From an uncultured Chloroflexia bacterium (GTDB lineage Bacteria > Chloroflexota > Dehalococcoidia > UBA2979): DNA of 64,000 bases. Numbering within the stretch: the stretch's first letter is position 1; each line of letters opens with the position of its first letter. The stretch covers positions 1 through 64,000 of the forward strand of contig CAVSIV010000006.1 of assembly GCA_963728205.1 (NCBI GenBank), in the 5' to 3' direction. The translations under genes were made by a program, and so were the position numbers. The notes below the pieces were generated by a model that searched no databases, had not been told where the DNA came from, and saw only the letters and a list, made by a program, of their open reading frames with translations. Of this stretch, positions 1-64,000 are shown piece after piece.

Positions 1-3000
1 GCTCGTGAGCCGGTTGGCGTTGTCGTAGAAGTACTTCGTCACCAGCCCGCGGCCGTCCGTCCGCTGCGTCACCCGACCCGCCGCGTCGTAGGTGTAGGTC
101 GTGACGTTCGAGAGGGGGTCGGTCACCGACGTGCGCCGGTTGTTCGCGTCGTACGCGTAGGTCGTCGTATTGCCGCGCACATCGGTCACCGACGTGCGGT
201 TGCCGTTCGCGTCGTAGCCGTAGTCCTCCGTCTGGCTCGCCGGATCGGTCACCGAGGTGAGGCGGTCCGCGTCGTCATAGGCGTACGTCGTCTCGTGGCT
301 GTTGGCGTCGGTGACGCTCGCCTTGTTGCCCTTGGCGTCGTACGTCGTGGTCGTCACCTGGCTCAGCTCGTTCGTCTCGGTGAGCACCTGGTCGCGGTCG
401 TTGTAGGTGTAGCTCGTCACGTGGCTCAGCGGGTCGGTCACCGAGGTGACGCGGCCGCCGAGGTCGTACGCGTAGGTCCACACCTTCGACAGCGCATCGG
501 TCACGCTCGTCCGGTCGCCGTAGCTGTCGTATCCGTAGGACGTGGTGTTGCTGAGCGGGTCGGTTACGTCCGTCGGCAGCCCCGCGCTGTTCACCGTGAT
601 GGTCGTGACCTTGCCGTTGGGGTCGGTCACGGACGTGAGGTTGCCGTTCGCGTCGTAGGCATTCGTCGTGGTGTGGCTGAGCGGATCCTCCGCTGTCAGC
701 ACCTCGTTGAAGCTGTTGTACGTGTAGGTCCAGACGTGGCTCAACGGGTCCGTCTTCGTGAGCACGTTCCCGCTCGTGTCGTAGGTGTAAGTCGTCGTGT
801 GGTTCAGCGGGTCCTTCGAGGTCAGCGTGTTGTTCTGGTCGTCATAGGTGTACTGCGTGGCGCCGCCGAGCGCGTCGGTGACCTTCCAGGTCCGGTAGAG
901 CACGTCGAAGTCGTACGTCGTCTTGTTTCCCCGCGCGTCGACGACGATTGTTTGCGTCGAGCTCGGCGCCGGCGAAACCGCCGGGCAATTCGTGCTCGTG
1001 TAGCTGGGCGCCGTGCCGTACTTGTAGCAGGTCACGCCGCCAATCGCGTCGGTCTGCTCGACGACTCGCCCCGCCGTGTCGAAGACCTGCGTGAGCGGCG
1101 TGTGCCCGTTCGCGTCGGTCATCGACGTCATGCCGTGCGTGTCGTACGCGTAGCTCGTCGTCTCGCCGCTCACGTCCGTGACCGAGGTGAGGTCGTCGCC
1201 CGTGTACGCGAACGACACGGTGCGCCCGAGCGGCCCCTCGACCTCCGTGATGCGCCCGGAGCCGTCGACGGTGAACGTGAGCGACCGACTACCCGAATCC
1301 GTGACCGAGGAGAGGTAGCCGCTCCCGTCGTAGCTCAGCGTCGTCGTGTTGCCGTTGGGATCGGTGATCGACGTCAGCTTCCCTGAGCTGTCGAAATCGT
1401 AGACAGCCTGGAGCTTCGTGGTGAGGGTGTAGGTGCCGTCGCCGTTGTCGACGAGCGTGTCCTGCACCCCGGCTGGTGGAACGTAGTCGCTGCCGGACAG
1501 CGCAAAGATGCTCCCGTGCCCGTCCGGATAGAAGACCGTGGCCGTCGTGCTCGTCGTGGTGAGGGACATGTCCCAGTTGTGCGTCCATCCGCGGCCCATG
1601 TCGCCGATCGTCGGCATCGCCGAGTGGTAGGTGCGCGTGAACTCCAGCGGGATCCCCACGCCGGGGATGCGCAGGTCCGTGTGCGTGTGAACGAAGTCAC
1701 CGCTGGTGGGGTTCACGGGGTCGCCGGTGAACGGACTCGGGTAGGTTGGGTTGGCCACCGGGTTGGTCGGGTAGCTTGGGCCGGGAAGTGGCGCGAGCGT
1801 CAGCGACACAGTGAGCGTACCGCTATCGGTCCCGGAGTTCGCGTAGATCCATGCCGTATACGTGCCGGTCGCGTCGAGCGTGCACGTCGCGGTGAAGTCG
1901 TCGTAGATCCACCCGTAGGCGTGACAGAGCTCCGTGCCGTCCGCACGACGGAGGCTCAAGTTCGGTTTGAACGAAGATCCCTTCGCGTACGTCCGCACGA
2001 CATCGCCACTCAAGCCGGAGAACGTATATGGATACCAGCGCATCTGCGCCTGCGTCACGCCCACGCGGGTTGTGCCATACCCGACGGGCGTGGGGGTCTC
2101 CGTTGTCGGCACACTGGTGCGAGCGACGTAGATCTGGAACGTCCCGCTCTCGTTTCCGTTCGCTGAGGACACCCAGATCGTGTGCATGCCCGTCGCGTCG
2201 AGCGTGCACTCCCTCGTGAACTCGTAGAGCGTGCCGTAGGCGGCGCAGAGCTGCGTCCCGTCCGGCCGGCGTAGCGAAACGTCGGGGTGCGAGTACCCGC
2301 TCGACCGCACGCGCAGCAGCAGCGTCTCGCCGCTCGTCCCGCTGAAGGTGTACGGGTACCAGCGCATCTGCGCCTGGGTCTGGCCGGTCAGCACGTCGCC
2401 ATAGTTGATCGTCGTGGCGCTCTCGGTCGCGGGCGCGCTGATGCGCGCCAAGTAGATCTGGAATGTCCCGCTCTCATTCCCGTACGATGACGCCACCCAG
2501 ATCGTGTGCGTGCCCGTCGCGTCGAGCGTGCACTCATCTGTGAACTCGTAGTTCGCGCCGTAGCTATAGCACCGCGTGGTCCCGTCCGGTCGTCGCAGCG
2601 ACATCTGTGGATGCGTATAGCCGCTCGACCGCACACGCAGCAGCAGCGTCTCGCCGCTCGTCCCGCTGAACGTGTACGGGTACCAGCGCATCTGCGCCTG
2701 GGTCTGGCCGGTCAGCACGTCGCCATAGTTGATCGTCGTGGCGCTCTCGGTCGTGGGCGCGCTGATGCGCGCCAAGTAGATCTGGAATGTCCCGCTCTCA
2801 TTCCCGTACGATGACGCCACCCAGATCGTGTGCGTGCCCGTCGCGTCGAGCGTGCACTCATCTGTGAACTCGTAGTTCGCGCCGTAGCTATAGCACCGCG
2901 TGGTCCCGTCCGGTCGTCGCAGCGACATCTGTGGATGCGTATAGCCGCTCGACCGCACACGCAGCAGCAGCGTCTCGCCGCTCGTCCCGCTGAACGTGTA

Positions 3001-3804
3001 CGGGTACCAGCGCATCTGCCCCTGCGTTTGGGCAGTCAGCACGTCGCCATAGTTGATCGTCGTCGCGGTCTCAGTCGTGGGCGCGCTGATGCGCGCGAGG
3101 TAGATCTGGAAGGTCCCGCTCTCACTTCCGTACGGTGAAGACACCCAGATCGTGTGAGTGCCCGTTGTGTCGAGCGTGCATTCTTTGGTGAACTCGAAGT
3201 TCGTACCGGCTGCTGGACAGAGCTGCGTCCCGTCCAGCCGGCGTAGCGATATCTGTGGATGCGTGTAGCCGCTCGACCGCACGCGCAGCAGCAGTGTCTC
3301 GCCGCTCGTCCCGCTGAACGTGTACGGGTACCAGCGCATCTGCCCCTGCGTTTGGGCAGTCAGCACGTCGCCATAGTTAATCGCGGTGGTCGTCTCGCTG
3401 GGCATCGGGGCCGTCCGCGTGACGTACAGCAGGTACTCCCCGCTCGCTGCCGGGCTGGAGCTGATCGCCACCGTCCAGGTTCCGGTAGCATCGAGCGTGC
3501 ATTCTTTGGTGAACTCGGTGCCGCTCTGAGAGCACAGGCTCGTTCCGTCGGGACGCTTCAACGACATCGCCGGCGTGACGCTCGAGAGCTTCTTCACCCG
3601 CACGAGCACGGTCTCGCCGCTCGTGCCACTGAACGTGAAGTTGTCGATCGCCCCCGAGGAGAGCGTGCAGTCCTCGACGTCGTTGTAGTTCATCGAGTAG
3701 GCGCATGCGGCCAGAGCCCGCCGCGCATGGAATGCCTCGAGCGCGGCGAGGCTGGCGATCAGCAGGGCGAGTCCCAGGACCAGGTGCAGCCGGTGGAAGC
3801 GCAT
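1..3804 (-). CDS. Secreted RHS/YD-repeat protein with ~6 tandem PPC-like N-terminal domains and DUF6531-like region; runs off the left edge
   Basis: Not in ORF track because it has no stop in the window. ATG at 3804 gives MRFHRLHLVLGLALLIASLAALEAFHARRALAAC (signal peptide); GDPVNPTSGDFVHTHTDL...LEFTRTYHS...MGRGW at ~1560-1730; YD repeats to the edge (TDGRGLVTKYFYDNANRLTS) in the same frame. Confidence 0.9.
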   Translation of the reverse strand, partial: MRFHRLHLVLGLALLIASLAALEAFHARRALAACAYSMNYNDVEDCTLSSGAIDNFTFSGTSGETVLVRVKKLSSVTPAMSLKRPDGTSLCSQSGTEFTKECTLDATGTWTVAISSSPAASGEYLLYVTRTAPMPSETTTAINYGDVLTAQTQGQMRWYPYTFSGTSGETLLLRVRSSGYTHPQISLRRLDGTQLCPAAGTNFEFTKECTLDTTGTHTIWVSSPYGSESGTFQIYLARISAPTTETATTINYGDVLTAQTQGQMRWYPYTFSGTSGETLLLRVRSSGYTHPQMSLRRPDGTTRCYSYGANYEFTDECTLDATGTHTIWVASSYGNESGTFQIYLARISAPTTESATTINYGDVLTGQTQAQMRWYPYTFSGTSGETLLLRVRSSGYTHPQMSLRRPDGTTRCYSYGANYEFTDECTLDATGTHTIWVASSYGNESGTFQIYLARISAPATESATTINYGDVLTGQTQAQMRWYPYTFSGTSGETLLLRVRSSGYSHPDVSLRRPDGTQLCAAYGTLYEFTRECTLDATGMHTIWVSSANGNESGTFQIYVARTSVPTTETPTPVGYGTTRVGVTQAQMRWYPYTFSGLSGDVVRTYAKGSSFKPNLSLRRADGTELCHAYGWIYDDFTATCTLDATGTYTAWIYANSGTDSGTLTVSLTLAPLPGPSYPTNPVANPTYPSPFTGDPVNPTSGDFVHTHTDLRIPGVGIPLEFTRTYHSAMPTIGDMGRGWTHNWDMSLTTTSTTATVFYPDGHGSIFALSGSDYVPPAGVQDTLVDNGDGTYTLTTKLQAVYDFDSSGKLTSITDPNGNTTTLSYDGSGYLSSVTDSGSRSLTFTVDGSGRITEVEGPLGRTVSFAYTGDDLTSVTDVSGETTSYAYDTHGMTSMTDANGHTPLTQVFDTAGRVVEQTDAIGGVTCYKYGTAPSYTSTNCPAVSPAPSSTQTIVVDARGNKTTYDFDVLYRTWKVTDALGGATQYTYDDQNNTLTSKDPLNHTTTYTYDTSGNVLTKTDPLSHVWTYTYNSFNEVLTAEDPLSHTTTNAYDANGNLTSVTDPNGKVTTITVNSAGLPTDVTDPLSNTTSYGYDSYGDRTSVTDALSKVWTYAYDLGGRVTSVTDPLSHVTSYTYNDRDQVLTETNELSQVTTTTYDAKGNKASVTDANSHETTYAYDDADRLTSVTDPASQTEDYGYDANGNRTSVTDVRGNTTTYAYDANNRRTSVTDPLSNVTTYTYDAAGRVTQRTDGRGLVTKYFYDNANRLTS
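1800..3700 (-). repeat. Intragenic ~324-bp (108-aa) tandem domain repeat, ~6 copies
   Basis: Recurring TINYGDVL..QMRWYPYTFSGTSGETLLLRVRSSGY...ECTLDATG; ~2431-2695 appears identical to ~2755-3019; ORF track shows identical peptides 324 bp apart. Confidence 0.9.
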
Positions 3805-3816
3805 CGTCAGTCCTCG

Positions 3817-4332
3817 CTACTTTCCGCAGTAGCCGTTGATTTGCTCGAGCATGACAGTGGGCGTTCCGTTAGCTTGGACGTCGACGCCGTAGCGAAGCTC
3901 CACTGTTGAGTGCGCGCCGACGGACAACGCAAACACGTGCTCTACGCGGCCGTGGTCCTCAGACCCCAGTTCGAGCGTGGTCGAAAACGTCGGCTCGCCG
4001 GCGGTCACCTGCCCTGCATCCGTCGCGAGCACCGGGCCCGTCAACTCCAGGTTGACTGCGTTTCGATTGGCAAAGCCCGACATCGCCTGCGCCGTCGCGG
4101 CCGCCAATCTCGCCACCGCGACGGTGTCCCCAGTGCAACCATCGATGAAGCTCTCGGCAGCGCCCGGACCCTCGTTCGCTGGTGATGCGCTGCCGATCGC
4201 CGCCGGGGTACTGCTCGCGGGCGTCGCCGTCGCGGCAATCCCAGGCGACACGGCGAGTGCCATCAGTGCGACCAACGCAACCGTGATGGCCACTACCGTC
4301 GATCCTCCGACTGTCCAGACGCGACTCCGCAT
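3817..4332 (-). CDS. Hypothetical secreted protein, likely cotranscribed with the RHS gene
   Basis: Hydrophobic N-terminus, GGAGG-like RBS, two Cys, stop 12 bp before the RHS start. Confidence 0.65.
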   Translation of the reverse strand: MRSRVWTVGGSTVVAITVALVALMALAVSPGIAATATPASSTPAAIGSASPANEGPGAAESFIDGCTGDTVAVARLAAATAQAMSGFANRNAVNLELTGPVLATDAGQVTAGEPTFSTTLELGSEDHGRVEHVFALSVGAHSTVELRYGVDVQANGTPTVMLEQINGYCGK

Positions 4333-5023
4333 GGCGACCTCCCGGAAATCAGGTCAGATGGGGCAATTGATCGACCAGCCGAATGACGAGTTCGAGACGG
4401 TCAGGCACGCAACCAGGGGCAGGCCGAATCGGTTGACCCGAACCTGTCTCGCGTCGACGCCTGCGCCGCGTGCGGAGCCCGTGAGCAGGCCCGTGGCCGC
4501 AAGAGCCACGTAGTGAGCGTGAAGGCACCTGCGGATAGGAGTCCGTTGGGCCAGCCAGCGCGGCCGTGGAGCCGGGGCGTTGCGAAGTGCGTTCAGACGA
4601 AGCGGCCACGGGACCCCCGACCGCACTCGTGCGAGTGCTACCAGTCGCGGCGCCCCCCGGTCGGGGACCGGCGAACCGAGCGGTTCAGCCCAGGCCCTGT
4701 GGGCTCGGCCAGCACGTTAGCGGCTGTTCGACGGCCCGGGTCTCCCCAAATGTTCCGATTCCCTCTGGATCCCATGAGCAATTGCCCAGGACCCGTTCCC
4801 GCGACGTTCGGCGGACGATCACACCGGGGTCGCCGCCGGTTCACGGCGCGCCATTCGCCCGGCACCGGGCACAGCAGGATCGATCACGCGAGCGGCGGTC
4901 GGAGCAGTCCGGCGTCGCCGGGCGTTACCCGCAACTCGTGGCGAGTACGTGGCACGCACCGCGTTCGCGCGAATCGCTACACTCGAACGCAGTGCGACCG
5001 GGTGTAGCGGTCGGGTGGAACTC

Positions 5024-5333
5024 ATGGTCGAACTCGCTCCTCACGTGCCGGTACCGCTGGGCGCCATCGAGGCCTTCTGCCGGAAGTGGCACGTCGTCGA
5101 GTTCTCGCTCTTCGGCTTCGTCCTGCGTGACGACTTTCGCCCCGATAGCGACATCGACGTCCTGGTGCGATTCGCCGCGGACTACCGGCCGCGGGTTCGA
5201 GTTCGTCGACATGAAGCTCGAGCTGGAGGACCTGTTCCGCCGGCCGGTCGATCTCGTCGAGCAGGGCACGATCGCCAACCCCTTCCGCCGGCACGCGATC
5301 ATGCGCGACCGCGCCGTGCTCTATGCGGCCTGA
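5024..5333 (+). pseudogene. MNT (minimal nucleotidyltransferase) antitoxin, frameshifted at ~5191
   Basis: MVELAP...SLFGFVLRDDFRPDSDIDVLV in one frame, GFEFVDMKLELEDLFRRPVDLVE...NPFRR in another; the conserved GS is GF here. Confidence 0.8.
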
Positions 5334-5445
5334 CGAGCGCGACGCCGCGTATCTCTGGGACATGCGGCGGTACGCGAGCCGCGCGAGCAAGCTTCCCGCC
5401 GTTAACCGTGAGACCGGCCGGTACTTGCGAACAGACCGATGGTGA
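5323..5445 (+). pseudogene. Truncated HEPN/DUF86 toxin, N-terminus only
   Basis: MRPDERDAAYLWDM overlaps the MNT stop, typical of DUF86 starts; similarity is lost after ~18 aa. Confidence 0.6.
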
Positions 5446-5467
5446 CGCGTCCCGATGGCATCTAGTA

Positions 5468-5517
5468 CCAAACTGGGTCATCGATCCCCAAACTGGTAGA
5501 ATCAACGTCCAAACTGG
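5468..5517 (+). repeat. Three direct repeats of CCAAACTGG, candidate integrase arm-type or excisionase sites
   Basis: Copies at 5468, 5488 and 5509 (20-21 bp period), ~105-155 bp from the tRNA fragment. Confidence 0.55.
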
Positions 5518-5622
5518 AAGGACGTGTCAGAGCCGACCCACTGCCTCACGCGAGTTGAGGCGTGCGAGATCGGACGATTCTGAATCTGAACGGGCGGCAA
5601 AACGCCGTTTTTTCAGGGGAGC

Positions 5623-5669
5623 GCTTCCCAAGCAGAGGGTCGCCGGTTCGAATCCGGTCTCCCGCTCCA
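5623..5669 (+). mobile_element. 3' fragment of tRNA-Gly(CCC), putative att site of an integrative element
   Basis: GCTTCCCAAGCAGAGGGTCGCCGGTTCGAATCCGGTCTCCCGCTCCA has the anticodon loop CCC, T-arm, 3' acceptor strand and CCA; D-arm and 5' acceptor strand are absent. Confidence 0.8.
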
Positions 5670-5907
5670 GATCTCTCAATTCTCTGTGCCGGGATCGGCC
5701 GTGCCAGATTCGTGAGTCTGGCATTCCTGCTGATCGAGCTACGCGGCCACGACCCCAAAACCGGCCTCGCCGAGGCTCGGCTTTGGCGCCGGCGTCGAGC
5801 GCTCCGGCGACGATTGAAGAGGTTGCGAGTCTCGCCGCGCACAGGCGTGACTCGCAGCGTCGTGACGAATCCGAGGGTGGCGCGCCACCGTCACGCGCGA
5901 TGTGCCG

Positions 5908-6195
5908 TCAGTCGGCCTGCGCGCCGCAGGAGTCCTGCAGCGCCTGAATCTCGGCGCCGCGCTGACCGTGGCTCGTGTTGTCGTTGCCCGAGACGTTGTT
6001 TCCGACGCCCAGCGTCTCGCCGGAGGCCAGCCCGTTGGCGGTCACGCCGGCCGAGTAGTAGGCGATGCAGTTCCCGCTGTTGCCGGCCTGTGAGTTCGGG
6101 TTGGGAGCCGACACCGGCGCCGCAAGCGCCGCCCCCGCGGTCCCGACCGTCAGCGCCGCGCTCACCAGGAGTGCCCCCAGGATTCGTGTCCGCAT
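5908..6195 (-). CDS. Small secreted Asn/Gly/Ser-rich protein with two Cys
   Basis: Signal peptide ending ALA-A, GGAGG RBS, upstream promoter-like motif. Confidence 0.75.
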   Translation of the reverse strand: MRTRILGALLVSAALTVGTAGAALAAPVSAPNPNSQAGNSGNCIAYYSAGVTANGLASGETLGVGNNVSGNDNTSHGQRGAEIQALQDSCGAQAD

Positions 6196-6243
6196 TCCGA
6201 CCTCCCTGAAACGTTGGACTGAGTTGACCCCCGGCGGCTGCGG

Positions 6244-6297
6244 ACCCTAGCAACGCGCGGCTGAGCTGAGGTTGACCGCAGGTTGAGCGCAGGTTGA
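6244..6297 (-). promoter_or_regulatory. Promoter with 11-bp-period TCAAC direct repeats and -10 TAGGGT
   Basis: GTTGA at 6271, 6282, 6293 plus GCTGA at 6260 on +; ACCCTA at 6244-6249. Confidence 0.65.
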
Positions 6298-6656
6298 GCC
6301 GACGTCGGACCCTGCGACGTGGGTCGCAAACGGTTGCCTCATCCACGCGGGTAGCGCCGTGAACCGCCGGAGCGTCACCCGTCGCCGCCCGGTCCGACCA
6401 GACCAGGCCCCTGAACGGTCGTTGAACGTCACCTGACCGGCGAAGTAGACCTCGCCGGCGCCGCCGGCCTTCTCCGACGCGAGCGCGCGATGGAGACCGG
6501 CGGCGAACCGGCGGTGCGCGTGCCTTGCACACGGCGAGGGGCTCCGCGAGTCGCGGAGCCCCTCTCTTGCGCTTCGCCCGTCCGGGCGAGGGCTGCCATC
6601 CGGCCGCCCGCGCCACGCGCGCGAGCTCGCGCGGCGCAGGAGCGGATCGGGACAGC

Positions 6657-9600
6657 CTAGTTGCCTGCGTAGAATCGAGAACCTGGCCGGCATGTAGAGG
6701 GCTCGCGGGAAGGCGGTCGGCCATGCGCCGAACACCTGTCCGCCCTGGCCCCACGCGCCCTCGAGCGGGCCGCCGGCCTCGTACCACATGTTCACCGCCG
6801 TCCCGTTGGTGTTGAACATCAGCCAGAACTTCGTGCCGCCGGCGAGGACCGTCGTCGGAATCGGGATCGCGTTCCACGCGTACGCGGTGAGGGTCGTCGG
6901 CGCACTCTGCAGCACCAGCGTGCCGGGAGCCCCGTTGTTGTCCGTGTAGATCGCGACCTGGCCCTGGTTGTTCGGCGCCGGGTTCACGGGGCCCACGTAG
7001 ACGCTGATCTGCGTCACGGTGGCGTTCGTCTCACCCATCGTGAAGACGGAGCCGTTCATGTTGTTCACGTCGCCGCGGTCCTGCGACGTGCCGACCGTGT
7101 TGTTCCCGATGACCTTGCCCGGTGCGGGCGGCGGCGTCGGGATCTGACCCGCGAACGTGGCGTCGTACGTGCCCTGCTGCACAGGGAACACGGCGTAGTC
7201 GATGCCCTTGATCGTCTGGGTCGTATACGGAACCGCCGTCGCACCCAACCTGACCGACGACAGCGTCGCGTTCGGGAGCGTGCTGATCGGCAGGATCATG
7301 TACATGCCGTGCGAACCGGCCGCCGCGTTCACCGTGAAGGTGAACACGTTCCCGATCCACGCCATCGCGCCGATCGAGGAGTTGTTGCGGCCGTCGAGCC
7401 ACGTCAGCATCTGCGCCGCGGAGACGACGGGGATGCCCCGCGCCTGCGCTGCGTTGATGATCGCGTCGGAGCCGGCCGACACGGCCTGGTCCGTGTGCAT
7501 GTTGGCGACGATCGTCGCGTAGTACTGCTGCGGTCCGGTCGCCTGGTCGAGCAGCGTCACAATGGCGTCCGGGACCGAGAGCCCCGACTCGTCGGTCATC
7601 TGCGTCGTCGCCTGGTAGACGTCGATCAGCGACCCGTCGAGGTTCGCGAATCGCATCACCTCGCCCGTCCCGTTGAAGTACGCGGTCTGGCCGTGCGTGA
7701 AGTTCGACGGGTAGTAGTAGTAGTTCGTGTCGAATCGGATCCCGTACTTCGCTTCGACGAGCGGCTCAGTCGCCCAGTCGTCCCACTCGACGCAGTGCGT
7801 GCGGTTCGACACCTGGGCGGGCACCTCCGGGTAGAAGGTGTGGAACTTCGCGAGCTCCGCGGCGACGTCGGCGTCCCAGTCGGCGGGCGTTCCCCACGGC
7901 AGGCACTGGTTCGTCAGGTGCTGACCGATCTCGAACCCCTGGTTGACGAAGTTCACCGCGTCGGACTCGGGGATCGAGTTCGGGTACATGTACGAAGTGC
8001 TGCGGATGCACGTCCAGTCGGTGAGGCTGCAGTTCGCAGGGCTCAGGTCGAGCTCGTGCTGGAACCGCCCGGAGGTCCCGCCGCGACCGTGATCGTCGCC
8101 GGTCATGACGATGGCCGCCGCCTTGTTGGACGGCAGGTACCACAGCCGCGGGAGCGGCTTCTGGACGTCCAGCGTCGTGATCAGGTTGGCGAGCAGCCGC
8201 TGCTGCTCGTCGGCGATCGGGATCAGCCCGTTGGCGAGGTTGTTCCAGTCCGGCTGCGGGTCGTATGACGCGTTGCCGAAGAAGAGATCCGCCGTCTCCA
8301 TGGAGTCGACGCCGTCACGGTTCTGGCCGGCCCAGTCCGGGTTGCCCTGGCGGGTGAGGACGATCGACCGCGCGAGGTCGTAGGTGAACGCCACGGCGTG
8401 TCCGCCGGAGGAGCCCACGGACCGCTCGGTGACGGCGGGCAGACCCGCCGGCGTCGAGATCGTCGTGTACAGGTTGGCCAGCGCGGTCGCGCCGCTCAGC
8501 GTGTAGCCGTCGGCGTCGCCGTGGTACTGGATCACGGCGTGCGTGATGCCGACCGTCGCCGCGTCGTTGCTCAGCACCTGCAGGTAGCCCGCGGGCAGGG
8601 TCTGGCCGGTGCTGGTGAGGCCGAGCAGGCCCGCGAGCTTGACGTCAGGTCGCACGGCGAACAGCTGTCCGCCGGCGGAGACCCAGTTCGTCAGGAGCGA
8701 CACGGTCGTCGGCGTCACCGACATGTGGCCCAGGATCGCCACGTCGTAGTTCACGAGGAGCTGCGGGGTGAGCGTCGAGACGTCCACCATTCGGTAGTAG
8801 TTGAGCCCCTCGGCCGTCAGGATCTCGGAGTAATACCGGGAGTACGCGTCCGTGCTCGACGTGATCACGAGCACCGGACCGCCCGGCCCGCTCGTCGGCG
8901 ACGGGGTCGGCGACGGGGTCGGTGACGGGGTCGGTGACGGCGTCGGCGACGGGGTGGGTGACGGCGTCGGCGACGGCGTCGGCGACGGGGTCGGTGACGG
9001 CGTCGGTGACGGCGTCGGTGACGGCGTCGGCGACGGGGTGGGTGACGGCGTCGGCGACGGCGTCACCGACGGAGTCGGCGTCGGGGTTGCTTCGCCCGAT
9101 GCGTACGTCAGGTAGAGCGAGAAGTTCCACGCGCCGCGGGCCGCGGGGCCAAAGCTCGTCGGCCACGTGCCGTAGGTGACCGGCGCGCTGAACGCTCCGT
9201 TCCCGCTCCCCACGCTGTAGGCCATGTTGTTGTAGCTGTGACCGCCGGCGTTCGTGTTGTACACGATCCAGTAATCGGTGTTCGGCGCGAGCGTCGCGGT
9301 GATCGCGACCTGGTTCCAGCTGTTGCCGACCAGCGTGCCGGACCCACTGCTGGCGACGAGCGCGTCCGGCGCGCCGTTGGCGCCGCTCGTGTAGAACGCG
9401 ACCTGGAACTGGTTGTTCGGCGCGGCGTCCACGTTGCCGACGTAGACGCTCGCGCTCGCCGTGAGGCCGCCGACGGCATCGGTCGTGAATCGCGATCCCG
9501 TCATGTCGTTGGCTTCATATGAGTCGGTGAGATTGCCGACGGTCGTGTTGCCGAGCGTGGTCGCTGCGGCGAGTGACCGGAGAGGGAGCACCAGCAGGGG

Positions 9601-9663
9601 CACCCCCACGATCAGGACGAACAGAATCGTCACGGATACGGTCTTGAGTCTGACTTGTTTCAC
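6657..9663 (-). CDS. Large secreted multidomain protein: DUF4082-like domain, Pro/Thr/Ser linker, deacetylase-like barrel, second DUF4082-like domain
   Basis: GTG 9663 plus signal peptide; motifs IVMTGDDHG and RTHCVEW; two related terminal domains; removing one T at ~6673 gives C-terminus FSIYAGN* at 6657. Domain names are by eye. Confidence 0.7.
8893..9087 (-). repeat. 12-bp tandem repeat encoding an (SPTP)n linker
   Basis: ~15 copies of a GACGGSGTCGGY-type unit. Confidence 0.95.
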
Positions 9664-10133
9664 AGGTACGCCCCAACTCGAGTCTCGTGGTCGACCGGTG
9701 CCCCCCGAACCGCCCCGCGCGAGGCGCCCCGAGCCGCCGCCGATGTCCCGCAGCACGGATTCACCCCGGGATTCTTGGGACTGCCCGTCGCGAGCGGGTT
9801 GAGTGCTGGTATGCAGTTCGCCGCGCGCCGGCGGTACTCGCCAGGCGGCCGATCGGCCGGGCGGCGCCGCACCGATCGCGCGCGCCGTGCCTGACGACGG
9901 CGCCGCTCGCGGTGGCGCGCGCGGCTCGCGACGCGGCCTCCAGCGCGCGCCCCGACGGCGGCGTATGCGCGCGCTCGCCGAGCGTTTCCGAACCGCGACC
10001 CGCGCTCCACGGTTTCGACACCCGCTCGCTGGATAAGGGACCGCGCACGAGCACGCCACGCGGCATCGCCACCGGCATCAGGCCGCAGCCCGCTCGACGC
10101 CAGGACATCGCGCACCCGCGAGGGAGGACATCC

Positions 10134-11204
10134 GTGGTCGGCGTACTCAGGCGCCCGGGCGCTACACCCGACTCCAGCACTGCCGGGCTCCGCGTCGCGG
10201 TGGTCGGGACCGGCTACTGGGGCCCGAACCTCATCCGCAACTTCGTCGAGTCGCCGGGGTCAAGCGTGCACACGGTGTGCGACCTCAGCGAGACCCGACT
10301 CGCCGGCATCGGGCGACGCTATCCCACGATCCGGCTGTCGACCGACTACGACGACGTGCTCGCCGACCCGGCGGTGGACGCGGTGATCATCGCGACGCCG
10401 GTCGCGACCCACTACGAGCTGGCGCGTCGCGCGCTCGAGGCCGGGAAGCACGTGTGGGTCGAGAAGCCGCTGTCGCTCAACCACGCCGACGCGATGCGAC
10501 TGACCGAGCTCGCCGCTCGCAGGCACCTGGTGCTGATGGTCGACCACACGTTCGTGTACACGTCGGCCGTGCGTGCGATGCGGGCGCGGATCGAGTCGGG
10601 CGAGCTGGGCTCGCTCCTCTACTACGACTCCGTGCGCGTGAACCTCGGGCTGTACCAGCACGACACCAACGTGATCTGGGACCTCGCGATCCACGACGTC
10701 GGGATCCTGGACTACCTCGTGCCGTTCCGGCCGATCGCGGTGTCGGCGACCGGTGCCTGCCAGATCGGGTCGGGCAGCCACACCGAGAGCATGGCGTATC
10801 TCACGCTCCACTTCGCCGAGCACTTCATCGCGCACTTCCACGTGAACTGGCTCGCGCCGGTGAAGCTGCGTCTGACCACGCTGTGCGGCGCGAACCGCAT
10901 GATCGTCTACGACGACACCGTCGCCGACGAAAAGGTGCGCATCTACGACCGCGGCGTCGTCGTGAGCGACGACGACGCGGACCGCACGCGTCTGCAGGTG
11001 GACTACCGCACGGGCGACATGCATGCCCCGCGGCTCGATTCGACCGAAGCGCTCCAGGTGGCGGCACGGCACTTCGCCGACTGCGTGGAGCGCGGGGTCG
11101 CCCCGTTGACGGACGGCGAGGCCGGCAGCCGCGCGGTCGCGGTGCTGGCGGCGGCGGACGAGTCACTGAAGGCCGGCGGCCGGCCGTGCAAGGTTTCAGG
11201 CTAA
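10134..11204 (+). CDS. Gfo/Idh/MocA oxidoreductase (NDP-sugar dehydrogenase, WbpB-like)
   Basis: VGTGYWG, HVWVEKP, DLAIHD; GGAGG RBS before GTG 10134. Confidence 0.9.
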   Translation: MVGVLRRPGATPDSSTAGLRVAVVGTGYWGPNLIRNFVESPGSSVHTVCDLSETRLAGIGRRYPTIRLSTDYDDVLADPAVDAVIIATPVATHYELARRALEAGKHVWVEKPLSLNHADAMRLTELAARRHLVLMVDHTFVYTSAVRAMRARIESGELGSLLYYDSVRVNLGLYQHDTNVIWDLAIHDVGILDYLVPFRPIAVSATGACQIGSGSHTESMAYLTLHFAEHFIAHFHVNWLAPVKLRLTTLCGANRMIVYDDTVADEKVRIYDRGVVVSDDDADRTRLQVDYRTGDMHAPRLDSTEALQVAARHFADCVERGVAPLTDGEAGSRAVAVLAAADESLKAGGRPCKVSG

Positions 11205-11206
11205 GG

Positions 11207-12331
11207 ATGAATCCGATGATTCCGCTCGTCGACATTGCGGCGCAGCACGCCGAGACCGCGGCGGAGGCCGAGCGTCGCGTCCTGGACGTGCTGCGCGGTG
11301 GGCAGTACGTCGGCGGTCCAGAGGTCGCGACGTTCGAGTCCGAGTTCGCGGCGTTCTGCGGGGTGGAGCACGGCGTGGCCGTGAACTCCGGCACCGCGGC
11401 GCTGCACGTGGCGCTGCTGGCGCTCGGCGTCGGCACCGGTGATGAGGTCATCACCGTCGCGCACACGTTCGCGGCCACCGCGGAGGCGATCGTGGCGACC
11501 GGCGCCGCGCCCGTCTTCGTCGACATCGATCCCGAGACGTACACCATGGACCCGGAGCAGCTGTGCGCGGCGATCACGCCTCGCACGCGCGCGATCCTTC
11601 CGGTGCACCTGTACGGCCAGATGGCCTCGATGGACAGGATCCTCGAGATCGCCGGCGCCCACGGCCTGCCGGTGGTCGAGGACGCGTGCCAGGCGCACGG
11701 CGCGCTGCTCGGCGGCCGGCGCGCCGGCGCGATGGGGAGCATCGGCTGCTTCAGCTTCTACCCCAGCAAGAACCTGGGCTCGGCGGGCGAGGGCGGAATG
11801 GCCGTCACGAACTCGCCCGAGCTGGCGGCCCGCATGCGGCAGCTCGCCGATCACGGACAATCGCGGCGCTACGAGCACGCGGTCGTCGGCTACAACTACC
11901 GGCTCCCGGCGATCCAGGCGGCGGTCCTGCGCGTGAAGCTGCCTCATCTCGACGCGTGGAACGCGCGGCGCGTGGCAATCGCGGCGGTCTATGGGGACGC
12001 GCTGGCCGACACCGGGCTCGCGCTCCCGACGGTCGCCGCCGGCGCCGAGCACGTGTACCACCTCTACGTCGTCGGCACGCCGCAGCGCGACGCGCTGGCC
12101 GCGCGGCTGCACGAGCACGGAGTGGCGACGGGGCTCCACTACCCGATCCCGGTCCACCTGCAACCCGCATTCGCCGGCTCCCGCACGGTCGGCGACCTCC
12201 CGCACACGGTGAAGGCCGCGCGCGAGGTGCTTTCCCTGCCGATGTACCCGCAGCTGACCCACGACCAGGTCGAATGCGTCGCGACGCAAGTGCGCGCGCT
12301 CACCACGGAGCCCGCCGCCGCGCCGCGCTGA
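11207..12331 (+). CDS. DegT/DnrJ/EryC1/StrS aminotransferase
   Basis: NSGTAAL, EDACQAHG, FSFYPSKNLG (PLP Lys). Confidence 0.95.
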   Translation: MNPMIPLVDIAAQHAETAAEAERRVLDVLRGGQYVGGPEVATFESEFAAFCGVEHGVAVNSGTAALHVALLALGVGTGDEVITVAHTFAATAEAIVATGAAPVFVDIDPETYTMDPEQLCAAITPRTRAILPVHLYGQMASMDRILEIAGAHGLPVVEDACQAHGALLGGRRAGAMGSIGCFSFYPSKNLGSAGEGGMAVTNSPELAARMRQLADHGQSRRYEHAVVGYNYRLPAIQAAVLRVKLPHLDAWNARRVAIAAVYGDALADTGLALPTVAAGAEHVYHLYVVGTPQRDALAARLHEHGVATGLHYPIPVHLQPAFAGSRTVGDLPHTVKAAREVLSLPMYPQLTHDQVECVATQVRALTTEPAAAPR

Positions 12332-12379
12332 CGACGGACACCCAGCCACGACGCGAAACGAAGACCACGGAGTTGTGCC

Positions 12380-13375
12380 ATGACCGACACCGCATCCGTC
12401 GACCTGCACGGCGCCCGCATCCTGATCACGGGGGGCGCCGGCTTCATCGGCTCGACCATCGCCGACCAGGTCCTCGCCGCCGGCGCCGAACGCGTCGTCG
12501 TGATCGACGACCTCGTGCGCGGACGGGGGGAGAACCTCGCCGCCGCGATGGGAACAGGCCGCCTCGACCTGCACGTGGGCGACATCCGCGACCGCGCGCT
12601 CGTGTCGCGCCTCACCGCCGGCGTCGACGTCGTCTTCCACCAGGCGGCGCTGCGCATCACGCACTGCGCGGAGGAGCCGGTGCGGGCCGTCGAGGTCATG
12701 GTCAACGGCACGCAGCACGTGCTCGAGGCCGCGGTCGAGCACCGCGTGCAGAAGGTGCTGGCGGCGTCGAGCGCGTCGGTGTACGGCGAGCCCAGCGCGC
12801 TGCCGATGGACGAGGGGCACCCGTTCAACAACCGCACGCTCTACGGCGCCTGCAAGATCGGCAACGAGCAGATGCTGCGCGCCTACGCGGAGATGCACGG
12901 CCTGCGCTACGTGGCGCTGCGGCCGTTCAACGTCTACGGGCCGCGCATGGACATCCACGGCGTCTACACCGAGGTGATGATCCGCTGGCTCGAGCGCATC
13001 GCACGCGGGGAGCCGCCGATCATCTTCGGCGACGGCTCGCAGACGATGGACTTCGTGTCGGTGACGGACGTCGCCCGCGCGTACCTGCTCGCGGCGGCGG
13101 CAGACGTGACCGACGACGTCTTCAACGTGGGGTCCGGCACGCAGACCAGCCTCCGCGAGCTCTGCCGGCTGGTGACGGAGGCCGCGGGCCGCCCCGACCT
13201 GGAACCGGTGTTCATGCCGCCGCGCGCGGTGAACCCGGTCGCGCGCCGGCAGGCCGGGGTTCAGAAGGCGCGGGACTGCATCGGCTTCACGGCGCGGCTC
13301 GGCCTCGCCGAGGGCCTGCGCGAGCTGGTGGCGTGGCATGCGGCGGCGACGCGGGACGCGGCGGCCGTCTCATGA
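12380..13375 (+). CDS. NAD-dependent epimerase/dehydratase
   Basis: TGGAGFIG, SSASVYG, YGACK, FNVYGP. Confidence 0.95.
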   Translation: MTDTASVDLHGARILITGGAGFIGSTIADQVLAAGAERVVVIDDLVRGRGENLAAAMGTGRLDLHVGDIRDRALVSRLTAGVDVVFHQAALRITHCAEEPVRAVEVMVNGTQHVLEAAVEHRVQKVLAASSASVYGEPSALPMDEGHPFNNRTLYGACKIGNEQMLRAYAEMHGLRYVALRPFNVYGPRMDIHGVYTEVMIRWLERIARGEPPIIFGDGSQTMDFVSVTDVARAYLLAAAADVTDDVFNVGSGTQTSLRELCRLVTEAAGRPDLEPVFMPPRAVNPVARRQAGVQKARDCIGFTARLGLAEGLRELVAWHAAATRDAAAVS

Positions 13376-14514
13376 TCCCCATCACTCGTCCGGCGGTCGG
13401 CGAGGAGGAAGCGGCGGCCGCGGCGCAGGCCGTGCGCTCCGGGTGGCTCTCCCAGGGCGAGCGCGTCCAGGAGTTCGAGGCGGCCGTCGCCGCCTACGTG
13501 GGCGCGGAGCATGCCGTCGCGACCACGAACTGCACGACGGCGCTGCACCTCGCGCTGATCGCCGCCGGCGTGCGGCCCGGCGACGAGGTGATCTGCCCCT
13601 CGCTCTCCTTCATTGCGACGGCGAACGCGATCGTCCATGCCGGCGCGACACCGGTCTTCGCCGACGTCGATCCGCGCACGTACAACATCGACGTCGCACG
13701 CATCGAGTCGCTGATCACGTCGCGCACGAGCGCGATTGTGCCGGTGGACCAGATCGGCCTCGCCGCGGACATCGACGGCGTGCTCGAGATCGCGCGACGC
13801 CACGGCCTGCGCGTCGTAGAGGACGCGGCGCCGTCGCTCGGGGCGACCCTCGGCGACCGGCGCGTCGGCGGACTGAGCGACTTCACGTGCTTCAGCTTCC
13901 ACCCGCGCAAGAGCATCACGACCGGCGAGGGCGGCGTGATCACGACGAACGACGCGGCCGCGGCCGAACGCCTGCGCAGCATCCGTTCGCACGGCGCGTC
14001 GACCTCGGATCTCGCGCGCCACCAGAGCGGAACCGTCGACTTCGAGGAGTACCGGGAGCTCGGCTACAACTACCGCATGACCGACATCCAGGGAGCGATC
14101 GGCGTCGTGCAGATGCGCCACCTGGACGGCGTGATCGCGGCCCGCCGGCGGCTCGCCGAGCGCTACACGGCGCTGCTGGCCGGCGACCCGCGCGTGGAGA
14201 CGCCATACGCGCCCGCGGACCGGCGACACACCTATCAGTCGTACTGCGTGCGGCTGCGGACGACGCGCGACCGCGCGGCGATCATGGCCGACCTCGCGGC
14301 GGAGGGCATCGCGACGCGCCGCGGCGTGATGGCCATCCACCTCGAGCCCTTCTACCGCCGGCGGCTGCCCGAGCTCACGCTGCCGCAGACCGAGCGCGCG
14401 GCCGCCGAGACGCTGCTGCTGCCGGTATACGTCGGGATGACGGACGCGGAGCAGGACCGCGTCGTGGAGGCGCTGCAACGGCAGCTGGGAGCGGCGCAGC
14501 GGGGTGCCGCGTGA
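13372..14514 (+). CDS. Second DegT-family aminotransferase
   Basis: NCTTALH, EDAA, FSFHPRKSITTGEGG; ATGA overlap. Confidence 0.95.
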   Translation: MIPITRPAVGEEEAAAAAQAVRSGWLSQGERVQEFEAAVAAYVGAEHAVATTNCTTALHLALIAAGVRPGDEVICPSLSFIATANAIVHAGATPVFADVDPRTYNIDVARIESLITSRTSAIVPVDQIGLAADIDGVLEIARRHGLRVVEDAAPSLGATLGDRRVGGLSDFTCFSFHPRKSITTGEGGVITTNDAAAAERLRSIRSHGASTSDLARHQSGTVDFEEYRELGYNYRMTDIQGAIGVVQMRHLDGVIAARRRLAERYTALLAGDPRVETPYAPADRRHTYQSYCVRLRTTRDRAAIMADLAAEGIATRRGVMAIHLEPFYRRRLPELTLPQTERAAAETLLLPVYVGMTDAEQDRVVEALQRQLGAAQRGAA

Positions 14515-15014
14515 TCGACCCCACGGCGCGCATCCATCCGCTCGCCAACGTGGAGCCCGGCGCCGAGGTGGGGCCGCGCACCGCCGTATGGCAGTTCGCC
14601 ACCGTGCGCCGCGGCGGCCGCGTCGGCGCCGATTGCGTGCTCGGCCAGGGGGCCTTCGTCGACACCGACGCCGTGATCGGCGACCGCTGCAAGCTCGAGA
14701 ACTACGTGTGCGCGCATCGCGGGGCGCGCGTGGAGGACGAGGTCTTTCTGGGCCCGCGGGTGATCCTCGCGAACGACCACTGGCCGCGCGCGACGAACCC
14801 CGACGGCAGCCTCAAGCAGGACTCCGACTGGCGCTGCGAGGGGGTGCGCATCGGGCGCCGCGCGAGCGTCGGCGCGGGGGCCGTTGTCCTGCCCGGGGTG
14901 TCGGTCGGCGCCGGCGCGATGATCGGCGCCGGGGCCGTGGTCACCCGCGACGTGGATCCCGGCGCGATCGCGGTGGGGACCCCGGCCCGCACCGTGGGGA
15001 CCGCGACAGACTGA
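14511..15014 (+). CDS. Hexapeptide-repeat N-acetyltransferase (WbpD-like)
   Basis: IHPLA.VEPGA, FLGP...NDHWPRA, VGTPAR; GTGA overlap. Confidence 0.9.
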   Translation: MIDPTARIHPLANVEPGAEVGPRTAVWQFATVRRGGRVGADCVLGQGAFVDTDAVIGDRCKLENYVCAHRGARVEDEVFLGPRVILANDHWPRATNPDGSLKQDSDWRCEGVRIGRRASVGAGAVVLPGVSVGAGAMIGAGAVVTRDVDPGAIAVGTPARTVGTATD

Positions 15015-15029
15015 GGAGAGCGGCTCGCC

Positions 15030-16220
15030 GTGGACCACCGACTGTCGCGCATCCTGCTGGTCGTCCAGTCCGTGAGCCCCGGGGGCATGGAGGCGCACGC
15101 GGTCGACCTGGCGGCGGAGTTCGCCGGCCGGGGACATGCGGTCGCGGCCGTCGCCACGACGGAGGCGCTCGCCGCGCGGTTCGCGGCCGCCGGCGCCGAG
15201 GCCACGGTGGTCGCGACCGACGCGCGCGGGGGGCGCATCGCGGAGCTGCGCGGCGCCTGGCGGTTCGTCCGGCTGCTGCGGTCGTGGCGTCCGGACGTCG
15301 TGCACCTGCACACAGGTGGAGCCACCGGGGGCCTGCTGGTGGTCGCGCTCGCTCGCCTCGCGACGCACGCCACGGTCGTGCACACCGAGCACGACGTGCC
15401 GGCCGCGCAGCCGGCGAGATGGCGCGCGCGGCTGCTGAAGCGCGTGTCCGACCTCAGCTGTCACGCGCTGGTGGCGGTGTCGCGGCGCAACGCCGGCATC
15501 CGCCAGGAGCGCCTCCCGGTGTCGGCGCACAAGGTCGCGGCGGTGCTCAACGGGGTGCCGTCGCCCCGCGTGGAACCCGTGCCCGACCCCGCGCTGCGGG
15601 TGTCGACGCGCTCGCTGCTCCGCATTCCGACCGACGCCGTGGTGGTGGGAAGCGTCGTGCGGCTGGCCGCCAACAAGGGCATCCCCGACCTGATCCGCGC
15701 CTTCGCGATGACGCGCGCGGAGCCTCCCCCCGTGCTGCTCCTCGTCGGCGACGGCCCGTTGCGCGGGGAGGCGGAGACCCTGGCGCGCGAGCTGGGCGTC
15801 GACGAGCGGGTGCGCTTCGCGGGGTTCCGGGCGAACCCGGTGCCCTACCTCGACGCGATGGACGTCTTCGCGCTGGCGGTGCCGAGCGGCTCGATGTCGA
15901 TCGCGCTGCTCGAGGCGATGGTCCGCGCGCTGCCGCCGGTGATCACCTTCTGCGGGCCCGAGGAGGCCGTGGTGGACGGCGAGACGGGGCTGAGCGCGCT
16001 GCCCGGTGACCCCGCGGACCTGGCGCGCGCGCTCCAGGCGCTCATCGACGACGCGGCGCTGCGGGAGCGGCTGGGCGCGGCGGCGGCGGTGGCGGCACGC
16101 CACCAGTTCTCGGTGGCGCGGGTCGCCAACGACCTGCTGGAGATCTACGCGACGGCGGGCGCTTCGCCGCTTCCCGCCCGCCTGCGCGCGGACCGTCCGG
16201 TCGCTCGCGGAGCCCTCTGA
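15030..16220 (+). CDS. GT4 glycosyltransferase
   Basis: GGME, KG..DLIRAF, VGDGP, LLEAM. Confidence 0.9.
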   Translation: MDHRLSRILLVVQSVSPGGMEAHAVDLAAEFAGRGHAVAAVATTEALAARFAAAGAEATVVATDARGGRIAELRGAWRFVRLLRSWRPDVVHLHTGGATGGLLVVALARLATHATVVHTEHDVPAAQPARWRARLLKRVSDLSCHALVAVSRRNAGIRQERLPVSAHKVAAVLNGVPSPRVEPVPDPALRVSTRSLLRIPTDAVVVGSVVRLAANKGIPDLIRAFAMTRAEPPPVLLLVGDGPLRGEAETLARELGVDERVRFAGFRANPVPYLDAMDVFALAVPSGSMSIALLEAMVRALPPVITFCGPEEAVVDGETGLSALPGDPADLARALQALIDDAALRERLGAAAAVAARHQFSVARVANDLLEIYATAGASPLPARLRADRPVARGAL

Positions 16221-16403
16221 AGACCAGCGCGCTGGGAGCGCGAACCGGGCGCCCGCCTCGGCGCACGCAACGAGCTTCACCGAACAACTCACTTGCAGCG
16301 CGCTGAGAAACTACGCCCCGCACCTCACGCCGAGTCGTGATGTGTTAGATTGCATTCGTCATCGACCGAGACTCGGTGTTGAACCGGCGAGTTGACTGCG
16401 ATG

Positions 16404-16433
16404 TTATCCACAACAGATCTCCGGTTATCCACA
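16404..16433 (+). promoter_or_regulatory. Two perfect DnaA boxes in tandem
   Basis: TTATCCACA at 16404-16412 and 16425-16433 in an AT-richer intergenic region. Confidence 0.6.
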
Positions 16434-16695
16434 TCCCGCTATCCGGCGACACCGCCGAGGCGACCTGTGATGTTTGCCTCGACGCAGTACTGGGCAAGTC
16501 AGCCGCCCGCTCGGCTGTCGGGGAACACTGGGGCTTGTGAGTCATGAGAAAAAAGGCAACAAGATCTCTCACTACTAATTATTTTCACACATGTTGGAGC
16601 GGGGAGCATTTCGTCACCAGAGCGACACGAATGCTTCACCTCTAACGCTTTTCTTACGCATCAGCAACCGATGACCTAGCTTCGAGGTGGCGGCG

Positions 16696-17091
16696 ATGCT
16701 GATTCTCTTGATTGACGACGACACGGAGTACGCAGAGCTGAGTGCGGAGACGCTGCGGGGCGACTCGCACGAGGTCATCATCGCGAACAGCACACGCGCG
16801 GCGGAGCGCGTCCTGGCGACGGGTGGTCCGCAGTGCGCGGTGCTCGACGTGATGGAAAACGGCGACGGTCTCAGGTTCGCGCGGGCGCTGCGCGAACGGG
16901 CGAACGACCTGCCGATCGTGTTCGTGTCGCGCTCCCCCAGCGACCGCGACCTGCTGGCGGCGTACGAGGCCGGCGCGGACGACTTCATCACGAAGCCGTT
17001 CAGCCCGCGCGAGCTGATTCTGCGAATACGCGCGGTGGCCCGCCGGTACGAGCGCGCGATCGAGGTACCACGACAGCGAGTGGCCTCGTAA
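16696..17091 (+). CDS. Receiver-only response regulator
   Basis: LIDDD, AVLD, GADDFITKPF; no output domain. Confidence 0.85.
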   Translation: MLILLIDDDTEYAELSAETLRGDSHEVIIANSTRAAERVLATGGPQCAVLDVMENGDGLRFARALRERANDLPIVFVSRSPSDRDLLAAYEAGADDFITKPFSPRELILRIRAVARRYERAIEVPRQRVAS

Positions 17092-17685
17092 TTCGCGCGG
17101 GCGACTGGCACGCCCCCACACAAGATGTGCGGGTTTCGTCCGATGCGATCGGTAGCGGGTCGGGACCTTCGCCTCGGGCCGCGCGGTCATAGGTCGGGGA
17201 AGCGAGCCGACGATGGTCCCTAGGCTCGCTGCGCGACCCCGCGCGATCATCCGCAGCACTCCCCCAGGCGTCGGAAGGGTGACGGAGGGGGGACAGGGCC
17301 GGGGTTGGCGACTTCTTGCCAAGCTGATCATGTTCGTGGACCGGAGACTCTCGGGCGCCAACGATCACGCTGGCGTTCGCCCCCGGCATCTACGCGGACA
17401 TGGTCGCGATCATGGCCGGCGCTGTTGCGTCGGGTCATGGCGCAGAGCCTGTCCCATCGCTCCTCATCCGTCTCGATTCCTGCCACCTCGATCTCGCATG
17501 GTCGGCGGCGTAGTCGTGCACTCAACCACCCCCCCATTTCGTCAGGTAGCACCACCTCTCACCGTGGAGCGGAGGTGCCGTCACACGCCGCATCGGCACC
17601 AATGCGAAACCAATGCTTAACAATTGAACGGTTTGATTGCAGCGCAACAAAGCCGCCCCCGACTTCCACCGAGGTAAGACCGCCG

Positions 17686-18420
17686 ATGTTGGTACTCCTG
17701 GTCGACGACGACACCCAGTACGCGGAGATGAGCGCCGAGGCGCTGCGCAGCGACTCTCACCAGGTGATCATCGCCAACAGCATCCACGCGGCCAACCGCG
17801 TGCTGGAGACCGGCGGCCCGACGTGCGCCGTGCTCGACAAGATGGAGGACGGCGGCGGGCTGGAGTTCGCCCGCTCGCTGCGAGCGCGCGGGCTCGACCT
17901 GCCAATCGTCTTCATCGCCCGCACGCCCAGCGACCGGGACCTCATCGCGGCATACGGTGCGGGCGCCGATGACTTCCTCACGAAGCCCTTTAATCCCCGC
18001 GAGCTGATCCTCCGCGTGCGTGCCGTGACGCGGCGGTGCCAGTGCGAGCCCGTCGCTCGCCGGCAGGCCCCCGTCGCGACCGTCGCGCACGACGACGCCG
18101 TCGCATGGGACAGCAGCGACGAGCGCCCGCTCTCGCGGCGACCGGCGCTGTCGTTCGTCGACGGCTCCGTGCACCTGGACGGACGCGATCTCAACTGCAC
18201 GCCGCTCGAGGCCGACATCCTGCGAGCGCTGGCCTGGGTGCCGGGGCAGGTGCTGACCTACGAGCTCCTCAACGAGCGCGTCTGGGGTTACCCGGAGGGT
18301 CCGGGCGGAGCGCTCCTCAAGGGACACGTGTCGTCGCTCCGCCGCAAGCTGAAGGAAGCCGGCGGGCTGGAGTGCCTGATCCGGACGGTCCGCGGCGTCG
18401 GATACGCCTACGCGGAGTAA
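17686..18420 (+). CDS. OmpR-family response regulator
   Basis: LVDDD...KPF receiver plus winged helix (VWG, HVSSLRRKL, TVRGVGY). Confidence 0.9.
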   Translation: MLVLLVDDDTQYAEMSAEALRSDSHQVIIANSIHAANRVLETGGPTCAVLDKMEDGGGLEFARSLRARGLDLPIVFIARTPSDRDLIAAYGAGADDFLTKPFNPRELILRVRAVTRRCQCEPVARRQAPVATVAHDDAVAWDSSDERPLSRRPALSFVDGSVHLDGRDLNCTPLEADILRALAWVPGQVLTYELLNERVWGYPEGPGGALLKGHVSSLRRKLKEAGGLECLIRTVRGVGYAYAE

Positions 18421-18454
18421 GAGCGCGAGCGAACATTGGGGCGGGGGGCCAACC

Positions 18455-19171
18455 ATGCATGTGCAGATCATCGATCGCGACGAGGTCGCGGCGCGCGTGC
18501 TCGCGTACGCCGCGCGCCGCCAGGGGCATACGCCGTCAGTGGTGCTGGGGGTCGATGACCTGCCCGCACGCTCGCCGACGCGTCCCGCGGCATGTGTGCT
18601 GTCGCTGCCCGAGGACGAGGTCCGCCCGCTCGACGTCGTGCGCATGATCCAGGCGCGGTATCCGCAGACCTGCCTGCTGGTGACGCTCGGGCGGTCGCAG
18701 GAGGCCCTGACCCTGCCGCTGCTCGCACTCGGCGTGCAGGACGTGCTGTGCTCCCCGTTCGATCCGCGCGAGGCGATCGTGCGCCTCGAGCTCCGCGCCC
18801 GCACGCAGGGCCCGGCCGCGGGCGAGCGGGACGTGGTCACCGTCGGCGACCTGCTGGTCGACCTCAGCGGCTACGTGGCGCGCAAAAACGGCACCGTGCT
18901 GCGACTGACGAAGCTCGAACTGCGGCTCCTCTTCGCGCTCGCGATTCGCAAGAACAGCGTCACGCCCACGGACCGCCTGCTCACGTTCGGCTGGGACACG
19001 ACGGAACCGCCGGTGTCGTCGCTCCTCAAGACGCACATCTCCCACCTCCGCGTGAAGCTCGCGCGCGCCGGCGGAGCGCCGGTCCGCATCGAGCCGCGGC
19101 ACTCGCTGGGCTACGCGCTCGTGTACGACGAGTTGGAGGCCGAGGGGCGGCTGGAGGCCCCCGCGAGCTGA
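18455..19171 (+). CDS. OmpR-family regulator with degenerate receiver
   Basis: LTKLE..LL, THISHLRVKL, LGY; phospho-Asp position reads CVLSLP and the conserved Lys is missing (LCSPF). Confidence 0.85.
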   Translation: MHVQIIDRDEVAARVLAYAARRQGHTPSVVLGVDDLPARSPTRPAACVLSLPEDEVRPLDVVRMIQARYPQTCLLVTLGRSQEALTLPLLALGVQDVLCSPFDPREAIVRLELRARTQGPAAGERDVVTVGDLLVDLSGYVARKNGTVLRLTKLELRLLFALAIRKNSVTPTDRLLTFGWDTTEPPVSSLLKTHISHLRVKLARAGGAPVRIEPRHSLGYALVYDELEAEGRLEAPAS

Positions 19172-19349
19172 GCCGCCGACCCGCTGACCGGCATGCGCGG
19201 CCGCGGTGAAACCCCGCGCCGAACCGCGACGCGCCCCCCGCCGCCAGAATGGGTGACGGAGCGCGCGTGACGCGGGGCCGATTGAGCGCCGGGCCGTGCG
19301 CGCGCGGCGCATCCACCGACACTCCACCCGCACACCGAACGCCGCATCC

Positions 19350-20297
19350 CTACGCCGTGACCGAGGCCTCCGGCCGCAGTGCCCAGCGCCGGGCGTCGAC
19401 GCCCGGGCGGCGCATCGCGTAGCCGAACCGACGGGTGCGCGCGTCGAACATCGCCTCGAGCGCTCGCAGGTACGGCGCACCGAGGGGGGATCGACGCCGC
19501 CGCTGCCAGCGATCGAAGTAGCGGTCGTTGTACGCGGGATCCAGCTGCGACGGCTCCAGCGGCCGGGACAGCGCGAGGAACTCGGACACCGTCGCGGCCA
19601 CCCCCGCCGGATCGCCCACGAGCGACTCGTACGGCAGCACCAGCAGGCGCCGAATGTGCGGCGCGTCTGCGTCGAGCAGCGCATGCGCGCGCACCCAGTG
19701 CCGCAGGAGGGCGTGCAGCGACGTCCGCGACCACTTCTGCGTCGCGAGCGAGACCGCGATGGGATGCCGGATGACCACGATGAACGACGCCTCCGGGAAC
19801 AGCGCCTGCAGGAAGCGCGTGCGCACGATGTTCTCGGGCGTCTTCTCGACCAGCACCGGCCGCTCGAGGTCCCAGTACGGCCCCCAGCTCCCGAGCAGGC
19901 GCTCGGCGTTCGCCGGCGAGACCAGCGGCGAGTGTTCCGTGAAGTGGGCCGCCGGGTCGAAGGCAAAGCGGCCGGGTGACTTTGCCCAGTCGCTCCCCGC
20001 CCGCCCCGGGAGCCGCTGGAACCAGCCGTACCGCGCGGGCAGGCCCGTCCAGTCGGCCCAGGGGTAGAGGCGCACGTGCCGCGGATCCAGCGCCGGGTAG
20101 ACCGACTGCAGGAACTGGCCCTCGTCCTCGGTGACGCCCGTCTGCGCGAAGCCGCTCACGTCCGGGTGCCCGGCGAGCCATTGCGCGAACCTGGTGGTCC
20201 CGCTCCGGTGCAGGCCGCCGACGAACACAAGCCGGTGCGTCGGCGCGGGCACCACCGAGCCGGCGTCGAGACGCTCCCGCGGGCTACTCGCAGACAT
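19350..20297 (-). CDS. PAPS-dependent sulfotransferase
   Basis: FVGGLHRSGTT (5'-PSB loop), EKTP, IRHPIAVSLA, YESLV. Confidence 0.9.
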   Translation of the reverse strand: MSASSPRERLDAGSVVPAPTHRLVFVGGLHRSGTTRFAQWLAGHPDVSGFAQTGVTEDEGQFLQSVYPALDPRHVRLYPWADWTGLPARYGWFQRLPGRAGSDWAKSPGRFAFDPAAHFTEHSPLVSPANAERLLGSWGPYWDLERPVLVEKTPENIVRTRFLQALFPEASFIVVIRHPIAVSLATQKWSRTSLHALLRHWVRAHALLDADAPHIRRLLVLPYESLVGDPAGVAATVSEFLALSRPLEPSQLDPAYNDRYFDRWQRRRRSPLGAPYLRALEAMFDARTRRFGYAMRRPGVDARRWALRPEASVTA

Positions 20298-21549
20298 CGA
20301 GCATCATCCCCGCCGCCACGGTGTTGTTCGTCACCTCGTCGATGAGGATGAAGCTCCCGGTGCGGCGGTTCCGCGCGTACGGGTCGAACACAAGCGGCGT
20401 CATCGTCCGGATGCCGACCCGCCCGATCTCGTTGACCGCGAGCTGCGAGGCGCCGACCTCGTCCTGCAGCGTGTTCACGTCGAGGCGCGTGTCGATGCGA
20501 TCGACGACCGCGCGCGTCGTGCGCGTCGTGTGCTTGAGCACCAGGCGCGTCCCCGGCGTCAGCGGACGCCCCTCGGCCATCCAGCAGATGGTCGCGGACA
20601 GGTCGCGCGAGACGTACGGCCCGCGGCCGACGCCCACGATCATGTCGCCGCGCGAGGCGTCGACGTCGTCCGCGAGCCGCAGCGTGACCGCCATCGGCGG
20701 AGCGGCCAGCGACTGGGGGCCGTCGTAGGTGTCGACTGCGGCGATGCGCGTGGTGACGCCGGACGGCAGCACGCGCACGGGGTCGCCCGGCCGGAAGATG
20801 CCGCCGGCGACCGTGCCGGCGCAACCGCGGTAGTCGCTCCCGTCTTCGCGCTGCGGGCGGATCACGTACTGCACCGGGAAGCGCGCGTCGTCCAGGTTCT
20901 CGTCGAGCCCCGGCGCGACCTCCTCCAGGGATGAGAGCAGCGGCTCGCCGTCGTACCAGGGCATGCGCTCCGAGCGCGTGACCACGTTGTCGCCGAGCAG
21001 CGCGGAGATCGGGATGAACGTCGCGCGCGGACCGCGCAGCCGGTCGACGAACGTCGAGAACTCGTCGCGGATCGACTCGAACACGTCCTGGTCGAAGCCG
21101 ACGAGGTCCATCTTGTTCACGCAGATCACGAGGTGCGGGATGCCGAGCAGCGCGGCGATCGTCGCGTGGCGGCGCGACTGCTCGAGCGGCCCGTGGCGCG
21201 CGTCGACGAGGATCAGCGCGAGGTGCGCGGTCGAGGCGCCCGTCACCATGTTGCGGGTGTACTGGACGTGCCCCGGGGTGTCGGCGATCACGAACTTGCG
21301 GCGCGCGGTCGCGAAGTAGCGATAGGCGACGTCGATGGTGATGTGCTGCTCGCGCTCCGCGCGCAGGCCGTCGGTCACGAGCGCCAGGTTCACGAACTGG
21401 TCGCCGCGCGCGAGGCTCGAGCGCTCGACCGCCTCCCAGGTGTCCTGCAGCAGCGTCTTTGAGTCGTAGAGCAGGCGGCCGATCAGCGTGCTCTTGCCGT
21501 CGTCGACCGAGCCGATGGTGACCAGTCGCAGCAGGTCCGTGTCATCCAT
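20284..21549 (-). CDS. cysN: Sulfate adenylyltransferase subunit 1
   Basis: GSVDDGKSTLIGRLL, ITIDVAYRYF, DTPGH, NKMD. Confidence 0.95.
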   Translation of the reverse strand: MDDTDLLRLVTIGSVDDGKSTLIGRLLYDSKTLLQDTWEAVERSSLARGDQFVNLALVTDGLRAEREQHITIDVAYRYFATARRKFVIADTPGHVQYTRNMVTGASTAHLALILVDARHGPLEQSRRHATIAALLGIPHLVICVNKMDLVGFDQDVFESIRDEFSTFVDRLRGPRATFIPISALLGDNVVTRSERMPWYDGEPLLSSLEEVAPGLDENLDDARFPVQYVIRPQREDGSDYRGCAGTVAGGIFRPGDPVRVLPSGVTTRIAAVDTYDGPQSLAAPPMAVTLRLADDVDASRGDMIVGVGRGPYVSRDLSATICWMAEGRPLTPGTRLVLKHTTRTTRAVVDRIDTRLDVNTLQDEVGASQLAVNEIGRVGIRTMTPLVFDPYARNRRTGSFILIDEVTNNTVAAGMMLDVCE

Positions 21550-22478
21550 CAGAAGTAGCCCTCTCGCTTGCGGTCCTCCATGGCGGCCTCGGAGAAGCGG
21601 TCGTCGGCGCGGGTCTGCCCGCGCTCGGAGATCCGGGTGACGGCGATCTCGGCGATCACCTGTTCGGGCGTCATCGCCTCCGACTCGACGGCGGCGGTGC
21701 ACGTCATGTCGCCGACGGTGCGGAAGCGCACGCTCGTCTCGAAGGGCTCCTCGCCGGGAAGGCGCGCGAGATAGGGGCTGTCGGCCATCAGCATGCCGTC
21801 GCGCAGGAACACGCGGCGCCGGTGCCCGAAGTAGATCGTCGGCAGCGCGATGCCCTCGCGCGCGACGTACTGCCAGACGTCGAGCTCCGTCCAGTTCGAG
21901 AGCGGGAAGACGCGGATGTGCTCGCCGGGGCGCCGGCGGCCGTTGTAGAGGTTCCACAGCTCGGGCCGCTGGTTGCGCGGATCCCACTGCCCGAACTCGT
22001 CGCGGAAGGAGAACACGCGCTCCTTCGCGCGCGCCTTCTCCTCGTCGCGCCGCGCGCCGCCGAACACGGCGTCGAAGCGATGCTCCGCGATCGTGTCGAG
22101 CAGCACCTGCGTCTGCAGCCGGTTGCGCGACGCCCGCGGGCCGGTCTCGTCGACCGCGCGTCCCTCGTCGATGGCCTGCTGCACCGAGCCCACGACGAGC
22201 CGGACGCCCAGCTCCGCCGCGCGCCGGTCTCGGAACTCGAGGGCCTCCGGGAAGTTGTGTCCCGTGTCGATGTGCACGACCGGGAACGGCACGGGCGCCG
22301 GCCAGAACGCCTTCACCGCGAGGTGCAGCATGACCGCGGAGTCCTTGCCGCCGGAGAACAGCACCGCCGGGCGCTCGAAGTCGGCCGCGACCTCGCGAAT
22401 GATGTGAATCGACTCCGCCTCGAGCGCGCTGATGTGCGAGAGCACGGGCGCACAGGCCTGTGGTGCGCGAGCAGTCAT
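21549..22478 (-). CDS. cysD: Sulfate adenylyltransferase subunit 2
   Basis: LEAESIHIIREV, FSGGKDS, GGARRDEEKARAKER, MEDRKREGYF. Confidence 0.97.
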   Translation of the reverse strand: MTARAPQACAPVLSHISALEAESIHIIREVAADFERPAVLFSGGKDSAVMLHLAVKAFWPAPVPFPVVHIDTGHNFPEALEFRDRRAAELGVRLVVGSVQQAIDEGRAVDETGPRASRNRLQTQVLLDTIAEHRFDAVFGGARRDEEKARAKERVFSFRDEFGQWDPRNQRPELWNLYNGRRRPGEHIRVFPLSNWTELDVWQYVAREGIALPTIYFGHRRRVFLRDGMLMADSPYLARLPGEEPFETSVRFRTVGDMTCTAAVESEAMTPEQVIAEIAVTRISERGQTRADDRFSEAAMEDRKREGYF

Positions 22479-23042
22479 CCTCGCCCCCGTCCGTCGGCGC
22501 ATCGCGGCATGGAGAGAGCCGTCGACCCTGCCGGCCGACCACGCGGGGCACACGACCCGCGTCGGCCGGCCGGCATGGTCGTCTGCTCGTGCGGGTCGAG
22601 GGAACGGGCGAGGCGGAGCTCGTCCAGGCACATCCGGCCCCGATGAGTCGCCACCGCCGGGCATGCTCTGACCGTTTGCCGTTGCGGGTAGAGGCTGCCC
22701 GAATGTCCCATTGCCGTCTCCTTGACCATCGCGCGCGTCGCCCCCGGGCCATGCGAAGGCCCGGCTGACTGGTGCATGGATACCGAAGGGTTGTTGAACG
22801 ACGGTTGAGCGCTGCTGGGGAGACCGCCGCCGGAGCCGCCGCTCTCGATGCGCAACGAGCCCCACCCCGGACGGGAACCCTCGCGGCCGCGGGCCCCCCG
22901 CGATCGCCGTCGCGCGCCCGCCGGCGCGGTGCCGGCACGGTCGCTCCACCGGCCCTCCACGACCGTTGCCTATTCCATCCCACACGGCGGCATGGCGATG
23001 GCCGGCGCGCGCGAAGGCGGCCGGCAAGAACCGGGGTGGCCG

Positions 23043-23348
23043 GTGAGCGACGCGACGCCCGAGCGCTGCCCCCGGCACTGCGCGATCGCCCCGCACGTCG
23101 CCGCACAACGAATCGGGGACGAGACCATCCTGCTGAACCTGGACTCCGGTGTGTACTACTCGCTCAACGCGGTCGCTTCGACGATCTGGCGCCACCTCGA
23201 GCACGGCCTCGGCCGCGACGAGATCACGCGAGCGCTCACCGACGAGTACCAGGTGGGCTCGACACGCGCGGCCCTCGACGCGGAGGCGTTCATGCGCGAT
23301 GCGCTGGACTGCGCGCTGCTCGTGCCTCGACCGGAGCCCGCGCCGTGA
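23043..23348 (+). CDS. PqqD-family RiPP recognition element
   Basis: DETILLNLDSGVYYSLNAVASTIW...EYQV; start uncertain (GTG 23043). Confidence 0.85.
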   Translation: MSDATPERCPRHCAIAPHVAAQRIGDETILLNLDSGVYYSLNAVASTIWRHLEHGLGRDEITRALTDEYQVGSTRAALDAEAFMRDALDCALLVPRPEPAP

Positions 23349-23580
23349 GGCGGCCGCCCGATGTCGCTTCGGCAGCCGCGGTGTGGCCGGCCCGGTCGCG
23401 GTGCGTCACGGAGACGGGTGGCCGCGCCTGCGCGACGCGGGCGCGTCGCGCTCGACGTCGTCGCACGTGTGACGACGGGGGAGGCGTGAGCGCACGCGGC
23501 CACCCGTCGCCGATCCGGCCGGGACCGTCCAGCAAGGTGCGTCGCGACCGGCGGCGCATCGACATCGACCGGGGGACACG

Positions 23581-24708
23581 ATGAGCTCACCGACGGCGCA
23601 GTGGTTGCGGCGCGCAGTCGCCGGCGAACGGCCGCAGTGCGCGCCCGGACTGATCGAGGACCTGCCCGGCCTCGACGCGATCGCGCTGGCGCGGCTCGCG
23701 ATGGAGCACGGCGTCGCGCCCTGGGCGCTCGCCGCGCTGGACGGTCGCGGCGACGCGGAGCGGCTGGCGCCGCTGCGCGCGCTGGCCGTCGCCGACACCG
23801 CCCGCAGCATGGGCGCGCTGCGCGCCATGCACGAAGTCGTGCCTCAGCTGCGCGCACGCGGGATCGACGCGATCGTGCTGAAGGGCCCGCACATCGCGTA
23901 CGGGATCTACCCGGCGCCGCAGCTGCGTCCATACCGCGACCTCGACCTCCTGCTGCACGCGTGCGACCTCGAACGGGCCGGCGCGATGCTCGAGGCGGAC
24001 GGCTACCACGCGACGGGCGAGCACGCCGGACACGGCCACGGCCACGAGGGGCACGCCGAGGGCGAGCGCGGGTTCTTCCACCGCGAGCGGCTGTCGCGCG
24101 TCGAGCTGCACGGCGACCACCTGCAGCTCGGCCTGGCCCCGGCCAGCGCCGACGATCTGTGGTCGCGCGCGACCGAGATCCGGGTCGGCGGGGAGCGCGT
24201 GCCCGTGCTCGACGAGCACGACCTGTTCGTGCACCTGTGCGTCCACCTGCACCGCCACGGCTTCTCGCGCCTGATCTGGTTCAAGGACCTCGAGCTCCTC
24301 GCCACCTCCGGGCGGCTGGACTGGACACGGGTCGCCGAGCGCGCGGAGTCCGACGGCGTGCTCGGGAGCGTGACGCTGAGCCTGGCGCTGGTCGAGGCGT
24401 TGATCGGCCGCTCGCTCGGGGCCGGTCCGGCCTGGCTGCGCGGCCGTGAGCACATCGGCGACGCGCTGGCTCGGCGGTTCATCTGGCGCCCGGAGTCGGT
24501 GCTGGCGCTCGAGCACCCCGATCGGAACCGGCTGCGCCGCATGATCCAGTTCGCGCCGGAGGAAGGGTTGCTGCGCGGGGCGCTCCCCTCGCTGCTGTTC
24601 GCCGGCCGGCGCGCGTCGAAGCTGCGCGTGCTCCTCGGCGGTCTCGCGCGACGGCAGCCCCGGATCGGCGAGGTCCCGCGGGCGCCCGCCGGCACGGATC
24701 GCACGTGA
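23581..24708 (+). CDS. Nucleotidyltransferase family protein (NTP_transf_5 type, lasso-cluster associated)
   Basis: IVLKG...Y.....R...DLDLL, VELH, H..RHGF.RLIWF.DL. Confidence 0.85.
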   Translation: MSSPTAQWLRRAVAGERPQCAPGLIEDLPGLDAIALARLAMEHGVAPWALAALDGRGDAERLAPLRALAVADTARSMGALRAMHEVVPQLRARGIDAIVLKGPHIAYGIYPAPQLRPYRDLDLLLHACDLERAGAMLEADGYHATGEHAGHGHGHEGHAEGERGFFHRERLSRVELHGDHLQLGLAPASADDLWSRATEIRVGGERVPVLDEHDLFVHLCVHLHRHGFSRLIWFKDLELLATSGRLDWTRVAERAESDGVLGSVTLSLALVEALIGRSLGAGPAWLRGREHIGDALARRFIWRPESVLALEHPDRNRLRRMIQFAPEEGLLRGALPSLLFAGRRASKLRVLLGGLARRQPRIGEVPRAPAGTDRT

Positions 24709-25325
24709 CGCCGGCCGCCAACGCGCCGCCGGCGCTCGCGCTGGGCGCGGGTGCGTCCGTCCTCTGCTTCGCCGTCGCCCTGCTCGTGCTGCACATCGCG
24801 CGACGCGACCTCGCGCCCGCGTCGCACTACGTCAGCGAGTACGCGCGCGGCCGGCTCGGCTGGCTGCTGACGTCGTCCTTCCTCGTCCTCGGCACGGGGT
24901 CACTGCTCCTCTGCGCCGCGCTGCTCGACGCGCGCCGCCCCGGACCCGCGGCCGCGATCGTCGCGCCGCCGCTGGCGGCATGGGGAATCGCCATCGCCGG
25001 CGCCGGCGTCTTTCGGACGCAGCCCCGAGGGGCGCCGCGCGACCGGTCCGCGATCGCGCATCAGCGCGCGGCGGGGGTCGCGTTCGGCGCGATCCTGCTC
25101 GCCATGTGGATGCTCGTCGTCGCGGCGCGCGCCGACGCGTGGGGGGCGCTGCGCTGGCCCGCGCTCGTCGCCGCCGTCGCGGCCACGACGAGCTACCTCG
25201 CGCTGCGTCGCGCCGCCGGGTCCGCGCCGAACCGCGCGGGCGCGGCGCAGCGACTGTACCTGGCGTGCGTCGTCGGCTGGCTGCTGCTGCTTGCCGGTCA
25301 CGCGTGGATCGGGGCCACCGGCTGA
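24705..25325 (+). CDS. DUF998-like membrane protein
   Basis: YVSEYA motif, AGVF, AH, QRL; several TM segments. Confidence 0.75.
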   Translation: MTPAANAPPALALGAGASVLCFAVALLVLHIARRDLAPASHYVSEYARGRLGWLLTSSFLVLGTGSLLLCAALLDARRPGPAAAIVAPPLAAWGIAIAGAGVFRTQPRGAPRDRSAIAHQRAAGVAFGAILLAMWMLVVAARADAWGALRWPALVAAVAATTSYLALRRAAGSAPNRAGAAQRLYLACVVGWLLLLAGHAWIGATG

Positions 25326-25366
25326 TGCCGGGGCGTGGCGCGGTGCGCCGTCTCGCCGTGCGCTCG

Positions 25367-25951
25367 CTACGGCGCCGGCTGCTCCGCGGTCGGACCGGCT
25401 GCGTGGCCGATCGAGTGCGCCGGGACCCCGACCACGGTGTCCCCCGGAGCGACGTCGTGCATCACCACCGCGTTGGCGCCCACCGTCGCGCCGGCGCCGA
25501 CGGTCACCGGGCCGAGCACGCGGCAGCCTGCGGCGAGCGTGACGCCCGACCCGATGCGTGGGAACTGCGGCTCGACGCGCAGCCCGACCGTGATCCCGCC
25601 CTGCAGTGTGACGTCGCTGCCGATCGAGACCGCGTTGACCACCGACCCCACGGTGTGCGGCATGTAGAGACCGGGGCCGATCGGCACGGACGGCGGCAGC
25701 TCGAGCGCATGCAGCGTGACGTTCAACTGGGCGCAGAGCGTCGGCAGTCCCGCGATGCCCCGCACCGACGCCCAGTGCCCGATGCGATGCAACAGCGTCG
25801 CGCGGACGCCGGGGTAGCGCGCGAGCAGCAGTGCCACCCCCAGCGGGCCGACGCCGCGCGTGGCGAACCCGTGACGTTCCCACTGCGCGAGGTCGGCGCG
25901 GAACGGTTCGAGCACGAGCGTCCCGAACCCACGCCATCTCGGGCGATCCAT
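25367..25951 (-). CDS. Serine O-acetyltransferase-like acyltransferase (EPS-associated)
   Basis: IGPGLYMPH, P.IG..V, GANAVV.HDV, VGVPA. Confidence 0.85.
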   Translation of the reverse strand: MDRPRWRGFGTLVLEPFRADLAQWERHGFATRGVGPLGVALLLARYPGVRATLLHRIGHWASVRGIAGLPTLCAQLNVTLHALELPPSVPIGPGLYMPHTVGSVVNAVSIGSDVTLQGGITVGLRVEPQFPRIGSGVTLAAGCRVLGPVTVGAGATVGANAVVMHDVAPGDTVVGVPAHSIGHAAGPTAEQPAP

Positions 25952-26232
25952 GCGACGCACTCCCCGGGGCGCTGTACGCGGTCGGCCCGCACCGGGAGCG
26001 GCTCGCGGATGAGCCGCCGGCGACCGACGTCGTGCGAGCAGCATAGCGTGCCGGCGCCGCGCGGCTCCCGGCGGCGCCGGCCGCGGCCGCGGCCGCCGCG
26101 GCTCGTCGAGCGAATGTGTACCTCCCAACCTGCGGTCAACCAGCGCGCCACCGTTCCGCGAGACGGTAGCCGGGCCACGCGAAACGCCGCCCGCTCCGGG
26201 CGGCGGCCATGCCGGCGCGTCCGCGAGACCCC

Positions 26233-27966
26233 ATGATCCGATCACTGCGCTCCCGCCGCACGCGCGACCGGTCCGGCGAAGACGCGGCCCGCGACGCGCC
26301 GCGCGACGACTTCGCCGCACGCGACGATGCCATGGAGCGCCGCGCAGGCGCCGCCGGCGCCGTCACCGCGGTGGACGATTCCCCCCCTGCGTCGGACGAG
26401 CGCGAGCACGCGCGCTCGGTCGTCCGCACGCTGACGGCGCTCGTGTCGATGCGGGCCGCCACCTGGTTGACCGCGACCGGGAGCATGCTGATCGTCCCGC
26501 GCTTCCTCGGCGCGCACGACTTCGGACTGCTCGCGATCGCGCTCGCGTTCAACGACTACGCCCTCGCCGTCACGATGTTCGGCGCGCGCCGCCTGGTCGT
26601 ACGCGACGTGGCGCGCACGCCGGAGGCCACGTGGTCGATCCTCGTCCACGCCGTCGTGGGGCGGCTCGCCACCTGGGTGGTACTGACCGCGGTGATCGCC
26701 CCCGGCATCCTCCTGATGCCGCACGTGCTCGAAGCGCGCAACGTGCTGTTGCTCTTCCTGGCAGGCGTCGGCATCCAGGCGGTGGGGGCGGTCGCGATCG
26801 CCGCGCTGCAGGGGCGCCATCACCTGGGCGGCGCCGCTGCCTTCACGACGGTCGTCCAGACGGTGTCGCAGGTCGGTGTTGTCGTCGTGGTGCTGCTGGG
26901 CACGGGCCTGCTCGCGGTCGCCGGCGTGATGGTGACCGCGGCCGCGCTGAGCGCCGTCGGCGGGATATGGATCGCGTGGCGCTTCGCGCGGCAGCCACTG
27001 CGGTGGGACTCCCGCCTCGCGAAACAGCTGATGCGGGGTGGGGTGCCCTTCCTGCTCGCGGACCTCGCGCAGCTCGTCTACGGTCAGGTCGACGTCCTGA
27101 TGCTCGCGGTGATGGCGACCGCGACGGACGTCGGGAACTACGCGCTTGCCTGGCGCCTGACGGCGATCCCGCTGTTCCTGCCCGTGGCCCTGCGCGGAGC
27201 GCTGCTGCCGACCCTGTCGGTCACCGCGCTCTCGGACGTCGCGTACTTCCGGCGCTTGCTGCGGATGTCGCTGCGCGTGCTGCTCGCCGTGACGGTGCCC
27301 ATCAGCTTCGGGATCGCTGCCCTCGCGCCGGAGGCGGTGCAGCTCATCTCCGGCGGCGGCTTCACCGCCGCCGTGCCCTCCACGCTGCTGCTGTCGGTCG
27401 GGATGCCGCTCGTCGCCGTCGACACGGTGCTGGGCGGCGCGCTGATCGCGAGCGACCAGGAGCGGCGCTGGGCGATCGTCGGCTGGGGGTCCGCGGCGCT
27501 GAACCCGCTGATGAACCTCGTGGCGATCCCCGTCGCGGCGCGTACGCTCGGTGATGCGGCCGTCGGCGCCGCGGCGACAACCCTGCTCACGGAGCTCTTC
27601 ATGACGGTCTGGGCATGGCGCCTCCTCAACGGGTCGGCGGATCTCCGGGCGGCGTCGGCGGACGCGCTCCGCGCGATCGTCGCCGGGGCGGTGATGGTCG
27701 TCGCCGTGCTGCTGCTGAAGCAGCGGCTCGGCACGTTCGGGGTGATCCCCGTGGGCGCGGCCGTCTACCTGGTCGGCGCGATGCTCACGCGGCTCGTCAC
27801 GGTATCGGACGTGCGGCTGATCCGACGCCTGATGGCCGGCGCACGCCCACCGATCGACGGCGCCCGCGCGGACGCGCACCGAATCGTGTCCGCCGACCTG
27901 GGCACACTCCTCGTGGCCCGCGACCCCGCCCCTCGCCCGACACCGATCGCCGACGACGACGGATAG
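26233..27966 (+). CDS. wzx: Wzx-type polysaccharide flippase
   Basis: PRFLG...FG, D.LML......VG.Y..A, GAAAAT..TE; many TM segments; start uncertain. Confidence 0.88.
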   Translation: MIRSLRSRRTRDRSGEDAARDAPRDDFAARDDAMERRAGAAGAVTAVDDSPPASDEREHARSVVRTLTALVSMRAATWLTATGSMLIVPRFLGAHDFGLLAIALAFNDYALAVTMFGARRLVVRDVARTPEATWSILVHAVVGRLATWVVLTAVIAPGILLMPHVLEARNVLLLFLAGVGIQAVGAVAIAALQGRHHLGGAAAFTTVVQTVSQVGVVVVVLLGTGLLAVAGVMVTAAALSAVGGIWIAWRFARQPLRWDSRLAKQLMRGGVPFLLADLAQLVYGQVDVLMLAVMATATDVGNYALAWRLTAIPLFLPVALRGALLPTLSVTALSDVAYFRRLLRMSLRVLLAVTVPISFGIAALAPEAVQLISGGGFTAAVPSTLLLSVGMPLVAVDTVLGGALIASDQERRWAIVGWGSAALNPLMNLVAIPVAARTLGDAAVGAAATTLLTELFMTVWAWRLLNGSADLRAASADALRAIVAGAVMVVAVLLLKQRLGTFGVIPVGAAVYLVGAMLTRLVTVSDVRLIRRLMAGARPPIDGARADAHRIVSADLGTLLVARDPAPRPTPIADDDG

Positions 27967-27981
27967 CGCGCCCGAGGCGCG

Positions 27982-29181
27982 ATGGAAGGTGGCGCAGAGC
28001 GCATGCGACGAATCACGGCAAGCGCACCAAACAGGCCCCTGACCGCGCTGATCGCAGGCATCGCCATCGTCGCGACCGTCCTGCTCGGCGCGGGCGCACT
28101 ACGCATGTCGCACCGGGGCACCGACGCCCGGCTCGCGGCGACGACGGCGACACTCACCCCGCAGACCGCGCCCGCGCAGGTGACGACCTCGGCCGCCGGG
28201 CCCGCGCCCACCGTGTCGCCTGCGTCGCGGACGACGCCGGCGCCGGCTGCGACGTCTGCCCCGGCCGGTGGAGGATCTGCCTCCGCCGGGCTGACGTGGC
28301 TCGGCCACACGTTCGACGCCGGCGTCAACGTGCCGTGGGTCCAGTGGGGCTGCGACTTCGGCTGCACGACCAAGGGCGGCGCGAGCCGCGCCGACCGCAC
28401 GGCGCAACTCTCGAGCGCGTTCGCGACAGTGAACGCGGCCGGCGTCCACGTCGTCCGCTGGTGGATGTTCGAGGGCGATCCCTGGCAGATCGAGGTGGCG
28501 GCGGACGGCACGCCCACGGGCATCGACCCGGATGTCTACGCGGACATCGACGCGGCGCTCGCCCTCGCCCGCCAGTACGACCTCTACTTCGACTTCGTGC
28601 TCTTCTCGGCACCCGACGCCGTCCCGCAGAGCTGGTTCACCAGCACGACCCAGCGCACCGCCCTCGCGAACGCCCTCGGCCAGCTGTTCGCCCACTACGC
28701 GGACGAGCCACGCATCATGTCCTGGGAGGTCTTCAACGAGCCCGAGTGGGACTACTGGCGACGGGGCTACGCACAGCAACCGATCATCGATCTCACGCGC
28801 GCGGTGGTGCAGTCGATCCACGCCCATTCGCACGCCATGGCCACCGTCGGTTCGGCGATGATCGACGCGCTGCCCGACTGGGTCGGCGTCGGGCTCGACT
28901 ACTACCAGGTCCACTGGTACGACCAGATGGCGTCGGGCACCTGGTGCGCGATCTGCACGGACTACCCGACCCTCGAGAAGAAGTACGGACTGGACGCCCC
29001 GCTGGTGATCGGCGAGTTCTACGCGGGGCCGGACATCGACGCGCTCGCGCGCCTGCAGCAGTTCGCATCGAAGGGCTACGCCGGCGCGTGGGCCTGGTCG
29101 CTCTTCCCCGACCACACCTCCGACAAGATGGCGATCGATCTCCCGGCCTACCGGAAGTTCACGAGCGCGGGAGCGCGGTGA
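27982..29181 (+). CDS. Anchored/secreted GH5-like (clan A) glycoside hydrolase
   Basis: N-terminal TM, P/T/A linker, WEVFNEP (acid/base), VIGEF (nucleophile). Confidence 0.8.
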   Translation: MEGGAERMRRITASAPNRPLTALIAGIAIVATVLLGAGALRMSHRGTDARLAATTATLTPQTAPAQVTTSAAGPAPTVSPASRTTPAPAATSAPAGGGSASAGLTWLGHTFDAGVNVPWVQWGCDFGCTTKGGASRADRTAQLSSAFATVNAAGVHVVRWWMFEGDPWQIEVAADGTPTGIDPDVYADIDAALALARQYDLYFDFVLFSAPDAVPQSWFTSTTQRTALANALGQLFAHYADEPRIMSWEVFNEPEWDYWRRGYAQQPIIDLTRAVVQSIHAHSHAMATVGSAMIDALPDWVGVGLDYYQVHWYDQMASGTWCAICTDYPTLEKKYGLDAPLVIGEFYAGPDIDALARLQQFASKGYAGAWAWSLFPDHTSDKMAIDLPAYRKFTSAGAR

Positions 29182-29346
29182 CGCCGGGCGATGCGCGAGG
29201 CGGGAGCCGTGCGCGGTCTGCACGGCTCCCGCCTCGGCCGCGGCGCCGGAGATCGGCCCGGATGCCCGTCGTCGTCAGCGGCGCGATGGCCCCGCAGTGA
29301 CCGGGGCGGTCGTTTCCGCGTCGCGAGCATCGCGCGGGCGGCGGGA

Positions 29347-30429
29347 CTAGAGGCGGTCGTTCCGTTTCGCGAGCATCGCGTCGAGCGAGCCCTCGAGGAT
29401 CTCTTCGAGCGAGCGACGGGGAACCCAGCCGAGCGCTTCCGCGGCGGGTGTGACGTCCGGGACCAGGCTGATGGGGCCGGGCGTTGCGCGGTCGGGCGGC
29501 GGCGTCCACGTCACCGTCGCCTGCGACCGGACACCGGACCGCAGCGCGTGGAGATCGAACAGGCGCCGGGTCAGCTCGGCGGGGGTGATGGCGTTCGCCG
29601 GGTTGCCGATGTTGTAGAGCTGGCGCTCGGCGTCGCGGGGCGGGTCCAGGGTCACCTGCGCGATGCAGTCGACGGCGTCGTCGACGTGCAGATAGGTGTA
29701 GACGTCCTGCGGGTGGACCGCGAACTCCATCTGCTGCCCGAGGACGATGCCCTGCACGAGCTGTGCGAAGAGCGGCGCCGGGTGCCGCGGGCACCAGCCC
29801 GCCAGCGCGTCGCATCCCGGCCCGACGGCGTTGAAGAGGCGGAGGATCGTGTAGTCCAGGTCGATCGTGGCGCCGGACGTCTGCACCCCGATCTCGAGCA
29901 GACGCTTGCCCGAGGCATAGAGCGAGCAGGCATCCGCGGCGGTCCCGCCCGGGAGCGCCTGTCCGTCGCGCGGCAACCCGGGCGCGGCGGCGGGCACGGG
30001 TTGGGGACCGACGATCGCGCGGGCGGCGGCGACGGATCCCAGCCCGTTATAGACGTCGCCCGATGAGATCTGGACGAGCCGGGTGTTCGCCCGCGCGCAG
30101 GCACGCGCCAGGGCGAGGCTGGCGGGAAGGTCGATGTCGAGGATCGTGTTCGCCTCGTCGCGATGGTGTCGCGCGTCGGCGGTCGCCATGAGGTTGACGG
30201 CTACGTCGGACCGCTCGAGGAGTCGCTGGATCAACTGCTCGTCGGGGGGCAGCTCGCCTGCGTAGTACGTCAGTCGCGGGTGGCTCAGGTACGGGGTGAT
30301 CAGGCGGTAGTCGGTCGCCATCCCGACGATCTCGACGTCCGGGTCCTCCAGCAGGCGTCCGACCAGTCGCGACCCGATGAATCCGGCGCAATCGAGCATG
30401 AAGACGTGCACCTGCCGGCCCTCACTCAT
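29347..30429 (-). CDS. NAD-dependent epimerase/decarboxylase-like (ArnA C-terminal-like), degenerate
   Basis: DCAGFIG, YASGK, LRLFNAVGP, YNIGNP. Confidence 0.75.
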   Translation of the reverse strand: MSEGRQVHVFMLDCAGFIGSRLVGRLLEDPDVEIVGMATDYRLITPYLSHPRLTYYAGELPPDEQLIQRLLERSDVAVNLMATADARHHRDEANTILDIDLPASLALARACARANTRLVQISSGDVYNGLGSVAAARAIVGPQPVPAAAPGLPRDGQALPGGTAADACSLYASGKRLLEIGVQTSGATIDLDYTILRLFNAVGPGCDALAGWCPRHPAPLFAQLVQGIVLGQQMEFAVHPQDVYTYLHVDDAVDCIAQVTLDPPRDAERQLYNIGNPANAITPAELTRRLFDLHALRSGVRSQATVTWTPPPDRATPGPISLVPDVTPAAEALGWVPRRSLEEILEGSLDAMLAKRNDRL

Positions 30430-30497
30430 CACATCAGGGGGTGCGTCCGTCGTCGCCGGCCGCCACGGCGGCGGCGAGCGCGGGCGCACCCCGGCAC

Positions 30498-31166
30498 TCA
30501 GTGGGATCCTCGGGCCAGCACCACGACCGGGATCGTGAGCACAAGGATCAGGAGGTCTCGTTTCAGGGCAATGCGGCTCAGATAGTCGATGTCGAGATCG
30601 ACCATCTCGTCGAAGTCGAAGCGCTCGCGCGCGGACACCTGCCAGAGGCCGGTGATGCCCGGGGTGCCCTCGAGTCGCCGTAGGTGGTGCGCGCTGTATG
30701 CCTTCACTTCCGACGGGAGCGGCGGGCGCGGCCCCACGAAGCTCATGTCCCCGCGGAGCACGTTCCAGAGCTGCGGCAGCTCGTCGAGGCTCGTCTTGCG
30801 CAGGATGCGACCGACGCGGGTTCGGCGCGGATCGTCGCGCATCTTGAAGATGTGCCCGCTGGCCTCATTCCGCGACAGCAGGGCCGCCAGGTCGCGATCG
30901 GCGCCGACGTACATCGAGCGGAACTTCCAGCAGCTGAAGATGCGGCCGCCGCGGCCCACCCGGTCGTGCCGGTAGAACGGATTGCCCGGACTGTCGAGCA
31001 CCACCGCCACGGCGATCAGCACGATCAGCGGCAGCACGGCCAGTCCCACCACCAGGCCGAGCGCGACGTCCAGCGTACGCTTCCAGACAGGCATCGGCAG
31101 CGAAGGGATCTCCGCGGCGACGCGGGCCGAGGGACGCTCGGTGCGCAGGCGAACCTGAAGTTGCAC
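30498..31166 (-). CDS. Priming sugar transferase (Bac_transf)
   Basis: KFRSM, DDPRRTRVG, SLDELPQLWNVLRGDMSFVGPRP, PGITGLWQV. Confidence 0.95.
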   Translation of the reverse strand: MQLQVRLRTERPSARVAAEIPSLPMPVWKRTLDVALGLVVGLAVLPLIVLIAVAVVLDSPGNPFYRHDRVGRGGRIFSCWKFRSMYVGADRDLAALLSRNEASGHIFKMRDDPRRTRVGRILRKTSLDELPQLWNVLRGDMSFVGPRPPLPSEVKAYSAHHLRRLEGTPGITGLWQVSARERFDFDEMVDLDIDYLSRIALKRDLLILVLTIPVVVLARGSH

Positions 31167-31176
31167 TTCCCGCCCC

Positions 31177-32562
31177 TCAGCCCAGCGCCACGCCGCTGCC
31201 GCCGACGCGGGCGGGTGTCGCCGGAAGCAACGCGGCATCCTCGTCGAACTCCGCCGCGGGGCGTCCGATCGAGCGGAAGCGGAAGCCAGCGGCGCGCACT
31301 GCGTCCGGTGAGACGCAGTGCCGCGTGTCGACCAGGACCCGGCGACGCATCAGCGCACCCAGCTCGCCCAGGGGGAGCTGGCGGAACTCATCCCACTCGG
31401 TGCCGATCACGATCGCGTCGGCGCCGACGGCGCCCTCGCGCACGCTGCTCACGGGTCGCGCGTCGGGCACCTCGCGCGTGATCCGCTCGGCCGGGACGAC
31501 GGGGTCGTAGACGGCGACGCGCGCACCCTCGAGCGTGAGCAGCTCCGCCAGCTCGAGCGCCGGCGAGTTGCGGATGTCGTCCGTGCCCGGCTTGAAGGCC
31601 GCGCCGAGCACGAGCAGCGAGCTGTTCTCGAGCGTCCCGACCGCCTCGCGGATCTTGCCGACGACCCGGCGGCGCTGGTCGGCGTTGATCTCCATCACCG
31701 ACCGCAACAGCTGCGGGTGCGCCCCGTGGCTCGCGGCCACGTGCGCGAGCGACTGCACGTCCTTCGGGAAGCAGCTGCCGCCCCAGCCGAGACCCGCGTT
31801 GAGGAATGCCGACCCGATGCGCGGGTCCGCGCCCATGCCGGCCGCGACCTGGAGCACGTCGGCGCCGGTCGCGTCGCAGATCGCGGCGATCTCGTTGACG
31901 AACGAGATCTTCGTCGCGAGGAATGCGTTCGACGCGTACTTGATCATCTCGGCCGTGCGCACGTCGGTGCGGTGCACCGCGGCGTTCAGCGGCGCGTAGA
32001 GCGCGGCCACGCGCTCCAGCGCGGCGGCGTCGTTTGAGCCCAGCACGATGCGATCCGGCGCCATGAAGTCGCGGACCGCGCTCCCCTCGCGCAGAAACTC
32101 GGGGTTGGAGACGACGGCGATCGTGGAGGCGCCGGAGCGCCGCGCCATCCCCTCCACGAGCTCCGCCGTGCCGATCGGCACCGTGCTCTTGTTCACGATC
32201 ACCGCGCCGGACCGCAGGTGCGGCGCCAGCTCGGCGACCGCGTCGCGCACCGCGTGCAGGTCGGCGGCGCCGCGTCGCGACGACGGCGTGTTCACCGCGA
32301 TGAATACGACGTCGGCACGAAGCGTGCCGTCGCCGTCCGCCGCGTCCGCGTAGTCCCCGTGGAAGCTGAGCCGCCCGGACGCGAGGCCGGAGCGAATGAG
32401 CGCGTCGAGGCCCGGCTCGAACACCGGCGACTGCCCTGCCTGCAGCATCGCCACGCGCTCCGCGTCGATGTCGATGCCGTGAACCCGGTATCCCATCTCG
32501 GCGAAGCACGTGGCCGTCACGAGGCCGACGTAGCCGCACCCAATCACCGCGAGATCAGTCAC
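31177..32562 (-). CDS. ugd: UDP-glucose/GDP-mannose dehydrogenase
   Basis: IGCGYVG, KSTVP, NPEFLREG, GGSCFPKD. Confidence 0.93.
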   Translation of the reverse strand: MTDLAVIGCGYVGLVTATCFAEMGYRVHGIDIDAERVAMLQAGQSPVFEPGLDALIRSGLASGRLSFHGDYADAADGDGTLRADVVFIAVNTPSSRRGAADLHAVRDAVAELAPHLRSGAVIVNKSTVPIGTAELVEGMARRSGASTIAVVSNPEFLREGSAVRDFMAPDRIVLGSNDAAALERVAALYAPLNAAVHRTDVRTAEMIKYASNAFLATKISFVNEIAAICDATGADVLQVAAGMGADPRIGSAFLNAGLGWGGSCFPKDVQSLAHVAASHGAHPQLLRSVMEINADQRRRVVGKIREAVGTLENSSLLVLGAAFKPGTDDIRNSPALELAELLTLEGARVAVYDPVVPAERITREVPDARPVSSVREGAVGADAIVIGTEWDEFRQLPLGELGALMRRRVLVDTRHCVSPDAVRAAGFRFRSIGRPAAEFDEDAALLPATPARVGGSGVALG

Positions 32563-33503
32563 GACGCAATGCCTTTCCGTTCCGCGCCGGCAGCGGCGTC
32601 GGGCGTGCTGCGGAAGTCTGTCGACGCGCGGTCGACGACCCGTTGACGAGGGGTAGCGGGCGAGTCCGCGCCGCCGCTCGGCGCGCGCACTCGCTGCCAT
32701 GCCGAGGCCGGCAGGAGACGGGCGAGCGCGGGCGCGTCGCGCAGCAGGTAGCGCCGCCACAGGCGGCCGGGCTCCTGCGCGAACCGGAACGCCCACTCGA
32801 GCCCCGCCCGTTGCACGACGCGGGGCGCGCGCACGCGGCGCGACGAGAAGAAGTCGAGCGTCCCGCCGACGCCAATCCAGATCGCCGACGGGGCGACGTC
32901 GAACCACGTCGTCATCACGCGCTCCTGGCGTGGCGATCCGAGCGCGACCAGCACGAGGTCTGGATCCGCGTCCGTGATCGCCTGCCGGTCGCCGGCTTCC
33001 TCCTCGGGCGTCAGCGCGCGGTACGGCGGGCACGCCGCGAGGACCACGCGGACGCCGGGATAGGTGGACTCGACACGCTCCCGCGCGGCCGCGGCGTTCT
33101 CGGGGTCGGATCCGTAGAACGCGACGCGCAGGCCGCCGCGCTCCGCGCTGCGGCCGAACAGCTCGCCCACGAGGTCGACGCCGGTGACGCGGCGCACGCG
33201 ACGCGCACCGGCGAGCCGCGCCAGCAGCACGACGGGCCACCCGTCCGCCGTGACCAGGGAGGCCTGCTGGAGATTCGTGAGCAGCTGTCCGTCCGTGCGC
33301 GCGCTCGCGAGGAAGTCGAGGTTCGCGGTCGCGACGCGGACGCCGGCGCCGCCATCCAGCGCGTCGAAGCACCGTGCGACGGCCGCCTCCATGTCGCCGT
33401 CGAAGATCGGGATGCCCCCCACGCGGCACGCCGGCGGGGCGGTCGCCGATCCGGCGGCCGCGGTGAGCCACGTGGTGTCCGCGGCACTCGCTGCCCTCTG
33501 CAT
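32559..33503 (-). CDS. WecB/TagA/CpsF glycosyltransferase
   Basis: TANLD, ADG, RVTGVDL, LGSPRQE, GVGG, GLEW..R...EP.RLWRRY. Confidence 0.93.
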   Translation of the reverse strand: MQRAASAADTTWLTAAAGSATAPPACRVGGIPIFDGDMEAAVARCFDALDGGAGVRVATANLDFLASARTDGQLLTNLQQASLVTADGWPVVLLARLAGARRVRRVTGVDLVGELFGRSAERGGLRVAFYGSDPENAAAARERVESTYPGVRVVLAACPPYRALTPEEEAGDRQAITDADPDLVLVALGSPRQERVMTTWFDVAPSAIWIGVGGTLDFFSSRRVRAPRVVQRAGLEWAFRFAQEPGRLWRRYLLRDAPALARLLPASAWQRVRAPSGGADSPATPRQRVVDRASTDFRSTPDAAAGAERKGIAS

Positions 33504-33844
33504 GACGTCACGCCTCCGCGCCGCCCTCGCCCGCCCGACGTGGCGTCGGGGGTGGCGGAGCGCCACGCGGCCGAATGTGCGGGCGGCACGTCGATCGGCC
33601 GTTGACGCGCGGTGCCGGCAGCACGAGATCGGGCGAGCGAGCTCCGCGCCGTGCCGGCGCGGGGCAGGTTCGCGGCGGCGCGCGGCGCGCCCGCTCGGGC
33701 GTTCGCGGCGCACCGCCCGCGCGCGCCGCGGTCCTGACCAACGCTGCACCGTTGCTCGATCCCCGCGTCCCTAGGCTCGTTTGTCTCGCTTGCACCGGGC
33801 GCGCGGAGTCGAACCGCTGCGCCCGTCATCAACGGAGGTTCACG

Positions 33845-34780
33845 GTGCGGGTGCTGGTGACGGGCTCATCGGGGATGGTCGGGAGCGCGCTCTGCGAGCG
33901 GCTCGGCGCGCAGGGCGACGTCGCGCTCTGCGTCGACCGCGCGCCGAATGCGTGGAATCCCGATCTCGAAGCGCGCACGCTCAAGGTCGACCTGCTCGAC
34001 GAGCCGCGCACGTGGCCGCTGCCGCGCAGCGGCGTCGACGTGGTCGTCCACTGCGCGGCGAACGCCCGCGTCCACGACCTCGTCGTGCGGCCGGAGCTGG
34101 CGCTGGAGAACGTCGTCACCGTGGCGCACGCGCTCGAGTACGCGCGACAGGTCGGCGCGGCCTTCGTGTTCACGTCGAGCCGCGAGGTCTACGGGAACCA
34201 GGGCCGCGGCGTGTACCGCGAGGAAGACGTCCGGAACGACGCGATCGAGAGCCCGTACGCGGCGTCCAAGCTCGGCGGCGAGCACCTCGTCTTCTCGTAC
34301 CGGAAGGTCTACGGGCTGCCGGTCGTCGTCGTTCGCCTGTCGAACGTGTACGGGCGGAACGACATGACCGACCGCTTCGTGCCCACCGCGATCCGCCGGG
34401 CGCTGTCCGGCGAACCGCTCCCGATCTACGGAGCGCGAAAGCGGCTCGACTTCACCTACCTGGACGACACCGTGTCGGGCATCGTCGGCGTAATCGGCCG
34501 CGTGCAGGAGTTGAGCGGCGAGGTGCTGAACATCGCGAGCGGGCGCGGCTACACGCTCGTGGAGACGGCGCAGCGCATCGGCGAGCTGCTCGGACGGCCG
34601 CTCACGCTGCTGGCGGCCGAGAGCCGCCCGGGTGAGGTCGTCGACTTCCAGGCCGACATCACGAAGGCGCGGCGCGAGCTCGGCTACGAGCCGCGCACGA
34701 CGCTCGAAGACGGGCTGTCCCGGGCGGTCGCGTGGTACCGCACGCGCCTCCCGGTGCAGGCCGGCGCGGCGGCGCGCTAG
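33845..34780 (+). CDS. NAD-dependent epimerase/dehydratase
   Basis: VTGSSGMVG, SSREVYG, YAASK. Confidence 0.9.
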   Translation: MRVLVTGSSGMVGSALCERLGAQGDVALCVDRAPNAWNPDLEARTLKVDLLDEPRTWPLPRSGVDVVVHCAANARVHDLVVRPELALENVVTVAHALEYARQVGAAFVFTSSREVYGNQGRGVYREEDVRNDAIESPYAASKLGGEHLVFSYRKVYGLPVVVVRLSNVYGRNDMTDRFVPTAIRRALSGEPLPIYGARKRLDFTYLDDTVSGIVGVIGRVQELSGEVLNIASGRGYTLVETAQRIGELLGRPLTLLAAESRPGEVVDFQADITKARRELGYEPRTTLEDGLSRAVAWYRTRLPVQAGAAAR

Positions 34781-34907
34781 GGCGCGCGTCGCCGCGCCGG
34801 CGCGTCGGCTTCGCGGCCTTCACGCGACCCACCGCCACGTCCGCGCTCCCTCGCCGAGGGCCGCCGGCTCCACGCACATGAAGAAACATGAAGAAGGGGA
34901 ATGCCCA

Positions 34908-35510
34908 GTGACCCAGCGCGGATTCGTCATCTGGCTCAGCGGCCTCTCCGGCGCGGGAAAGTCCACGATCGCCACGGCGCTCGCCCGGCGCCTCGACGAC
35001 GCGGCGCTGCCGGTCGAGGTGCTCGACGGGGACGACGTCCGTCGGGTGCTCTCGAGCGGCCTCGGCTTCACGCGCGAAGACCGCGACACCAACGTGCTCC
35101 GCATCGGGTTCGTGGCCCAGCTGCTCGCGCGCAACGGCGTCGCGGTCATCGTCGCCGCGATCTCCCCGTACGCCGCGACGCGCGAGAAGGTGCGTGCCTG
35201 GTTCGACGAGTTCATCGAGGTCCACGTCGACTGCTCGCTCGACGAGCTGGTCCGTCGCGACACGAAGGGGCTCTACCGGCGCGCGCTCGCGGGGGCGCTC
35301 GAGCACTTCACCGGGATCTCGGATCCGTACGAGGCGCCGGCGCAGCCGGACGTGCGTGTCGACACCGAGCATTGGACGGTCGACGAGTGCGTCGACGCGG
35401 TCGCGGCCGTGCTCCAGCGCCGCGAGCTCCTCGGAGGACCCGCGGAGCGCCCGGCGCCGGCGCGAGCGCTGGTTGCCGACGGAATCGCCAGCGGCAGCAC
35501 GGCGCGCTGA
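34908..35510 (+). CDS. cysC: Adenylyl-sulfate kinase
   Basis: WLSGLSGAGKST, LDGD, AAISPY, RDTKGLY, FTGISDPYE. Confidence 0.95.
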   Translation: MTQRGFVIWLSGLSGAGKSTIATALARRLDDAALPVEVLDGDDVRRVLSSGLGFTREDRDTNVLRIGFVAQLLARNGVAVIVAAISPYAATREKVRAWFDEFIEVHVDCSLDELVRRDTKGLYRRALAGALEHFTGISDPYEAPAQPDVRVDTEHWTVDECVDAVAAVLQRRELLGGPAERPAPARALVADGIASGSTAR

Positions 35511-35591
35511 TGCCGCCGCGGGGTGCGACGCGGCTCCGCGAAGGTCCGCGTGAGCAGTGGTCGTGTGTTGGTCGTCACCCGCTGCCGTCAC

Positions 35592-35623
35592 TCAACCAGC
35601 GCTCAACGGTGTCTGCCTAGTGT
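35592..35623 (+). promoter_or_regulatory. TCAAC-N6-TCAAC-N10-TAGTGT promoter motif
   Basis: TCAAC at 35592 and 35603, TAGTGT at 35618; same geometry as 6244-6297. Confidence 0.55.
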
Positions 35624-35676
35624 GCCGGCGGGCTGGGGCTCCGGCATCAGCGGCCGACAGCGAAGGAGAGTCGAGC

Positions 35677-36774
35677 ATGATTCCCAGGAAACCGATCGAA
35701 TGGACGTTCCGGCGTCTACCCCTGCTGATCGTGCTCATCATCGTGCCGCCGATCCTCGTGGCAACGGTGCTCGAGCGGGCACCCGCGTCCTACCAGTCCT
35801 CAGCCAGCGTCATCGTGGCCGACCCGTCGCTGGTCACGGGGCCCGGCCCGACGGCGAGTAATCGCTTCGCCACCGCGGCGGAGGCGCAGTCGCAGGCGCT
35901 GCAGGCGCTGCTCACCACGCGGACGTTCGTCGACCAGATCGCGATCGCCGCGCGCCTCGTCCCGTCGGAGACCACGAACGGGACGACGGTGATCGCGCCG
36001 ACGGTCTCGCAGGCGGCCCTCAAGACCGTCCGTGACGAGGTCCGGAGCGACCTGTCGGTGTCGGTCAACGGGGCCAACGTGCTCGGGATCGCTGCCCAGA
36101 GCACGAGCCCGGTGGTTGCGCAGCGTCTCGTCTCGGCCGCCGTGGCCGCCTACCAGGCGAACGTCGCGGCGCAGGCGGAGCGCCAGCGCACGATCAGTCA
36201 GCAGTTCTACACGGACCGGCTCGCGATCGTGCAGCAGCAGGCGGACGCCGCGGTCGCAGAGCTGGACGCCTACCGCACCGCGCACCCGGTGCCGGCCGAC
36301 GCGCGCCCGGGGACCATCCCGGCGGACCCCAACCTGCAGGCGCTCCAGAGCCACGCGGACGTGATGACGGCGCAGGTCCAGGGCGTGCTGCAGGCGATGG
36401 GTCAGCTGGACGTCGACTCGGCGTCCGCGCAGCAGCAGCTGGCGGCGGCGTTCGCGGTGGCCGACGAGCCGCTGGTGCCGACCGAGCCGCTGCGACCGTC
36501 GCTCATGCACCGGCTGGGCTACCCGCTCGCGGCCGCCGTCGGCGGAATGCTGCTCGCGGCCGCGTACATCTACCTGAAGTACCAGTCGGACCACACCATC
36601 CGCTCGAGCGAGGACCTGGTCCCACTGGGCGTGCCCCTGCTCGGCTACGTGCCGCACGTGAACGTGCGGCAACACCAGCGGCTGCACCGGCGACTGCGGT
36701 GGCCCCGCAAGGGCTTTGCGCGAGGGCTGGCCGCGTCCATCCACGGTGACCTGAACACGGAGAGTGTCCTATGA
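35677..36774 (+). CDS. Polysaccharide co-polymerase (Wzz/GumC-like)
   Basis: Two TM segments flanking a coiled coil; C-terminal D.TIRS.EDL..LGVPLLGYVP. Confidence 0.75.
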   Translation: MIPRKPIEWTFRRLPLLIVLIIVPPILVATVLERAPASYQSSASVIVADPSLVTGPGPTASNRFATAAEAQSQALQALLTTRTFVDQIAIAARLVPSETTNGTTVIAPTVSQAALKTVRDEVRSDLSVSVNGANVLGIAAQSTSPVVAQRLVSAAVAAYQANVAAQAERQRTISQQFYTDRLAIVQQQADAAVAELDAYRTAHPVPADARPGTIPADPNLQALQSHADVMTAQVQGVLQAMGQLDVDSASAQQQLAAAFAVADEPLVPTEPLRPSLMHRLGYPLAAAVGGMLLAAAYIYLKYQSDHTIRSSEDLVPLGVPLLGYVPHVNVRQHQRLHRRLRWPRKGFARGLAASIHGDLNTESVL

Positions 36775-37511
36775 CCCGCCTCGCGATCACCGGCTGGGCC
36801 CGCACCGGCGACAAGGCCGCGGCAATCGACCGCCCGTTCCCGCTCGCACGAGATCCGCAGGCGCGCACGCGCGCGGTGCTCGAGGACGCCGTGCGCACCG
36901 CGCTCCACATGGGCGGCATCGGGCTCACCTCGGACGACGAGAGCGCCCCGCGGACGCAGGTGATCGGCATCACCGCCCCGCACGGCCAGGAGGGCAAGAC
37001 CACCATCGCCGCGGCGGTGAGCGGCACGCTCGTGAAGCACGAGGGCCGCGGCGTCGTCCTCGTCGACGCCGACACGCACACGAACGCCATCGCCCGCGAG
37101 TACGGGCTGGCGGGCCACCTCGGCCTCACGGACTTCCTGGCGGGAGAGACGAGCCTGGCCGGCGTCACCTGCGCCTCGCCCTCGCGGCGGCTGAGCATCA
37201 TCCCGGCCGGCACCCAGCCGATGCCGCCGGTGTCGTACGCCCAGCTCTCGGCGCTCATCGCGCAGCTCCGCGCGTCGCACGACTACGTGATCGTCGACCT
37301 TCCCGGCGCGCTCCGCTCGACCACCGCACCGCCGCTGGCACGGCTGTGCGACGGCGTGATGGTCGTCGTGCGCTCCGGCGCCACGACGACGCTGGACCTC
37401 GACCGCGCGCTGCAGCGGCTGCGGGACGCGCACGTGCTGGGGGTGATCGTGAACCGCTGGCGCACGCGCATCCCGCGGTTCGTCGAGCAGGCGCTCGACC
37501 TGGGGATGTAG
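36771..37511 (+). CDS. CpsD/CapB-family BY-kinase/ATPase
   Basis: ITAP..QEGKTT, LVDAD, VIVDLP, LGVIVN. Confidence 0.88.
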   Translation: MTRLAITGWARTGDKAAAIDRPFPLARDPQARTRAVLEDAVRTALHMGGIGLTSDDESAPRTQVIGITAPHGQEGKTTIAAAVSGTLVKHEGRGVVLVDADTHTNAIAREYGLAGHLGLTDFLAGETSLAGVTCASPSRRLSIIPAGTQPMPPVSYAQLSALIAQLRASHDYVIVDLPGALRSTTAPPLARLCDGVMVVVRSGATTTLDLDRALQRLRDAHVLGVIVNRWRTRIPRFVEQALDLGM

Positions 37512-37521
37512 GGGGCGCGTG

Positions 37522-37665
37522 ATGACCGTCGTACTGGCGGCCGTGGTGCTCGCGGCGCTCCTGAGCGTTCGGCGCGTGCAGCGGCGCGTCCCCTCCGAAT
37601 CGCTGATCGCCTTCATCGGCGTCGCCGTGATCCTCACGGGACTGCTGTTCACCGGTCGCCTGTAG
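37522..37665 (+). CDS. Small 47-aa two-TM protein (not in ORF track)
   Basis: MTVVLAAVVLAALLSVRRVQRRVPSESLIAFIGVAVILTGLLFTGRL fills the operon gap with GC3-rich codons. Confidence 0.5.
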   Translation: MTVVLAAVVLAALLSVRRVQRRVPSESLIAFIGVAVILTGLLFTGRL

Positions 37666-37680
37666 CCCTGGCGGTACGCC

Positions 37681-39213
37681 GTGTTCGAGACGATGACCCG
37701 CGACAGCCGACTCGAGATCCCGGGACTCGCCGTGGTGGTCGAGCTCGTCGGTGCCGCGCTGGCGGCCACGACGTTCGCGGCCGCCACGGTGCTGTTCGGG
37801 TACCACGCGCTCCTGGTCCTCAGCTACATGCTGCTGGTGCTCGGGGTGGTGCTCTACCCGCGCGCGCTCGCCGTCGTGCTGCTCGTCCTGATGATCGTGA
37901 TCGAGCCCGCGGCCTACGACTTCACGGCGCCGATCAGCAACCTCCTGTACAGCACGGACAACCTGCGGTTCCTCCCGCTCACGATGACACCGCTCGAGGC
38001 GCTGCTGCTCCTCCTCGCGCTGTCGCTGATCATCCGCGCGGCGCCGCGCCTCCCGGTCCGACTGCCCGCGCTCGTGTGGGCGGCGCCGGTCGTGTTCGCC
38101 ATGGGGATCGCGTATGGCGTCCTCCGGCACCACGGCGCCGTGAACAACGCGTACGAAGAGGCGCGCGGGCCGGTCTTCGCCTTCCTCGGCTTCTTCATCG
38201 TGCTGCGCATGCGCGACCTGAACACGGCGGTCGTGCGGCGCGCGCTGCTGGTCGCCAGCAGCGGCCTCGCCATCCTGCTGCTGGCGCGCTACGTCGTATA
38301 CCAGCGCCTCGGCGGATCCACGGACGTCGCGCAGCAGTTCCAGTACGCGCACGAGGACGTGATCTTCCTCGGGATCGGATTCGCCGTCGCCGGGGTCCTG
38401 CTGCTCCGGACGGGCACGTCGTCGCGCACGCGCACCTGGCTCCTCCTGCACGAGGCGCTCGTGCTCGCGGCCACGGCCGCCAGCGGGCGGCGCGCGGGCA
38501 CCCTCGTGATGGCCGTGATCTCCCTGGTCCTGCTCTGGATGCTGCTGCCCAAGCGGCCCGTGCTGATCACCGCGATCACCGGCCTCACCATCGTCTTCGG
38601 CGGCCTGTACCTCGGCGCCTACTGGCACCAGGACTACGGGGCCGTTGCGCAGCCCGCCCGCGCGATCCGCTCGCAGATCGCGCCCAACGCCCGCGACAAC
38701 TCGTCGGACACCTATCGCCTCGTCGAGCTCTACGACGTCACTAAGACGCTCCGCCTCAACACCGTGTTCGGCGTCGGCTTCGGGCGGCCGTTCATCGCGT
38801 TCCAGCCGCTGCCATCGCTGTCGTGGTGGTCGCTGCAGTACTACACGCCGCACTCGAACATCCTCTGGCCCTGGCTGAAGACCGGCATCATCGGGATGTC
38901 CGTCCTGCTCGGAATCTGGGTGCTCGCCCTGCGGCGCTGCCTGACCGCCGCGCGCGACGCGCCGGCCCTGGCGCCGGTCCCGCTCGTCCCGCTCGTGGTC
39001 GCCGCCTCGCTGGTCGCCTTCCTCACGTTCAGCTCCGTCGACCTGCTCTTCGTCGGGTCGCGCAGCATGGTGCCGTTCGGCATGACCGTCGCGACCGCGT
39101 TCCTCCTGTGCGACGCACCGACCGCGCCCACCGAGGACGAGCAGGCCGCCGCGGGCGAGCGCGCCGTCTCGACGCGGCGGGCCCGCGCCGGGATGGGACG
39201 GTCGCGGCCGTGA
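37681..39213 (+). CDS. O-antigen ligase/Wzy polymerase family
   Basis: Multi-TM; FGVGFG and PHSN.L......GIIG motifs. Confidence 0.85.
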   Translation: MFETMTRDSRLEIPGLAVVVELVGAALAATTFAAATVLFGYHALLVLSYMLLVLGVVLYPRALAVVLLVLMIVIEPAAYDFTAPISNLLYSTDNLRFLPLTMTPLEALLLLLALSLIIRAAPRLPVRLPALVWAAPVVFAMGIAYGVLRHHGAVNNAYEEARGPVFAFLGFFIVLRMRDLNTAVVRRALLVASSGLAILLLARYVVYQRLGGSTDVAQQFQYAHEDVIFLGIGFAVAGVLLLRTGTSSRTRTWLLLHEALVLAATAASGRRAGTLVMAVISLVLLWMLLPKRPVLITAITGLTIVFGGLYLGAYWHQDYGAVAQPARAIRSQIAPNARDNSSDTYRLVELYDVTKTLRLNTVFGVGFGRPFIAFQPLPSLSWWSLQYYTPHSNILWPWLKTGIIGMSVLLGIWVLALRRCLTAARDAPALAPVPLVPLVVAASLVAFLTFSSVDLLFVGSRSMVPFGMTVATAFLLCDAPTAPTEDEQAAAGERAVSTRRARAGMGRSRP

Positions 39214-39818
39214 GCGCGCCACAGGTGGCACCCGCTCCCGGCGCCGCCGGTGAAGCGCTGAGCTTCGTCCGCCGCCGCGGCTGGCGCGCCCTGCTCTCGG
39301 CCGGCGTCCAGCACGCACGCGCCCGCTGGGCGCTGCGCGCGGCCACGCACGTCGGGACCGCGCGGCTGCAGGGCCGGGCGCACGTCTCCAACGCCGGCGA
39401 GCTGATCGTCGAGGACCGCGTCCGCCTCGCCGGCGGGGCCGTGCGGCTCGACCTCACCTGCCACCGAGGGGCGCGACTGCGCATCGGGGAGGGCACGTTC
39501 ATCAACTACGGCAGCGACATCTCCGCCACGACGCGCGTCGACATCGGCCGCCACTGCGACATCGGCCAGTACGCGATCATCATCGACAACGACTACCACG
39601 CGGCCGACGACCACACGCGGCGCGGCCCCGGGCGGCCCGTGGTGCTCGAAGACGACGTGTGGCTGGGCGCGCGCGTGACCGTGCTGCCCGGCGCGCACAT
39701 CGGCCGCGGCGCCGTCATCGGCGCCCACTCCGTCGTCCGCGGCGACATCCCGCCCCACACGCTCGCGGCCGGCGTCCCCGCCCGGGTCATTCGCAGGCTG
39801 GAGTCCGCCGATGCGTGA
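39210..39818 (+). CDS. Hexapeptide-repeat O-acyltransferase
   Basis: IG.GTFIN, DNDYH, EDDVWLG, AGVPARVI. Confidence 0.88.
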   Translation: MSAPQVAPAPGAAGEALSFVRRRGWRALLSAGVQHARARWALRAATHVGTARLQGRAHVSNAGELIVEDRVRLAGGAVRLDLTCHRGARLRIGEGTFINYGSDISATTRVDIGRHCDIGQYAIIIDNDYHAADDHTRRGPGRPVVLEDDVWLGARVTVLPGAHIGRGAVIGAHSVVRGDIPPHTLAAGVPARVIRRLESADA

Positions 39819-40839
39819 CGTCGACGTCGTGATCGCGACCCGCAACCGCCCGCAGCCGCTCGAACGCTGCCTCACCGCGCTGACGCGCCAGGCGTACCGC
39901 GACTTCGGCGTGATCGTCGTCGACGACGCGTCGGACGAGCCGGTCGCGGACCACCTGCCACGCGACCTGCGCGATGCGCTCACGCCCACCGTCCTGCGGC
40001 AGGAGCGGCGCGCGGGGCCGGGCGCTGCCCGCAACGCCGGCGTCGCCGAGAGCGGCGCGCGCTACATCGTCTTCGTCGACGACGACGTGTGCGCCCAACC
40101 CGAGCTCGTCGCCCGCCACGTGGCTGCGCTCGCCGCGGGCGATGGCGAGCGGCGCGCGGCGATCGGTCCGCTCGCCATGCCGCCGGACTGGCGTCCCACC
40201 CCGTGGAATCTCTGGGAGGCGCGCACCGTCGACGTCGAGTACGGGCGGATGCTGCGCGGCGAGTACCGCCCCACGTGGCGCCAGTTCCATACCGGAAACG
40301 CCTCGCTCGTCCGCGCCGACTTCGAGGCGGTCGGCGGATTCGACGAGCGGTTCGACCGCGCGGAGGACATCGAGCTCGCGCTGCGGCTGCGCCAGCACGG
40401 CGTCGAGTTCGTCTTCGACCCGCTGGCGATCGGCTGGCACTACGCCCACCGCTCGCTCGCGGCGTGGCGCAACGTCGCTCGCAGCTACGCACGCACCGAC
40501 GTGATGCTCTCGGAGCTGCACCCCGAGCTCGGCTGGCTCCACGCCATCGGGCGCGAACGCGCCCGCCGCCATCCCGCGCTGCTGCTCGCCCGGCGCGCGT
40601 TCGAGCGACGCGCGCTGCGCCCGCTCGTGACCGCTGGAGCGACCGGCGCCGCCCGGGTCCTGCACGCGGCGCGCGCTCGGCGCCTCGCGATGTACGGACT
40701 GAGCCTCGCCTACGACCTGGAGTACTCGGACGCACTGCGGCACGAGGTGCGGGCGGCATGCCCCGTCGCCGGCGGCACGCCGTGGGGCGCCGCGTCGCGA
40801 CGGGACGCACCGCATCGAAGGAGACAGGCCGATGCCTAG
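39811..40839 (+). CDS. GT2 glycosyltransferase
   Basis: VVDDAS, AARNAG, FVDDD, GGFDE, EDIEL. Confidence 0.92.
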   Translation: MRDVDVVIATRNRPQPLERCLTALTRQAYRDFGVIVVDDASDEPVADHLPRDLRDALTPTVLRQERRAGPGAARNAGVAESGARYIVFVDDDVCAQPELVARHVAALAAGDGERRAAIGPLAMPPDWRPTPWNLWEARTVDVEYGRMLRGEYRPTWRQFHTGNASLVRADFEAVGGFDERFDRAEDIELALRLRQHGVEFVFDPLAIGWHYAHRSLAAWRNVARSYARTDVMLSELHPELGWLHAIGRERARRHPALLLARRAFERRALRPLVTAGATGAARVLHAARARRLAMYGLSLAYDLEYSDALRHEVRAACPVAGGTPWGAASRRDAPHRRRQADA

Positions 40840-41890
40840 CACGCCGACCGCGGTCCGCGCGGCGATCTGCATCGAGGAGACGCTCGGGCACCGCACGCAC
40901 GGTCAGAACCTCGAGCGCTCCTTTCAGCTCGCTCGGATGAACGTCGACTTCCACCGCATCGAGTACCCGCTGGTGCCGGACGAGGTGCCATGGGCGGCGC
41001 GTGCCAGCGTGTCGGCGCTCCGCCGGCTGCGCGCGGCTCCGCGCTACGGCGTCACGATGTTTCACACGCAAACCACCGCGCTGCTCGCGCCCGAGGCCAC
41101 GCGCGGCGAGCCGTTCGTCATCAGCATGGACGCGACGCCGACGCAGATGGACGCGATGGGCGAGTGGTACAACCACCCGCGGCAGCCGGGGATCGTGGAG
41201 CGGGCGAAGCGCGGCCTCTACCGCCGCGTCCTGCGCCAGGCCGCCGGCGTCGTGACCTGGTCGCGCTGGACCGCGGACTCGGCGGAGCGCGACTACGGCA
41301 TCGCCGCCGATCGCATCACGGTGCTGCACCCCGGCGCCCCCGACGCGTACTTCGCGCTGCCGCGCCGCGCGTGCCGGCGGTCGGGGCCCGTGCGCATCCT
41401 CTTCGTCGGCGGCGACTTCGCGCGCAAGGGCGGGCCGGCGCTGATCGAGGCGTTCCGGCCGCTCGCGGATCGCGCCGAGCTCACGGTCATCACGCAGGAG
41501 CCGCTCCCGCCCGAACCCGGCCTCCGCGTCGTCAACGGCGTGATCCCGGGGAGCGACGAGCTGCTCCGCGCCTACGCCGACGCCAATCTCTTCTGCCTGC
41601 CCACACTCGGCGACTGCACGGCGGTCGTGCTCGGCGAGGCGATGGCCGCCGGGCTCCCGGTGGTCACGACCGCGATCGCGTCGAACCCGGAGTGGGTCCC
41701 GCCCGAGGCGGGCATCCTCGTCGCGCCGGGCGACGGCGCCGCGCTGCACGAGGCGCTGCGCACGCTCGTCGACGACGGCGCGCTGCGCGAGCGCATGAGC
41801 GTCGCGGCGCGCACGCACGCCGCGGCGGGCATGCACGCCGAGCGCAACGCCGTGCGCCTCGCGCAGCTGCTGGCGCAGGTCGCATCGTGA
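40832..41890 (+). CDS. GT4 glycosyltransferase
   Basis: LFVGGDFARKG, EAMAAGLPVV. Confidence 0.9.
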   Translation: MPSTPTAVRAAICIEETLGHRTHGQNLERSFQLARMNVDFHRIEYPLVPDEVPWAARASVSALRRLRAAPRYGVTMFHTQTTALLAPEATRGEPFVISMDATPTQMDAMGEWYNHPRQPGIVERAKRGLYRRVLRQAAGVVTWSRWTADSAERDYGIAADRITVLHPGAPDAYFALPRRACRRSGPVRILFVGGDFARKGGPALIEAFRPLADRAELTVITQEPLPPEPGLRVVNGVIPGSDELLRAYADANLFCLPTLGDCTAVVLGEAMAAGLPVVTTAIASNPEWVPPEAGILVAPGDGAALHEALRTLVDDGALRERMSVAARTHAAAGMHAERNAVRLAQLLAQVAS

Positions 41891-43098
41891 ACGCGGACTG
41901 GCTGGGCGGCCTGCCCGCGCGCCCGCCGATGACGTGGCTGTGCGTCAGCGCGACCGCGCAGGAGACCGCGCAGCTGCGCGCGGCGGGTCCCCGCCGCGAC
42001 TTCCTCGAGCTGCAGCGCGAAACCGAAGGCACGCTCCTGTTCCGCAACGGCACGCCGCGCGGCGGCGGCTGGCGCGGACGCCTGCTCGGGCCGCACGTGG
42101 GACAGGCCTGGCGCGCCGCGCGGCTCGTGCTCGACGGCGACGTCGCGTTCGCGGACGGCGAGCACGTCGGCCTGCCGCTGCTCGCGTTCCTGCGCCTGAA
42201 CAGGCGGCATCCGCGGCGCGTCGTCATGCTCGGGCACCTGCCGGGACGTCCGTGGAAGCGGCGTCTCTTCGCCATGCTGACGGCAGGCGGCGGCGGCGTC
42301 GGGGCGGGCGGCGAGGGCGTGCTCGTCGTGCACAGCGTCGCCCAGGCCGACCGCCTGCGCGGCCTGATGGGACCGCGCTGGCGGCTCGCGCTGCTGCCGT
42401 ACCAGGTCGACGCCGACTACTGGCGCAGCCGCTCCGCGCCGACGGAGGATCCGCCGCTGATCGTCGCCGCCGGCAGCGAGCACCGCGACTATGCCACGCT
42501 GCTGCAGGCGGTGGACGGACTCCCGGCGCGGGTGGTGATCGCCGCGGGGAGCCACTGGGCACGCCGGTCGGCCGCGCACGGCAGCCTCCCCGCGAACGTC
42601 GAGTGGATCGAGCGAACGCTTCCGTTCCGCGAATTGCGCGACCTCTACGAGCGGTCGTCAGTCGTGGTCGTGCCGCTGCAGGACGTGCCCAACCAGTCCG
42701 GGGTCACCACGATCCTCGAGGGCATGAGCATGGCGCGCGCGGTCGTGGTCTCGGCGACGGCGGGACAGCGCGAGATCGTGCGCGGCCCGATCGTCGGCAC
42801 GGGCGACGACCTCGACGGACCCGCCGACCCCGAGCGCGGGCCGCAGGTGCTGCTGCCCGGCGCACCGGACGAGGCGACCACGGGCTGCTACGTGCCGCCC
42901 GGGGACGTCCCCGCGCTGCGCGCCGCGCTCGAACGACTGCTCGCGGACCGCGCACGCTGCACGGCGCTCGGCGAAGCCGCGCGCGCCGCGGTCGAGCGCC
43001 ACTTCACGATCGAGGCCTTCACCGCGCGCCTCGCCGCGACGCTCCTCGGTCCGCCGACGGTGGCGACGGCGGGCGCCCCCGCCGAAGCGCAGCCGTGA
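41887..43098 (+). CDS. GT4-like glycosyltransferase
   Basis: GSEHRDY.TL, SGVTTILEGM, VPPGD..AL. Confidence 0.85.
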   Translation: MNADWLGGLPARPPMTWLCVSATAQETAQLRAAGPRRDFLELQRETEGTLLFRNGTPRGGGWRGRLLGPHVGQAWRAARLVLDGDVAFADGEHVGLPLLAFLRLNRRHPRRVVMLGHLPGRPWKRRLFAMLTAGGGGVGAGGEGVLVVHSVAQADRLRGLMGPRWRLALLPYQVDADYWRSRSAPTEDPPLIVAAGSEHRDYATLLQAVDGLPARVVIAAGSHWARRSAAHGSLPANVEWIERTLPFRELRDLYERSSVVVVPLQDVPNQSGVTTILEGMSMARAVVVSATAGQREIVRGPIVGTGDDLDGPADPERGPQVLLPGAPDEATTGCYVPPGDVPALRAALERLLADRARCTALGEAARAAVERHFTIEAFTARLAATLLGPPTVATAGAPAEAQP

Positions 43099-44264
43099 GC
43101 GCGCTCGGCGTCCTCGTGATCACGCTGGCGCTCCCCGGCCTCGTCGCCGGCACGTGGTGGACGCTGCTCAACCTGGTGGCGCTGCGGCGCCCGCGGCGGG
43201 CGCTCGCCGCCCCGCGCGTGCCGCGCCCGCTGCGCCCGCCGCGGCTCGCCGTCCTCGTGCCCGCGCACGACGAGGAAGCCGCGCTGCCGGCCTGCCTCGC
43301 GAGCCTCGCGGCCGCCGCGTTCGTGCCGCGTCCCGAGGTCGTCGTGATCGCCGACAACTGCAGCGATCGCACCGCCGCGGTTGCCCGCGCCGCCGGCGTG
43401 TCGGTGCTCGTGCGCGACGACCCGCGCCGCGGCAAGGGCTACGCGCTCGAGTTCGCGGTCGAGGCGCTCGCCGCGCGACGGCGCCCGCCCGACGCGGTCC
43501 TGTTCATCGACGCGGACTCGACGGTCTCGCGCGACATCTACACCGCGATCGCGGCCCGCCTCGCCGGCGGCGCCCGCGCGGTCCAGGTCTACTACGAGGC
43601 GGAGCGGGGAACGACGAGCCTGAGCGGGCTGCGACGGCTCGCGTTCATGCTCCTGCACTGGTCGCGGCCGCTCGGCGCGCGGCGCCTCGGGCTCGGCACC
43701 GCGATCCGGGGCAACGGGATGGCGCTGGCGTTCGACGCTGCGCGCGGCGGGCTCGGCGCCCACGGGATCGCCGAAGACGCCGCGATGACGCTCGCGCTCG
43801 CGCGGCGCGGCGACGCTGTCGCGTTCGAGCCGTCCGCGTGGGTGCGCGGCATGATGGCCGCGCGCTATCGCGGCGCCCGCACGCAGGATCGCCGCTGGGA
43901 GGCGGGCCGGCTCGCGCTGGCACCGCGCGCGCTCGCGATCGCGGCCGGCCAGCTCGCGCGCGGGCGAGCCGCCAGTGCCGCAAGCGCGCTCGAGGTCGCC
44001 GTCCCGCCGCTGAGCCTGCTCGTCGCGAGCACGCTGGTCGCGCTCGCGCTCGCGGCCGCGACAGGCGCCGGCCGGGGTTGGGCGCTCGCCGGCGCGGCCG
44101 CGGTGGCGACGTATGTCGTCACGGGGCTGGCCGCCGCGCGGCCGCCGATGCGGGACCTGCTCGCGCTGCGCGACGCGCCGCGCTTCCTGTTCCACAAGCT
44201 CACGGTCTACGCGAGCCTCGCGGTGGGCCGAGCGCCGCGCACCTGGCAGCGGACGGAGCGCTGA
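43095..44264 (+). CDS. GT2 membrane glycosyltransferase
   Basis: ADNC.D, GKG.AL, DAD, AED, QDRRW. Confidence 0.9.
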   Translation: MSALGVLVITLALPGLVAGTWWTLLNLVALRRPRRALAAPRVPRPLRPPRLAVLVPAHDEEAALPACLASLAAAAFVPRPEVVVIADNCSDRTAAVARAAGVSVLVRDDPRRGKGYALEFAVEALAARRRPPDAVLFIDADSTVSRDIYTAIAARLAGGARAVQVYYEAERGTTSLSGLRRLAFMLLHWSRPLGARRLGLGTAIRGNGMALAFDAARGGLGAHGIAEDAAMTLALARRGDAVAFEPSAWVRGMMAARYRGARTQDRRWEAGRLALAPRALAIAAGQLARGRAASAASALEVAVPPLSLLVASTLVALALAAATGAGRGWALAGAAAVATYVVTGLAAARPPMRDLLALRDAPRFLFHKLTVYASLAVGRAPRTWQRTER

Positions 44265-44953
44265 CGTGAGAGGCTGCCGCGGCACCGAGCGCAGGAGCAG
44301 GCGCGCCATGAGCGCGCCCGCGCCGGCGTGGCGGCGCGGCGGCCACCGCGGCGCGCCCGGCGGCTGCCGCCGCGAGCCGCGAGCGCGCTAGCCCGCCGCA
44401 CTGCGTCGTTTCGCCGGCGGGCCGGGCCGTCACCTCCGCCCGCGCAGATGCACCCCCTCGCCCTCGCCGACGACCCGGCCGCGTTGACACGCCAGCCACC
44501 GCACACGGCGGCTTCGGCGACATCGGCCGGCGGACACCACAGGTATCGATCCGACTCTGCTGCGCGGGGCAGCCCCGGCGGACCTGTGCAGATCTGCATG
44601 CGCGATGCCTGAACCCATCACGCAATGTCTGCCATCGGACATGCCATAAATCTTCGCGCATGTCTTCTCGGAGACATGTCACGCTTCGTGACTGAATCGC
44701 GGTCGAAATTCACCTGACACTTTTTTGTGCTTTCTTCTCGCGACCATTTTGTGCCTCATAGATTGCCGGCAGACCGAACACTACGCTCCGGCCCGCCGTT
44801 CTAGTTCCGACTTGGCGGGGTTGTGTGCTCGTGCTCTCGGACGGTGGGGCGGCAGGGCCTGCATCGCCGCCCAGAGACGTGGACGGGCCGGGGGGCGTTC
44901 CCCAGGCGATCTCGGCGCGTCACGCCTGAGCACCCACGGTGGAAAGGACTTAC

Positions 44954-47710
44954 ATGAACCGGGCTGCCAGAATCGCGCGCATCGCTGCGCCAATCTTCGC
45001 CGCACTCGTCATGGCGGCCTGCGCCCAGGCACACGCCGCACCCACCGCGCAGCCATACCTCGCGACCTTCGACGGAACCCCGTCGGCGCCACTCCCCTTC
45101 GATGCTCCCGGGTTCGACATCTTCAAGCACTCGCGCGACGTCAGCACGTGGAATACGCCGGAGACCATCCTCGGCGCCCACGGGCCGGACTGCGGGAAGC
45201 CCAACGTCGCGGACCTGAACGGCGGCGGCGGACCCGGCGTGCATCCGATCACCACGTATGACGGGCTCGTCTACCAGTGCAGCAACCACGTCATGACCGC
45301 GATGATGGCCGGCGGGTACGGCGCGATCTACCTCACGCCCGACCACCTGCTCGACTTCTCGGGCGGTAGCGCGACTTTCTCGATCGACGTGTCGACGTTG
45401 CGCACCTCGAACCGCGACTGGATCGACTTCTGGTTCAGCCCGTACAGCGGCAACATGGTGTTCCCCTTCGGCACGTTCCTCACCACGGACGGGCAGGGCG
45501 TGCCGCTCGACAACGTGAACGTAGCGATGCCGGTCGACGCACAGCGCTCGGGCCTCTTCACGGCGACGGAGACGGTCAACGGACAGTCGACCACGCTGCC
45601 GATGCACGACAACCGGTCGTGGACCTCGGTGCTGACCGAGTCCTGGATGCAGCGGCAGACGATCCAGGTCGAGCTGAGCCGCACGCACATCAAGGTCTCC
45701 ATGCCTGCGTTCGGCCTCGTCTGGGTCGACGCCGACTTCGCCACGCCGCTGCCGTTCGACCAGGCCGTCGTGCAGTTCGGGCATCACTCGTACAACCCGC
45801 AGAAGGCTGACTCGTGCGGGACCAACTGCGAGCCCGACACGTGGCACTGGGACAACGTGTCCCTCTCCCCGGCCGTGCCGTTCACGATGATCAAGGGCGA
45901 CCAGCGGCAGGTGGTCGAGGTCGGCCCGTCGCAGTCGAACGATTACTGCATCCCGTCGTGCCCGGGCAACGCCGTCGTGCACTTCGCGAGCCCGGCTCCG
46001 GCCGGCGCGATGTTGCGCTTCGCGGGCGTCGGGCAGATCGAGTTCAGTACGGACGGCTCGACGTGGACCACGCCGACGGTGGTGCCGGGCACTGCGCAGG
46101 GCGCGCATCCGGAGCACGACAGCTCATACTTCACGCCGATCCCCGCGGGGACGACCCAGGTCGAGTTCCGATTCGCGCAGGGCGCGATCGCCGACCAGCG
46201 CGTCGAGGACATCTCGATCTGGTCGCAGTCGACGCCGTCCGGGCGGACGATCGGTGCGACGGGCCCGGCCGTGCCGCCCGCGACGGCGCCGGCGACGGCG
46301 GTGCCGACGCCGCAGCCCACGGCCATGCCCGCCTCGACCCCGACATCGGTGCCGATCTCCGCCGCCGGCTCGCCGCCGGCGTCTCCGTCGGGAGGCGATT
46401 CCTCACCGGCGACGCCGACCACGTTCAGCAGCACCGCGCGCATGCAGATGGTGGTCTGGAGCGGGAGCACGACCGATCAGCTGGTGTCGGCCGCATCGGC
46501 CGCCGGCGTCACCGCGACGGAGTTCGTGAGCGGGCAGCCGGTCACGCTCGTGCCGGGCGCGCCGACCTTCGTCAACGCTGCCTTCGTGGCTGCGTTCCCG
46601 TCGAACCGCGTGCCGGCCGGCACGATCCTGATCCTGCAGCCGATGTCGGCGTCGATGTCCGGCTCGCCGGCGGCCACCCCGGTGGCGGGCGCGCCGCCGA
46701 CGCCGGCCCCGACCGCGAACCCAACCCCGAAGGCGACACCGACGGCCGCACCGTCGCCGACGCCCGCACCGACGCGATCGGCGGGACGGGGGGCGTCGAC
46801 GCTGCTGTCGTGGCAGGGCCGCCAGTGGGATGCCGCGGGGGTCAACGTCCCCTGGCTCCAGTACGGTTGCGACTTCGGCTGCGCCGCGAAGGGCGGCGTG
46901 AGCCGCGCGGATGACACGGCCGCCCTCGACAGCGCCTTCGCACAGGCGGCCGGCGCGGGTGTCCACGTCGTCCGCTGGTGGATGCTGCCGGGCGACCCGT
47001 GGCAGATCAGCCGGGCGTCCGACGGCACGCCGACGGGCATCAACCCCGCGATCTACACGGACATCGACGCGGCGCTCGCGCTCGCGCGGAAGCATGACCT
47101 CTACTACGACTTCGTCCTCTTCTCGGCGCCCGATGCCCTCCCGCAGAGCTGGTTCACCGATCCGAGCCAGCGGGCGGCGCTCGCGAGCGTGCTGGGTCAG
47201 CTGTTCGCCCACTACGCGAACGAGCCCCGGATCATGTCGTGGGAAATCTTCAACGAGCCCGAGTGGGACTACTGGAACAAGGGGTACGCGAAGCAGCCGA
47301 TCATCGACCTGACGCAGGCCATCGTGCAGTCGGTCCACGCGAACTCGCACGCCATGGCGACGGTCGGGTCCGCGATGGTCGACGGGCTGCCGGACTGGGT
47401 CGGCGTTGGTCTCGATTACTACCAGGTCCACTGGTACGACTACATGTCGTCGGGCACCTGGTGCGCGATGTGCTCGAGCACCCAGATGCTGCAGCAGCAG
47501 TACGGGATCGACAGGCCGGTCGTGGTGGGTGAGTTCTACGCCGGACCCGACGTCGATGCGTTGCAGCGGCTGCAGGACTTCGCCTCGAAGGGCTACGCCG
47601 GGGCGTGGGCGTGGTCGCTGTTCCCGGACCACACGTCGGACCACATGGCTGTGGATTTGAACGCGTACCGGCAGTTCACGAGCAGCCAGTCGAACATCGG
47701 ACCGCAGTAG
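44954..47710 (+). CDS. Large lipoprotein: unknown Cys/His-rich N-terminal domain, P/T linkers, C-terminal GH5-like domain
   Basis: Lipobox VMAAC; WEIFNEP and VVGEF; C-terminal domain closely resembles 27982-29181. Confidence 0.8.
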   Translation: MNRAARIARIAAPIFAALVMAACAQAHAAPTAQPYLATFDGTPSAPLPFDAPGFDIFKHSRDVSTWNTPETILGAHGPDCGKPNVADLNGGGGPGVHPITTYDGLVYQCSNHVMTAMMAGGYGAIYLTPDHLLDFSGGSATFSIDVSTLRTSNRDWIDFWFSPYSGNMVFPFGTFLTTDGQGVPLDNVNVAMPVDAQRSGLFTATETVNGQSTTLPMHDNRSWTSVLTESWMQRQTIQVELSRTHIKVSMPAFGLVWVDADFATPLPFDQAVVQFGHHSYNPQKADSCGTNCEPDTWHWDNVSLSPAVPFTMIKGDQRQVVEVGPSQSNDYCIPSCPGNAVVHFASPAPAGAMLRFAGVGQIEFSTDGSTWTTPTVVPGTAQGAHPEHDSSYFTPIPAGTTQVEFRFAQGAIADQRVEDISIWSQSTPSGRTIGATGPAVPPATAPATAVPTPQPTAMPASTPTSVPISAAGSPPASPSGGDSSPATPTTFSSTARMQMVVWSGSTTDQLVSAASAAGVTATEFVSGQPVTLVPGAPTFVNAAFVAAFPSNRVPAGTILILQPMSASMSGSPAATPVAGAPPTPAPTANPTPKATPTAAPSPTPAPTRSAGRGASTLLSWQGRQWDAAGVNVPWLQYGCDFGCAAKGGVSRADDTAALDSAFAQAAGAGVHVVRWWMLPGDPWQISRASDGTPTGINPAIYTDIDAALALARKHDLYYDFVLFSAPDALPQSWFTDPSQRAALASVLGQLFAHYANEPRIMSWEIFNEPEWDYWNKGYAKQPIIDLTQAIVQSVHANSHAMATVGSAMVDGLPDWVGVGLDYYQVHWYDYMSSGTWCAMCSSTQMLQQQYGIDRPVVVGEFYAGPDVDALQRLQDFASKGYAGAWAWSLFPDHTSDHMAVDLNAYRQFTSSQSNIGPQ

Positions 47711-47786
47711 GGACGTCCGCGCCCGCCGCCCGTTCGTGGCCGCGAGCCGCGAATGGGCGGCGGGCACTCCCCCGGGTCCCGCCGCG

Positions 47787-47899
47787 GCCGCACCGCCGAC
47801 CGCGCGCCCATCGCCGCACCGCCGCCCGCGCGCCCATCGCCGCACCGCCGCCCGCGCGCCCATCGCCGCACCGCCGACCGCGCGCCCATCGCCGCACCG
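47787..47899. repeat. 26-bp tandem repeat, ~4.3 copies
   Basis: GCCGCACCGCCG(A/C)CCGCGCGCCCATC at 47787, 47813, 47839, 47865; no spacers. Confidence 0.9.
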
Positions 47900-48047
47900 G
47901 CCATCGCCCGCCGCAGCGTCCGCGCCGCCGCCCCCGTCGCGCACCGGTGCTGAATGCCATCGCCCGGCGACTCTATTGCTCAACCTTTGCTGTCACCCCC
48001 GGCCCTAGGTTTCGGCCGTATCCACCCGCGCGAGCGAGGAGACAGCC

Positions 48048-48339
48048 GTGACGCAAGCCAACGAGATCGATGTGCTCGCGACCCGCCTGCCCGGCGAGCA
48101 CGTGGTCGCGAGCGCCGTCGGCGACGTGATGGTGCTGCTCGACCTGCGTTCCGGCACCTACCACACGCTGAACGACCTCGGAACCCTGATCTGGGGCGCA
48201 CTCGAGCGCGGCGCGAACGTCGGCGTCATCGTCGACGAGATTCTGCGCCGCCTACGACGTCCGTCGAGACGAGGCGCTCGTGGACGCGCAGCGGTTCCTG
48301 GCCGAGATCGACGCGGCCGGTCTGGTGCGCCGTCCGTGA
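48048..48339 (+). CDS. Lasso peptide B1 (PqqD/RRE); one extra T at ~48242
   Basis: DVMVLLDLRSGTYHTLNDLGTLIW; shifted frame continues ICAAYDVRRDEALVDAQRFLAEIDAAGLV*. Confidence 0.85.
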
Positions 48340-48785
48340 CGCAACCCAGGTGGACCGCGGCGCAGGACACCCTGGTGGCCGTGGCATGGCTCGCGCAGAC
48401 GACCGTGCTCTTCCGCCTCCGCGGCAGGAAGGCCGTCGCGGCGGCGACGAAGCGGGCCATGAACGTCCGCCCCAGCTCGCAGGCCGAGATCGCCGCGCGC
48501 AAGGCGACGGCCTGGCGCGTCCACCGCGCGGTGCTCCGGGCGAAACGCGCCTGGCCGATGGAGGCGCGGTGCCTGCAGACCGCCCTGACGATGCAGGCCG
48601 TGCTCCGGCACCACGGACTGGACGCGCCCGTGCGCGTCGGCGTCCGCGCCGCGGACGGTGAGCTGCTCGCGCACGCGTGGGTGGAGCTCGACGAGCGCTT
48701 CCGGCTCGACGACAGCGCCGCGCGCCCCGACTTCCAGCTGCTCGTCGCTCGCCGCCCCGCCGCGAGCGCCTCCGAGAGGGCCTAG
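48336..48785 (+). CDS. Lasso peptide B2 leader peptidase (transglutaminase-like)
   Basis: Catalytic RCL and AHAWVE; GTGA overlap with the restored B1 stop. Confidence 0.92.
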   Translation: MTQPRWTAAQDTLVAVAWLAQTTVLFRLRGRKAVAAATKRAMNVRPSSQAEIAARKATAWRVHRAVLRAKRAWPMEARCLQTALTMQAVLRHHGLDAPVRVGVRAADGELLAHAWVELDERFRLDDSAARPDFQLLVARRPAASASERA

Positions 48786-48789
48786 TGCG

Positions 48790-50739
48790 ATGAGCGGCGT
48801 GATGGCCCTGCTCTCGCTCGACGGGCGTCCGCTCTCCGAGGAGCGCGCGCACGCCATGGCGACGGCGATTGCGCACCGCGGCGACGGCGATCCGCGCCTC
48901 TGGCTCGGCCAGGCGGCGACCGCCGGAATCGCCCTCGGGCAGGCCCATCGCCCCACGACGCCCGAGGCCGAGCGCGAGGTGCTGCCCGGCAGCAGCCGGC
49001 ACGGCCAGGATCCGGGTCGCTTCTGGATCGCCTGGGACGGCCGCATCGACAACCGCGATGAGCTCGCCCGGCGCCTCGGGGTCGAAAGCGCGGAGGCGCA
49101 CGACTGGACGGACGCCGACTACGTCCTCGGCGCATACGCACGCTGGGGCAGCGATTGCGCCCCACAGCTCCTCGGCGACTGGGCCATCGTGATCTGGGAC
49201 GGCCTCCACCGCCGGCTCTTCTGCGCGACCGATCCCTCCGGCTCCCGCCAGCTCTACTACCGGGAAGCGTCCGGCATGCTCGCCGTGGGCTCGGAACCGC
49301 TGCAACTCTTCGCCGGGGACGGCGTACCCGCCATCCACCACGAGTACGCGCTGCGCTTCCTCGCGCAGGCCTACCTCGACCCGGCCGAGACCGAGTACGC
49401 CGGCGTGCGCAACCTTCCGGGCGGCACGGCACTGACGGTCGAGTGCGGGCGCCTCGCCACCCACACCTTCTGGCGCTACCCGCGCATCACGCCCCGCCGC
49501 TACCGCCGGCCGGAGGAGTACGTCGACGAGTTCGCGGACACGCTGGCCCGCGCCACCGCTGCGCGGCTGCGCTCGAACCGGCCGCTCGGCGTGTTTCTCA
49601 GCGGCGGGCTCGACTCCTCCTACGTCGCCGCCGTGGCGGCGCAGCAGGGCGCGAACCTCGTCGCGATCAGCAGCTACGCACCGGGCACCGCCTGGGACGA
49701 GCGCGGCTACCAGCTGCAGGTCGTCGAGCACACCGGCATCGCCTACCGCGCGGTCGACATCAGCGACTGCTGGGCCCTCACCCAGCGTTACCTGCCCGTC
49801 GAGACGTTCGACAGCATCCACCACCCGGGACAGTCCGCAATGGTCGTGCGCCTCGGGCGCGCGGCCGCGGACGAGGGCGTCGGCGTCACCCTCGGCGGCG
49901 ACGGCGCGGACGCATGGATGGGCGGGGCATCGACCTACATCGCCGACGCCGTCGTGCGCGCGCGTCCCGGCGAAGCACTCCGGCTCGCGCGCCTCGCCGC
50001 CGGCGCCCGTTCCGCTTCTACGCCGCGCACGCTCGCGCGTCACGCCGCGGCCGGCCTGCTGCCGCCCGCGTGGGTGCGCGCGGTGCGGCGCGCCCGCGGC
50101 CACGACCGCCTCCCGGACGCCCGGCCCGCCATCGTCGAGCCCGCGCGCCTGCGCGCTCCGCACCTCCCCGACGCCGGCACGGCGTGGTCCCCCCGCGCGG
50201 TGCGCCGCCGCGAGTGGGACGCGTGGCGCTGGCAGGGTCCGCAGCACGCGCCCTGGCGGGAACGCCACGCCCTCAGCCCGTACGGCGTCGAGCACCGCGC
50301 GCCCTTCCATGACCTGCGCGTCGTCGAGCTCATGGCGTCGACGCCCGACTGGGTCAAGCGCTTCCGCGGCCGCACGAAGGACGTGCTCCGCGAAGCCGAA
50401 TACCGCGTGCTGCCGCGGGCGATCCCCGATCGGCGGGACAAGGCGCCGTACGACGAGCTCTGGCTCCGCGGCGTGCACGACCGCGAACGCCAGCGCGTCG
50501 CCGACGCGCTGGACGCGGTCACGCGCCTCCCCGGCGTGCGCGCCGACGCGGCGCGCGAGGAGGTTGAGCGGTATCTGGACGCGGCGCACGCCGGGACGCG
50601 TCCCGCCTGGAGGCTGGTCAGCGCCGGCCTCTGGCTTCAATTCGTGGACACCCTGCGTTCGGTTCGGTCCAGTTCGAACGCAGTTGAAACAGGCAGGGTC
50701 GGCTCGCCGGCCCCCGCACCGAAAGAGGGCATCTCATGA
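48790..50739 (+). CDS. Lasso cyclase (asparagine synthetase-like, C protein)
   Basis: DGRIDNRDEL, LSGGLDSS, GGDGAD, RAPFHD; starts MSG rather than the MCG of glutamine-dependent AsnB. Confidence 0.92.
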   Translation: MSGVMALLSLDGRPLSEERAHAMATAIAHRGDGDPRLWLGQAATAGIALGQAHRPTTPEAEREVLPGSSRHGQDPGRFWIAWDGRIDNRDELARRLGVESAEAHDWTDADYVLGAYARWGSDCAPQLLGDWAIVIWDGLHRRLFCATDPSGSRQLYYREASGMLAVGSEPLQLFAGDGVPAIHHEYALRFLAQAYLDPAETEYAGVRNLPGGTALTVECGRLATHTFWRYPRITPRRYRRPEEYVDEFADTLARATAARLRSNRPLGVFLSGGLDSSYVAAVAAQQGANLVAISSYAPGTAWDERGYQLQVVEHTGIAYRAVDISDCWALTQRYLPVETFDSIHHPGQSAMVVRLGRAAADEGVGVTLGGDGADAWMGGASTYIADAVVRARPGEALRLARLAAGARSASTPRTLARHAAAGLLPPAWVRAVRRARGHDRLPDARPAIVEPARLRAPHLPDAGTAWSPRAVRRREWDAWRWQGPQHAPWRERHALSPYGVEHRAPFHDLRVVELMASTPDWVKRFRGRTKDVLREAEYRVLPRAIPDRRDKAPYDELWLRGVHDRERQRVADALDAVTRLPGVRADAAREEVERYLDAAHAGTRPAWRLVSAGLWLQFVDTLRSVRSSSNAVETGRVGSPAPAPKEGIS

Positions 50740-50864
50740 AGAAGACTTACGAGCGCCCGGCGCTGACGACCCGTGGCGACATCCGCGCCATCACCCAGGG
50801 CTCGGGCGCCCTCGGCTTCGATGGCTTTGACAGCACGTGGCTTCAGACGGACGCGGTCTCCTAG
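50736..50864 (+). CDS. Lasso peptide precursor (A), 42 aa
   Basis: MKKTYERPALTTRGDIRAITQ-GSGALGFDGFDSTWLQTDAVS: YxxPxL, Gly-8, Thr-2, Gly1, Asp8; ATGA overlap with cyclase stop, GAGGG RBS. Confidence 0.95.
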   Translation: MKKTYERPALTTRGDIRAITQGSGALGFDGFDSTWLQTDAVS

Positions 50865-50953
50865 GAGCGCGTTCCTGAGCTAGCGCGGCGCGCGGGTGTT
50901 GGACCGACAACTCGCGCGCGGCACGTCAGTCGCAGGGTGTCTGTCTGTTCCTA

Positions 50954-50986
50954 GAGAGGGCGGCGCGGCGGCCGCGTCGCCCTCTC
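50954..50986 (+). terminator. Strong hairpin after the precursor gene (terminator or mRNA stabiliser)
   Basis: GAGAGGGCGGCGCGG-cgg-CCGCGTCGCCCTCTC, 15-bp stem with one G-T pair, no U-tract. Confidence 0.55.
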
Positions 50987-51031
50987 CGTCAGTGATGCAC
51001 ATACGGACGCGACGGTGAGAGGACGGGCCCG

Positions 51032-52060
51032 ATGGCGACGCGAGCACTGCCCCCGCCCGCAAGCGCGTCGCCGCGCCGCGCGGGCGACCGCTACCACGCG
51101 CTCGGCGGCATCGTCGACTCCGACTTCCCGCTCGCTGATCTCGAGCCCGCCCGCGACGCGCCCGCCCTGGCGCCGGCGGCGGTCGTGCGGCGCCACGAGG
51201 GCACGTTCCCTCCGCTCGGCGCGCTCGTGCGCGAGGTGTGCGCCGCCGACGGGCGGCCGCTCCTTCGGCAGCACTCCTCGCCGGCCGGTCTGCAGATGGA
51301 CGTCGCCGGCGTCGGCCGCTTCTGGATCGACCCCGCAGGCATGAACGTGCGCTACCGCCTGGAACGCGGCGCTGCGGCGCTGGACGTCGAGAGCTACCTC
51401 CTCGGCCCGGTGCTGACGGTCGCGGCACAGATGCGCGGCGAGATGATCTTCCACGCCGGCGCGTTCCTGCTGGACGAGGCAGCCGTCGCCTTCACCGCGC
51501 CCTCCGGGGGCGGGAAGTCGACGCTGGCCGCGAGCGTCGCGCACGCGGGCTACCCCCTCCTCTCGGACGACGTGCTCCCGGTGCGCGAGGAACGCGACGC
51601 GCCGATGGCCTCCCCCTACCTCCCGAAGCTGAAGCTGCGCGACGACTCGCTCGCGATGCTGGGCGAGGCGCCGGAGCGGTTCGCGCGCACGCTCACGTTC
51701 CACGACAAGCGGCGCGTCCGCGTCGAAGCGGACGGGCTCGGCCGTCTCGCGACGCGGCCGGTGCCGCTGCGCGCCTTTTACCGGCTGGCGCCGCACCGGC
51801 GCGACGAGCGCGCCGCGACGGTCGACATCCAGCCGCTCGACCCGGCGCAGGCCTGCCTCGTGCTCCACTCCTCCGTCTACACGCCGGAGCTGCTCGCCGG
51901 CGCACGCGCCGGGCGCACGCTCGCCGCCGCCGCGCGGCTGGCGGCTGCCGTCCCCGTGCGGGTGATCTCCTACTACCGCAGCTACGAGCACCTGGCCGCC
52001 GTGCGCGACGCGCTGATCGCCGACGCGCGGTCACTGCTCGCCGAAGGAGCCGCGCGATGA
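51032..52060 (+). CDS. HPr kinase-like lasso peptide kinase
   Basis: IFHA, APSGGGKSTLA (Walker A), LLSDDV. Confidence 0.88.
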   Translation: MATRALPPPASASPRRAGDRYHALGGIVDSDFPLADLEPARDAPALAPAAVVRRHEGTFPPLGALVREVCAADGRPLLRQHSSPAGLQMDVAGVGRFWIDPAGMNVRYRLERGAAALDVESYLLGPVLTVAAQMRGEMIFHAGAFLLDEAAVAFTAPSGGGKSTLAASVAHAGYPLLSDDVLPVREERDAPMASPYLPKLKLRDDSLAMLGEAPERFARTLTFHDKRRVRVEADGLGRLATRPVPLRAFYRLAPHRRDERAATVDIQPLDPAQACLVLHSSVYTPELLAGARAGRTLAAAARLAAAVPVRVISYYRSYEHLAAVRDALIADARSLLAEGAAR

Positions 52061-53076
52061 CGCCTCCGCTGGTGTGCGTCGAAGGGCTGCATCGCGAGTT
52101 CCAGGGACCGCTCGACTGGCGGCGGCTCGCCCGCCTCCGCTGGGAGCGCCGCGGCGAGGCCGCGCCGCTGCGCGGCGTGACCTTCTCGGTCGACGCCGGC
52201 GAATGGCTCGCGATCATCGGCGGCAACGGCGCCGGGAAGACGACCGTCCTCAAGGTCATCGCCGGTCTGCTGCTGCCGAGTTCGGGCCGCGTCGTCGTCG
52301 ACGGGATCGACGTCGTGCGGCACCCGCGGCGCGTGCAGGCGATGGTCGGCTACGCGCTCGCGGACGAGCGTTCGTTCTTCTGGCGCCTCAACCTGCTCGA
52401 CAACCTCGAGTTCTTCGCGACGCTGGTCGGCGTGCCCCGCCGCGAGCGGCGCGCGCGCAGCGAGCACCTGCTGGAGCGACTCGACCTCGCAGCGCACGCC
52501 GAGCGGCCGTTCGCAGCGCTCTCGACGGGCATGAAGCAGCGCCTCACCATCGCGCGCGCGCTGCTCGGTCGCCCGCGGGTGCTGCTGCTCGACGAGCCGA
52601 CCCGGAGCCTCGACGGCGAGCACGCCCGCCAGGTCTGGTCGGTCGTGCGCGACGAGATGCAGGCGACCGGCGGATCCGTGCTGCTCGTGACGCACCAGCT
52701 GGAGGACGCCGTGTCCCAGTGTCACCGGGTCGCGACGCTCCACGACGGCGTGATCGCCCTGGAGTCGACCGCCGACCAGCTGCGCGAGCGCGCGTCCGGG
52801 TCACACGGCCTGATCATCGCCGTGCGCGACCTGCCTCGCCCCATGCTCGCCCGCCTGCGCGACTTCGAGGGTGTGCGCGACATCCGCGTCGCGTCGGAGA
52901 ACGCCGGAGAGCAGGTCCTCGAGGTGTGGACCCGGAACGGGGACCTCCCGCTGGCCGGGTTCATCGGCGAGCTCACCAGCAGCGGCGCCAGCATCGCATC
53001 GCTTCAGCAGGGCATCCCGCTCCAGGCCGTCCTCGAACAACTGCAGGCCGGCGTCCCGCAGGAGGTGCCCGCATGA
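52057..53076 (+). CDS. ABC transporter ATP-binding protein
   Basis: GGNGAGKTT, LSTGMKQR, LLLDEPT, VTH. Confidence 0.95.
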   Translation: MTPPLVCVEGLHREFQGPLDWRRLARLRWERRGEAAPLRGVTFSVDAGEWLAIIGGNGAGKTTVLKVIAGLLLPSSGRVVVDGIDVVRHPRRVQAMVGYALADERSFFWRLNLLDNLEFFATLVGVPRRERRARSEHLLERLDLAAHAERPFAALSTGMKQRLTIARALLGRPRVLLLDEPTRSLDGEHARQVWSVVRDEMQATGGSVLLVTHQLEDAVSQCHRVATLHDGVIALESTADQLRERASGSHGLIIAVRDLPRPMLARLRDFEGVRDIRVASENAGEQVLEVWTRNGDLPLAGFIGELTSSGASIASLQQGIPLQAVLEQLQAGVPQEVPA

Positions 53077-53870
53077 GCATGGCCATGGCCTTCGTCCGGC
53101 GCGACCTCCGGGTGGCGTGGAGCTATCGCTTCAACTTCTTCCTCCAGCACCTCAGCGTGCTGGGCACTCTCGTCACGATGCGCTTCATGGCCGACGTCGT
53201 CGGGTCGAGCAGCGCGTCGCTCGCCCCGTACGGCAGCGACTACTTCTCGTTCGCGCTGATCGGGATGGCGATCCAGCTCATGGCGTTGCCGGCGGCCACC
53301 ACGTTCCGGGACGCCGTGCGCAACGCGCAGCTGACGGGCACCTTCGAGGCGATGCTGGCGACGCGCGGACACCCGGCGCTGATGATCCTCTCGTCCGGGA
53401 TCTACGCGCTCGGCATGATGCTCGTGCGGCTCATCGTGATCGTGCTCGTCGTCGGGATCGTGCTCGGGGCGCACCTGCGGCTCGAGAACCTCGCCGAGGT
53501 CATCCTCGTGCTGGCGATGACGATGGGCGCGTTCTCCGCGTTCGGCCTGCTGTCGACCGCGTTCACGATCGCGACGAAGCAGACCGAGCCGTTCACGATG
53601 CTCATCCTCTCGCTGTCCGGGGTCGTGAGCGGCGTGCTCTACCCGACCAGCGTCCTGCCGCACTGGCTGGCGGCGGTCGCCCCGTTCCTGCCGATGACCC
53701 ACGCGCTCGAGCTCACGCGCGGACTCTTCATCCAGGGGGCGAGTGTCGGCTCGCTCGCCGGCAGCTTCATCGCACTCGCCGCGTTCACCCTGCTGCTTCC
53801 CATCAGCGTGGTCGTGCTGATGGTCGCGGTCACGTGGGCGAAGCGAACGGGCTCGCTCGCGCACTACTAG
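53073..53870 (+). CDS. ABC-2 type transporter permease
   Basis: ~6 TM segments; GTFE, SGVLYP...LP.WL...LP.THAL. Confidence 0.92.
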   Translation: MSMAMAFVRRDLRVAWSYRFNFFLQHLSVLGTLVTMRFMADVVGSSSASLAPYGSDYFSFALIGMAIQLMALPAATTFRDAVRNAQLTGTFEAMLATRGHPALMILSSGIYALGMMLVRLIVIVLVVGIVLGAHLRLENLAEVILVLAMTMGAFSAFGLLSTAFTIATKQTEPFTMLILSLSGVVSGVLYPTSVLPHWLAAVAPFLPMTHALELTRGLFIQGASVGSLAGSFIALAAFTLLLPISVVVLMVAVTWAKRTGSLAHY

Positions 53871-54122
53871 CCACCGGCCGCCCGGCCCATCCCCGCCCGC
53901 GCGGTGCCGTGCGCCGCGCGGCGCCCCCGCGCGCGACGTCGCCCGCGTGCGCCTCTCTGCCCGCCCGCCTCGATCCCCCCGGTCTCCGCGCACTCCCGGC
54001 GTTCCGGACGCGCGCGCGAATGAGGGTCCCCCCGGGGCCATAGCAGGGTTTTCCCCGACGCCGGCCACCCCACCGATAGCGCTCAATCGCCACGGCGGGC
54101 TCACGGCAAAGGACGGAACCCC

Positions 54123-54533
54123 ATGCGCGACACCTATACCCTCGTACTCGGCCCGGCGAGCGCCGCCGACACGACACGAGAGATCGTTGAACACATCCGG
54201 GCGCGCGGCATGAACGCGTGGTCGGAATCGCTCGAGGACACGCCGCCGAACACGGCGGCCATGGCCTGGGCAGACGCCGTCGTCCTCGTCGACCCGACGC
54301 CGGATGCGACGCTCGCACACGCACCGATCTCCTGGCAGCGCAAGCCGCGCATCCTCGTCGCCGGGGCGTGGTTGGAGGGCACGTCTCGCGCAGGCCTCCT
54401 CGACGACGGATTCGATCAGGTGCTGTCATCGGAGTCGAGCCCGCTGATCATCGCGGCGCACGCCGAACGGCTGCTCAATCGTGGCATGATGTCTACCGAC
54501 CTTCGGAAGGGCCCCCTGGCGCCCGAGCGTTGA
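54123..54533 (+). CDS. Hypothetical protein, possibly a degenerate receiver domain
   Basis: DAVVLVD and LDDGFDQVL resemble receiver elements; sits next to a response regulator. Confidence 0.5.
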   Translation: MRDTYTLVLGPASAADTTREIVEHIRARGMNAWSESLEDTPPNTAAMAWADAVVLVDPTPDATLAHAPISWQRKPRILVAGAWLEGTSRAGLLDDGFDQVLSSESSPLIIAAHAERLLNRGMMSTDLRKGPLAPER

Positions 54534-54736
54534 CGGGTAGACGCGGGCGGGGGTGTGGAGGTCTCCGTCGCGCGCGGGTGGTCGCCGGGCGCACGGCATG
54601 GTTCGACCTGGCGGTTCCAACGAGAGCGCAGCCCTTGCTCGACATTCTCGATCTACAAGGAGAGCCGTCCCCCGGCTCGCTGGGTGATACCCCGCGAGGC
54701 GGCCCGCCGCGTCGACCAGTAGATCGTTCAGGGCTC

Positions 54737-55504
54737 ATGCTTGTCGTGCTCGGTACCGCGGATCCCGCAGTGAACCTCTCGATCGCTCGCGATCTCGCGC
54801 AGATCGGTTTCGCGGTGATCGGCGCTTCGACCGCCGCCGAGACGATCCGCAGCGCGTTCGACGCGCAGCCGGATGCGGTCATCGTCGACCTGCAGCTGGC
54901 GGAGGTCTCGGCGATCGAGCTGATCCGCACCCTGCGCGCGGGCGTCGACATCCTGATCCTGGCCATGGGCAACGTCAGCGGGCCGGCGGAAGTGGTCGCG
55001 ATCCTCGAGGCCGGGGCGGACGACGTCGTCCCGTACGCGATCGAGCAGGTCGAGCTCGGCGCGCGGCTTCGCGCCGGGCTGCGCCGTCGCACGCGGGCGC
55101 ATACCGAGGTGGAGACCGCTTCGCTGGTCACGACCGGCGACCTCGTGATCGACCGGACCATGCGGAGCGTGACCAAGGGCGGCGAACCCGTCCACCTGAC
55201 CCGCACCGAATACCGGCTGCTCGACGCGCTGGCGTCGCGCGTCGGCCAGGTGGCCCCGCACGGCTTCCTCGCGACGATGCTGTCGAGCTCCGATACGACG
55301 GGCAGCCTTCACTCGCTCCGGCTGTACATCAACTACCTGCGCAAGAAGCTCGAGGACGACCCCGGGGAGCCGGAGTACCTCATCACCGAATGGGGCATCG
55401 GATACCGGCTCGCCGCGCGACCGGCGGCGCGGATCCCCGCCAACGAGGCGGCGCCGCCCGAAGCCGACGAGACGAACGAGCCCGGGCCCGAACCGGACGG
55501 GTAA
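54737..55504 (+). CDS. OmpR/KdpE-like response regulator, atypical receiver
   Basis: PDAVIVDL, GADD, LTRTEY.LL, LRKKLEDDP..P.YL.TE.GIGY; start uncertain. Confidence 0.88.
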   Translation: MLVVLGTADPAVNLSIARDLAQIGFAVIGASTAAETIRSAFDAQPDAVIVDLQLAEVSAIELIRTLRAGVDILILAMGNVSGPAEVVAILEAGADDVVPYAIEQVELGARLRAGLRRRTRAHTEVETASLVTTGDLVIDRTMRSVTKGGEPVHLTRTEYRLLDALASRVGQVAPHGFLATMLSSSDTTGSLHSLRLYINYLRKKLEDDPGEPEYLITEWGIGYRLAARPAARIPANEAAPPEADETNEPGPEPDG

Positions 55505-55515
55505 GGCCAGACCGC

Positions 55516-57030
55516 CTAGATCTGACCGCGTCCCGTCTCCGCTACTGCCCCCGCGCGCCGCGGTGCGCTCGCCCGTTCCGTCGCAAGCGGCAGCCATACC
55601 GTGAACGTCGTGCCCACGCCGGGCCGCGAGTCCACCGTGATCGTGCCGTCGAGCTCGGCGACCAGTTCGCGCGTCGCCACGAGCCCCAGTCCGTAGCCCT
55701 GCGTCGCGGTCTTCGTCGTGAAGAACGGCTCGAACACGCGGTCGCGGATCTCGGGCGACATGCCCGTGCCGGTGTCACGCACCACGATCTCGACGCCGGG
55801 CGCCGCGTGCTCCACGGCGGCGCCGACCATCCGCACCGACAGATCGACGTGGCCGCGCGCGGTCCCCGGGTCGGCCGACTCAATGAGCGACTCGAGCACG
55901 GCATCGCGCGCGTTCGTCAGCAGGTTGGTGCAGATGCGATGAACGTCGCCGGACCCCGCGGCCACGGGGAGCGGTGCGGGCGGCAGATCGAGTTGCAGGC
56001 GGATCCGCCGGTCGAGCCCCTCCTTCGTCGCGTCGACGGCGTCGCTCACAACCGCTCGGATGTCCGGGGTGAGCGACGCGGGGCGCTGCGCGCGGTCGAC
56101 GGCGGCGCGCGCGAACTCGATCAGCTCGCGCGAGAGGCCGGCGGCTCGCGTCGTCGCGCGGATCGCGCGGCCGAGGTGCTCCGGTTCGCCCGCATCCTCC
56201 ATCGCCATGTCGAGCGAGACGCCGATCACCGAGAGCAGGTTGTTGAAGTCGTGCGCCACGCCCGCCGCGAGCGTGCTCACCGCCTCCAGCCGCTCGGCGC
56301 GTGCCCGCGACGCCTCCGCGTCGCGCCGGGCACTGAGGTCGTGCCCGATCAGCAGGACGCTGTCGTCGCCGAGCGCGATCAGGTCGCAGTACACCGGGAC
56401 GACCGTGCCGTCGCCGCAGCGCACCTCGCGCTCGACCTGCGCCGCGCCGACGCCCACCGCGCGGTCGACTGTGCCCTTCGACGACGGGTCGACGTCGGCG
56501 ATGAAGTCGCGGAAGTGTCGGCCGAGGATCTGCTCGCGGGGGTACTTGAAGAACTCGCAACCGGCGTCGTTGACGTAGCTGTAGATGCCGTCGCCGTCGA
56601 TGATGCCAATCGGGTCGCTGGCCGCCGAGAGCGCGCGGCGGAAGCGGGCGTCGCTCTCGCGGCGGGCCTCCGCGGCGCGGCGATAGCGCAGGATGATGGG
56701 GCGAAGCGCCGCGGCCATGCCCGCCAGCGTGACGGCGCCGAGCAGCAGCGACACCTGGACGGTGCCCGGCAGCGCCGCATGGCCGGCTCGCGCGTACTGG
56801 ATCGCCGCGAAGGTGCGCTCGGCCGCCGACAGCGCGAGCGCGAGGCCGACGATCAGCCACACGCGGGCCTCGCCGCGCGCGGCGCCCCGCGAGAGGTCGA
56901 ACGCCGCCCACGCCGCGACCGCGAGGGCAGCCACCGAGATGGCGACGGCCGCTCCACCCAGACTGCCCACGAGAGCCCCCGCCTCACCCGACAGCGCGAC
57001 GCCTCGTCCCAGTATGACGAATGCATTCAA
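55516..57030 (-). CDS. Membrane PAS-domain sensor histidine kinase
   Basis: TM segments, PAS (YVND..CE), AHDFNNLL, NLLTNARDA, DTGTGM, FEPFFTTK. Confidence 0.93.
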   Translation of the reverse strand: MNAFVILGRGVALSGEAGALVGSLGGAAVAISVAALAVAAWAAFDLSRGAARGEARVWLIVGLALALSAAERTFAAIQYARAGHAALPGTVQVSLLLGAVTLAGMAAALRPIILRYRRAAEARRESDARFRRALSAASDPIGIIDGDGIYSYVNDAGCEFFKYPREQILGRHFRDFIADVDPSSKGTVDRAVGVGAAQVEREVRCGDGTVVPVYCDLIALGDDSVLLIGHDLSARRDAEASRARAERLEAVSTLAAGVAHDFNNLLSVIGVSLDMAMEDAGEPEHLGRAIRATTRAAGLSRELIEFARAAVDRAQRPASLTPDIRAVVSDAVDATKEGLDRRIRLQLDLPPAPLPVAAGSGDVHRICTNLLTNARDAVLESLIESADPGTARGHVDLSVRMVGAAVEHAAPGVEIVVRDTGTGMSPEIRDRVFEPFFTTKTATQGYGLGLVATRELVAELDGTITVDSRPGVGTTFTVWLPLATERASAPRRAGAVAETGRGQI

Positions 57031-57072
57031 CGCGCGGCGGGCCGTCGCGAGCGCTTCGGGTGGCGAGGCTGT

Positions 57073-58050
57073 CTACGCGAGCGCGTACCGCGGCGGCCGC
57101 ACCCACTCCTCGCCGGCGGGGTTCTCCTGCGCTCGAATCTCGCGACGTCGCTGCGCCGCCTCGAGGCGCTGCGCGCGGCGGATCACTAGGTCGCGCTCGC
57201 GCTGGTGCTCGACGTCGCGGGACGATGCCGCCGCGCGCCGCCGCCGCGGCTTGCCGGGCTCCACCTCGATGCGCTCCTCGTCGGCCAGCTGCTTGAGGTG
57301 GCTCCGCACGTTGTTCTCGGCGGCGCGGCGCAGCCGCGGGTTGATGTCGGGGTAGAGCTTGAGCATGAGGTCCCAGCTCGTGACCGGCTTGCCCTCCGCG
57401 AGCGCGTCGAGGATTTGACGCTCGCGCATGTTGCGATGGTCGACGTACATCTGCAGCCGCTCGCGCGGGTCGTTCACGATCTTGCCGTGGCCCGGGCAGA
57501 TCACCTTGAGGTTCGGCAGCGCGAGCAGCCGCTCCAGGCTGCGCCGGTACTCCGCGAGATCCCACACGGTCGTCGTCGACGAACCGAGCAGCGTGTCGCC
57601 GGTGAACAGCACGCCCTCGCGCTCGAGATAGAAGCACAGCGAGTCGACGCTGTGGCCGGGCGTCGCCATCACCTGCAGGCGCACCCCCTTGCCGAGGTCG
57701 ATCACATCGCCGTCGGCCAGCTGGTTGACCTGGCGCGGGATGCGGCCGGTGAGCAGGCGCCGGCCGCCCTCGGGAATCGCAACCTCGGCGCCGAGGAAGC
57801 GCTGCGCCCACTTCAGGTTCCCCGAGTGATCGGAGTGGTGGTGCGTGATCGCCGCCACGCCGATCTCCGCGTGCTCGGTGGCGGCGAGGTAGCCGCGCAG
57901 GAACCAGCGGTAGCGGTCGATGGCCTCACCGGAGTCGATGGTGAGCGACTGCCCGCCCTTCGGCCCGACCAGGTAGATCGAGGTGAAATCGGGATGCATG
58001 GGGTTCTCGTCGGGCACCATGGCGGCGCGGACGGAGCGGCTGATCTGCAT
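57073..58050 (-). CDS. MBL-fold metallo-hydrolase (LACTB2-like)
   Basis: THHHSDHSG, TPGHS, FTGD, PGHG. Confidence 0.92.
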   Translation of the reverse strand: MQISRSVRAAMVPDENPMHPDFTSIYLVGPKGGQSLTIDSGEAIDRYRWFLRGYLAATEHAEIGVAAITHHHSDHSGNLKWAQRFLGAEVAIPEGGRRLLTGRIPRQVNQLADGDVIDLGKGVRLQVMATPGHSVDSLCFYLEREGVLFTGDTLLGSSTTTVWDLAEYRRSLERLLALPNLKVICPGHGKIVNDPRERLQMYVDHRNMRERQILDALAEGKPVTSWDLMLKLYPDINPRLRRAAENNVRSHLKQLADEERIEVEPGKPRRRRAAASSRDVEHQRERDLVIRRAQRLEAAQRRREIRAQENPAGEEWVRPPRYALA

Positions 58051-58342
58051 GGCGGCCTCGCGTTCCGGTCGGTTCCGCGGCGCGGGGCGCCGGGTCCGCC
58101 GCAGCATACCCGCCCGGTGGGCGCGGCCGTCGGCGGCGAGCGCGGCCGCCCCGGGAATCCGCTCAGCGCGCCCGACCCGCCCCCAGCATCTCCACCGACT
58201 TCGCGATGCGGCGCGCCCGCGTCTCCAGCGTCTTCGCGGCTTCCACGTTCAGCACGTGCCAGCGACGGTTCGTATACGCGAGCCCGTCGAAGAACCGCTG
58301 CTCCTCGGGCGCGGCGCGGAGCGCGGCGGCGAAGTCGAACGT

Positions 58343-60046
58343 TTACGCCACCGACACCAGCACGCTGTGGTAGCCCGTCGCGCCGTTCGGCGCGGGCGCG
58401 TGCGGCTCCGCGACCTGCAGGTTCCCGTCGCCGTCCGTCGCCCGAACCGCGATCAGGTAGTCGCCCGGCGTCGCATCCCATGCATAGACCCACTGCCGCC
58501 AGCTCGATTGCGTGAGCGCCTCGCCGAGGCGCGCCTCGCGCCACTCGCCGGAGTCCGCCGGCGCGCCCGGGTGCGTGATGCGCACCTCGACCTTGCTGAT
58601 GCTGCGGATGCCGCCCCACGCCACGCCGGCGACGGGCACGGGCCCCGCCCTCACCCCGCGGCCGTTCTGCGGAACGTCGATGCGCGACTGCGTCTTGATC
58701 GGTCCCTGCTTCGACCAGCCGCGCGGGATCCAGTACGCATCGAAGGCCTCGAGCGTCGTGAGCTCGATCTCCTTCAGCCACTTCGTCGCCGACACGTAAC
58801 CGTAGAGGCCCGGCACGATCAGCCGCGCCGGGAAGCCGTGCTTCGCCGGCAGCGGCTCGCCGTTCATCCCAACCGCGACCATCGACGGCCGGCCGTCGAG
58901 CGCGACCGCCGTCGGGAAGCCGACCGTGAAGCCGTCGACCGACCGGCCCACGACCTGCGAAGCGCCCGCCTGCACGCCCGCTTTCTTCAGGATCTCGGCG
59001 AGCGACACCCCGAGCCACACCGCGTTGCCGGCGAGGTTGCCGCCGACCTCGTTCGACACGCACACAAGCGTCGCCGACTGCTCGATCGACGTCATGTGCA
59101 GCAGGTCGTCGAAGGTGAGCGTGTAGGGATGGTCGACCATGCCCTTGATGCTCAGCGTCCACGTCGACGCGTCGATCTGCGGGATCACGAGCGCGGTGTC
59201 GATGCGATAGAAGCTGGCGTTCGGCGTGACGAGCGCGGAGATGCCGTCGACCTGCGCGGGATTGGAGGGGACGGGGCCGGGAGGCGTCGCCGCCGACGTC
59301 GCGGAGGCCGCCGGCGCGGTGGTCGCGACCGGCGTCGAAGTGGCGACGGCGCCCGCGCTGCTCGCCGGCTGCGCGGTCGCAAGCGGCGTCGGCGTATTGC
59401 GCACGGTGGGCAGCACGATGGTGCGGCGCTGAGCCTCGACGTCGACGGCCGGGCCGAACGCGTTGCGCCCGACGACGCCGGCCAGCGCGGCCGCGCCGCC
59501 GGCGCCCGCGGCGAGCGCGAAGAAGCGGCGGCGATCGCCGGCACCTGTACGCGGCATCACCGCGCGCGCCTCGGCCGCGTCGCCCGAGCCCGCGGGCGGG
59601 GTGGGCTCGCTCGCCGGTGCCGTCGGCGCGACGTCGAGCAGCACGCGCAGCGCGACCCAGCCCGCGAGCGCGCCGACGCCCGCGTCGAGGAACGCGATCA
59701 CGGTCGCGGTCAGCGGGTCGCGCGCGCCGGCCAGCGCGCCGGCGAGCCCGAAGCCGGCGAACGCGGCGACGCCTACCCAGCGCCGGCGCCCCGCCGCCGG
59801 GCCGAGCGCCGCGCCGAGCGCCAGCGACACCGCGACCACGCTCCACAGCACCGTCGGCTTGTCGTGTGTGCCGAGCGCCTCGATCGCACGCTTCACGACG
59901 GGCCCGGGCGTGTAGTCGACGATCGCCCGGCCGACCTCGACGATCAGCGACGCGTTCGTGATCCCCGCCATGAGCTCGACCGCGCCCAGCGCGACCGCGG
60001 CGGCCAGCAGGCCGGCGAGGGCGTCGTAGCGGCGAATGCGGGTCAT
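58343..60046 (-). CDS. Membrane-bound molybdopterin oxidoreductase (sulfite oxidase family)
   Basis: FYRID, CVSN, HGFPARLIVPGLYG...KW, IKTQSRID. Confidence 0.92.
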   Translation of the reverse strand: MTRIRRYDALAGLLAAAVALGAVELMAGITNASLIVEVGRAIVDYTPGPVVKRAIEALGTHDKPTVLWSVVAVSLALGAALGPAAGRRRWVGVAAFAGFGLAGALAGARDPLTATVIAFLDAGVGALAGWVALRVLLDVAPTAPASEPTPPAGSGDAAEARAVMPRTGAGDRRRFFALAAGAGGAAALAGVVGRNAFGPAVDVEAQRRTIVLPTVRNTPTPLATAQPASSAGAVATSTPVATTAPAASATSAATPPGPVPSNPAQVDGISALVTPNASFYRIDTALVIPQIDASTWTLSIKGMVDHPYTLTFDDLLHMTSIEQSATLVCVSNEVGGNLAGNAVWLGVSLAEILKKAGVQAGASQVVGRSVDGFTVGFPTAVALDGRPSMVAVGMNGEPLPAKHGFPARLIVPGLYGYVSATKWLKEIELTTLEAFDAYWIPRGWSKQGPIKTQSRIDVPQNGRGVRAGPVPVAGVAWGGIRSISKVEVRITHPGAPADSGEWREARLGEALTQSSWRQWVYAWDATPGDYLIAVRATDGDGNLQVAEPHAPAPNGATGYHSVLVSVA

Positions 60047-60156
60047 GGCGGTTCCCTCCGGTGCGGGCGACACGCGCCCGCCCGGATCGATTGGACTGCA
60101 TTCTGGACACCGCAGGGATTACAAACCTGTCGGAGCGACAGGCGAGTCGCCCGGGC

Positions 60157-61287
60157 CTAGGGAGCGGGCGTCGCGCCGGCGAAGCGCGGCACGATCTGCT
60201 CCGTGAACAGGCCGAGCGACCGCGACGCCTCGTCGTGCGTGAGGTCGCCCCACTGGAACGATCCGACGAAGTAGTTGGCGCCGCTCTCCTCGACGTAGCG
60301 CTCCACGTACCGGCCCACGCTCTCGACGGTGCCGACGAGCAGCGCCTCGGCGTCGATGGCCTGCTCCGGGGTGATGCGCATCGTGAGCACGCTGTTCGGC
60401 CGCGAAGCCGGCTGCGCCGCCGTCTGCTGCTGCCGGAACCACGCCGATTCACGGACGACCGCGTTGAAGGCGCCGGCCGCGCCGTCGCGGGCGTCCTCGC
60501 CGCTCGGCGACGGCTTCGCGAAGTGCGAGAGGTACGAGTGGTACGCGGCGATGCCGCGCTCGCGGGCCTCGTCCTCGCTTCCGCAGATCAGGATGCGCCG
60601 CGTGCCGCCGTACAGCGGGTCGGCGGGACGGTGGACGTTCGGCGCGTCGTCGGCGCGCGCCGTCTCCCACATCTCGCGGTAGAGCTTCGTGACCGTCGCG
60701 ATCTGCGCGATCGAGCCGTTTGCGATGAAGTTCGCCGCCCGGCGCGCCGCGCTCTCCGGGCCGCCCGCCCACCACAGCGGCGGGTGCGGGACCTGGCTCG
60801 GCCGCAGCGCCATCCAGAGATCCTGCACGTCGAGGAACTTCCCGTGGTACGTGAGGTACTCCGACTGCAGCCCGGTGCGCAGGATGTCGAGCGTCTCCTC
60901 GAAGCGCTCGGCGTTGTCGTCCGGGTTCTCGCCCCACATCGCCAGCTCGGTCCCGCCGCCGGTGCCCGGGCCGACACCCAGGTCGAGGCGGCCGTCCGAG
61001 AGCTGGTCGACCATGCACACCTCCTCAATCAGGCGGATCGGATGGTGCAGGGGCAGCACGAAGACGAGCGGCCCGAAGCGCAGCCGGCGCGTGCGCTGCG
61101 CGGCCGACGCGAGGAAGACCGACTGGTTCGGCGCGATACACAGCGGCGAGTGGTGGTGCTGCGCGACGTGGTACGAGTAGATGCCGCCGGCGTCGGCCCG
61201 CTCCATCAGCCGCAGGCGGTCCTCGTACTGGCGCGCGAGGTCCACGTCGGTGCGCCGCTCGATGTGATCGAAGATGCCGAACTTCAT
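60157..61287 (-). CDS. LLM-class flavin-dependent oxidoreductase
   Basis: MKFGIF, QHH, PIRL.EE....DQLS.GR..LGVG, P.Q.PHPP. Confidence 0.92.
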   Translation of the reverse strand: MKFGIFDHIERRTDVDLARQYEDRLRLMERADAGGIYSYHVAQHHHSPLCIAPNQSVFLASAAQRTRRLRFGPLVFVLPLHHPIRLIEEVCMVDQLSDGRLDLGVGPGTGGGTELAMWGENPDDNAERFEETLDILRTGLQSEYLTYHGKFLDVQDLWMALRPSQVPHPPLWWAGGPESAARRAANFIANGSIAQIATVTKLYREMWETARADDAPNVHRPADPLYGGTRRILICGSEDEARERGIAAYHSYLSHFAKPSPSGEDARDGAAGAFNAVVRESAWFRQQQTAAQPASRPNSVLTMRITPEQAIDAEALLVGTVESVGRYVERYVEESGANYFVGSFQWGDLTHDEASRSLGLFTEQIVPRFAGATPAP

Positions 61288-61349
61288 GGCGCCCCCCCTG
61301 CGCTGCCGCCCTGTGGCGCGCGGAGATTACGACGGGGCGAGGCGCCGCG

Positions 61350-62643
61350 TCAGCGCGCGGGCGCGGCCGGGAGCGCGCGGACCGCTCGCCGCAGTGGCGC
61401 CGCGAGGTCACCGCGCCGCGCCACCTCCACGCGGTCGAGCCCGAGCCACCCGCGCATCAGGTCGAGCTCCGCCGCCAGCGCCGGCGCCACGCGGCGCGCG
61501 TCCTCGCCGGGCTCCACGTAGGCACCGGGGACCGCGAGCACGCCGCGCTCGCGGTCGGCCTTCAGGTCGCAGCGGGCGACCAGCGTGTCGCCGAGCAGGA
61601 ACGGCAGCACGTAGTAGCCGTACACGCGCTTCGGCGCCGGCGTGTACAGCTCGATCGTGTAGCGCATGCCGAACAGGCGATCGAGACGCGCGCGGTCCCA
61701 GACGAGCGAGTCGAAGGGCGCGACGAGCGCGCGGGCGTCGACGGCGCGCGGCACGCGCGCGCCCGGATGCAGGTACGCCGGCTCCGACCACCCCTCGACG
61801 CGGGCAGGCAGGAGCCGGCCCGCGTCGACGAGCTCCGCGACCAGTCGCTTCACCACCGGCTGCGCGCGACGGACGGCCGTGCCTTTCGGCCGCTCCCATT
61901 CGGTGCCACGCGGGCGGTCCTCCCACCACGGGCCGGGCGGCGAGCGGTCCTGCCAGTCGTCGACCTTGAAGTAGTACGCGATGTCCTTGAGCGTCCCCAC
62001 CCCGTACGCCCGGGCGCCGAGACAGAATCAGCGCCTTCATCGCCTCCTCGCGCGCCGGGGCGGGCGCGTCGAGCGCGGCGCGCGGGATCACGCGGTCGGC
62101 GACGTCGTAGAGGCGCTCGAAGCCGCGGCGGCCGGCGATCGCCAGGAGGCCGGCGTTGTAGAGGAACTCCAGCGCCGCCTTGCCGTCGCCCCAGCCCCAC
62201 CAGTTGCCCGAGCGGCGGCCCGGCTCGGAGAGCCCGGCGGCGGCGAGCGGACCGCGGTCCGCGACTTCGTCGTAGACGCGGGCGACGTAGGCGCCGCGTG
62301 GCGAGCGCATGTACGCGCGGGCGTGCTCGTCGCGCATCCGGTAGCGGACGAGCGGGTAGAGCGCGACCGGCATCAGCGACGCGGCGTGCCCCCAGTACTC
62401 GAAGAGCTCGCGGCGGCGGTAGGCCAGGACGTCGAGGGCGTCCGCGCGATACGGGCCGAGCCGCGCGAACGCGGGGACGTAGTGCGCGCGCGTGACGACG
62501 TTCACCGAGTCGATCTGGAACGCGTGGAGCCGCGCCGCGAGCGCGCGGACGTGTCGCAGCGAGGGCGCCGCCGGGCGCCGTCCGAACCCCTGCGACGCGA
62601 CGGCCAGGCGTCGCGCCTCCGGCAGCGAGAGCGTGATCGTCAT
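61350..62643 (-). CDS. YcaQ/AlkZ-like winged-helix DNA glycosylase; one extra base at ~62026
   Basis: QIDSVNVV.RAH, FEYWGHAAS, then PFDSLVWDR and KRVYGYYVLP in the shifted frame. Confidence 0.88.
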
Positions 62644-62800
62644 CGCGGTCCCCCCGGGCCGACCGCAGACTACCCCGGCCACGAGCGTCGCACGGAGCGC
62701 GCGCCGGGCGGCCGCCGCGACGCGGCAGCTCACCCCCCTTTACGTTGGCGATAAGGTAAGGGTCCTTTACCCGGTTCGGCCTGTGGCGAGGAGCGGCTCA

Positions 62801-64000
62801 ATGGCGCGCACCGACGTGCAAGTGCTGCCGCCCGAGCCCGGGACCTCGCCGGAGGAGCCCGAGCCGCAGTCCGGGCTGCTGCGCTACCTCCCGCGCACGT
62901 TCGACGGGCTGCGCTTCGGCCCCTTCCGCTGGTATCTCGGCGCGCTGATCTTCTGGAACGCGGCGATGAGCATGCAGATGCTCACCCGCGGCTACCTCGC
63001 CTTCGAGATCACCGGGTCGTTCGCGTCGCTCGGCGTGATCGGGATCGCCAGCGCGGTGCCGATGCTGTTCCTGTCGCCGTTCGGCGGCGTGCTCGCGGAC
63101 CGCATGCCGCGACGCGTGGTGCTGCAGATCGGCCAGGGGTTCGGGCTCGTGATCGCGCTCGCCGTCGCGATGCTGATCTTCGCCGGGCGCCTGACCTTCG
63201 AGGCGCTGTTCATCGCGTCGATCGGGCAGGGCACGATGATGGCGCTGGTCATGCCGTCGCGGCAGGCGTACCTGCCGGAGGTCGTCGGGCTGCGCCGGCT
63301 GATGAACGCGATCCCGCTGCAGTCCGCGAGCATGAACCTCATGCAGATCCTCGCGCCCGCGGCCGGGGGGTTCGCGATCGACTGGATCGGCGCCGGCGCC
63401 GTGTACGTGGCGATGGCGGTGATGTACGCCGCCTCGATGCTGACGCTGTTCGCGGTGCGCTCGCTGAGCGCCGAGGAGTTCGACGCCGCCGCCGCCGAGC
63501 AGGCGGCGAACACCGGCCGGCGCAGCCGGGTGCGCTCGCGCTCGCGGGGTGGCGACGGCACGACGCGCGGCAGCGCGTTCGGCGACCTCGCGAGCGGGCT
63601 GCGCTACCTCTTCCGCAACCCCGTGCTGCTGAGCGTGCTCGCCTTCACGCTGCTCGGGTCGGTGCTCGGGATGCCGATTCGGCGCCTGCTGCCGGGCTAC
63701 GTCGCCTACGTATTCAGCAGCACCGGCACCGCACTCGGCGTGATGCAGGTGGCGATGGGCGTGGGCGCCCTCGCGGGCGCGCTCGTGCTCGCGACGCTGC
63801 GGCTCGACCGCCACCGCGGACTGATCTTCGCGGGCAGCGCGCTGCTGATGGGCGTGTCGCTGCTGCTGTTCTCGATGACCGGCGTCTTCTGGTTGGCCTG
63901 GATCGCGCTGCTCGTCGTCGGCGTCGGAACCACCGGGCGCCAGGCGCTGAGCCAGATGCTCATGCAGGACTACGTCGAGGACGAGTACCGCGGCCGCGTG
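62801..64000 (+). CDS. MFS transporter, runs off the right edge
   Basis: ATG 62801, open to the edge; GGVLADRMPRR motif A; multiple TM segments. Confidence 0.9.
   Translation, partial: MARTDVQVLPPEPGTSPEEPEPQSGLLRYLPRTFDGLRFGPFRWYLGALIFWNAAMSMQMLTRGYLAFEITGSFASLGVIGIASAVPMLFLSPFGGVLADRMPRRVVLQIGQGFGLVIALAVAMLIFAGRLTFEALFIASIGQGTMMALVMPSRQAYLPEVVGLRRLMNAIPLQSASMNLMQILAPAAGGFAIDWIGAGAVYVAMAVMYAASMLTLFAVRSLSAEEFDAAAAEQAANTGRRSRVRSRSRGGDGTTRGSAFGDLASGLRYLFRNPVLLSVLAFTLLGSVLGMPIRRLLPGYVAYVFSSTGTALGVMQVAMGVGALAGALVLATLRLDRHRGLIFAGSALLMGVSLLLFSMTGVFWLAWIALLVVGVGTTGRQALSQMLMQDYVEDEYRGRV

Follow-up and report, generated by a model that had tools for sequence, protein, structure and literature searches.

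Lasso peptide genes on both sides of a polysaccharide locus

In the window, the 64,000-nucleotide stretch of Chloroflexota DNA analysed here, lasso peptide biosynthesis genes occupy two blocks on the forward strand. Block 1 (22998-25325) consists of an intact lasso-type RRE (PqqD2), a nucleotidyltransferase, and a DUF998 membrane protein. Block 2 (48048-53870) begins with B1, an RRE that is frameshifted as assembled, followed by the leader peptidase B2, the cyclase, and the precursor, whose last residue is Ser; genes for an HprK-like kinase and an ABC-2 exporter complete it. The original prediction put the RRE and the nucleotidyltransferase about 25 kb from the lasso core genes, and the measured distances to the operon start are 25.0 kb for the RRE (23043 to 48048) and 23.3 kb for the end of the nucleotidyltransferase (24708 to 48048). 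Remnants of B2, cyclase, kinase, or ABC genes were sought beside PqqD2 and the nucleotidyltransferase without result, as were those of a nucleotidyltransferase 3' of the ABC-2 permease.

The B2 peptidase (48336-48785, +; PF13471; NF033537, 60.5 bits against a cutoff of 33) starts with a GTG that overlaps the B1 stop (GTGA); in the assembly, B2 is read from 48048 as part of a single 245-aa ORF. The asparagine-synthetase-like cyclase C (48790-50739, +; Pfam Asn_synthase, GATase_7) scores 256 bits with NF033535, under the cutoff of 525, and is 46% identical to the cyclases of two related loci, L003 and L004. The 42-aa precursor (MKKTYERPALTTRGDIRAITQGSGALGFDGFDSTWLQTDAVS; 50736-50864, +) has a YxxPxL leader with Thr at -2 and a core that begins at Gly22, carries Asp at core position 8, and ends with Ser. 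The kinase (51032-52060, +; TIGR04352, 42.8 bits, below the cutoff of 200) has an invariant P-loop, and its family profile matches HPr(Ser) kinases in the PDB (E 8e-7 to 2e-5). The exporter is encoded by ATPase (52057-53076, +) and permease (53073-53870, +) genes, both recognized by Pfam and NCBIfam. Two regulators identified by Pfam, of the OmpR response regulator (17305-18420, +) and Trans_reg_C (18455-19171, +) types, have homologues with 37% identity in L004, in the same order and just upstream of the lasso B1 gene.

The blocks are separated by a Wzx/Wzy-type polysaccharide locus (25367-47710, mixed strands; Pfam, NCBIfam). Its minus-strand genes encode a hexapeptide acetyltransferase (25367-25951), an epimerase (29347-30489), a Bac_transf priming transferase (30498-31238), a UDP-glucose dehydrogenase (31177-32562), and WecG (32559-33749). 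The other genes are those for Wzx (26209-27966), a GH-like protein (27982-29181), a second epimerase (33575-34780), CysC (34632-35510), a Wzz-like protein (35557-36774), a tyrosine kinase (36771-37511), Wzy (37681-39213), an acetyltransferase (38823-39818), several glycosyltransferases (39811-44264), and a 923-aa secreted GH-like protein (44939-47710). The lasso operon follows the locus directly, as originally described, with 338 bp between this last gene and 48048. Additional sugar-nucleotide genes and a GT4 gene lie upstream of block 1 (9687-16220), and polysaccharide genes are thus found on either side of the PqqD2-nucleotidyltransferase pair, in agreement with its predicted placement among Wzx/Wzy genes.

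Genes for a Sulfotransfer_3 sulfotransferase (19350-20297), CysN (20284-21549), and CysD (21549-22478), all recognized by Pfam and NCBIfam, are located on the minus strand, divergent from the RRE-nucleotidyltransferase unit. The surface polysaccharide encoded in the window is probably sulfated; no homologues of the sulfation genes were found in the 18 related loci. Neither these adjacent genes nor the B1 frameshift nor the orthology of the nucleotidyltransferase featured in the original prediction.

The standalone RRE and the neighbouring nucleotidyltransferase

PqqD2 (22998-23348, +) starts either with ATG at 22998 or with GTG at 23043, the position initially reported, within an ORF spanning 22848-23348 (+); the 116-aa form starting at 22998 is present in the protein collection. 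The protein matches the Pfam PqqD profile over its full length (1-67 of 67; 50.7 bits, cutoff 23.4), and its best NCBIfam match, with a score under the cutoff, is the lasso PqqD chaperone. The Asn and Asp-x-x-x-Phe positions that touch the YxxP leader in LppB, as described in PMC13381572, are kept in the PqqD2 alignment. By comparison, the Pfam match of B1 (48048-48339, +) is partial (profile positions 2-42 of 67): the 67 N-terminal codons share the frame of 48048, the final 30 (48247-48336) are one frame over, with the stop at 48337-48339, and the frameshift, as assembled, removes the third helix. An error in the assembly may explain the frameshift; the shifted piece retains coding-like base composition. 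As B1 and PqqD2 are not equivalent in the assembled sequence, PqqD2 may be the working RRE of the pathway. PqqD2 shares 29% identity with the N-terminal piece of B1 (19 of 66 aligned positions), and the PqqD tree, with its branching unresolved, did not place it.

The nucleotidyltransferase (23581-24708, +), correctly recognized as such in the original prediction, belongs to PF14907 (NTP_transf_5; 149.6 bits, cutoff 31.2). D120 and D122 are invariant in its alignment, and the AlphaFold model (pLDDT 88.6) has a Pol-beta-type nucleotidyltransferase fold, with ANT(2'')-Ia and, weakly, FKRP (E 0.015, TM 0.22-0.26) among the fold-search resemblances. Homologue searches returned no Bacillus protein; the nearest relatives come from Chloroflexota MAGs. 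We denote the enzyme PsmN-like by its Pfam family, operon position, and fold, rather than by direct alignment with PsmN or LppN. Its stop codon overlaps the start of the DUF998 gene (24705-25325, +; Pfam, 87.3 bits) by 4 nt (GTGA). PqqD2 lies 232 bp from the nucleotidyltransferase, with neither a promoter nor a terminator pattern detected in between. Among the 18 related loci, none has an RRE gene directly preceding that of the nucleotidyltransferase, which makes the window's pairing unprecedented in this comparison.

Could the pair represent a separate RiPP system, or its remnant, like those for the linear polyphosphorylated peptides (LPP) of Bacilli, with an unrecognised precursor of its own? 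The LPP clusters contain a nucleotidyltransferase alongside a discrete RRE and lie beside paeninodin-like lasso clusters in capsule loci (PMC13381572), an arrangement that resembles the window in having two RREs, an HprK-like kinase, and a nucleotidyltransferase within a polysaccharide locus. Furthermore, loci L011 and L017 contain kinase-RRE-nucleotidyltransferase sets with no cyclase in reach, and PqqD2 did not arise as a recent B1 duplicate. However, unlike the Bacilli clusters as described in that paper, the window has no signal peptidase, second kinase, or MsbA-type pump (near 19-30 kb, Pfam and NCBIfam identified no gene for a signal peptidase, a kinase, or a pump of the MsbA type), its leader contains Tyr, not Trp, and its operon RRE is broken as assembled. 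A scan of ORFs of 25-200 aa for [YW]xxPx[LVIFA] within the first 30 residues yielded no other convincing precursor at 16-58 kb of the window, consistent with the initial failure to find one for the pair. The remaining eight of the nine hits lie within larger genes or in frames whose composition is not coding-like. A profile built from PqqD2 and related B1 proteins favours the lasso protein TbiB1 (E 2.8e-26) over LppB (E 1.1e-11), and in the tree described below, the nucleotidyltransferase clusters with operon-terminal lasso enzymes. With no second precursor, kinase, or peptidase beside it, the pair is therefore very unlikely to be of the LPP type.

Related loci and congruent phylogenies

We compared 18 nucleotidyltransferase loci from Chloroflexota genome contigs, in which genes were sought by tblastn (E<=1e-4). 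In seven of these (L001, L003, L004, L006, L008, L010, L013), the nucleotidyltransferase gene comes directly after that of the ABC-2 permease, in the same orientation, as the final gene of the same lasso operon. At least one lasso-pathway gene is present in 15 of the 18 loci (none was detected by tblastn in L002, L011, and L014), and the cyclase in nine (L003, L004, L006-L009, L012, L016, L018; none within reach in L011, L014, and L017). Polysaccharide genes flank the nucleotidyltransferase in 5 of the 18 loci and are also found beside it in a Paenibacillus locus, L019. In L014, the enzyme is found among polysaccharide genes only, and the 5.7 kb upstream and 10 kb downstream of it contain no lasso gene; hence, the association of the family with lasso cyclases is not strict.

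In the nucleotidyltransferase tree (21 sequences), the window enzyme belongs to a clade with L001-L005 (support 99/98), within a wider clade (99/96) that adds L006, L008, and L010. The cyclase tree (10 sequences) places the window as sister to L003+L004 (100/100), followed by L006+L008 (100/100). The two trees share this topology, and the window enzyme is an ortholog of the operon enzymes. Because the trees are congruent, the window nucleotidyltransferase is most likely the lasso operon's own tailoring gene that was relocated. The undescribed operons of L003, L004, L006, and L008 show 37-57% identity to the window across B2, cyclase, precursor, kinase, both ABC-2 genes, and nucleotidyltransferase, and have the same leader; unlike the window, each is a single unbroken operon ending in the nucleotidyltransferase, without sulfation genes or DUF998. 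Six of the eight precursors end in Ser, and all eight share the leader.

It seems quite unlikely that the pair has no connection with the lasso peptide, whether as genes working solely for the polysaccharide or as an inert relic, and came to lie here through accidental rearrangement. The L014 setting is compatible with this possibility, as are the long terminal branch of the window enzyme (1.03 against a median of 0.46) and its translational coupling to the DUF998 protein, which is missing in all 18 relatives. Nevertheless, neither ORF is disrupted, their third-position GC is 0.87-0.92, and the catalytic Asp pair is retained; the tree congruence and the location beside lasso genes in 15 of 18 loci further argue for a lasso function. 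To our knowledge, no role has been established for an RRE in the absence of a peptide.

A predicted phospho-lasso pathway and its possible link to polysaccharides

Taken together, these observations suggest, with a probability of about 0.65, a single gene set for a phosphorylated lasso peptide, split in two by a Wzx/Wzy-type locus for a probably sulfated polysaccharide. A close known counterpart is the pseudomycoidin cluster psmCAKB1B2ND of Bacillus pseudomycoides. As described in PMC6993621, it likewise pairs a lasso cyclase and separate B1 and B2 proteins with an HprK-like kinase, an uncharacterised NTP transferase, and an exporter, and its precursor has Ser as the C-terminal residue. PsmN requires two Asp residues, to be compared with the invariant D120 and D122, and has the same ANT(2'')-Ia-like fold. 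The window differs in phylum, in gene order, in the ABC-2 type of the pump, and in that the nucleotidyltransferase is encoded 23 kb away from the operon, next to an additional RRE. The original prediction linked PsmN to glycosylation of the phosphorylated Ser, in accord with PMC6993621, where PsmN adds hexose to phospho-Ser; LppN is reported in PMC13381572 to show no activity in a heterologous host.

By analogy, the RRE, namely PqqD2, which would be the sole one if the frameshift is real, would bind the YxxPxL leader; the kinase would phosphorylate the C-terminal Ser, as in paeninodin and pseudomycoidin; and, by family, B2 would remove the leader and the cyclase would join Gly1 to Asp8. The PsmN-like nucleotidyltransferase would then put a sugar-type group on the phosphate, with donors possibly made by the surrounding polysaccharide locus, and the ABC-2 pump would export the product.

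The original prediction proposed that the peptide could be joined to sugars or glycan of the locus, giving a product that would not be an antibiotic. Its assignment of the nucleotidyltransferase to the lasso pathway most likely stands, whereas the polysaccharide connection is a lead only. The strongest form of this idea, in which the nucleotidyltransferase covalently couples the peptide, via phospho-Ser, to the polysaccharide or a lipid-linked repeat unit, yielding a peptide-capped or peptide-primed surface glycan, is unlikely. In its favour, the two halves of the pathway bracket the polysaccharide locus. L016 carries an apparent operon in which WecG, the priming transferase, nucleotidyltransferase, an unknown gene, B1, B2, and kinase all run in one direction and lie no more than 196 nt apart; in L014, nucleotidyltransferase, WecG, and priming transferase are co-directional as well. 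The window's priming transferase shares 48-52% and its WecG 36-42% identity with the counterparts that adjoin the nucleotidyltransferase in L012, L014, and L016. LicD and FKRP catalyse chemistry that ends in a phosphodiester joining a sugar and another group. They have the same Pol-beta-type fold as the window enzyme, but with the weak FKRP match given above and no sequence family link, the analogy can serve as a lead only. However, the operon can occur without this link: in seven loci that carry it (L003, L004, L007-L010, L018), the downstream flank lacks polysaccharide genes. Moreover, in E. coli, PsmN works with only one or two hexoses (PMC6993621), the operon's own ABC-2 exporter suits a free peptide, and no ligase-type gene is tied to the peptide.

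The co-location of lasso and polysaccharide genes is not new: a 2026 paper (PMC13381572) describes it in capsule loci of Bacilli, with the lasso and LPP clades stated to be restricted to Bacillota. That paper raises the same peptide-glycan question and, with native products missed by mass spectrometry, suggests that these may be modified by the polysaccharide genes. The split cluster in Chloroflexota backs, without proving it, a tie between phospho-lasso peptides and polysaccharides.

The polysaccharide locus and the unit embedded in it

The DNA of the window is rich in G+C (~72%), so genes were selected first on third-position GC and afterwards on domain matches. A Wzx/Wzy-type polysaccharide locus spans 9.7-47.7 kb, beginning with sugar-nucleotide genes and a GT4 gene (9687-16220) that are followed by three regulators (16687-19171). 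The main block (25.4-47.7 kb) encodes Wzx, a small Bac_transf priming transferase, UDP-glucose dehydrogenase, WecG, two epimerases, CysC, a Wzz-like protein, a tyrosine kinase, Wzy, acetyltransferases and four glycosyltransferase domains. The Pfam and NCBIfam matches are those of a Wzx/Wzy-dependent locus (Bac_transf at 204.9 bits, Polysacc_synt, Wzy_C, and GT2 and GT4 genes), and the chain-length/tyrosine-kinase pair partially matches TIGR03007 and TIGR03018. A sulfotransferase (Sulfotransfer_3), CysN and CysD are encoded on the minus strand at 19350-22478, and CysC lies inside the main block (34632-35510). Thus, the window contains a complete PAPS supply (CysD, CysN, CysC) together with one Sulfotransfer_3 enzyme, and this gene content suggests that the polysaccharide product is sulfated. 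Neither the sulfotransferase nor CysD/N/C was detected in any of 18 related loci collected around nucleotidyltransferase homologues (tblastn, E<=1e-4).

Several other features of the window were recorded. A glycoside hydrolase (GH)-like domain of ~315 aa with an FNEPE motif is present in two copies that are 74% identical (27982-29181 and 46740-47710) and flank the core of the polysaccharide locus; the carriers are a membrane-anchored 399-aa protein and the C-terminal end of a 923-aa secreted protein, and neither copy has a Pfam match. Positions 1-3804 encode, on the minus strand, part of a large DUF6531-containing RHS-repeat protein that continues beyond the window end. No Rfam match was found in the window.

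Divergently from the sulfation genes, on the plus strand, the locus encodes an intact standalone PqqD/RRE protein (PqqD2; start at 22998 or 23043, end at 23348), followed after a gap of 232 bp by a PF14907 nucleotidyltransferase (23581-24708) and a DUF998 membrane protein (24705-25325), the start of which overlaps the nucleotidyltransferase stop (GTGA), so that the two are translationally coupled. The unit is closed by an acetyltransferase gene that runs convergently on the minus strand (25367-25951). Gene calls and domain searches confirm the layout of the original prediction, with a standalone RRE and a nucleotidyltransferase inside a polysaccharide locus that is followed by a lasso operon. 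Among the 18 related loci, none carries the DUF998 gene (tblastn, E<=1e-4) and none has an RRE immediately upstream of the nucleotidyltransferase. A promoter and terminator scan of 22300-26300 found nothing, and the upstream regions of PqqD2, the lasso operon, wzx and the regulators share only short GC-rich matches.

A word-based search with PqqD2 returned no match but itself; an exhaustive search yielded 3067 relatives, the best standalone ones being 45-47% identical and without gene context. Three of the top matches (P0032, P0033 and P0037) are ~395 aa long and contain three PqqD-like stretches each.

Could PqqD2 and the nucleotidyltransferase belong to a separate peptide system? A decayed second lasso operon beside them is unsupported, there being no lasso-gene remains at this site. 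Membership of the pair in the linear polyphosphorylated peptide (LPP) systems of Bacilli was rejected because, unlike in LPP clusters, no partner genes adjoin it: Pfam and NCBIfam searches found no archaeal-type signal peptidase I, HprK-like kinase of its own or MsbA-like pump beside the pair, and no precursor with YxxPxVLxHQ is present there.

The lasso operon and its apparently broken recognition element

The tightly packed lasso operon begins 338 bp past the last polysaccharide-linked gene. B1 and B2 overlap by GTGA and the cyclase and precursor genes by ATGA; after a gap of 167 nt between the precursor and kinase genes, the kinase and ABC ATPase genes, and then the ATPase and permease genes, again overlap by ATGA. 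Just upstream (47787-47930), a 26-bp unit forms 5.5 tandem repeats and is confined to this array within the window (4 matches at <=3 mismatches, all inside); judging by its position, it may be a regulator-binding array.

The 42-residue precursor (50736-50864) has the features expected in a class II lasso cluster with split B1/B2 ([Y/W]xxPx[L/V/I] in the leader, Thr at -2, Gly1, and Asp or Glu at core position 7-9): its leader contains YERPAL and has Thr at -2, its core combines Gly1 with Asp8, and its C-terminal Ser is the predicted phosphate acceptor. P8, G14 and T20 are invariant in eight related precursors, six of which also have the C-terminal Ser, with Ser at -2 in the remaining two. B2 is a recognizable transglutaminase-like leader peptidase (PF13471, 65.9 bits; NF033537, 60.5 bits against a cutoff of 33). 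The predicted asparagine-synthetase-like cyclase, encoded between B2 and the precursor, shares 46% identity with the cyclases of related operons and has both Pfam domains, Asn_synthase and GATase; it scores 256 bits against the NCBIfam lasso cyclase model, under the cutoff of 525. The kinase sequence alone is weakly similar to HprK (TIGR04352, 42.8 bits, below cutoff). When a profile of ten kinase-family members was used, HPr(Ser) kinases ranked first among PDB entries (E 8e-7 to 2e-5), and the P-loop is invariant. An HprK-like kinase gene is a feature of paeninodin/pseudomycoidin-type clusters. An HPr-rel-A system (TIGR04352/TIGR04355) was considered and rejected, the window kinase reaching 42.8 bits with the former model and 19 bits with the latter, each below a cutoff of 200.

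As assembled, the operon's own RRE, B1, is disrupted. The ORF starting at 48048 encodes 245 aa, in which two-thirds of an RRE are joined to B2 through an Arg-rich linker read out of frame; the frame changes after codon 67 (region 48230-48339), and helix 3 is left out of frame. The Pfam PqqD profile is covered from position 2 to 42 of 67 in this ORF, versus 1-67 in PqqD2; the assembled cluster thus holds a frameshifted RRE, and the intact one is 25 kb away. Codon-position GC departs from the frame of the 48048 ORF between ~48230 and ~48330, and the next frame encodes a typical RRE third helix, the stop of which overlaps the B2 start. An alignment to related B1 sequences shows that the N-terminal piece (67 residues) and the shifted piece (30 residues) together make up one complete domain. 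ORF and Pfam analysis of several relatives (L004, L016 twice, L017 and L018) gives B1 and B2 as separate genes, and the B1 of L004 aligns with PqqD2 from end to end, whereas its match to the in-operon B1 extends only up to the break. Because the shifted piece retains coding-like composition, the break would be either a recent event or an assembly error.

In LppB, the RRE of LPP clusters, D70 and F74 are the counterparts of the Asp-x-x-x-Phe positions on the lost helix, and N33 is that of the Asn in the YxLN strand; according to PMC13381572, these three residues hold the YxxP leader. All three leader-contact positions (Asn, Asp, Phe) are in frame in the aligned PqqD2. The layout takes an unexpected twist because the spare RRE, PqqD2, may be the functional one, and the RRE of the core operon may be dead. 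With 10 of its 17 inner branches open, the PqqD tree, where the branch of the in-operon B1 (read through with X) is 1.57 long versus 0.63 for PqqD2, does not favour either RRE as orthologue of the B1 proteins of the relatives.

Origin and predicted function of the nucleotidyltransferase

The 18 related loci (L001-L018) come from one scan of genome contigs with a 26-sequence nucleotidyltransferase alignment and include at most 10 kb of flank on each side, so that a split layout like that of the window could not show in them. We compared 31 window proteins with these loci (tblastn, E<=1e-4) and ran Pfam on 98 of the 220 called flanking ORFs and then on 10 more. The nearest relatives of the nucleotidyltransferase are at most 47% identical, the named ones being from Chloroflexota MAGs. 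The homologue in L002, a contig that begins inside the nucleotidyltransferase gene and has no sequence upstream, is the most similar to that of the window among the loci (43-46% identity); L002 is labelled Hyphomicrobiales, a label that may reflect a binning error or transfer, and the remaining 17 loci are Chloroflexota MAGs.

At least one gene of the lasso pathway is present in 15 of the 18 loci (all but L002, L011 and L014), and polysaccharide genes lie within the flanks of five (L006, L012, L013, L014 and L016). The cyclase was found in nine loci (L003, L004, L006-L009, L012, L016 and L018). L017 encodes B1, B2 and the kinase, with no cyclase within its 12 kb; L014 has only polysaccharide genes around the nucleotidyltransferase. 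L011 (5312-10969) carries an HprK-like gene, a radical-SAM gene, PqqD and GNAT ahead of the nucleotidyltransferase; the 10 kb to each side contain neither a cyclase nor a B2 gene, and this set may represent a different phosphorylated RiPP.

The nucleotidyltransferase gene is inside the operon, directly after the ABC-2 permease on the same strand, in seven of the 18 relatives (L001, L003, L004, L006, L008, L010 and L013) and outside it in the window. In a tree of 21 nucleotidyltransferases (that of the window and 20 from the 18 loci, context-free database matches being left out), the window enzyme groups with L001-L005 (support 99/98), and a wider clade adds L006, L008 and L010 (99/96). The cyclase tree (n=10) places the window as sister to L003 and L004 and then to L006 and L008, all at 100/100. 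The two trees are congruent, so the two genes share one history. Moreover, homologues of the window regulator pair (17305-19171) lie directly upstream of B1 in L004; PqqD2 thus occupies the operon-start position of that relative. No remains of missing genes were found at either break of the split lasso pathway. On this genomic evidence, the simplest reading is that the nucleotidyltransferase at 23581 would be a tailoring gene of the lasso operon itself, displaced by 23 kb. Most likely, as originally predicted, it belongs with the lasso peptide and acts on it in trans.

The AlphaFold model of the enzyme is confident (pLDDT 88.6, pTM 0.89), and all seven Foldseek matches in the PDB at E<=0.001 are Pol-beta-type nucleotidyltransferases (MenT1, LnuA and a fungal protein). 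Weaker matches were to FKRP (E 0.015) and to ANT(2'')-Ia (E 0.008-0.03), whose fold PMC6993621 reports for PsmN, the nucleotidyltransferase of the pseudomycoidin cluster. PsmN-type enzymes form an uncharacterised NTP-transferase family encoded in lasso operons and have an essential Asp pair; in the window enzyme, the candidate pair is D120 and D122, which show no variation across 26 relatives. A profile of the enzyme gave no useful match to PDB sequences, and sequence searches from it did not reach the Bacillus PsmN and LppN, the latter from LPP clusters. The Asp pair and the predicted fold fit a PsmN-type enzyme and leave its chemistry unfixed; that it might couple the peptide phosphate to a sugar hydroxyl is suggested by analogy alone. 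The link between PsmN and glycosylation of phospho-Ser, on which the original prediction drew, agrees with the corresponding account in PMC6993621, where pseudomycoidin carries a hexose on phospho-Ser and PsmN is required.

A possible link between the lasso peptide and the polysaccharide

The original prediction went further and proposed a possible hybrid peptide-polysaccharide system. The neighbourhood is recurrent. Downstream of the enzyme, L006 encodes GT4, Wzx, GT2, two further GT4 proteins, GNAT and an epimerase-aminotransferase; Bac_transf and WecG adjoin the nucleotidyltransferase in L012; a Wzz-like gene lies after it in L013; and in L014, it is co-directional with WecG and Bac_transf, followed by GT4 and a tyrosine kinase. 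The strongest lead for a peptide-polysaccharide link, as far as gene order can suggest one, is L016 (3306-9336), where WecG, Bac_transf, the nucleotidyltransferase, a 356-aa gene of no known kind, B1, B2 and an HprK-like kinase are co-directional, separated by gaps of 33, 34, 90, 196, 7 and 10 nt; a further kinase-B1-B2 set and another nucleotidyltransferase are encoded in the same locus. Between the window and L012, L014 and L016, Bac_transf is 48-52% identical and WecG 36-42%. A Paenibacillus replicon carries, in a row, genes for an epimerase, UDP-glucose dehydrogenase, nucleotidyltransferase, cyclase, kinase, PqqD and ABC proteins. Given the small genome share of such loci, we estimate that five of 18, counted over loci that are not independent, is above chance. 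However, seven loci (L003, L004, L007-L010 and L018) have unrelated genes downstream of the operon, which argues against an obligatory link, so the hybrid system stands as a lead.

The boldest reading of these data, to which we give only about one chance in eight, is that the phospho-Ser lasso would be a cell-surface building block, phosphodiester-linked to the sulfated polysaccharide as a ribosomal peptide-glycan conjugate. Under such a scheme, the priming transferase and WecG would make a lipid-linked sugar, for which the nucleotidyltransferase would activate the peptide phosphate or to which it would couple it; the standalone RRE would serve as an adaptor bringing the peptide to the membrane-side machinery, that is, the nucleotidyltransferase and the DUF998 protein; and the L016 operon would be a compact form, with the priming genes joined to the nucleotidyltransferase, B1, B2 and the kinase.

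The idea of a peptide-polysaccharide association is, in general, already in print (PMC13381572): as summarized in that 2026 study of Bacilli, lasso-plus-LPP clusters sit in capsule loci, two clades are restricted to Bacillota, and the native products were not found, the surrounding capsule genes being pointed to. Besides these and pseudomycoidin, the nearest systems on record are paeninodin-like clusters; according to PMC8498205, their core is flanked by sulfotransferase and nucleotidyltransferase genes, the latter sometimes fused to B2. A Deinococcus plasmid protein annotated as B2 contains such a nucleotidyltransferase region. At the level of titles and abstracts, the papers found on lasso peptides together with Chloroflexi, or with polysaccharide biosynthesis and phosphorylation, describe neither this Chloroflexota operon family nor the split layout; among the latter group, PMC13381572 alone seemed pertinent, and we found no publication naming PF14907 together with lasso.

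If the conservative reading alone holds, the window adds one more representative to a known lasso subtype, in an unusual split layout. We know of no established role for phosphorylated and glycosylated lasso peptides. The presence of a tailoring enzyme and an intact RRE apart from the core operon, among polysaccharide genes, while the RRE of that operon may be dead, provides a natural experiment in how loci exchange RREs. The association of lasso and polysaccharide genes in Bacilli recurs here in a distant phylum, in an easily testable form, and the window and the L016 operon offer defined sets of genes with which the attachment of ribosomal peptides to polysaccharides, if it ever occurs, can be sought.
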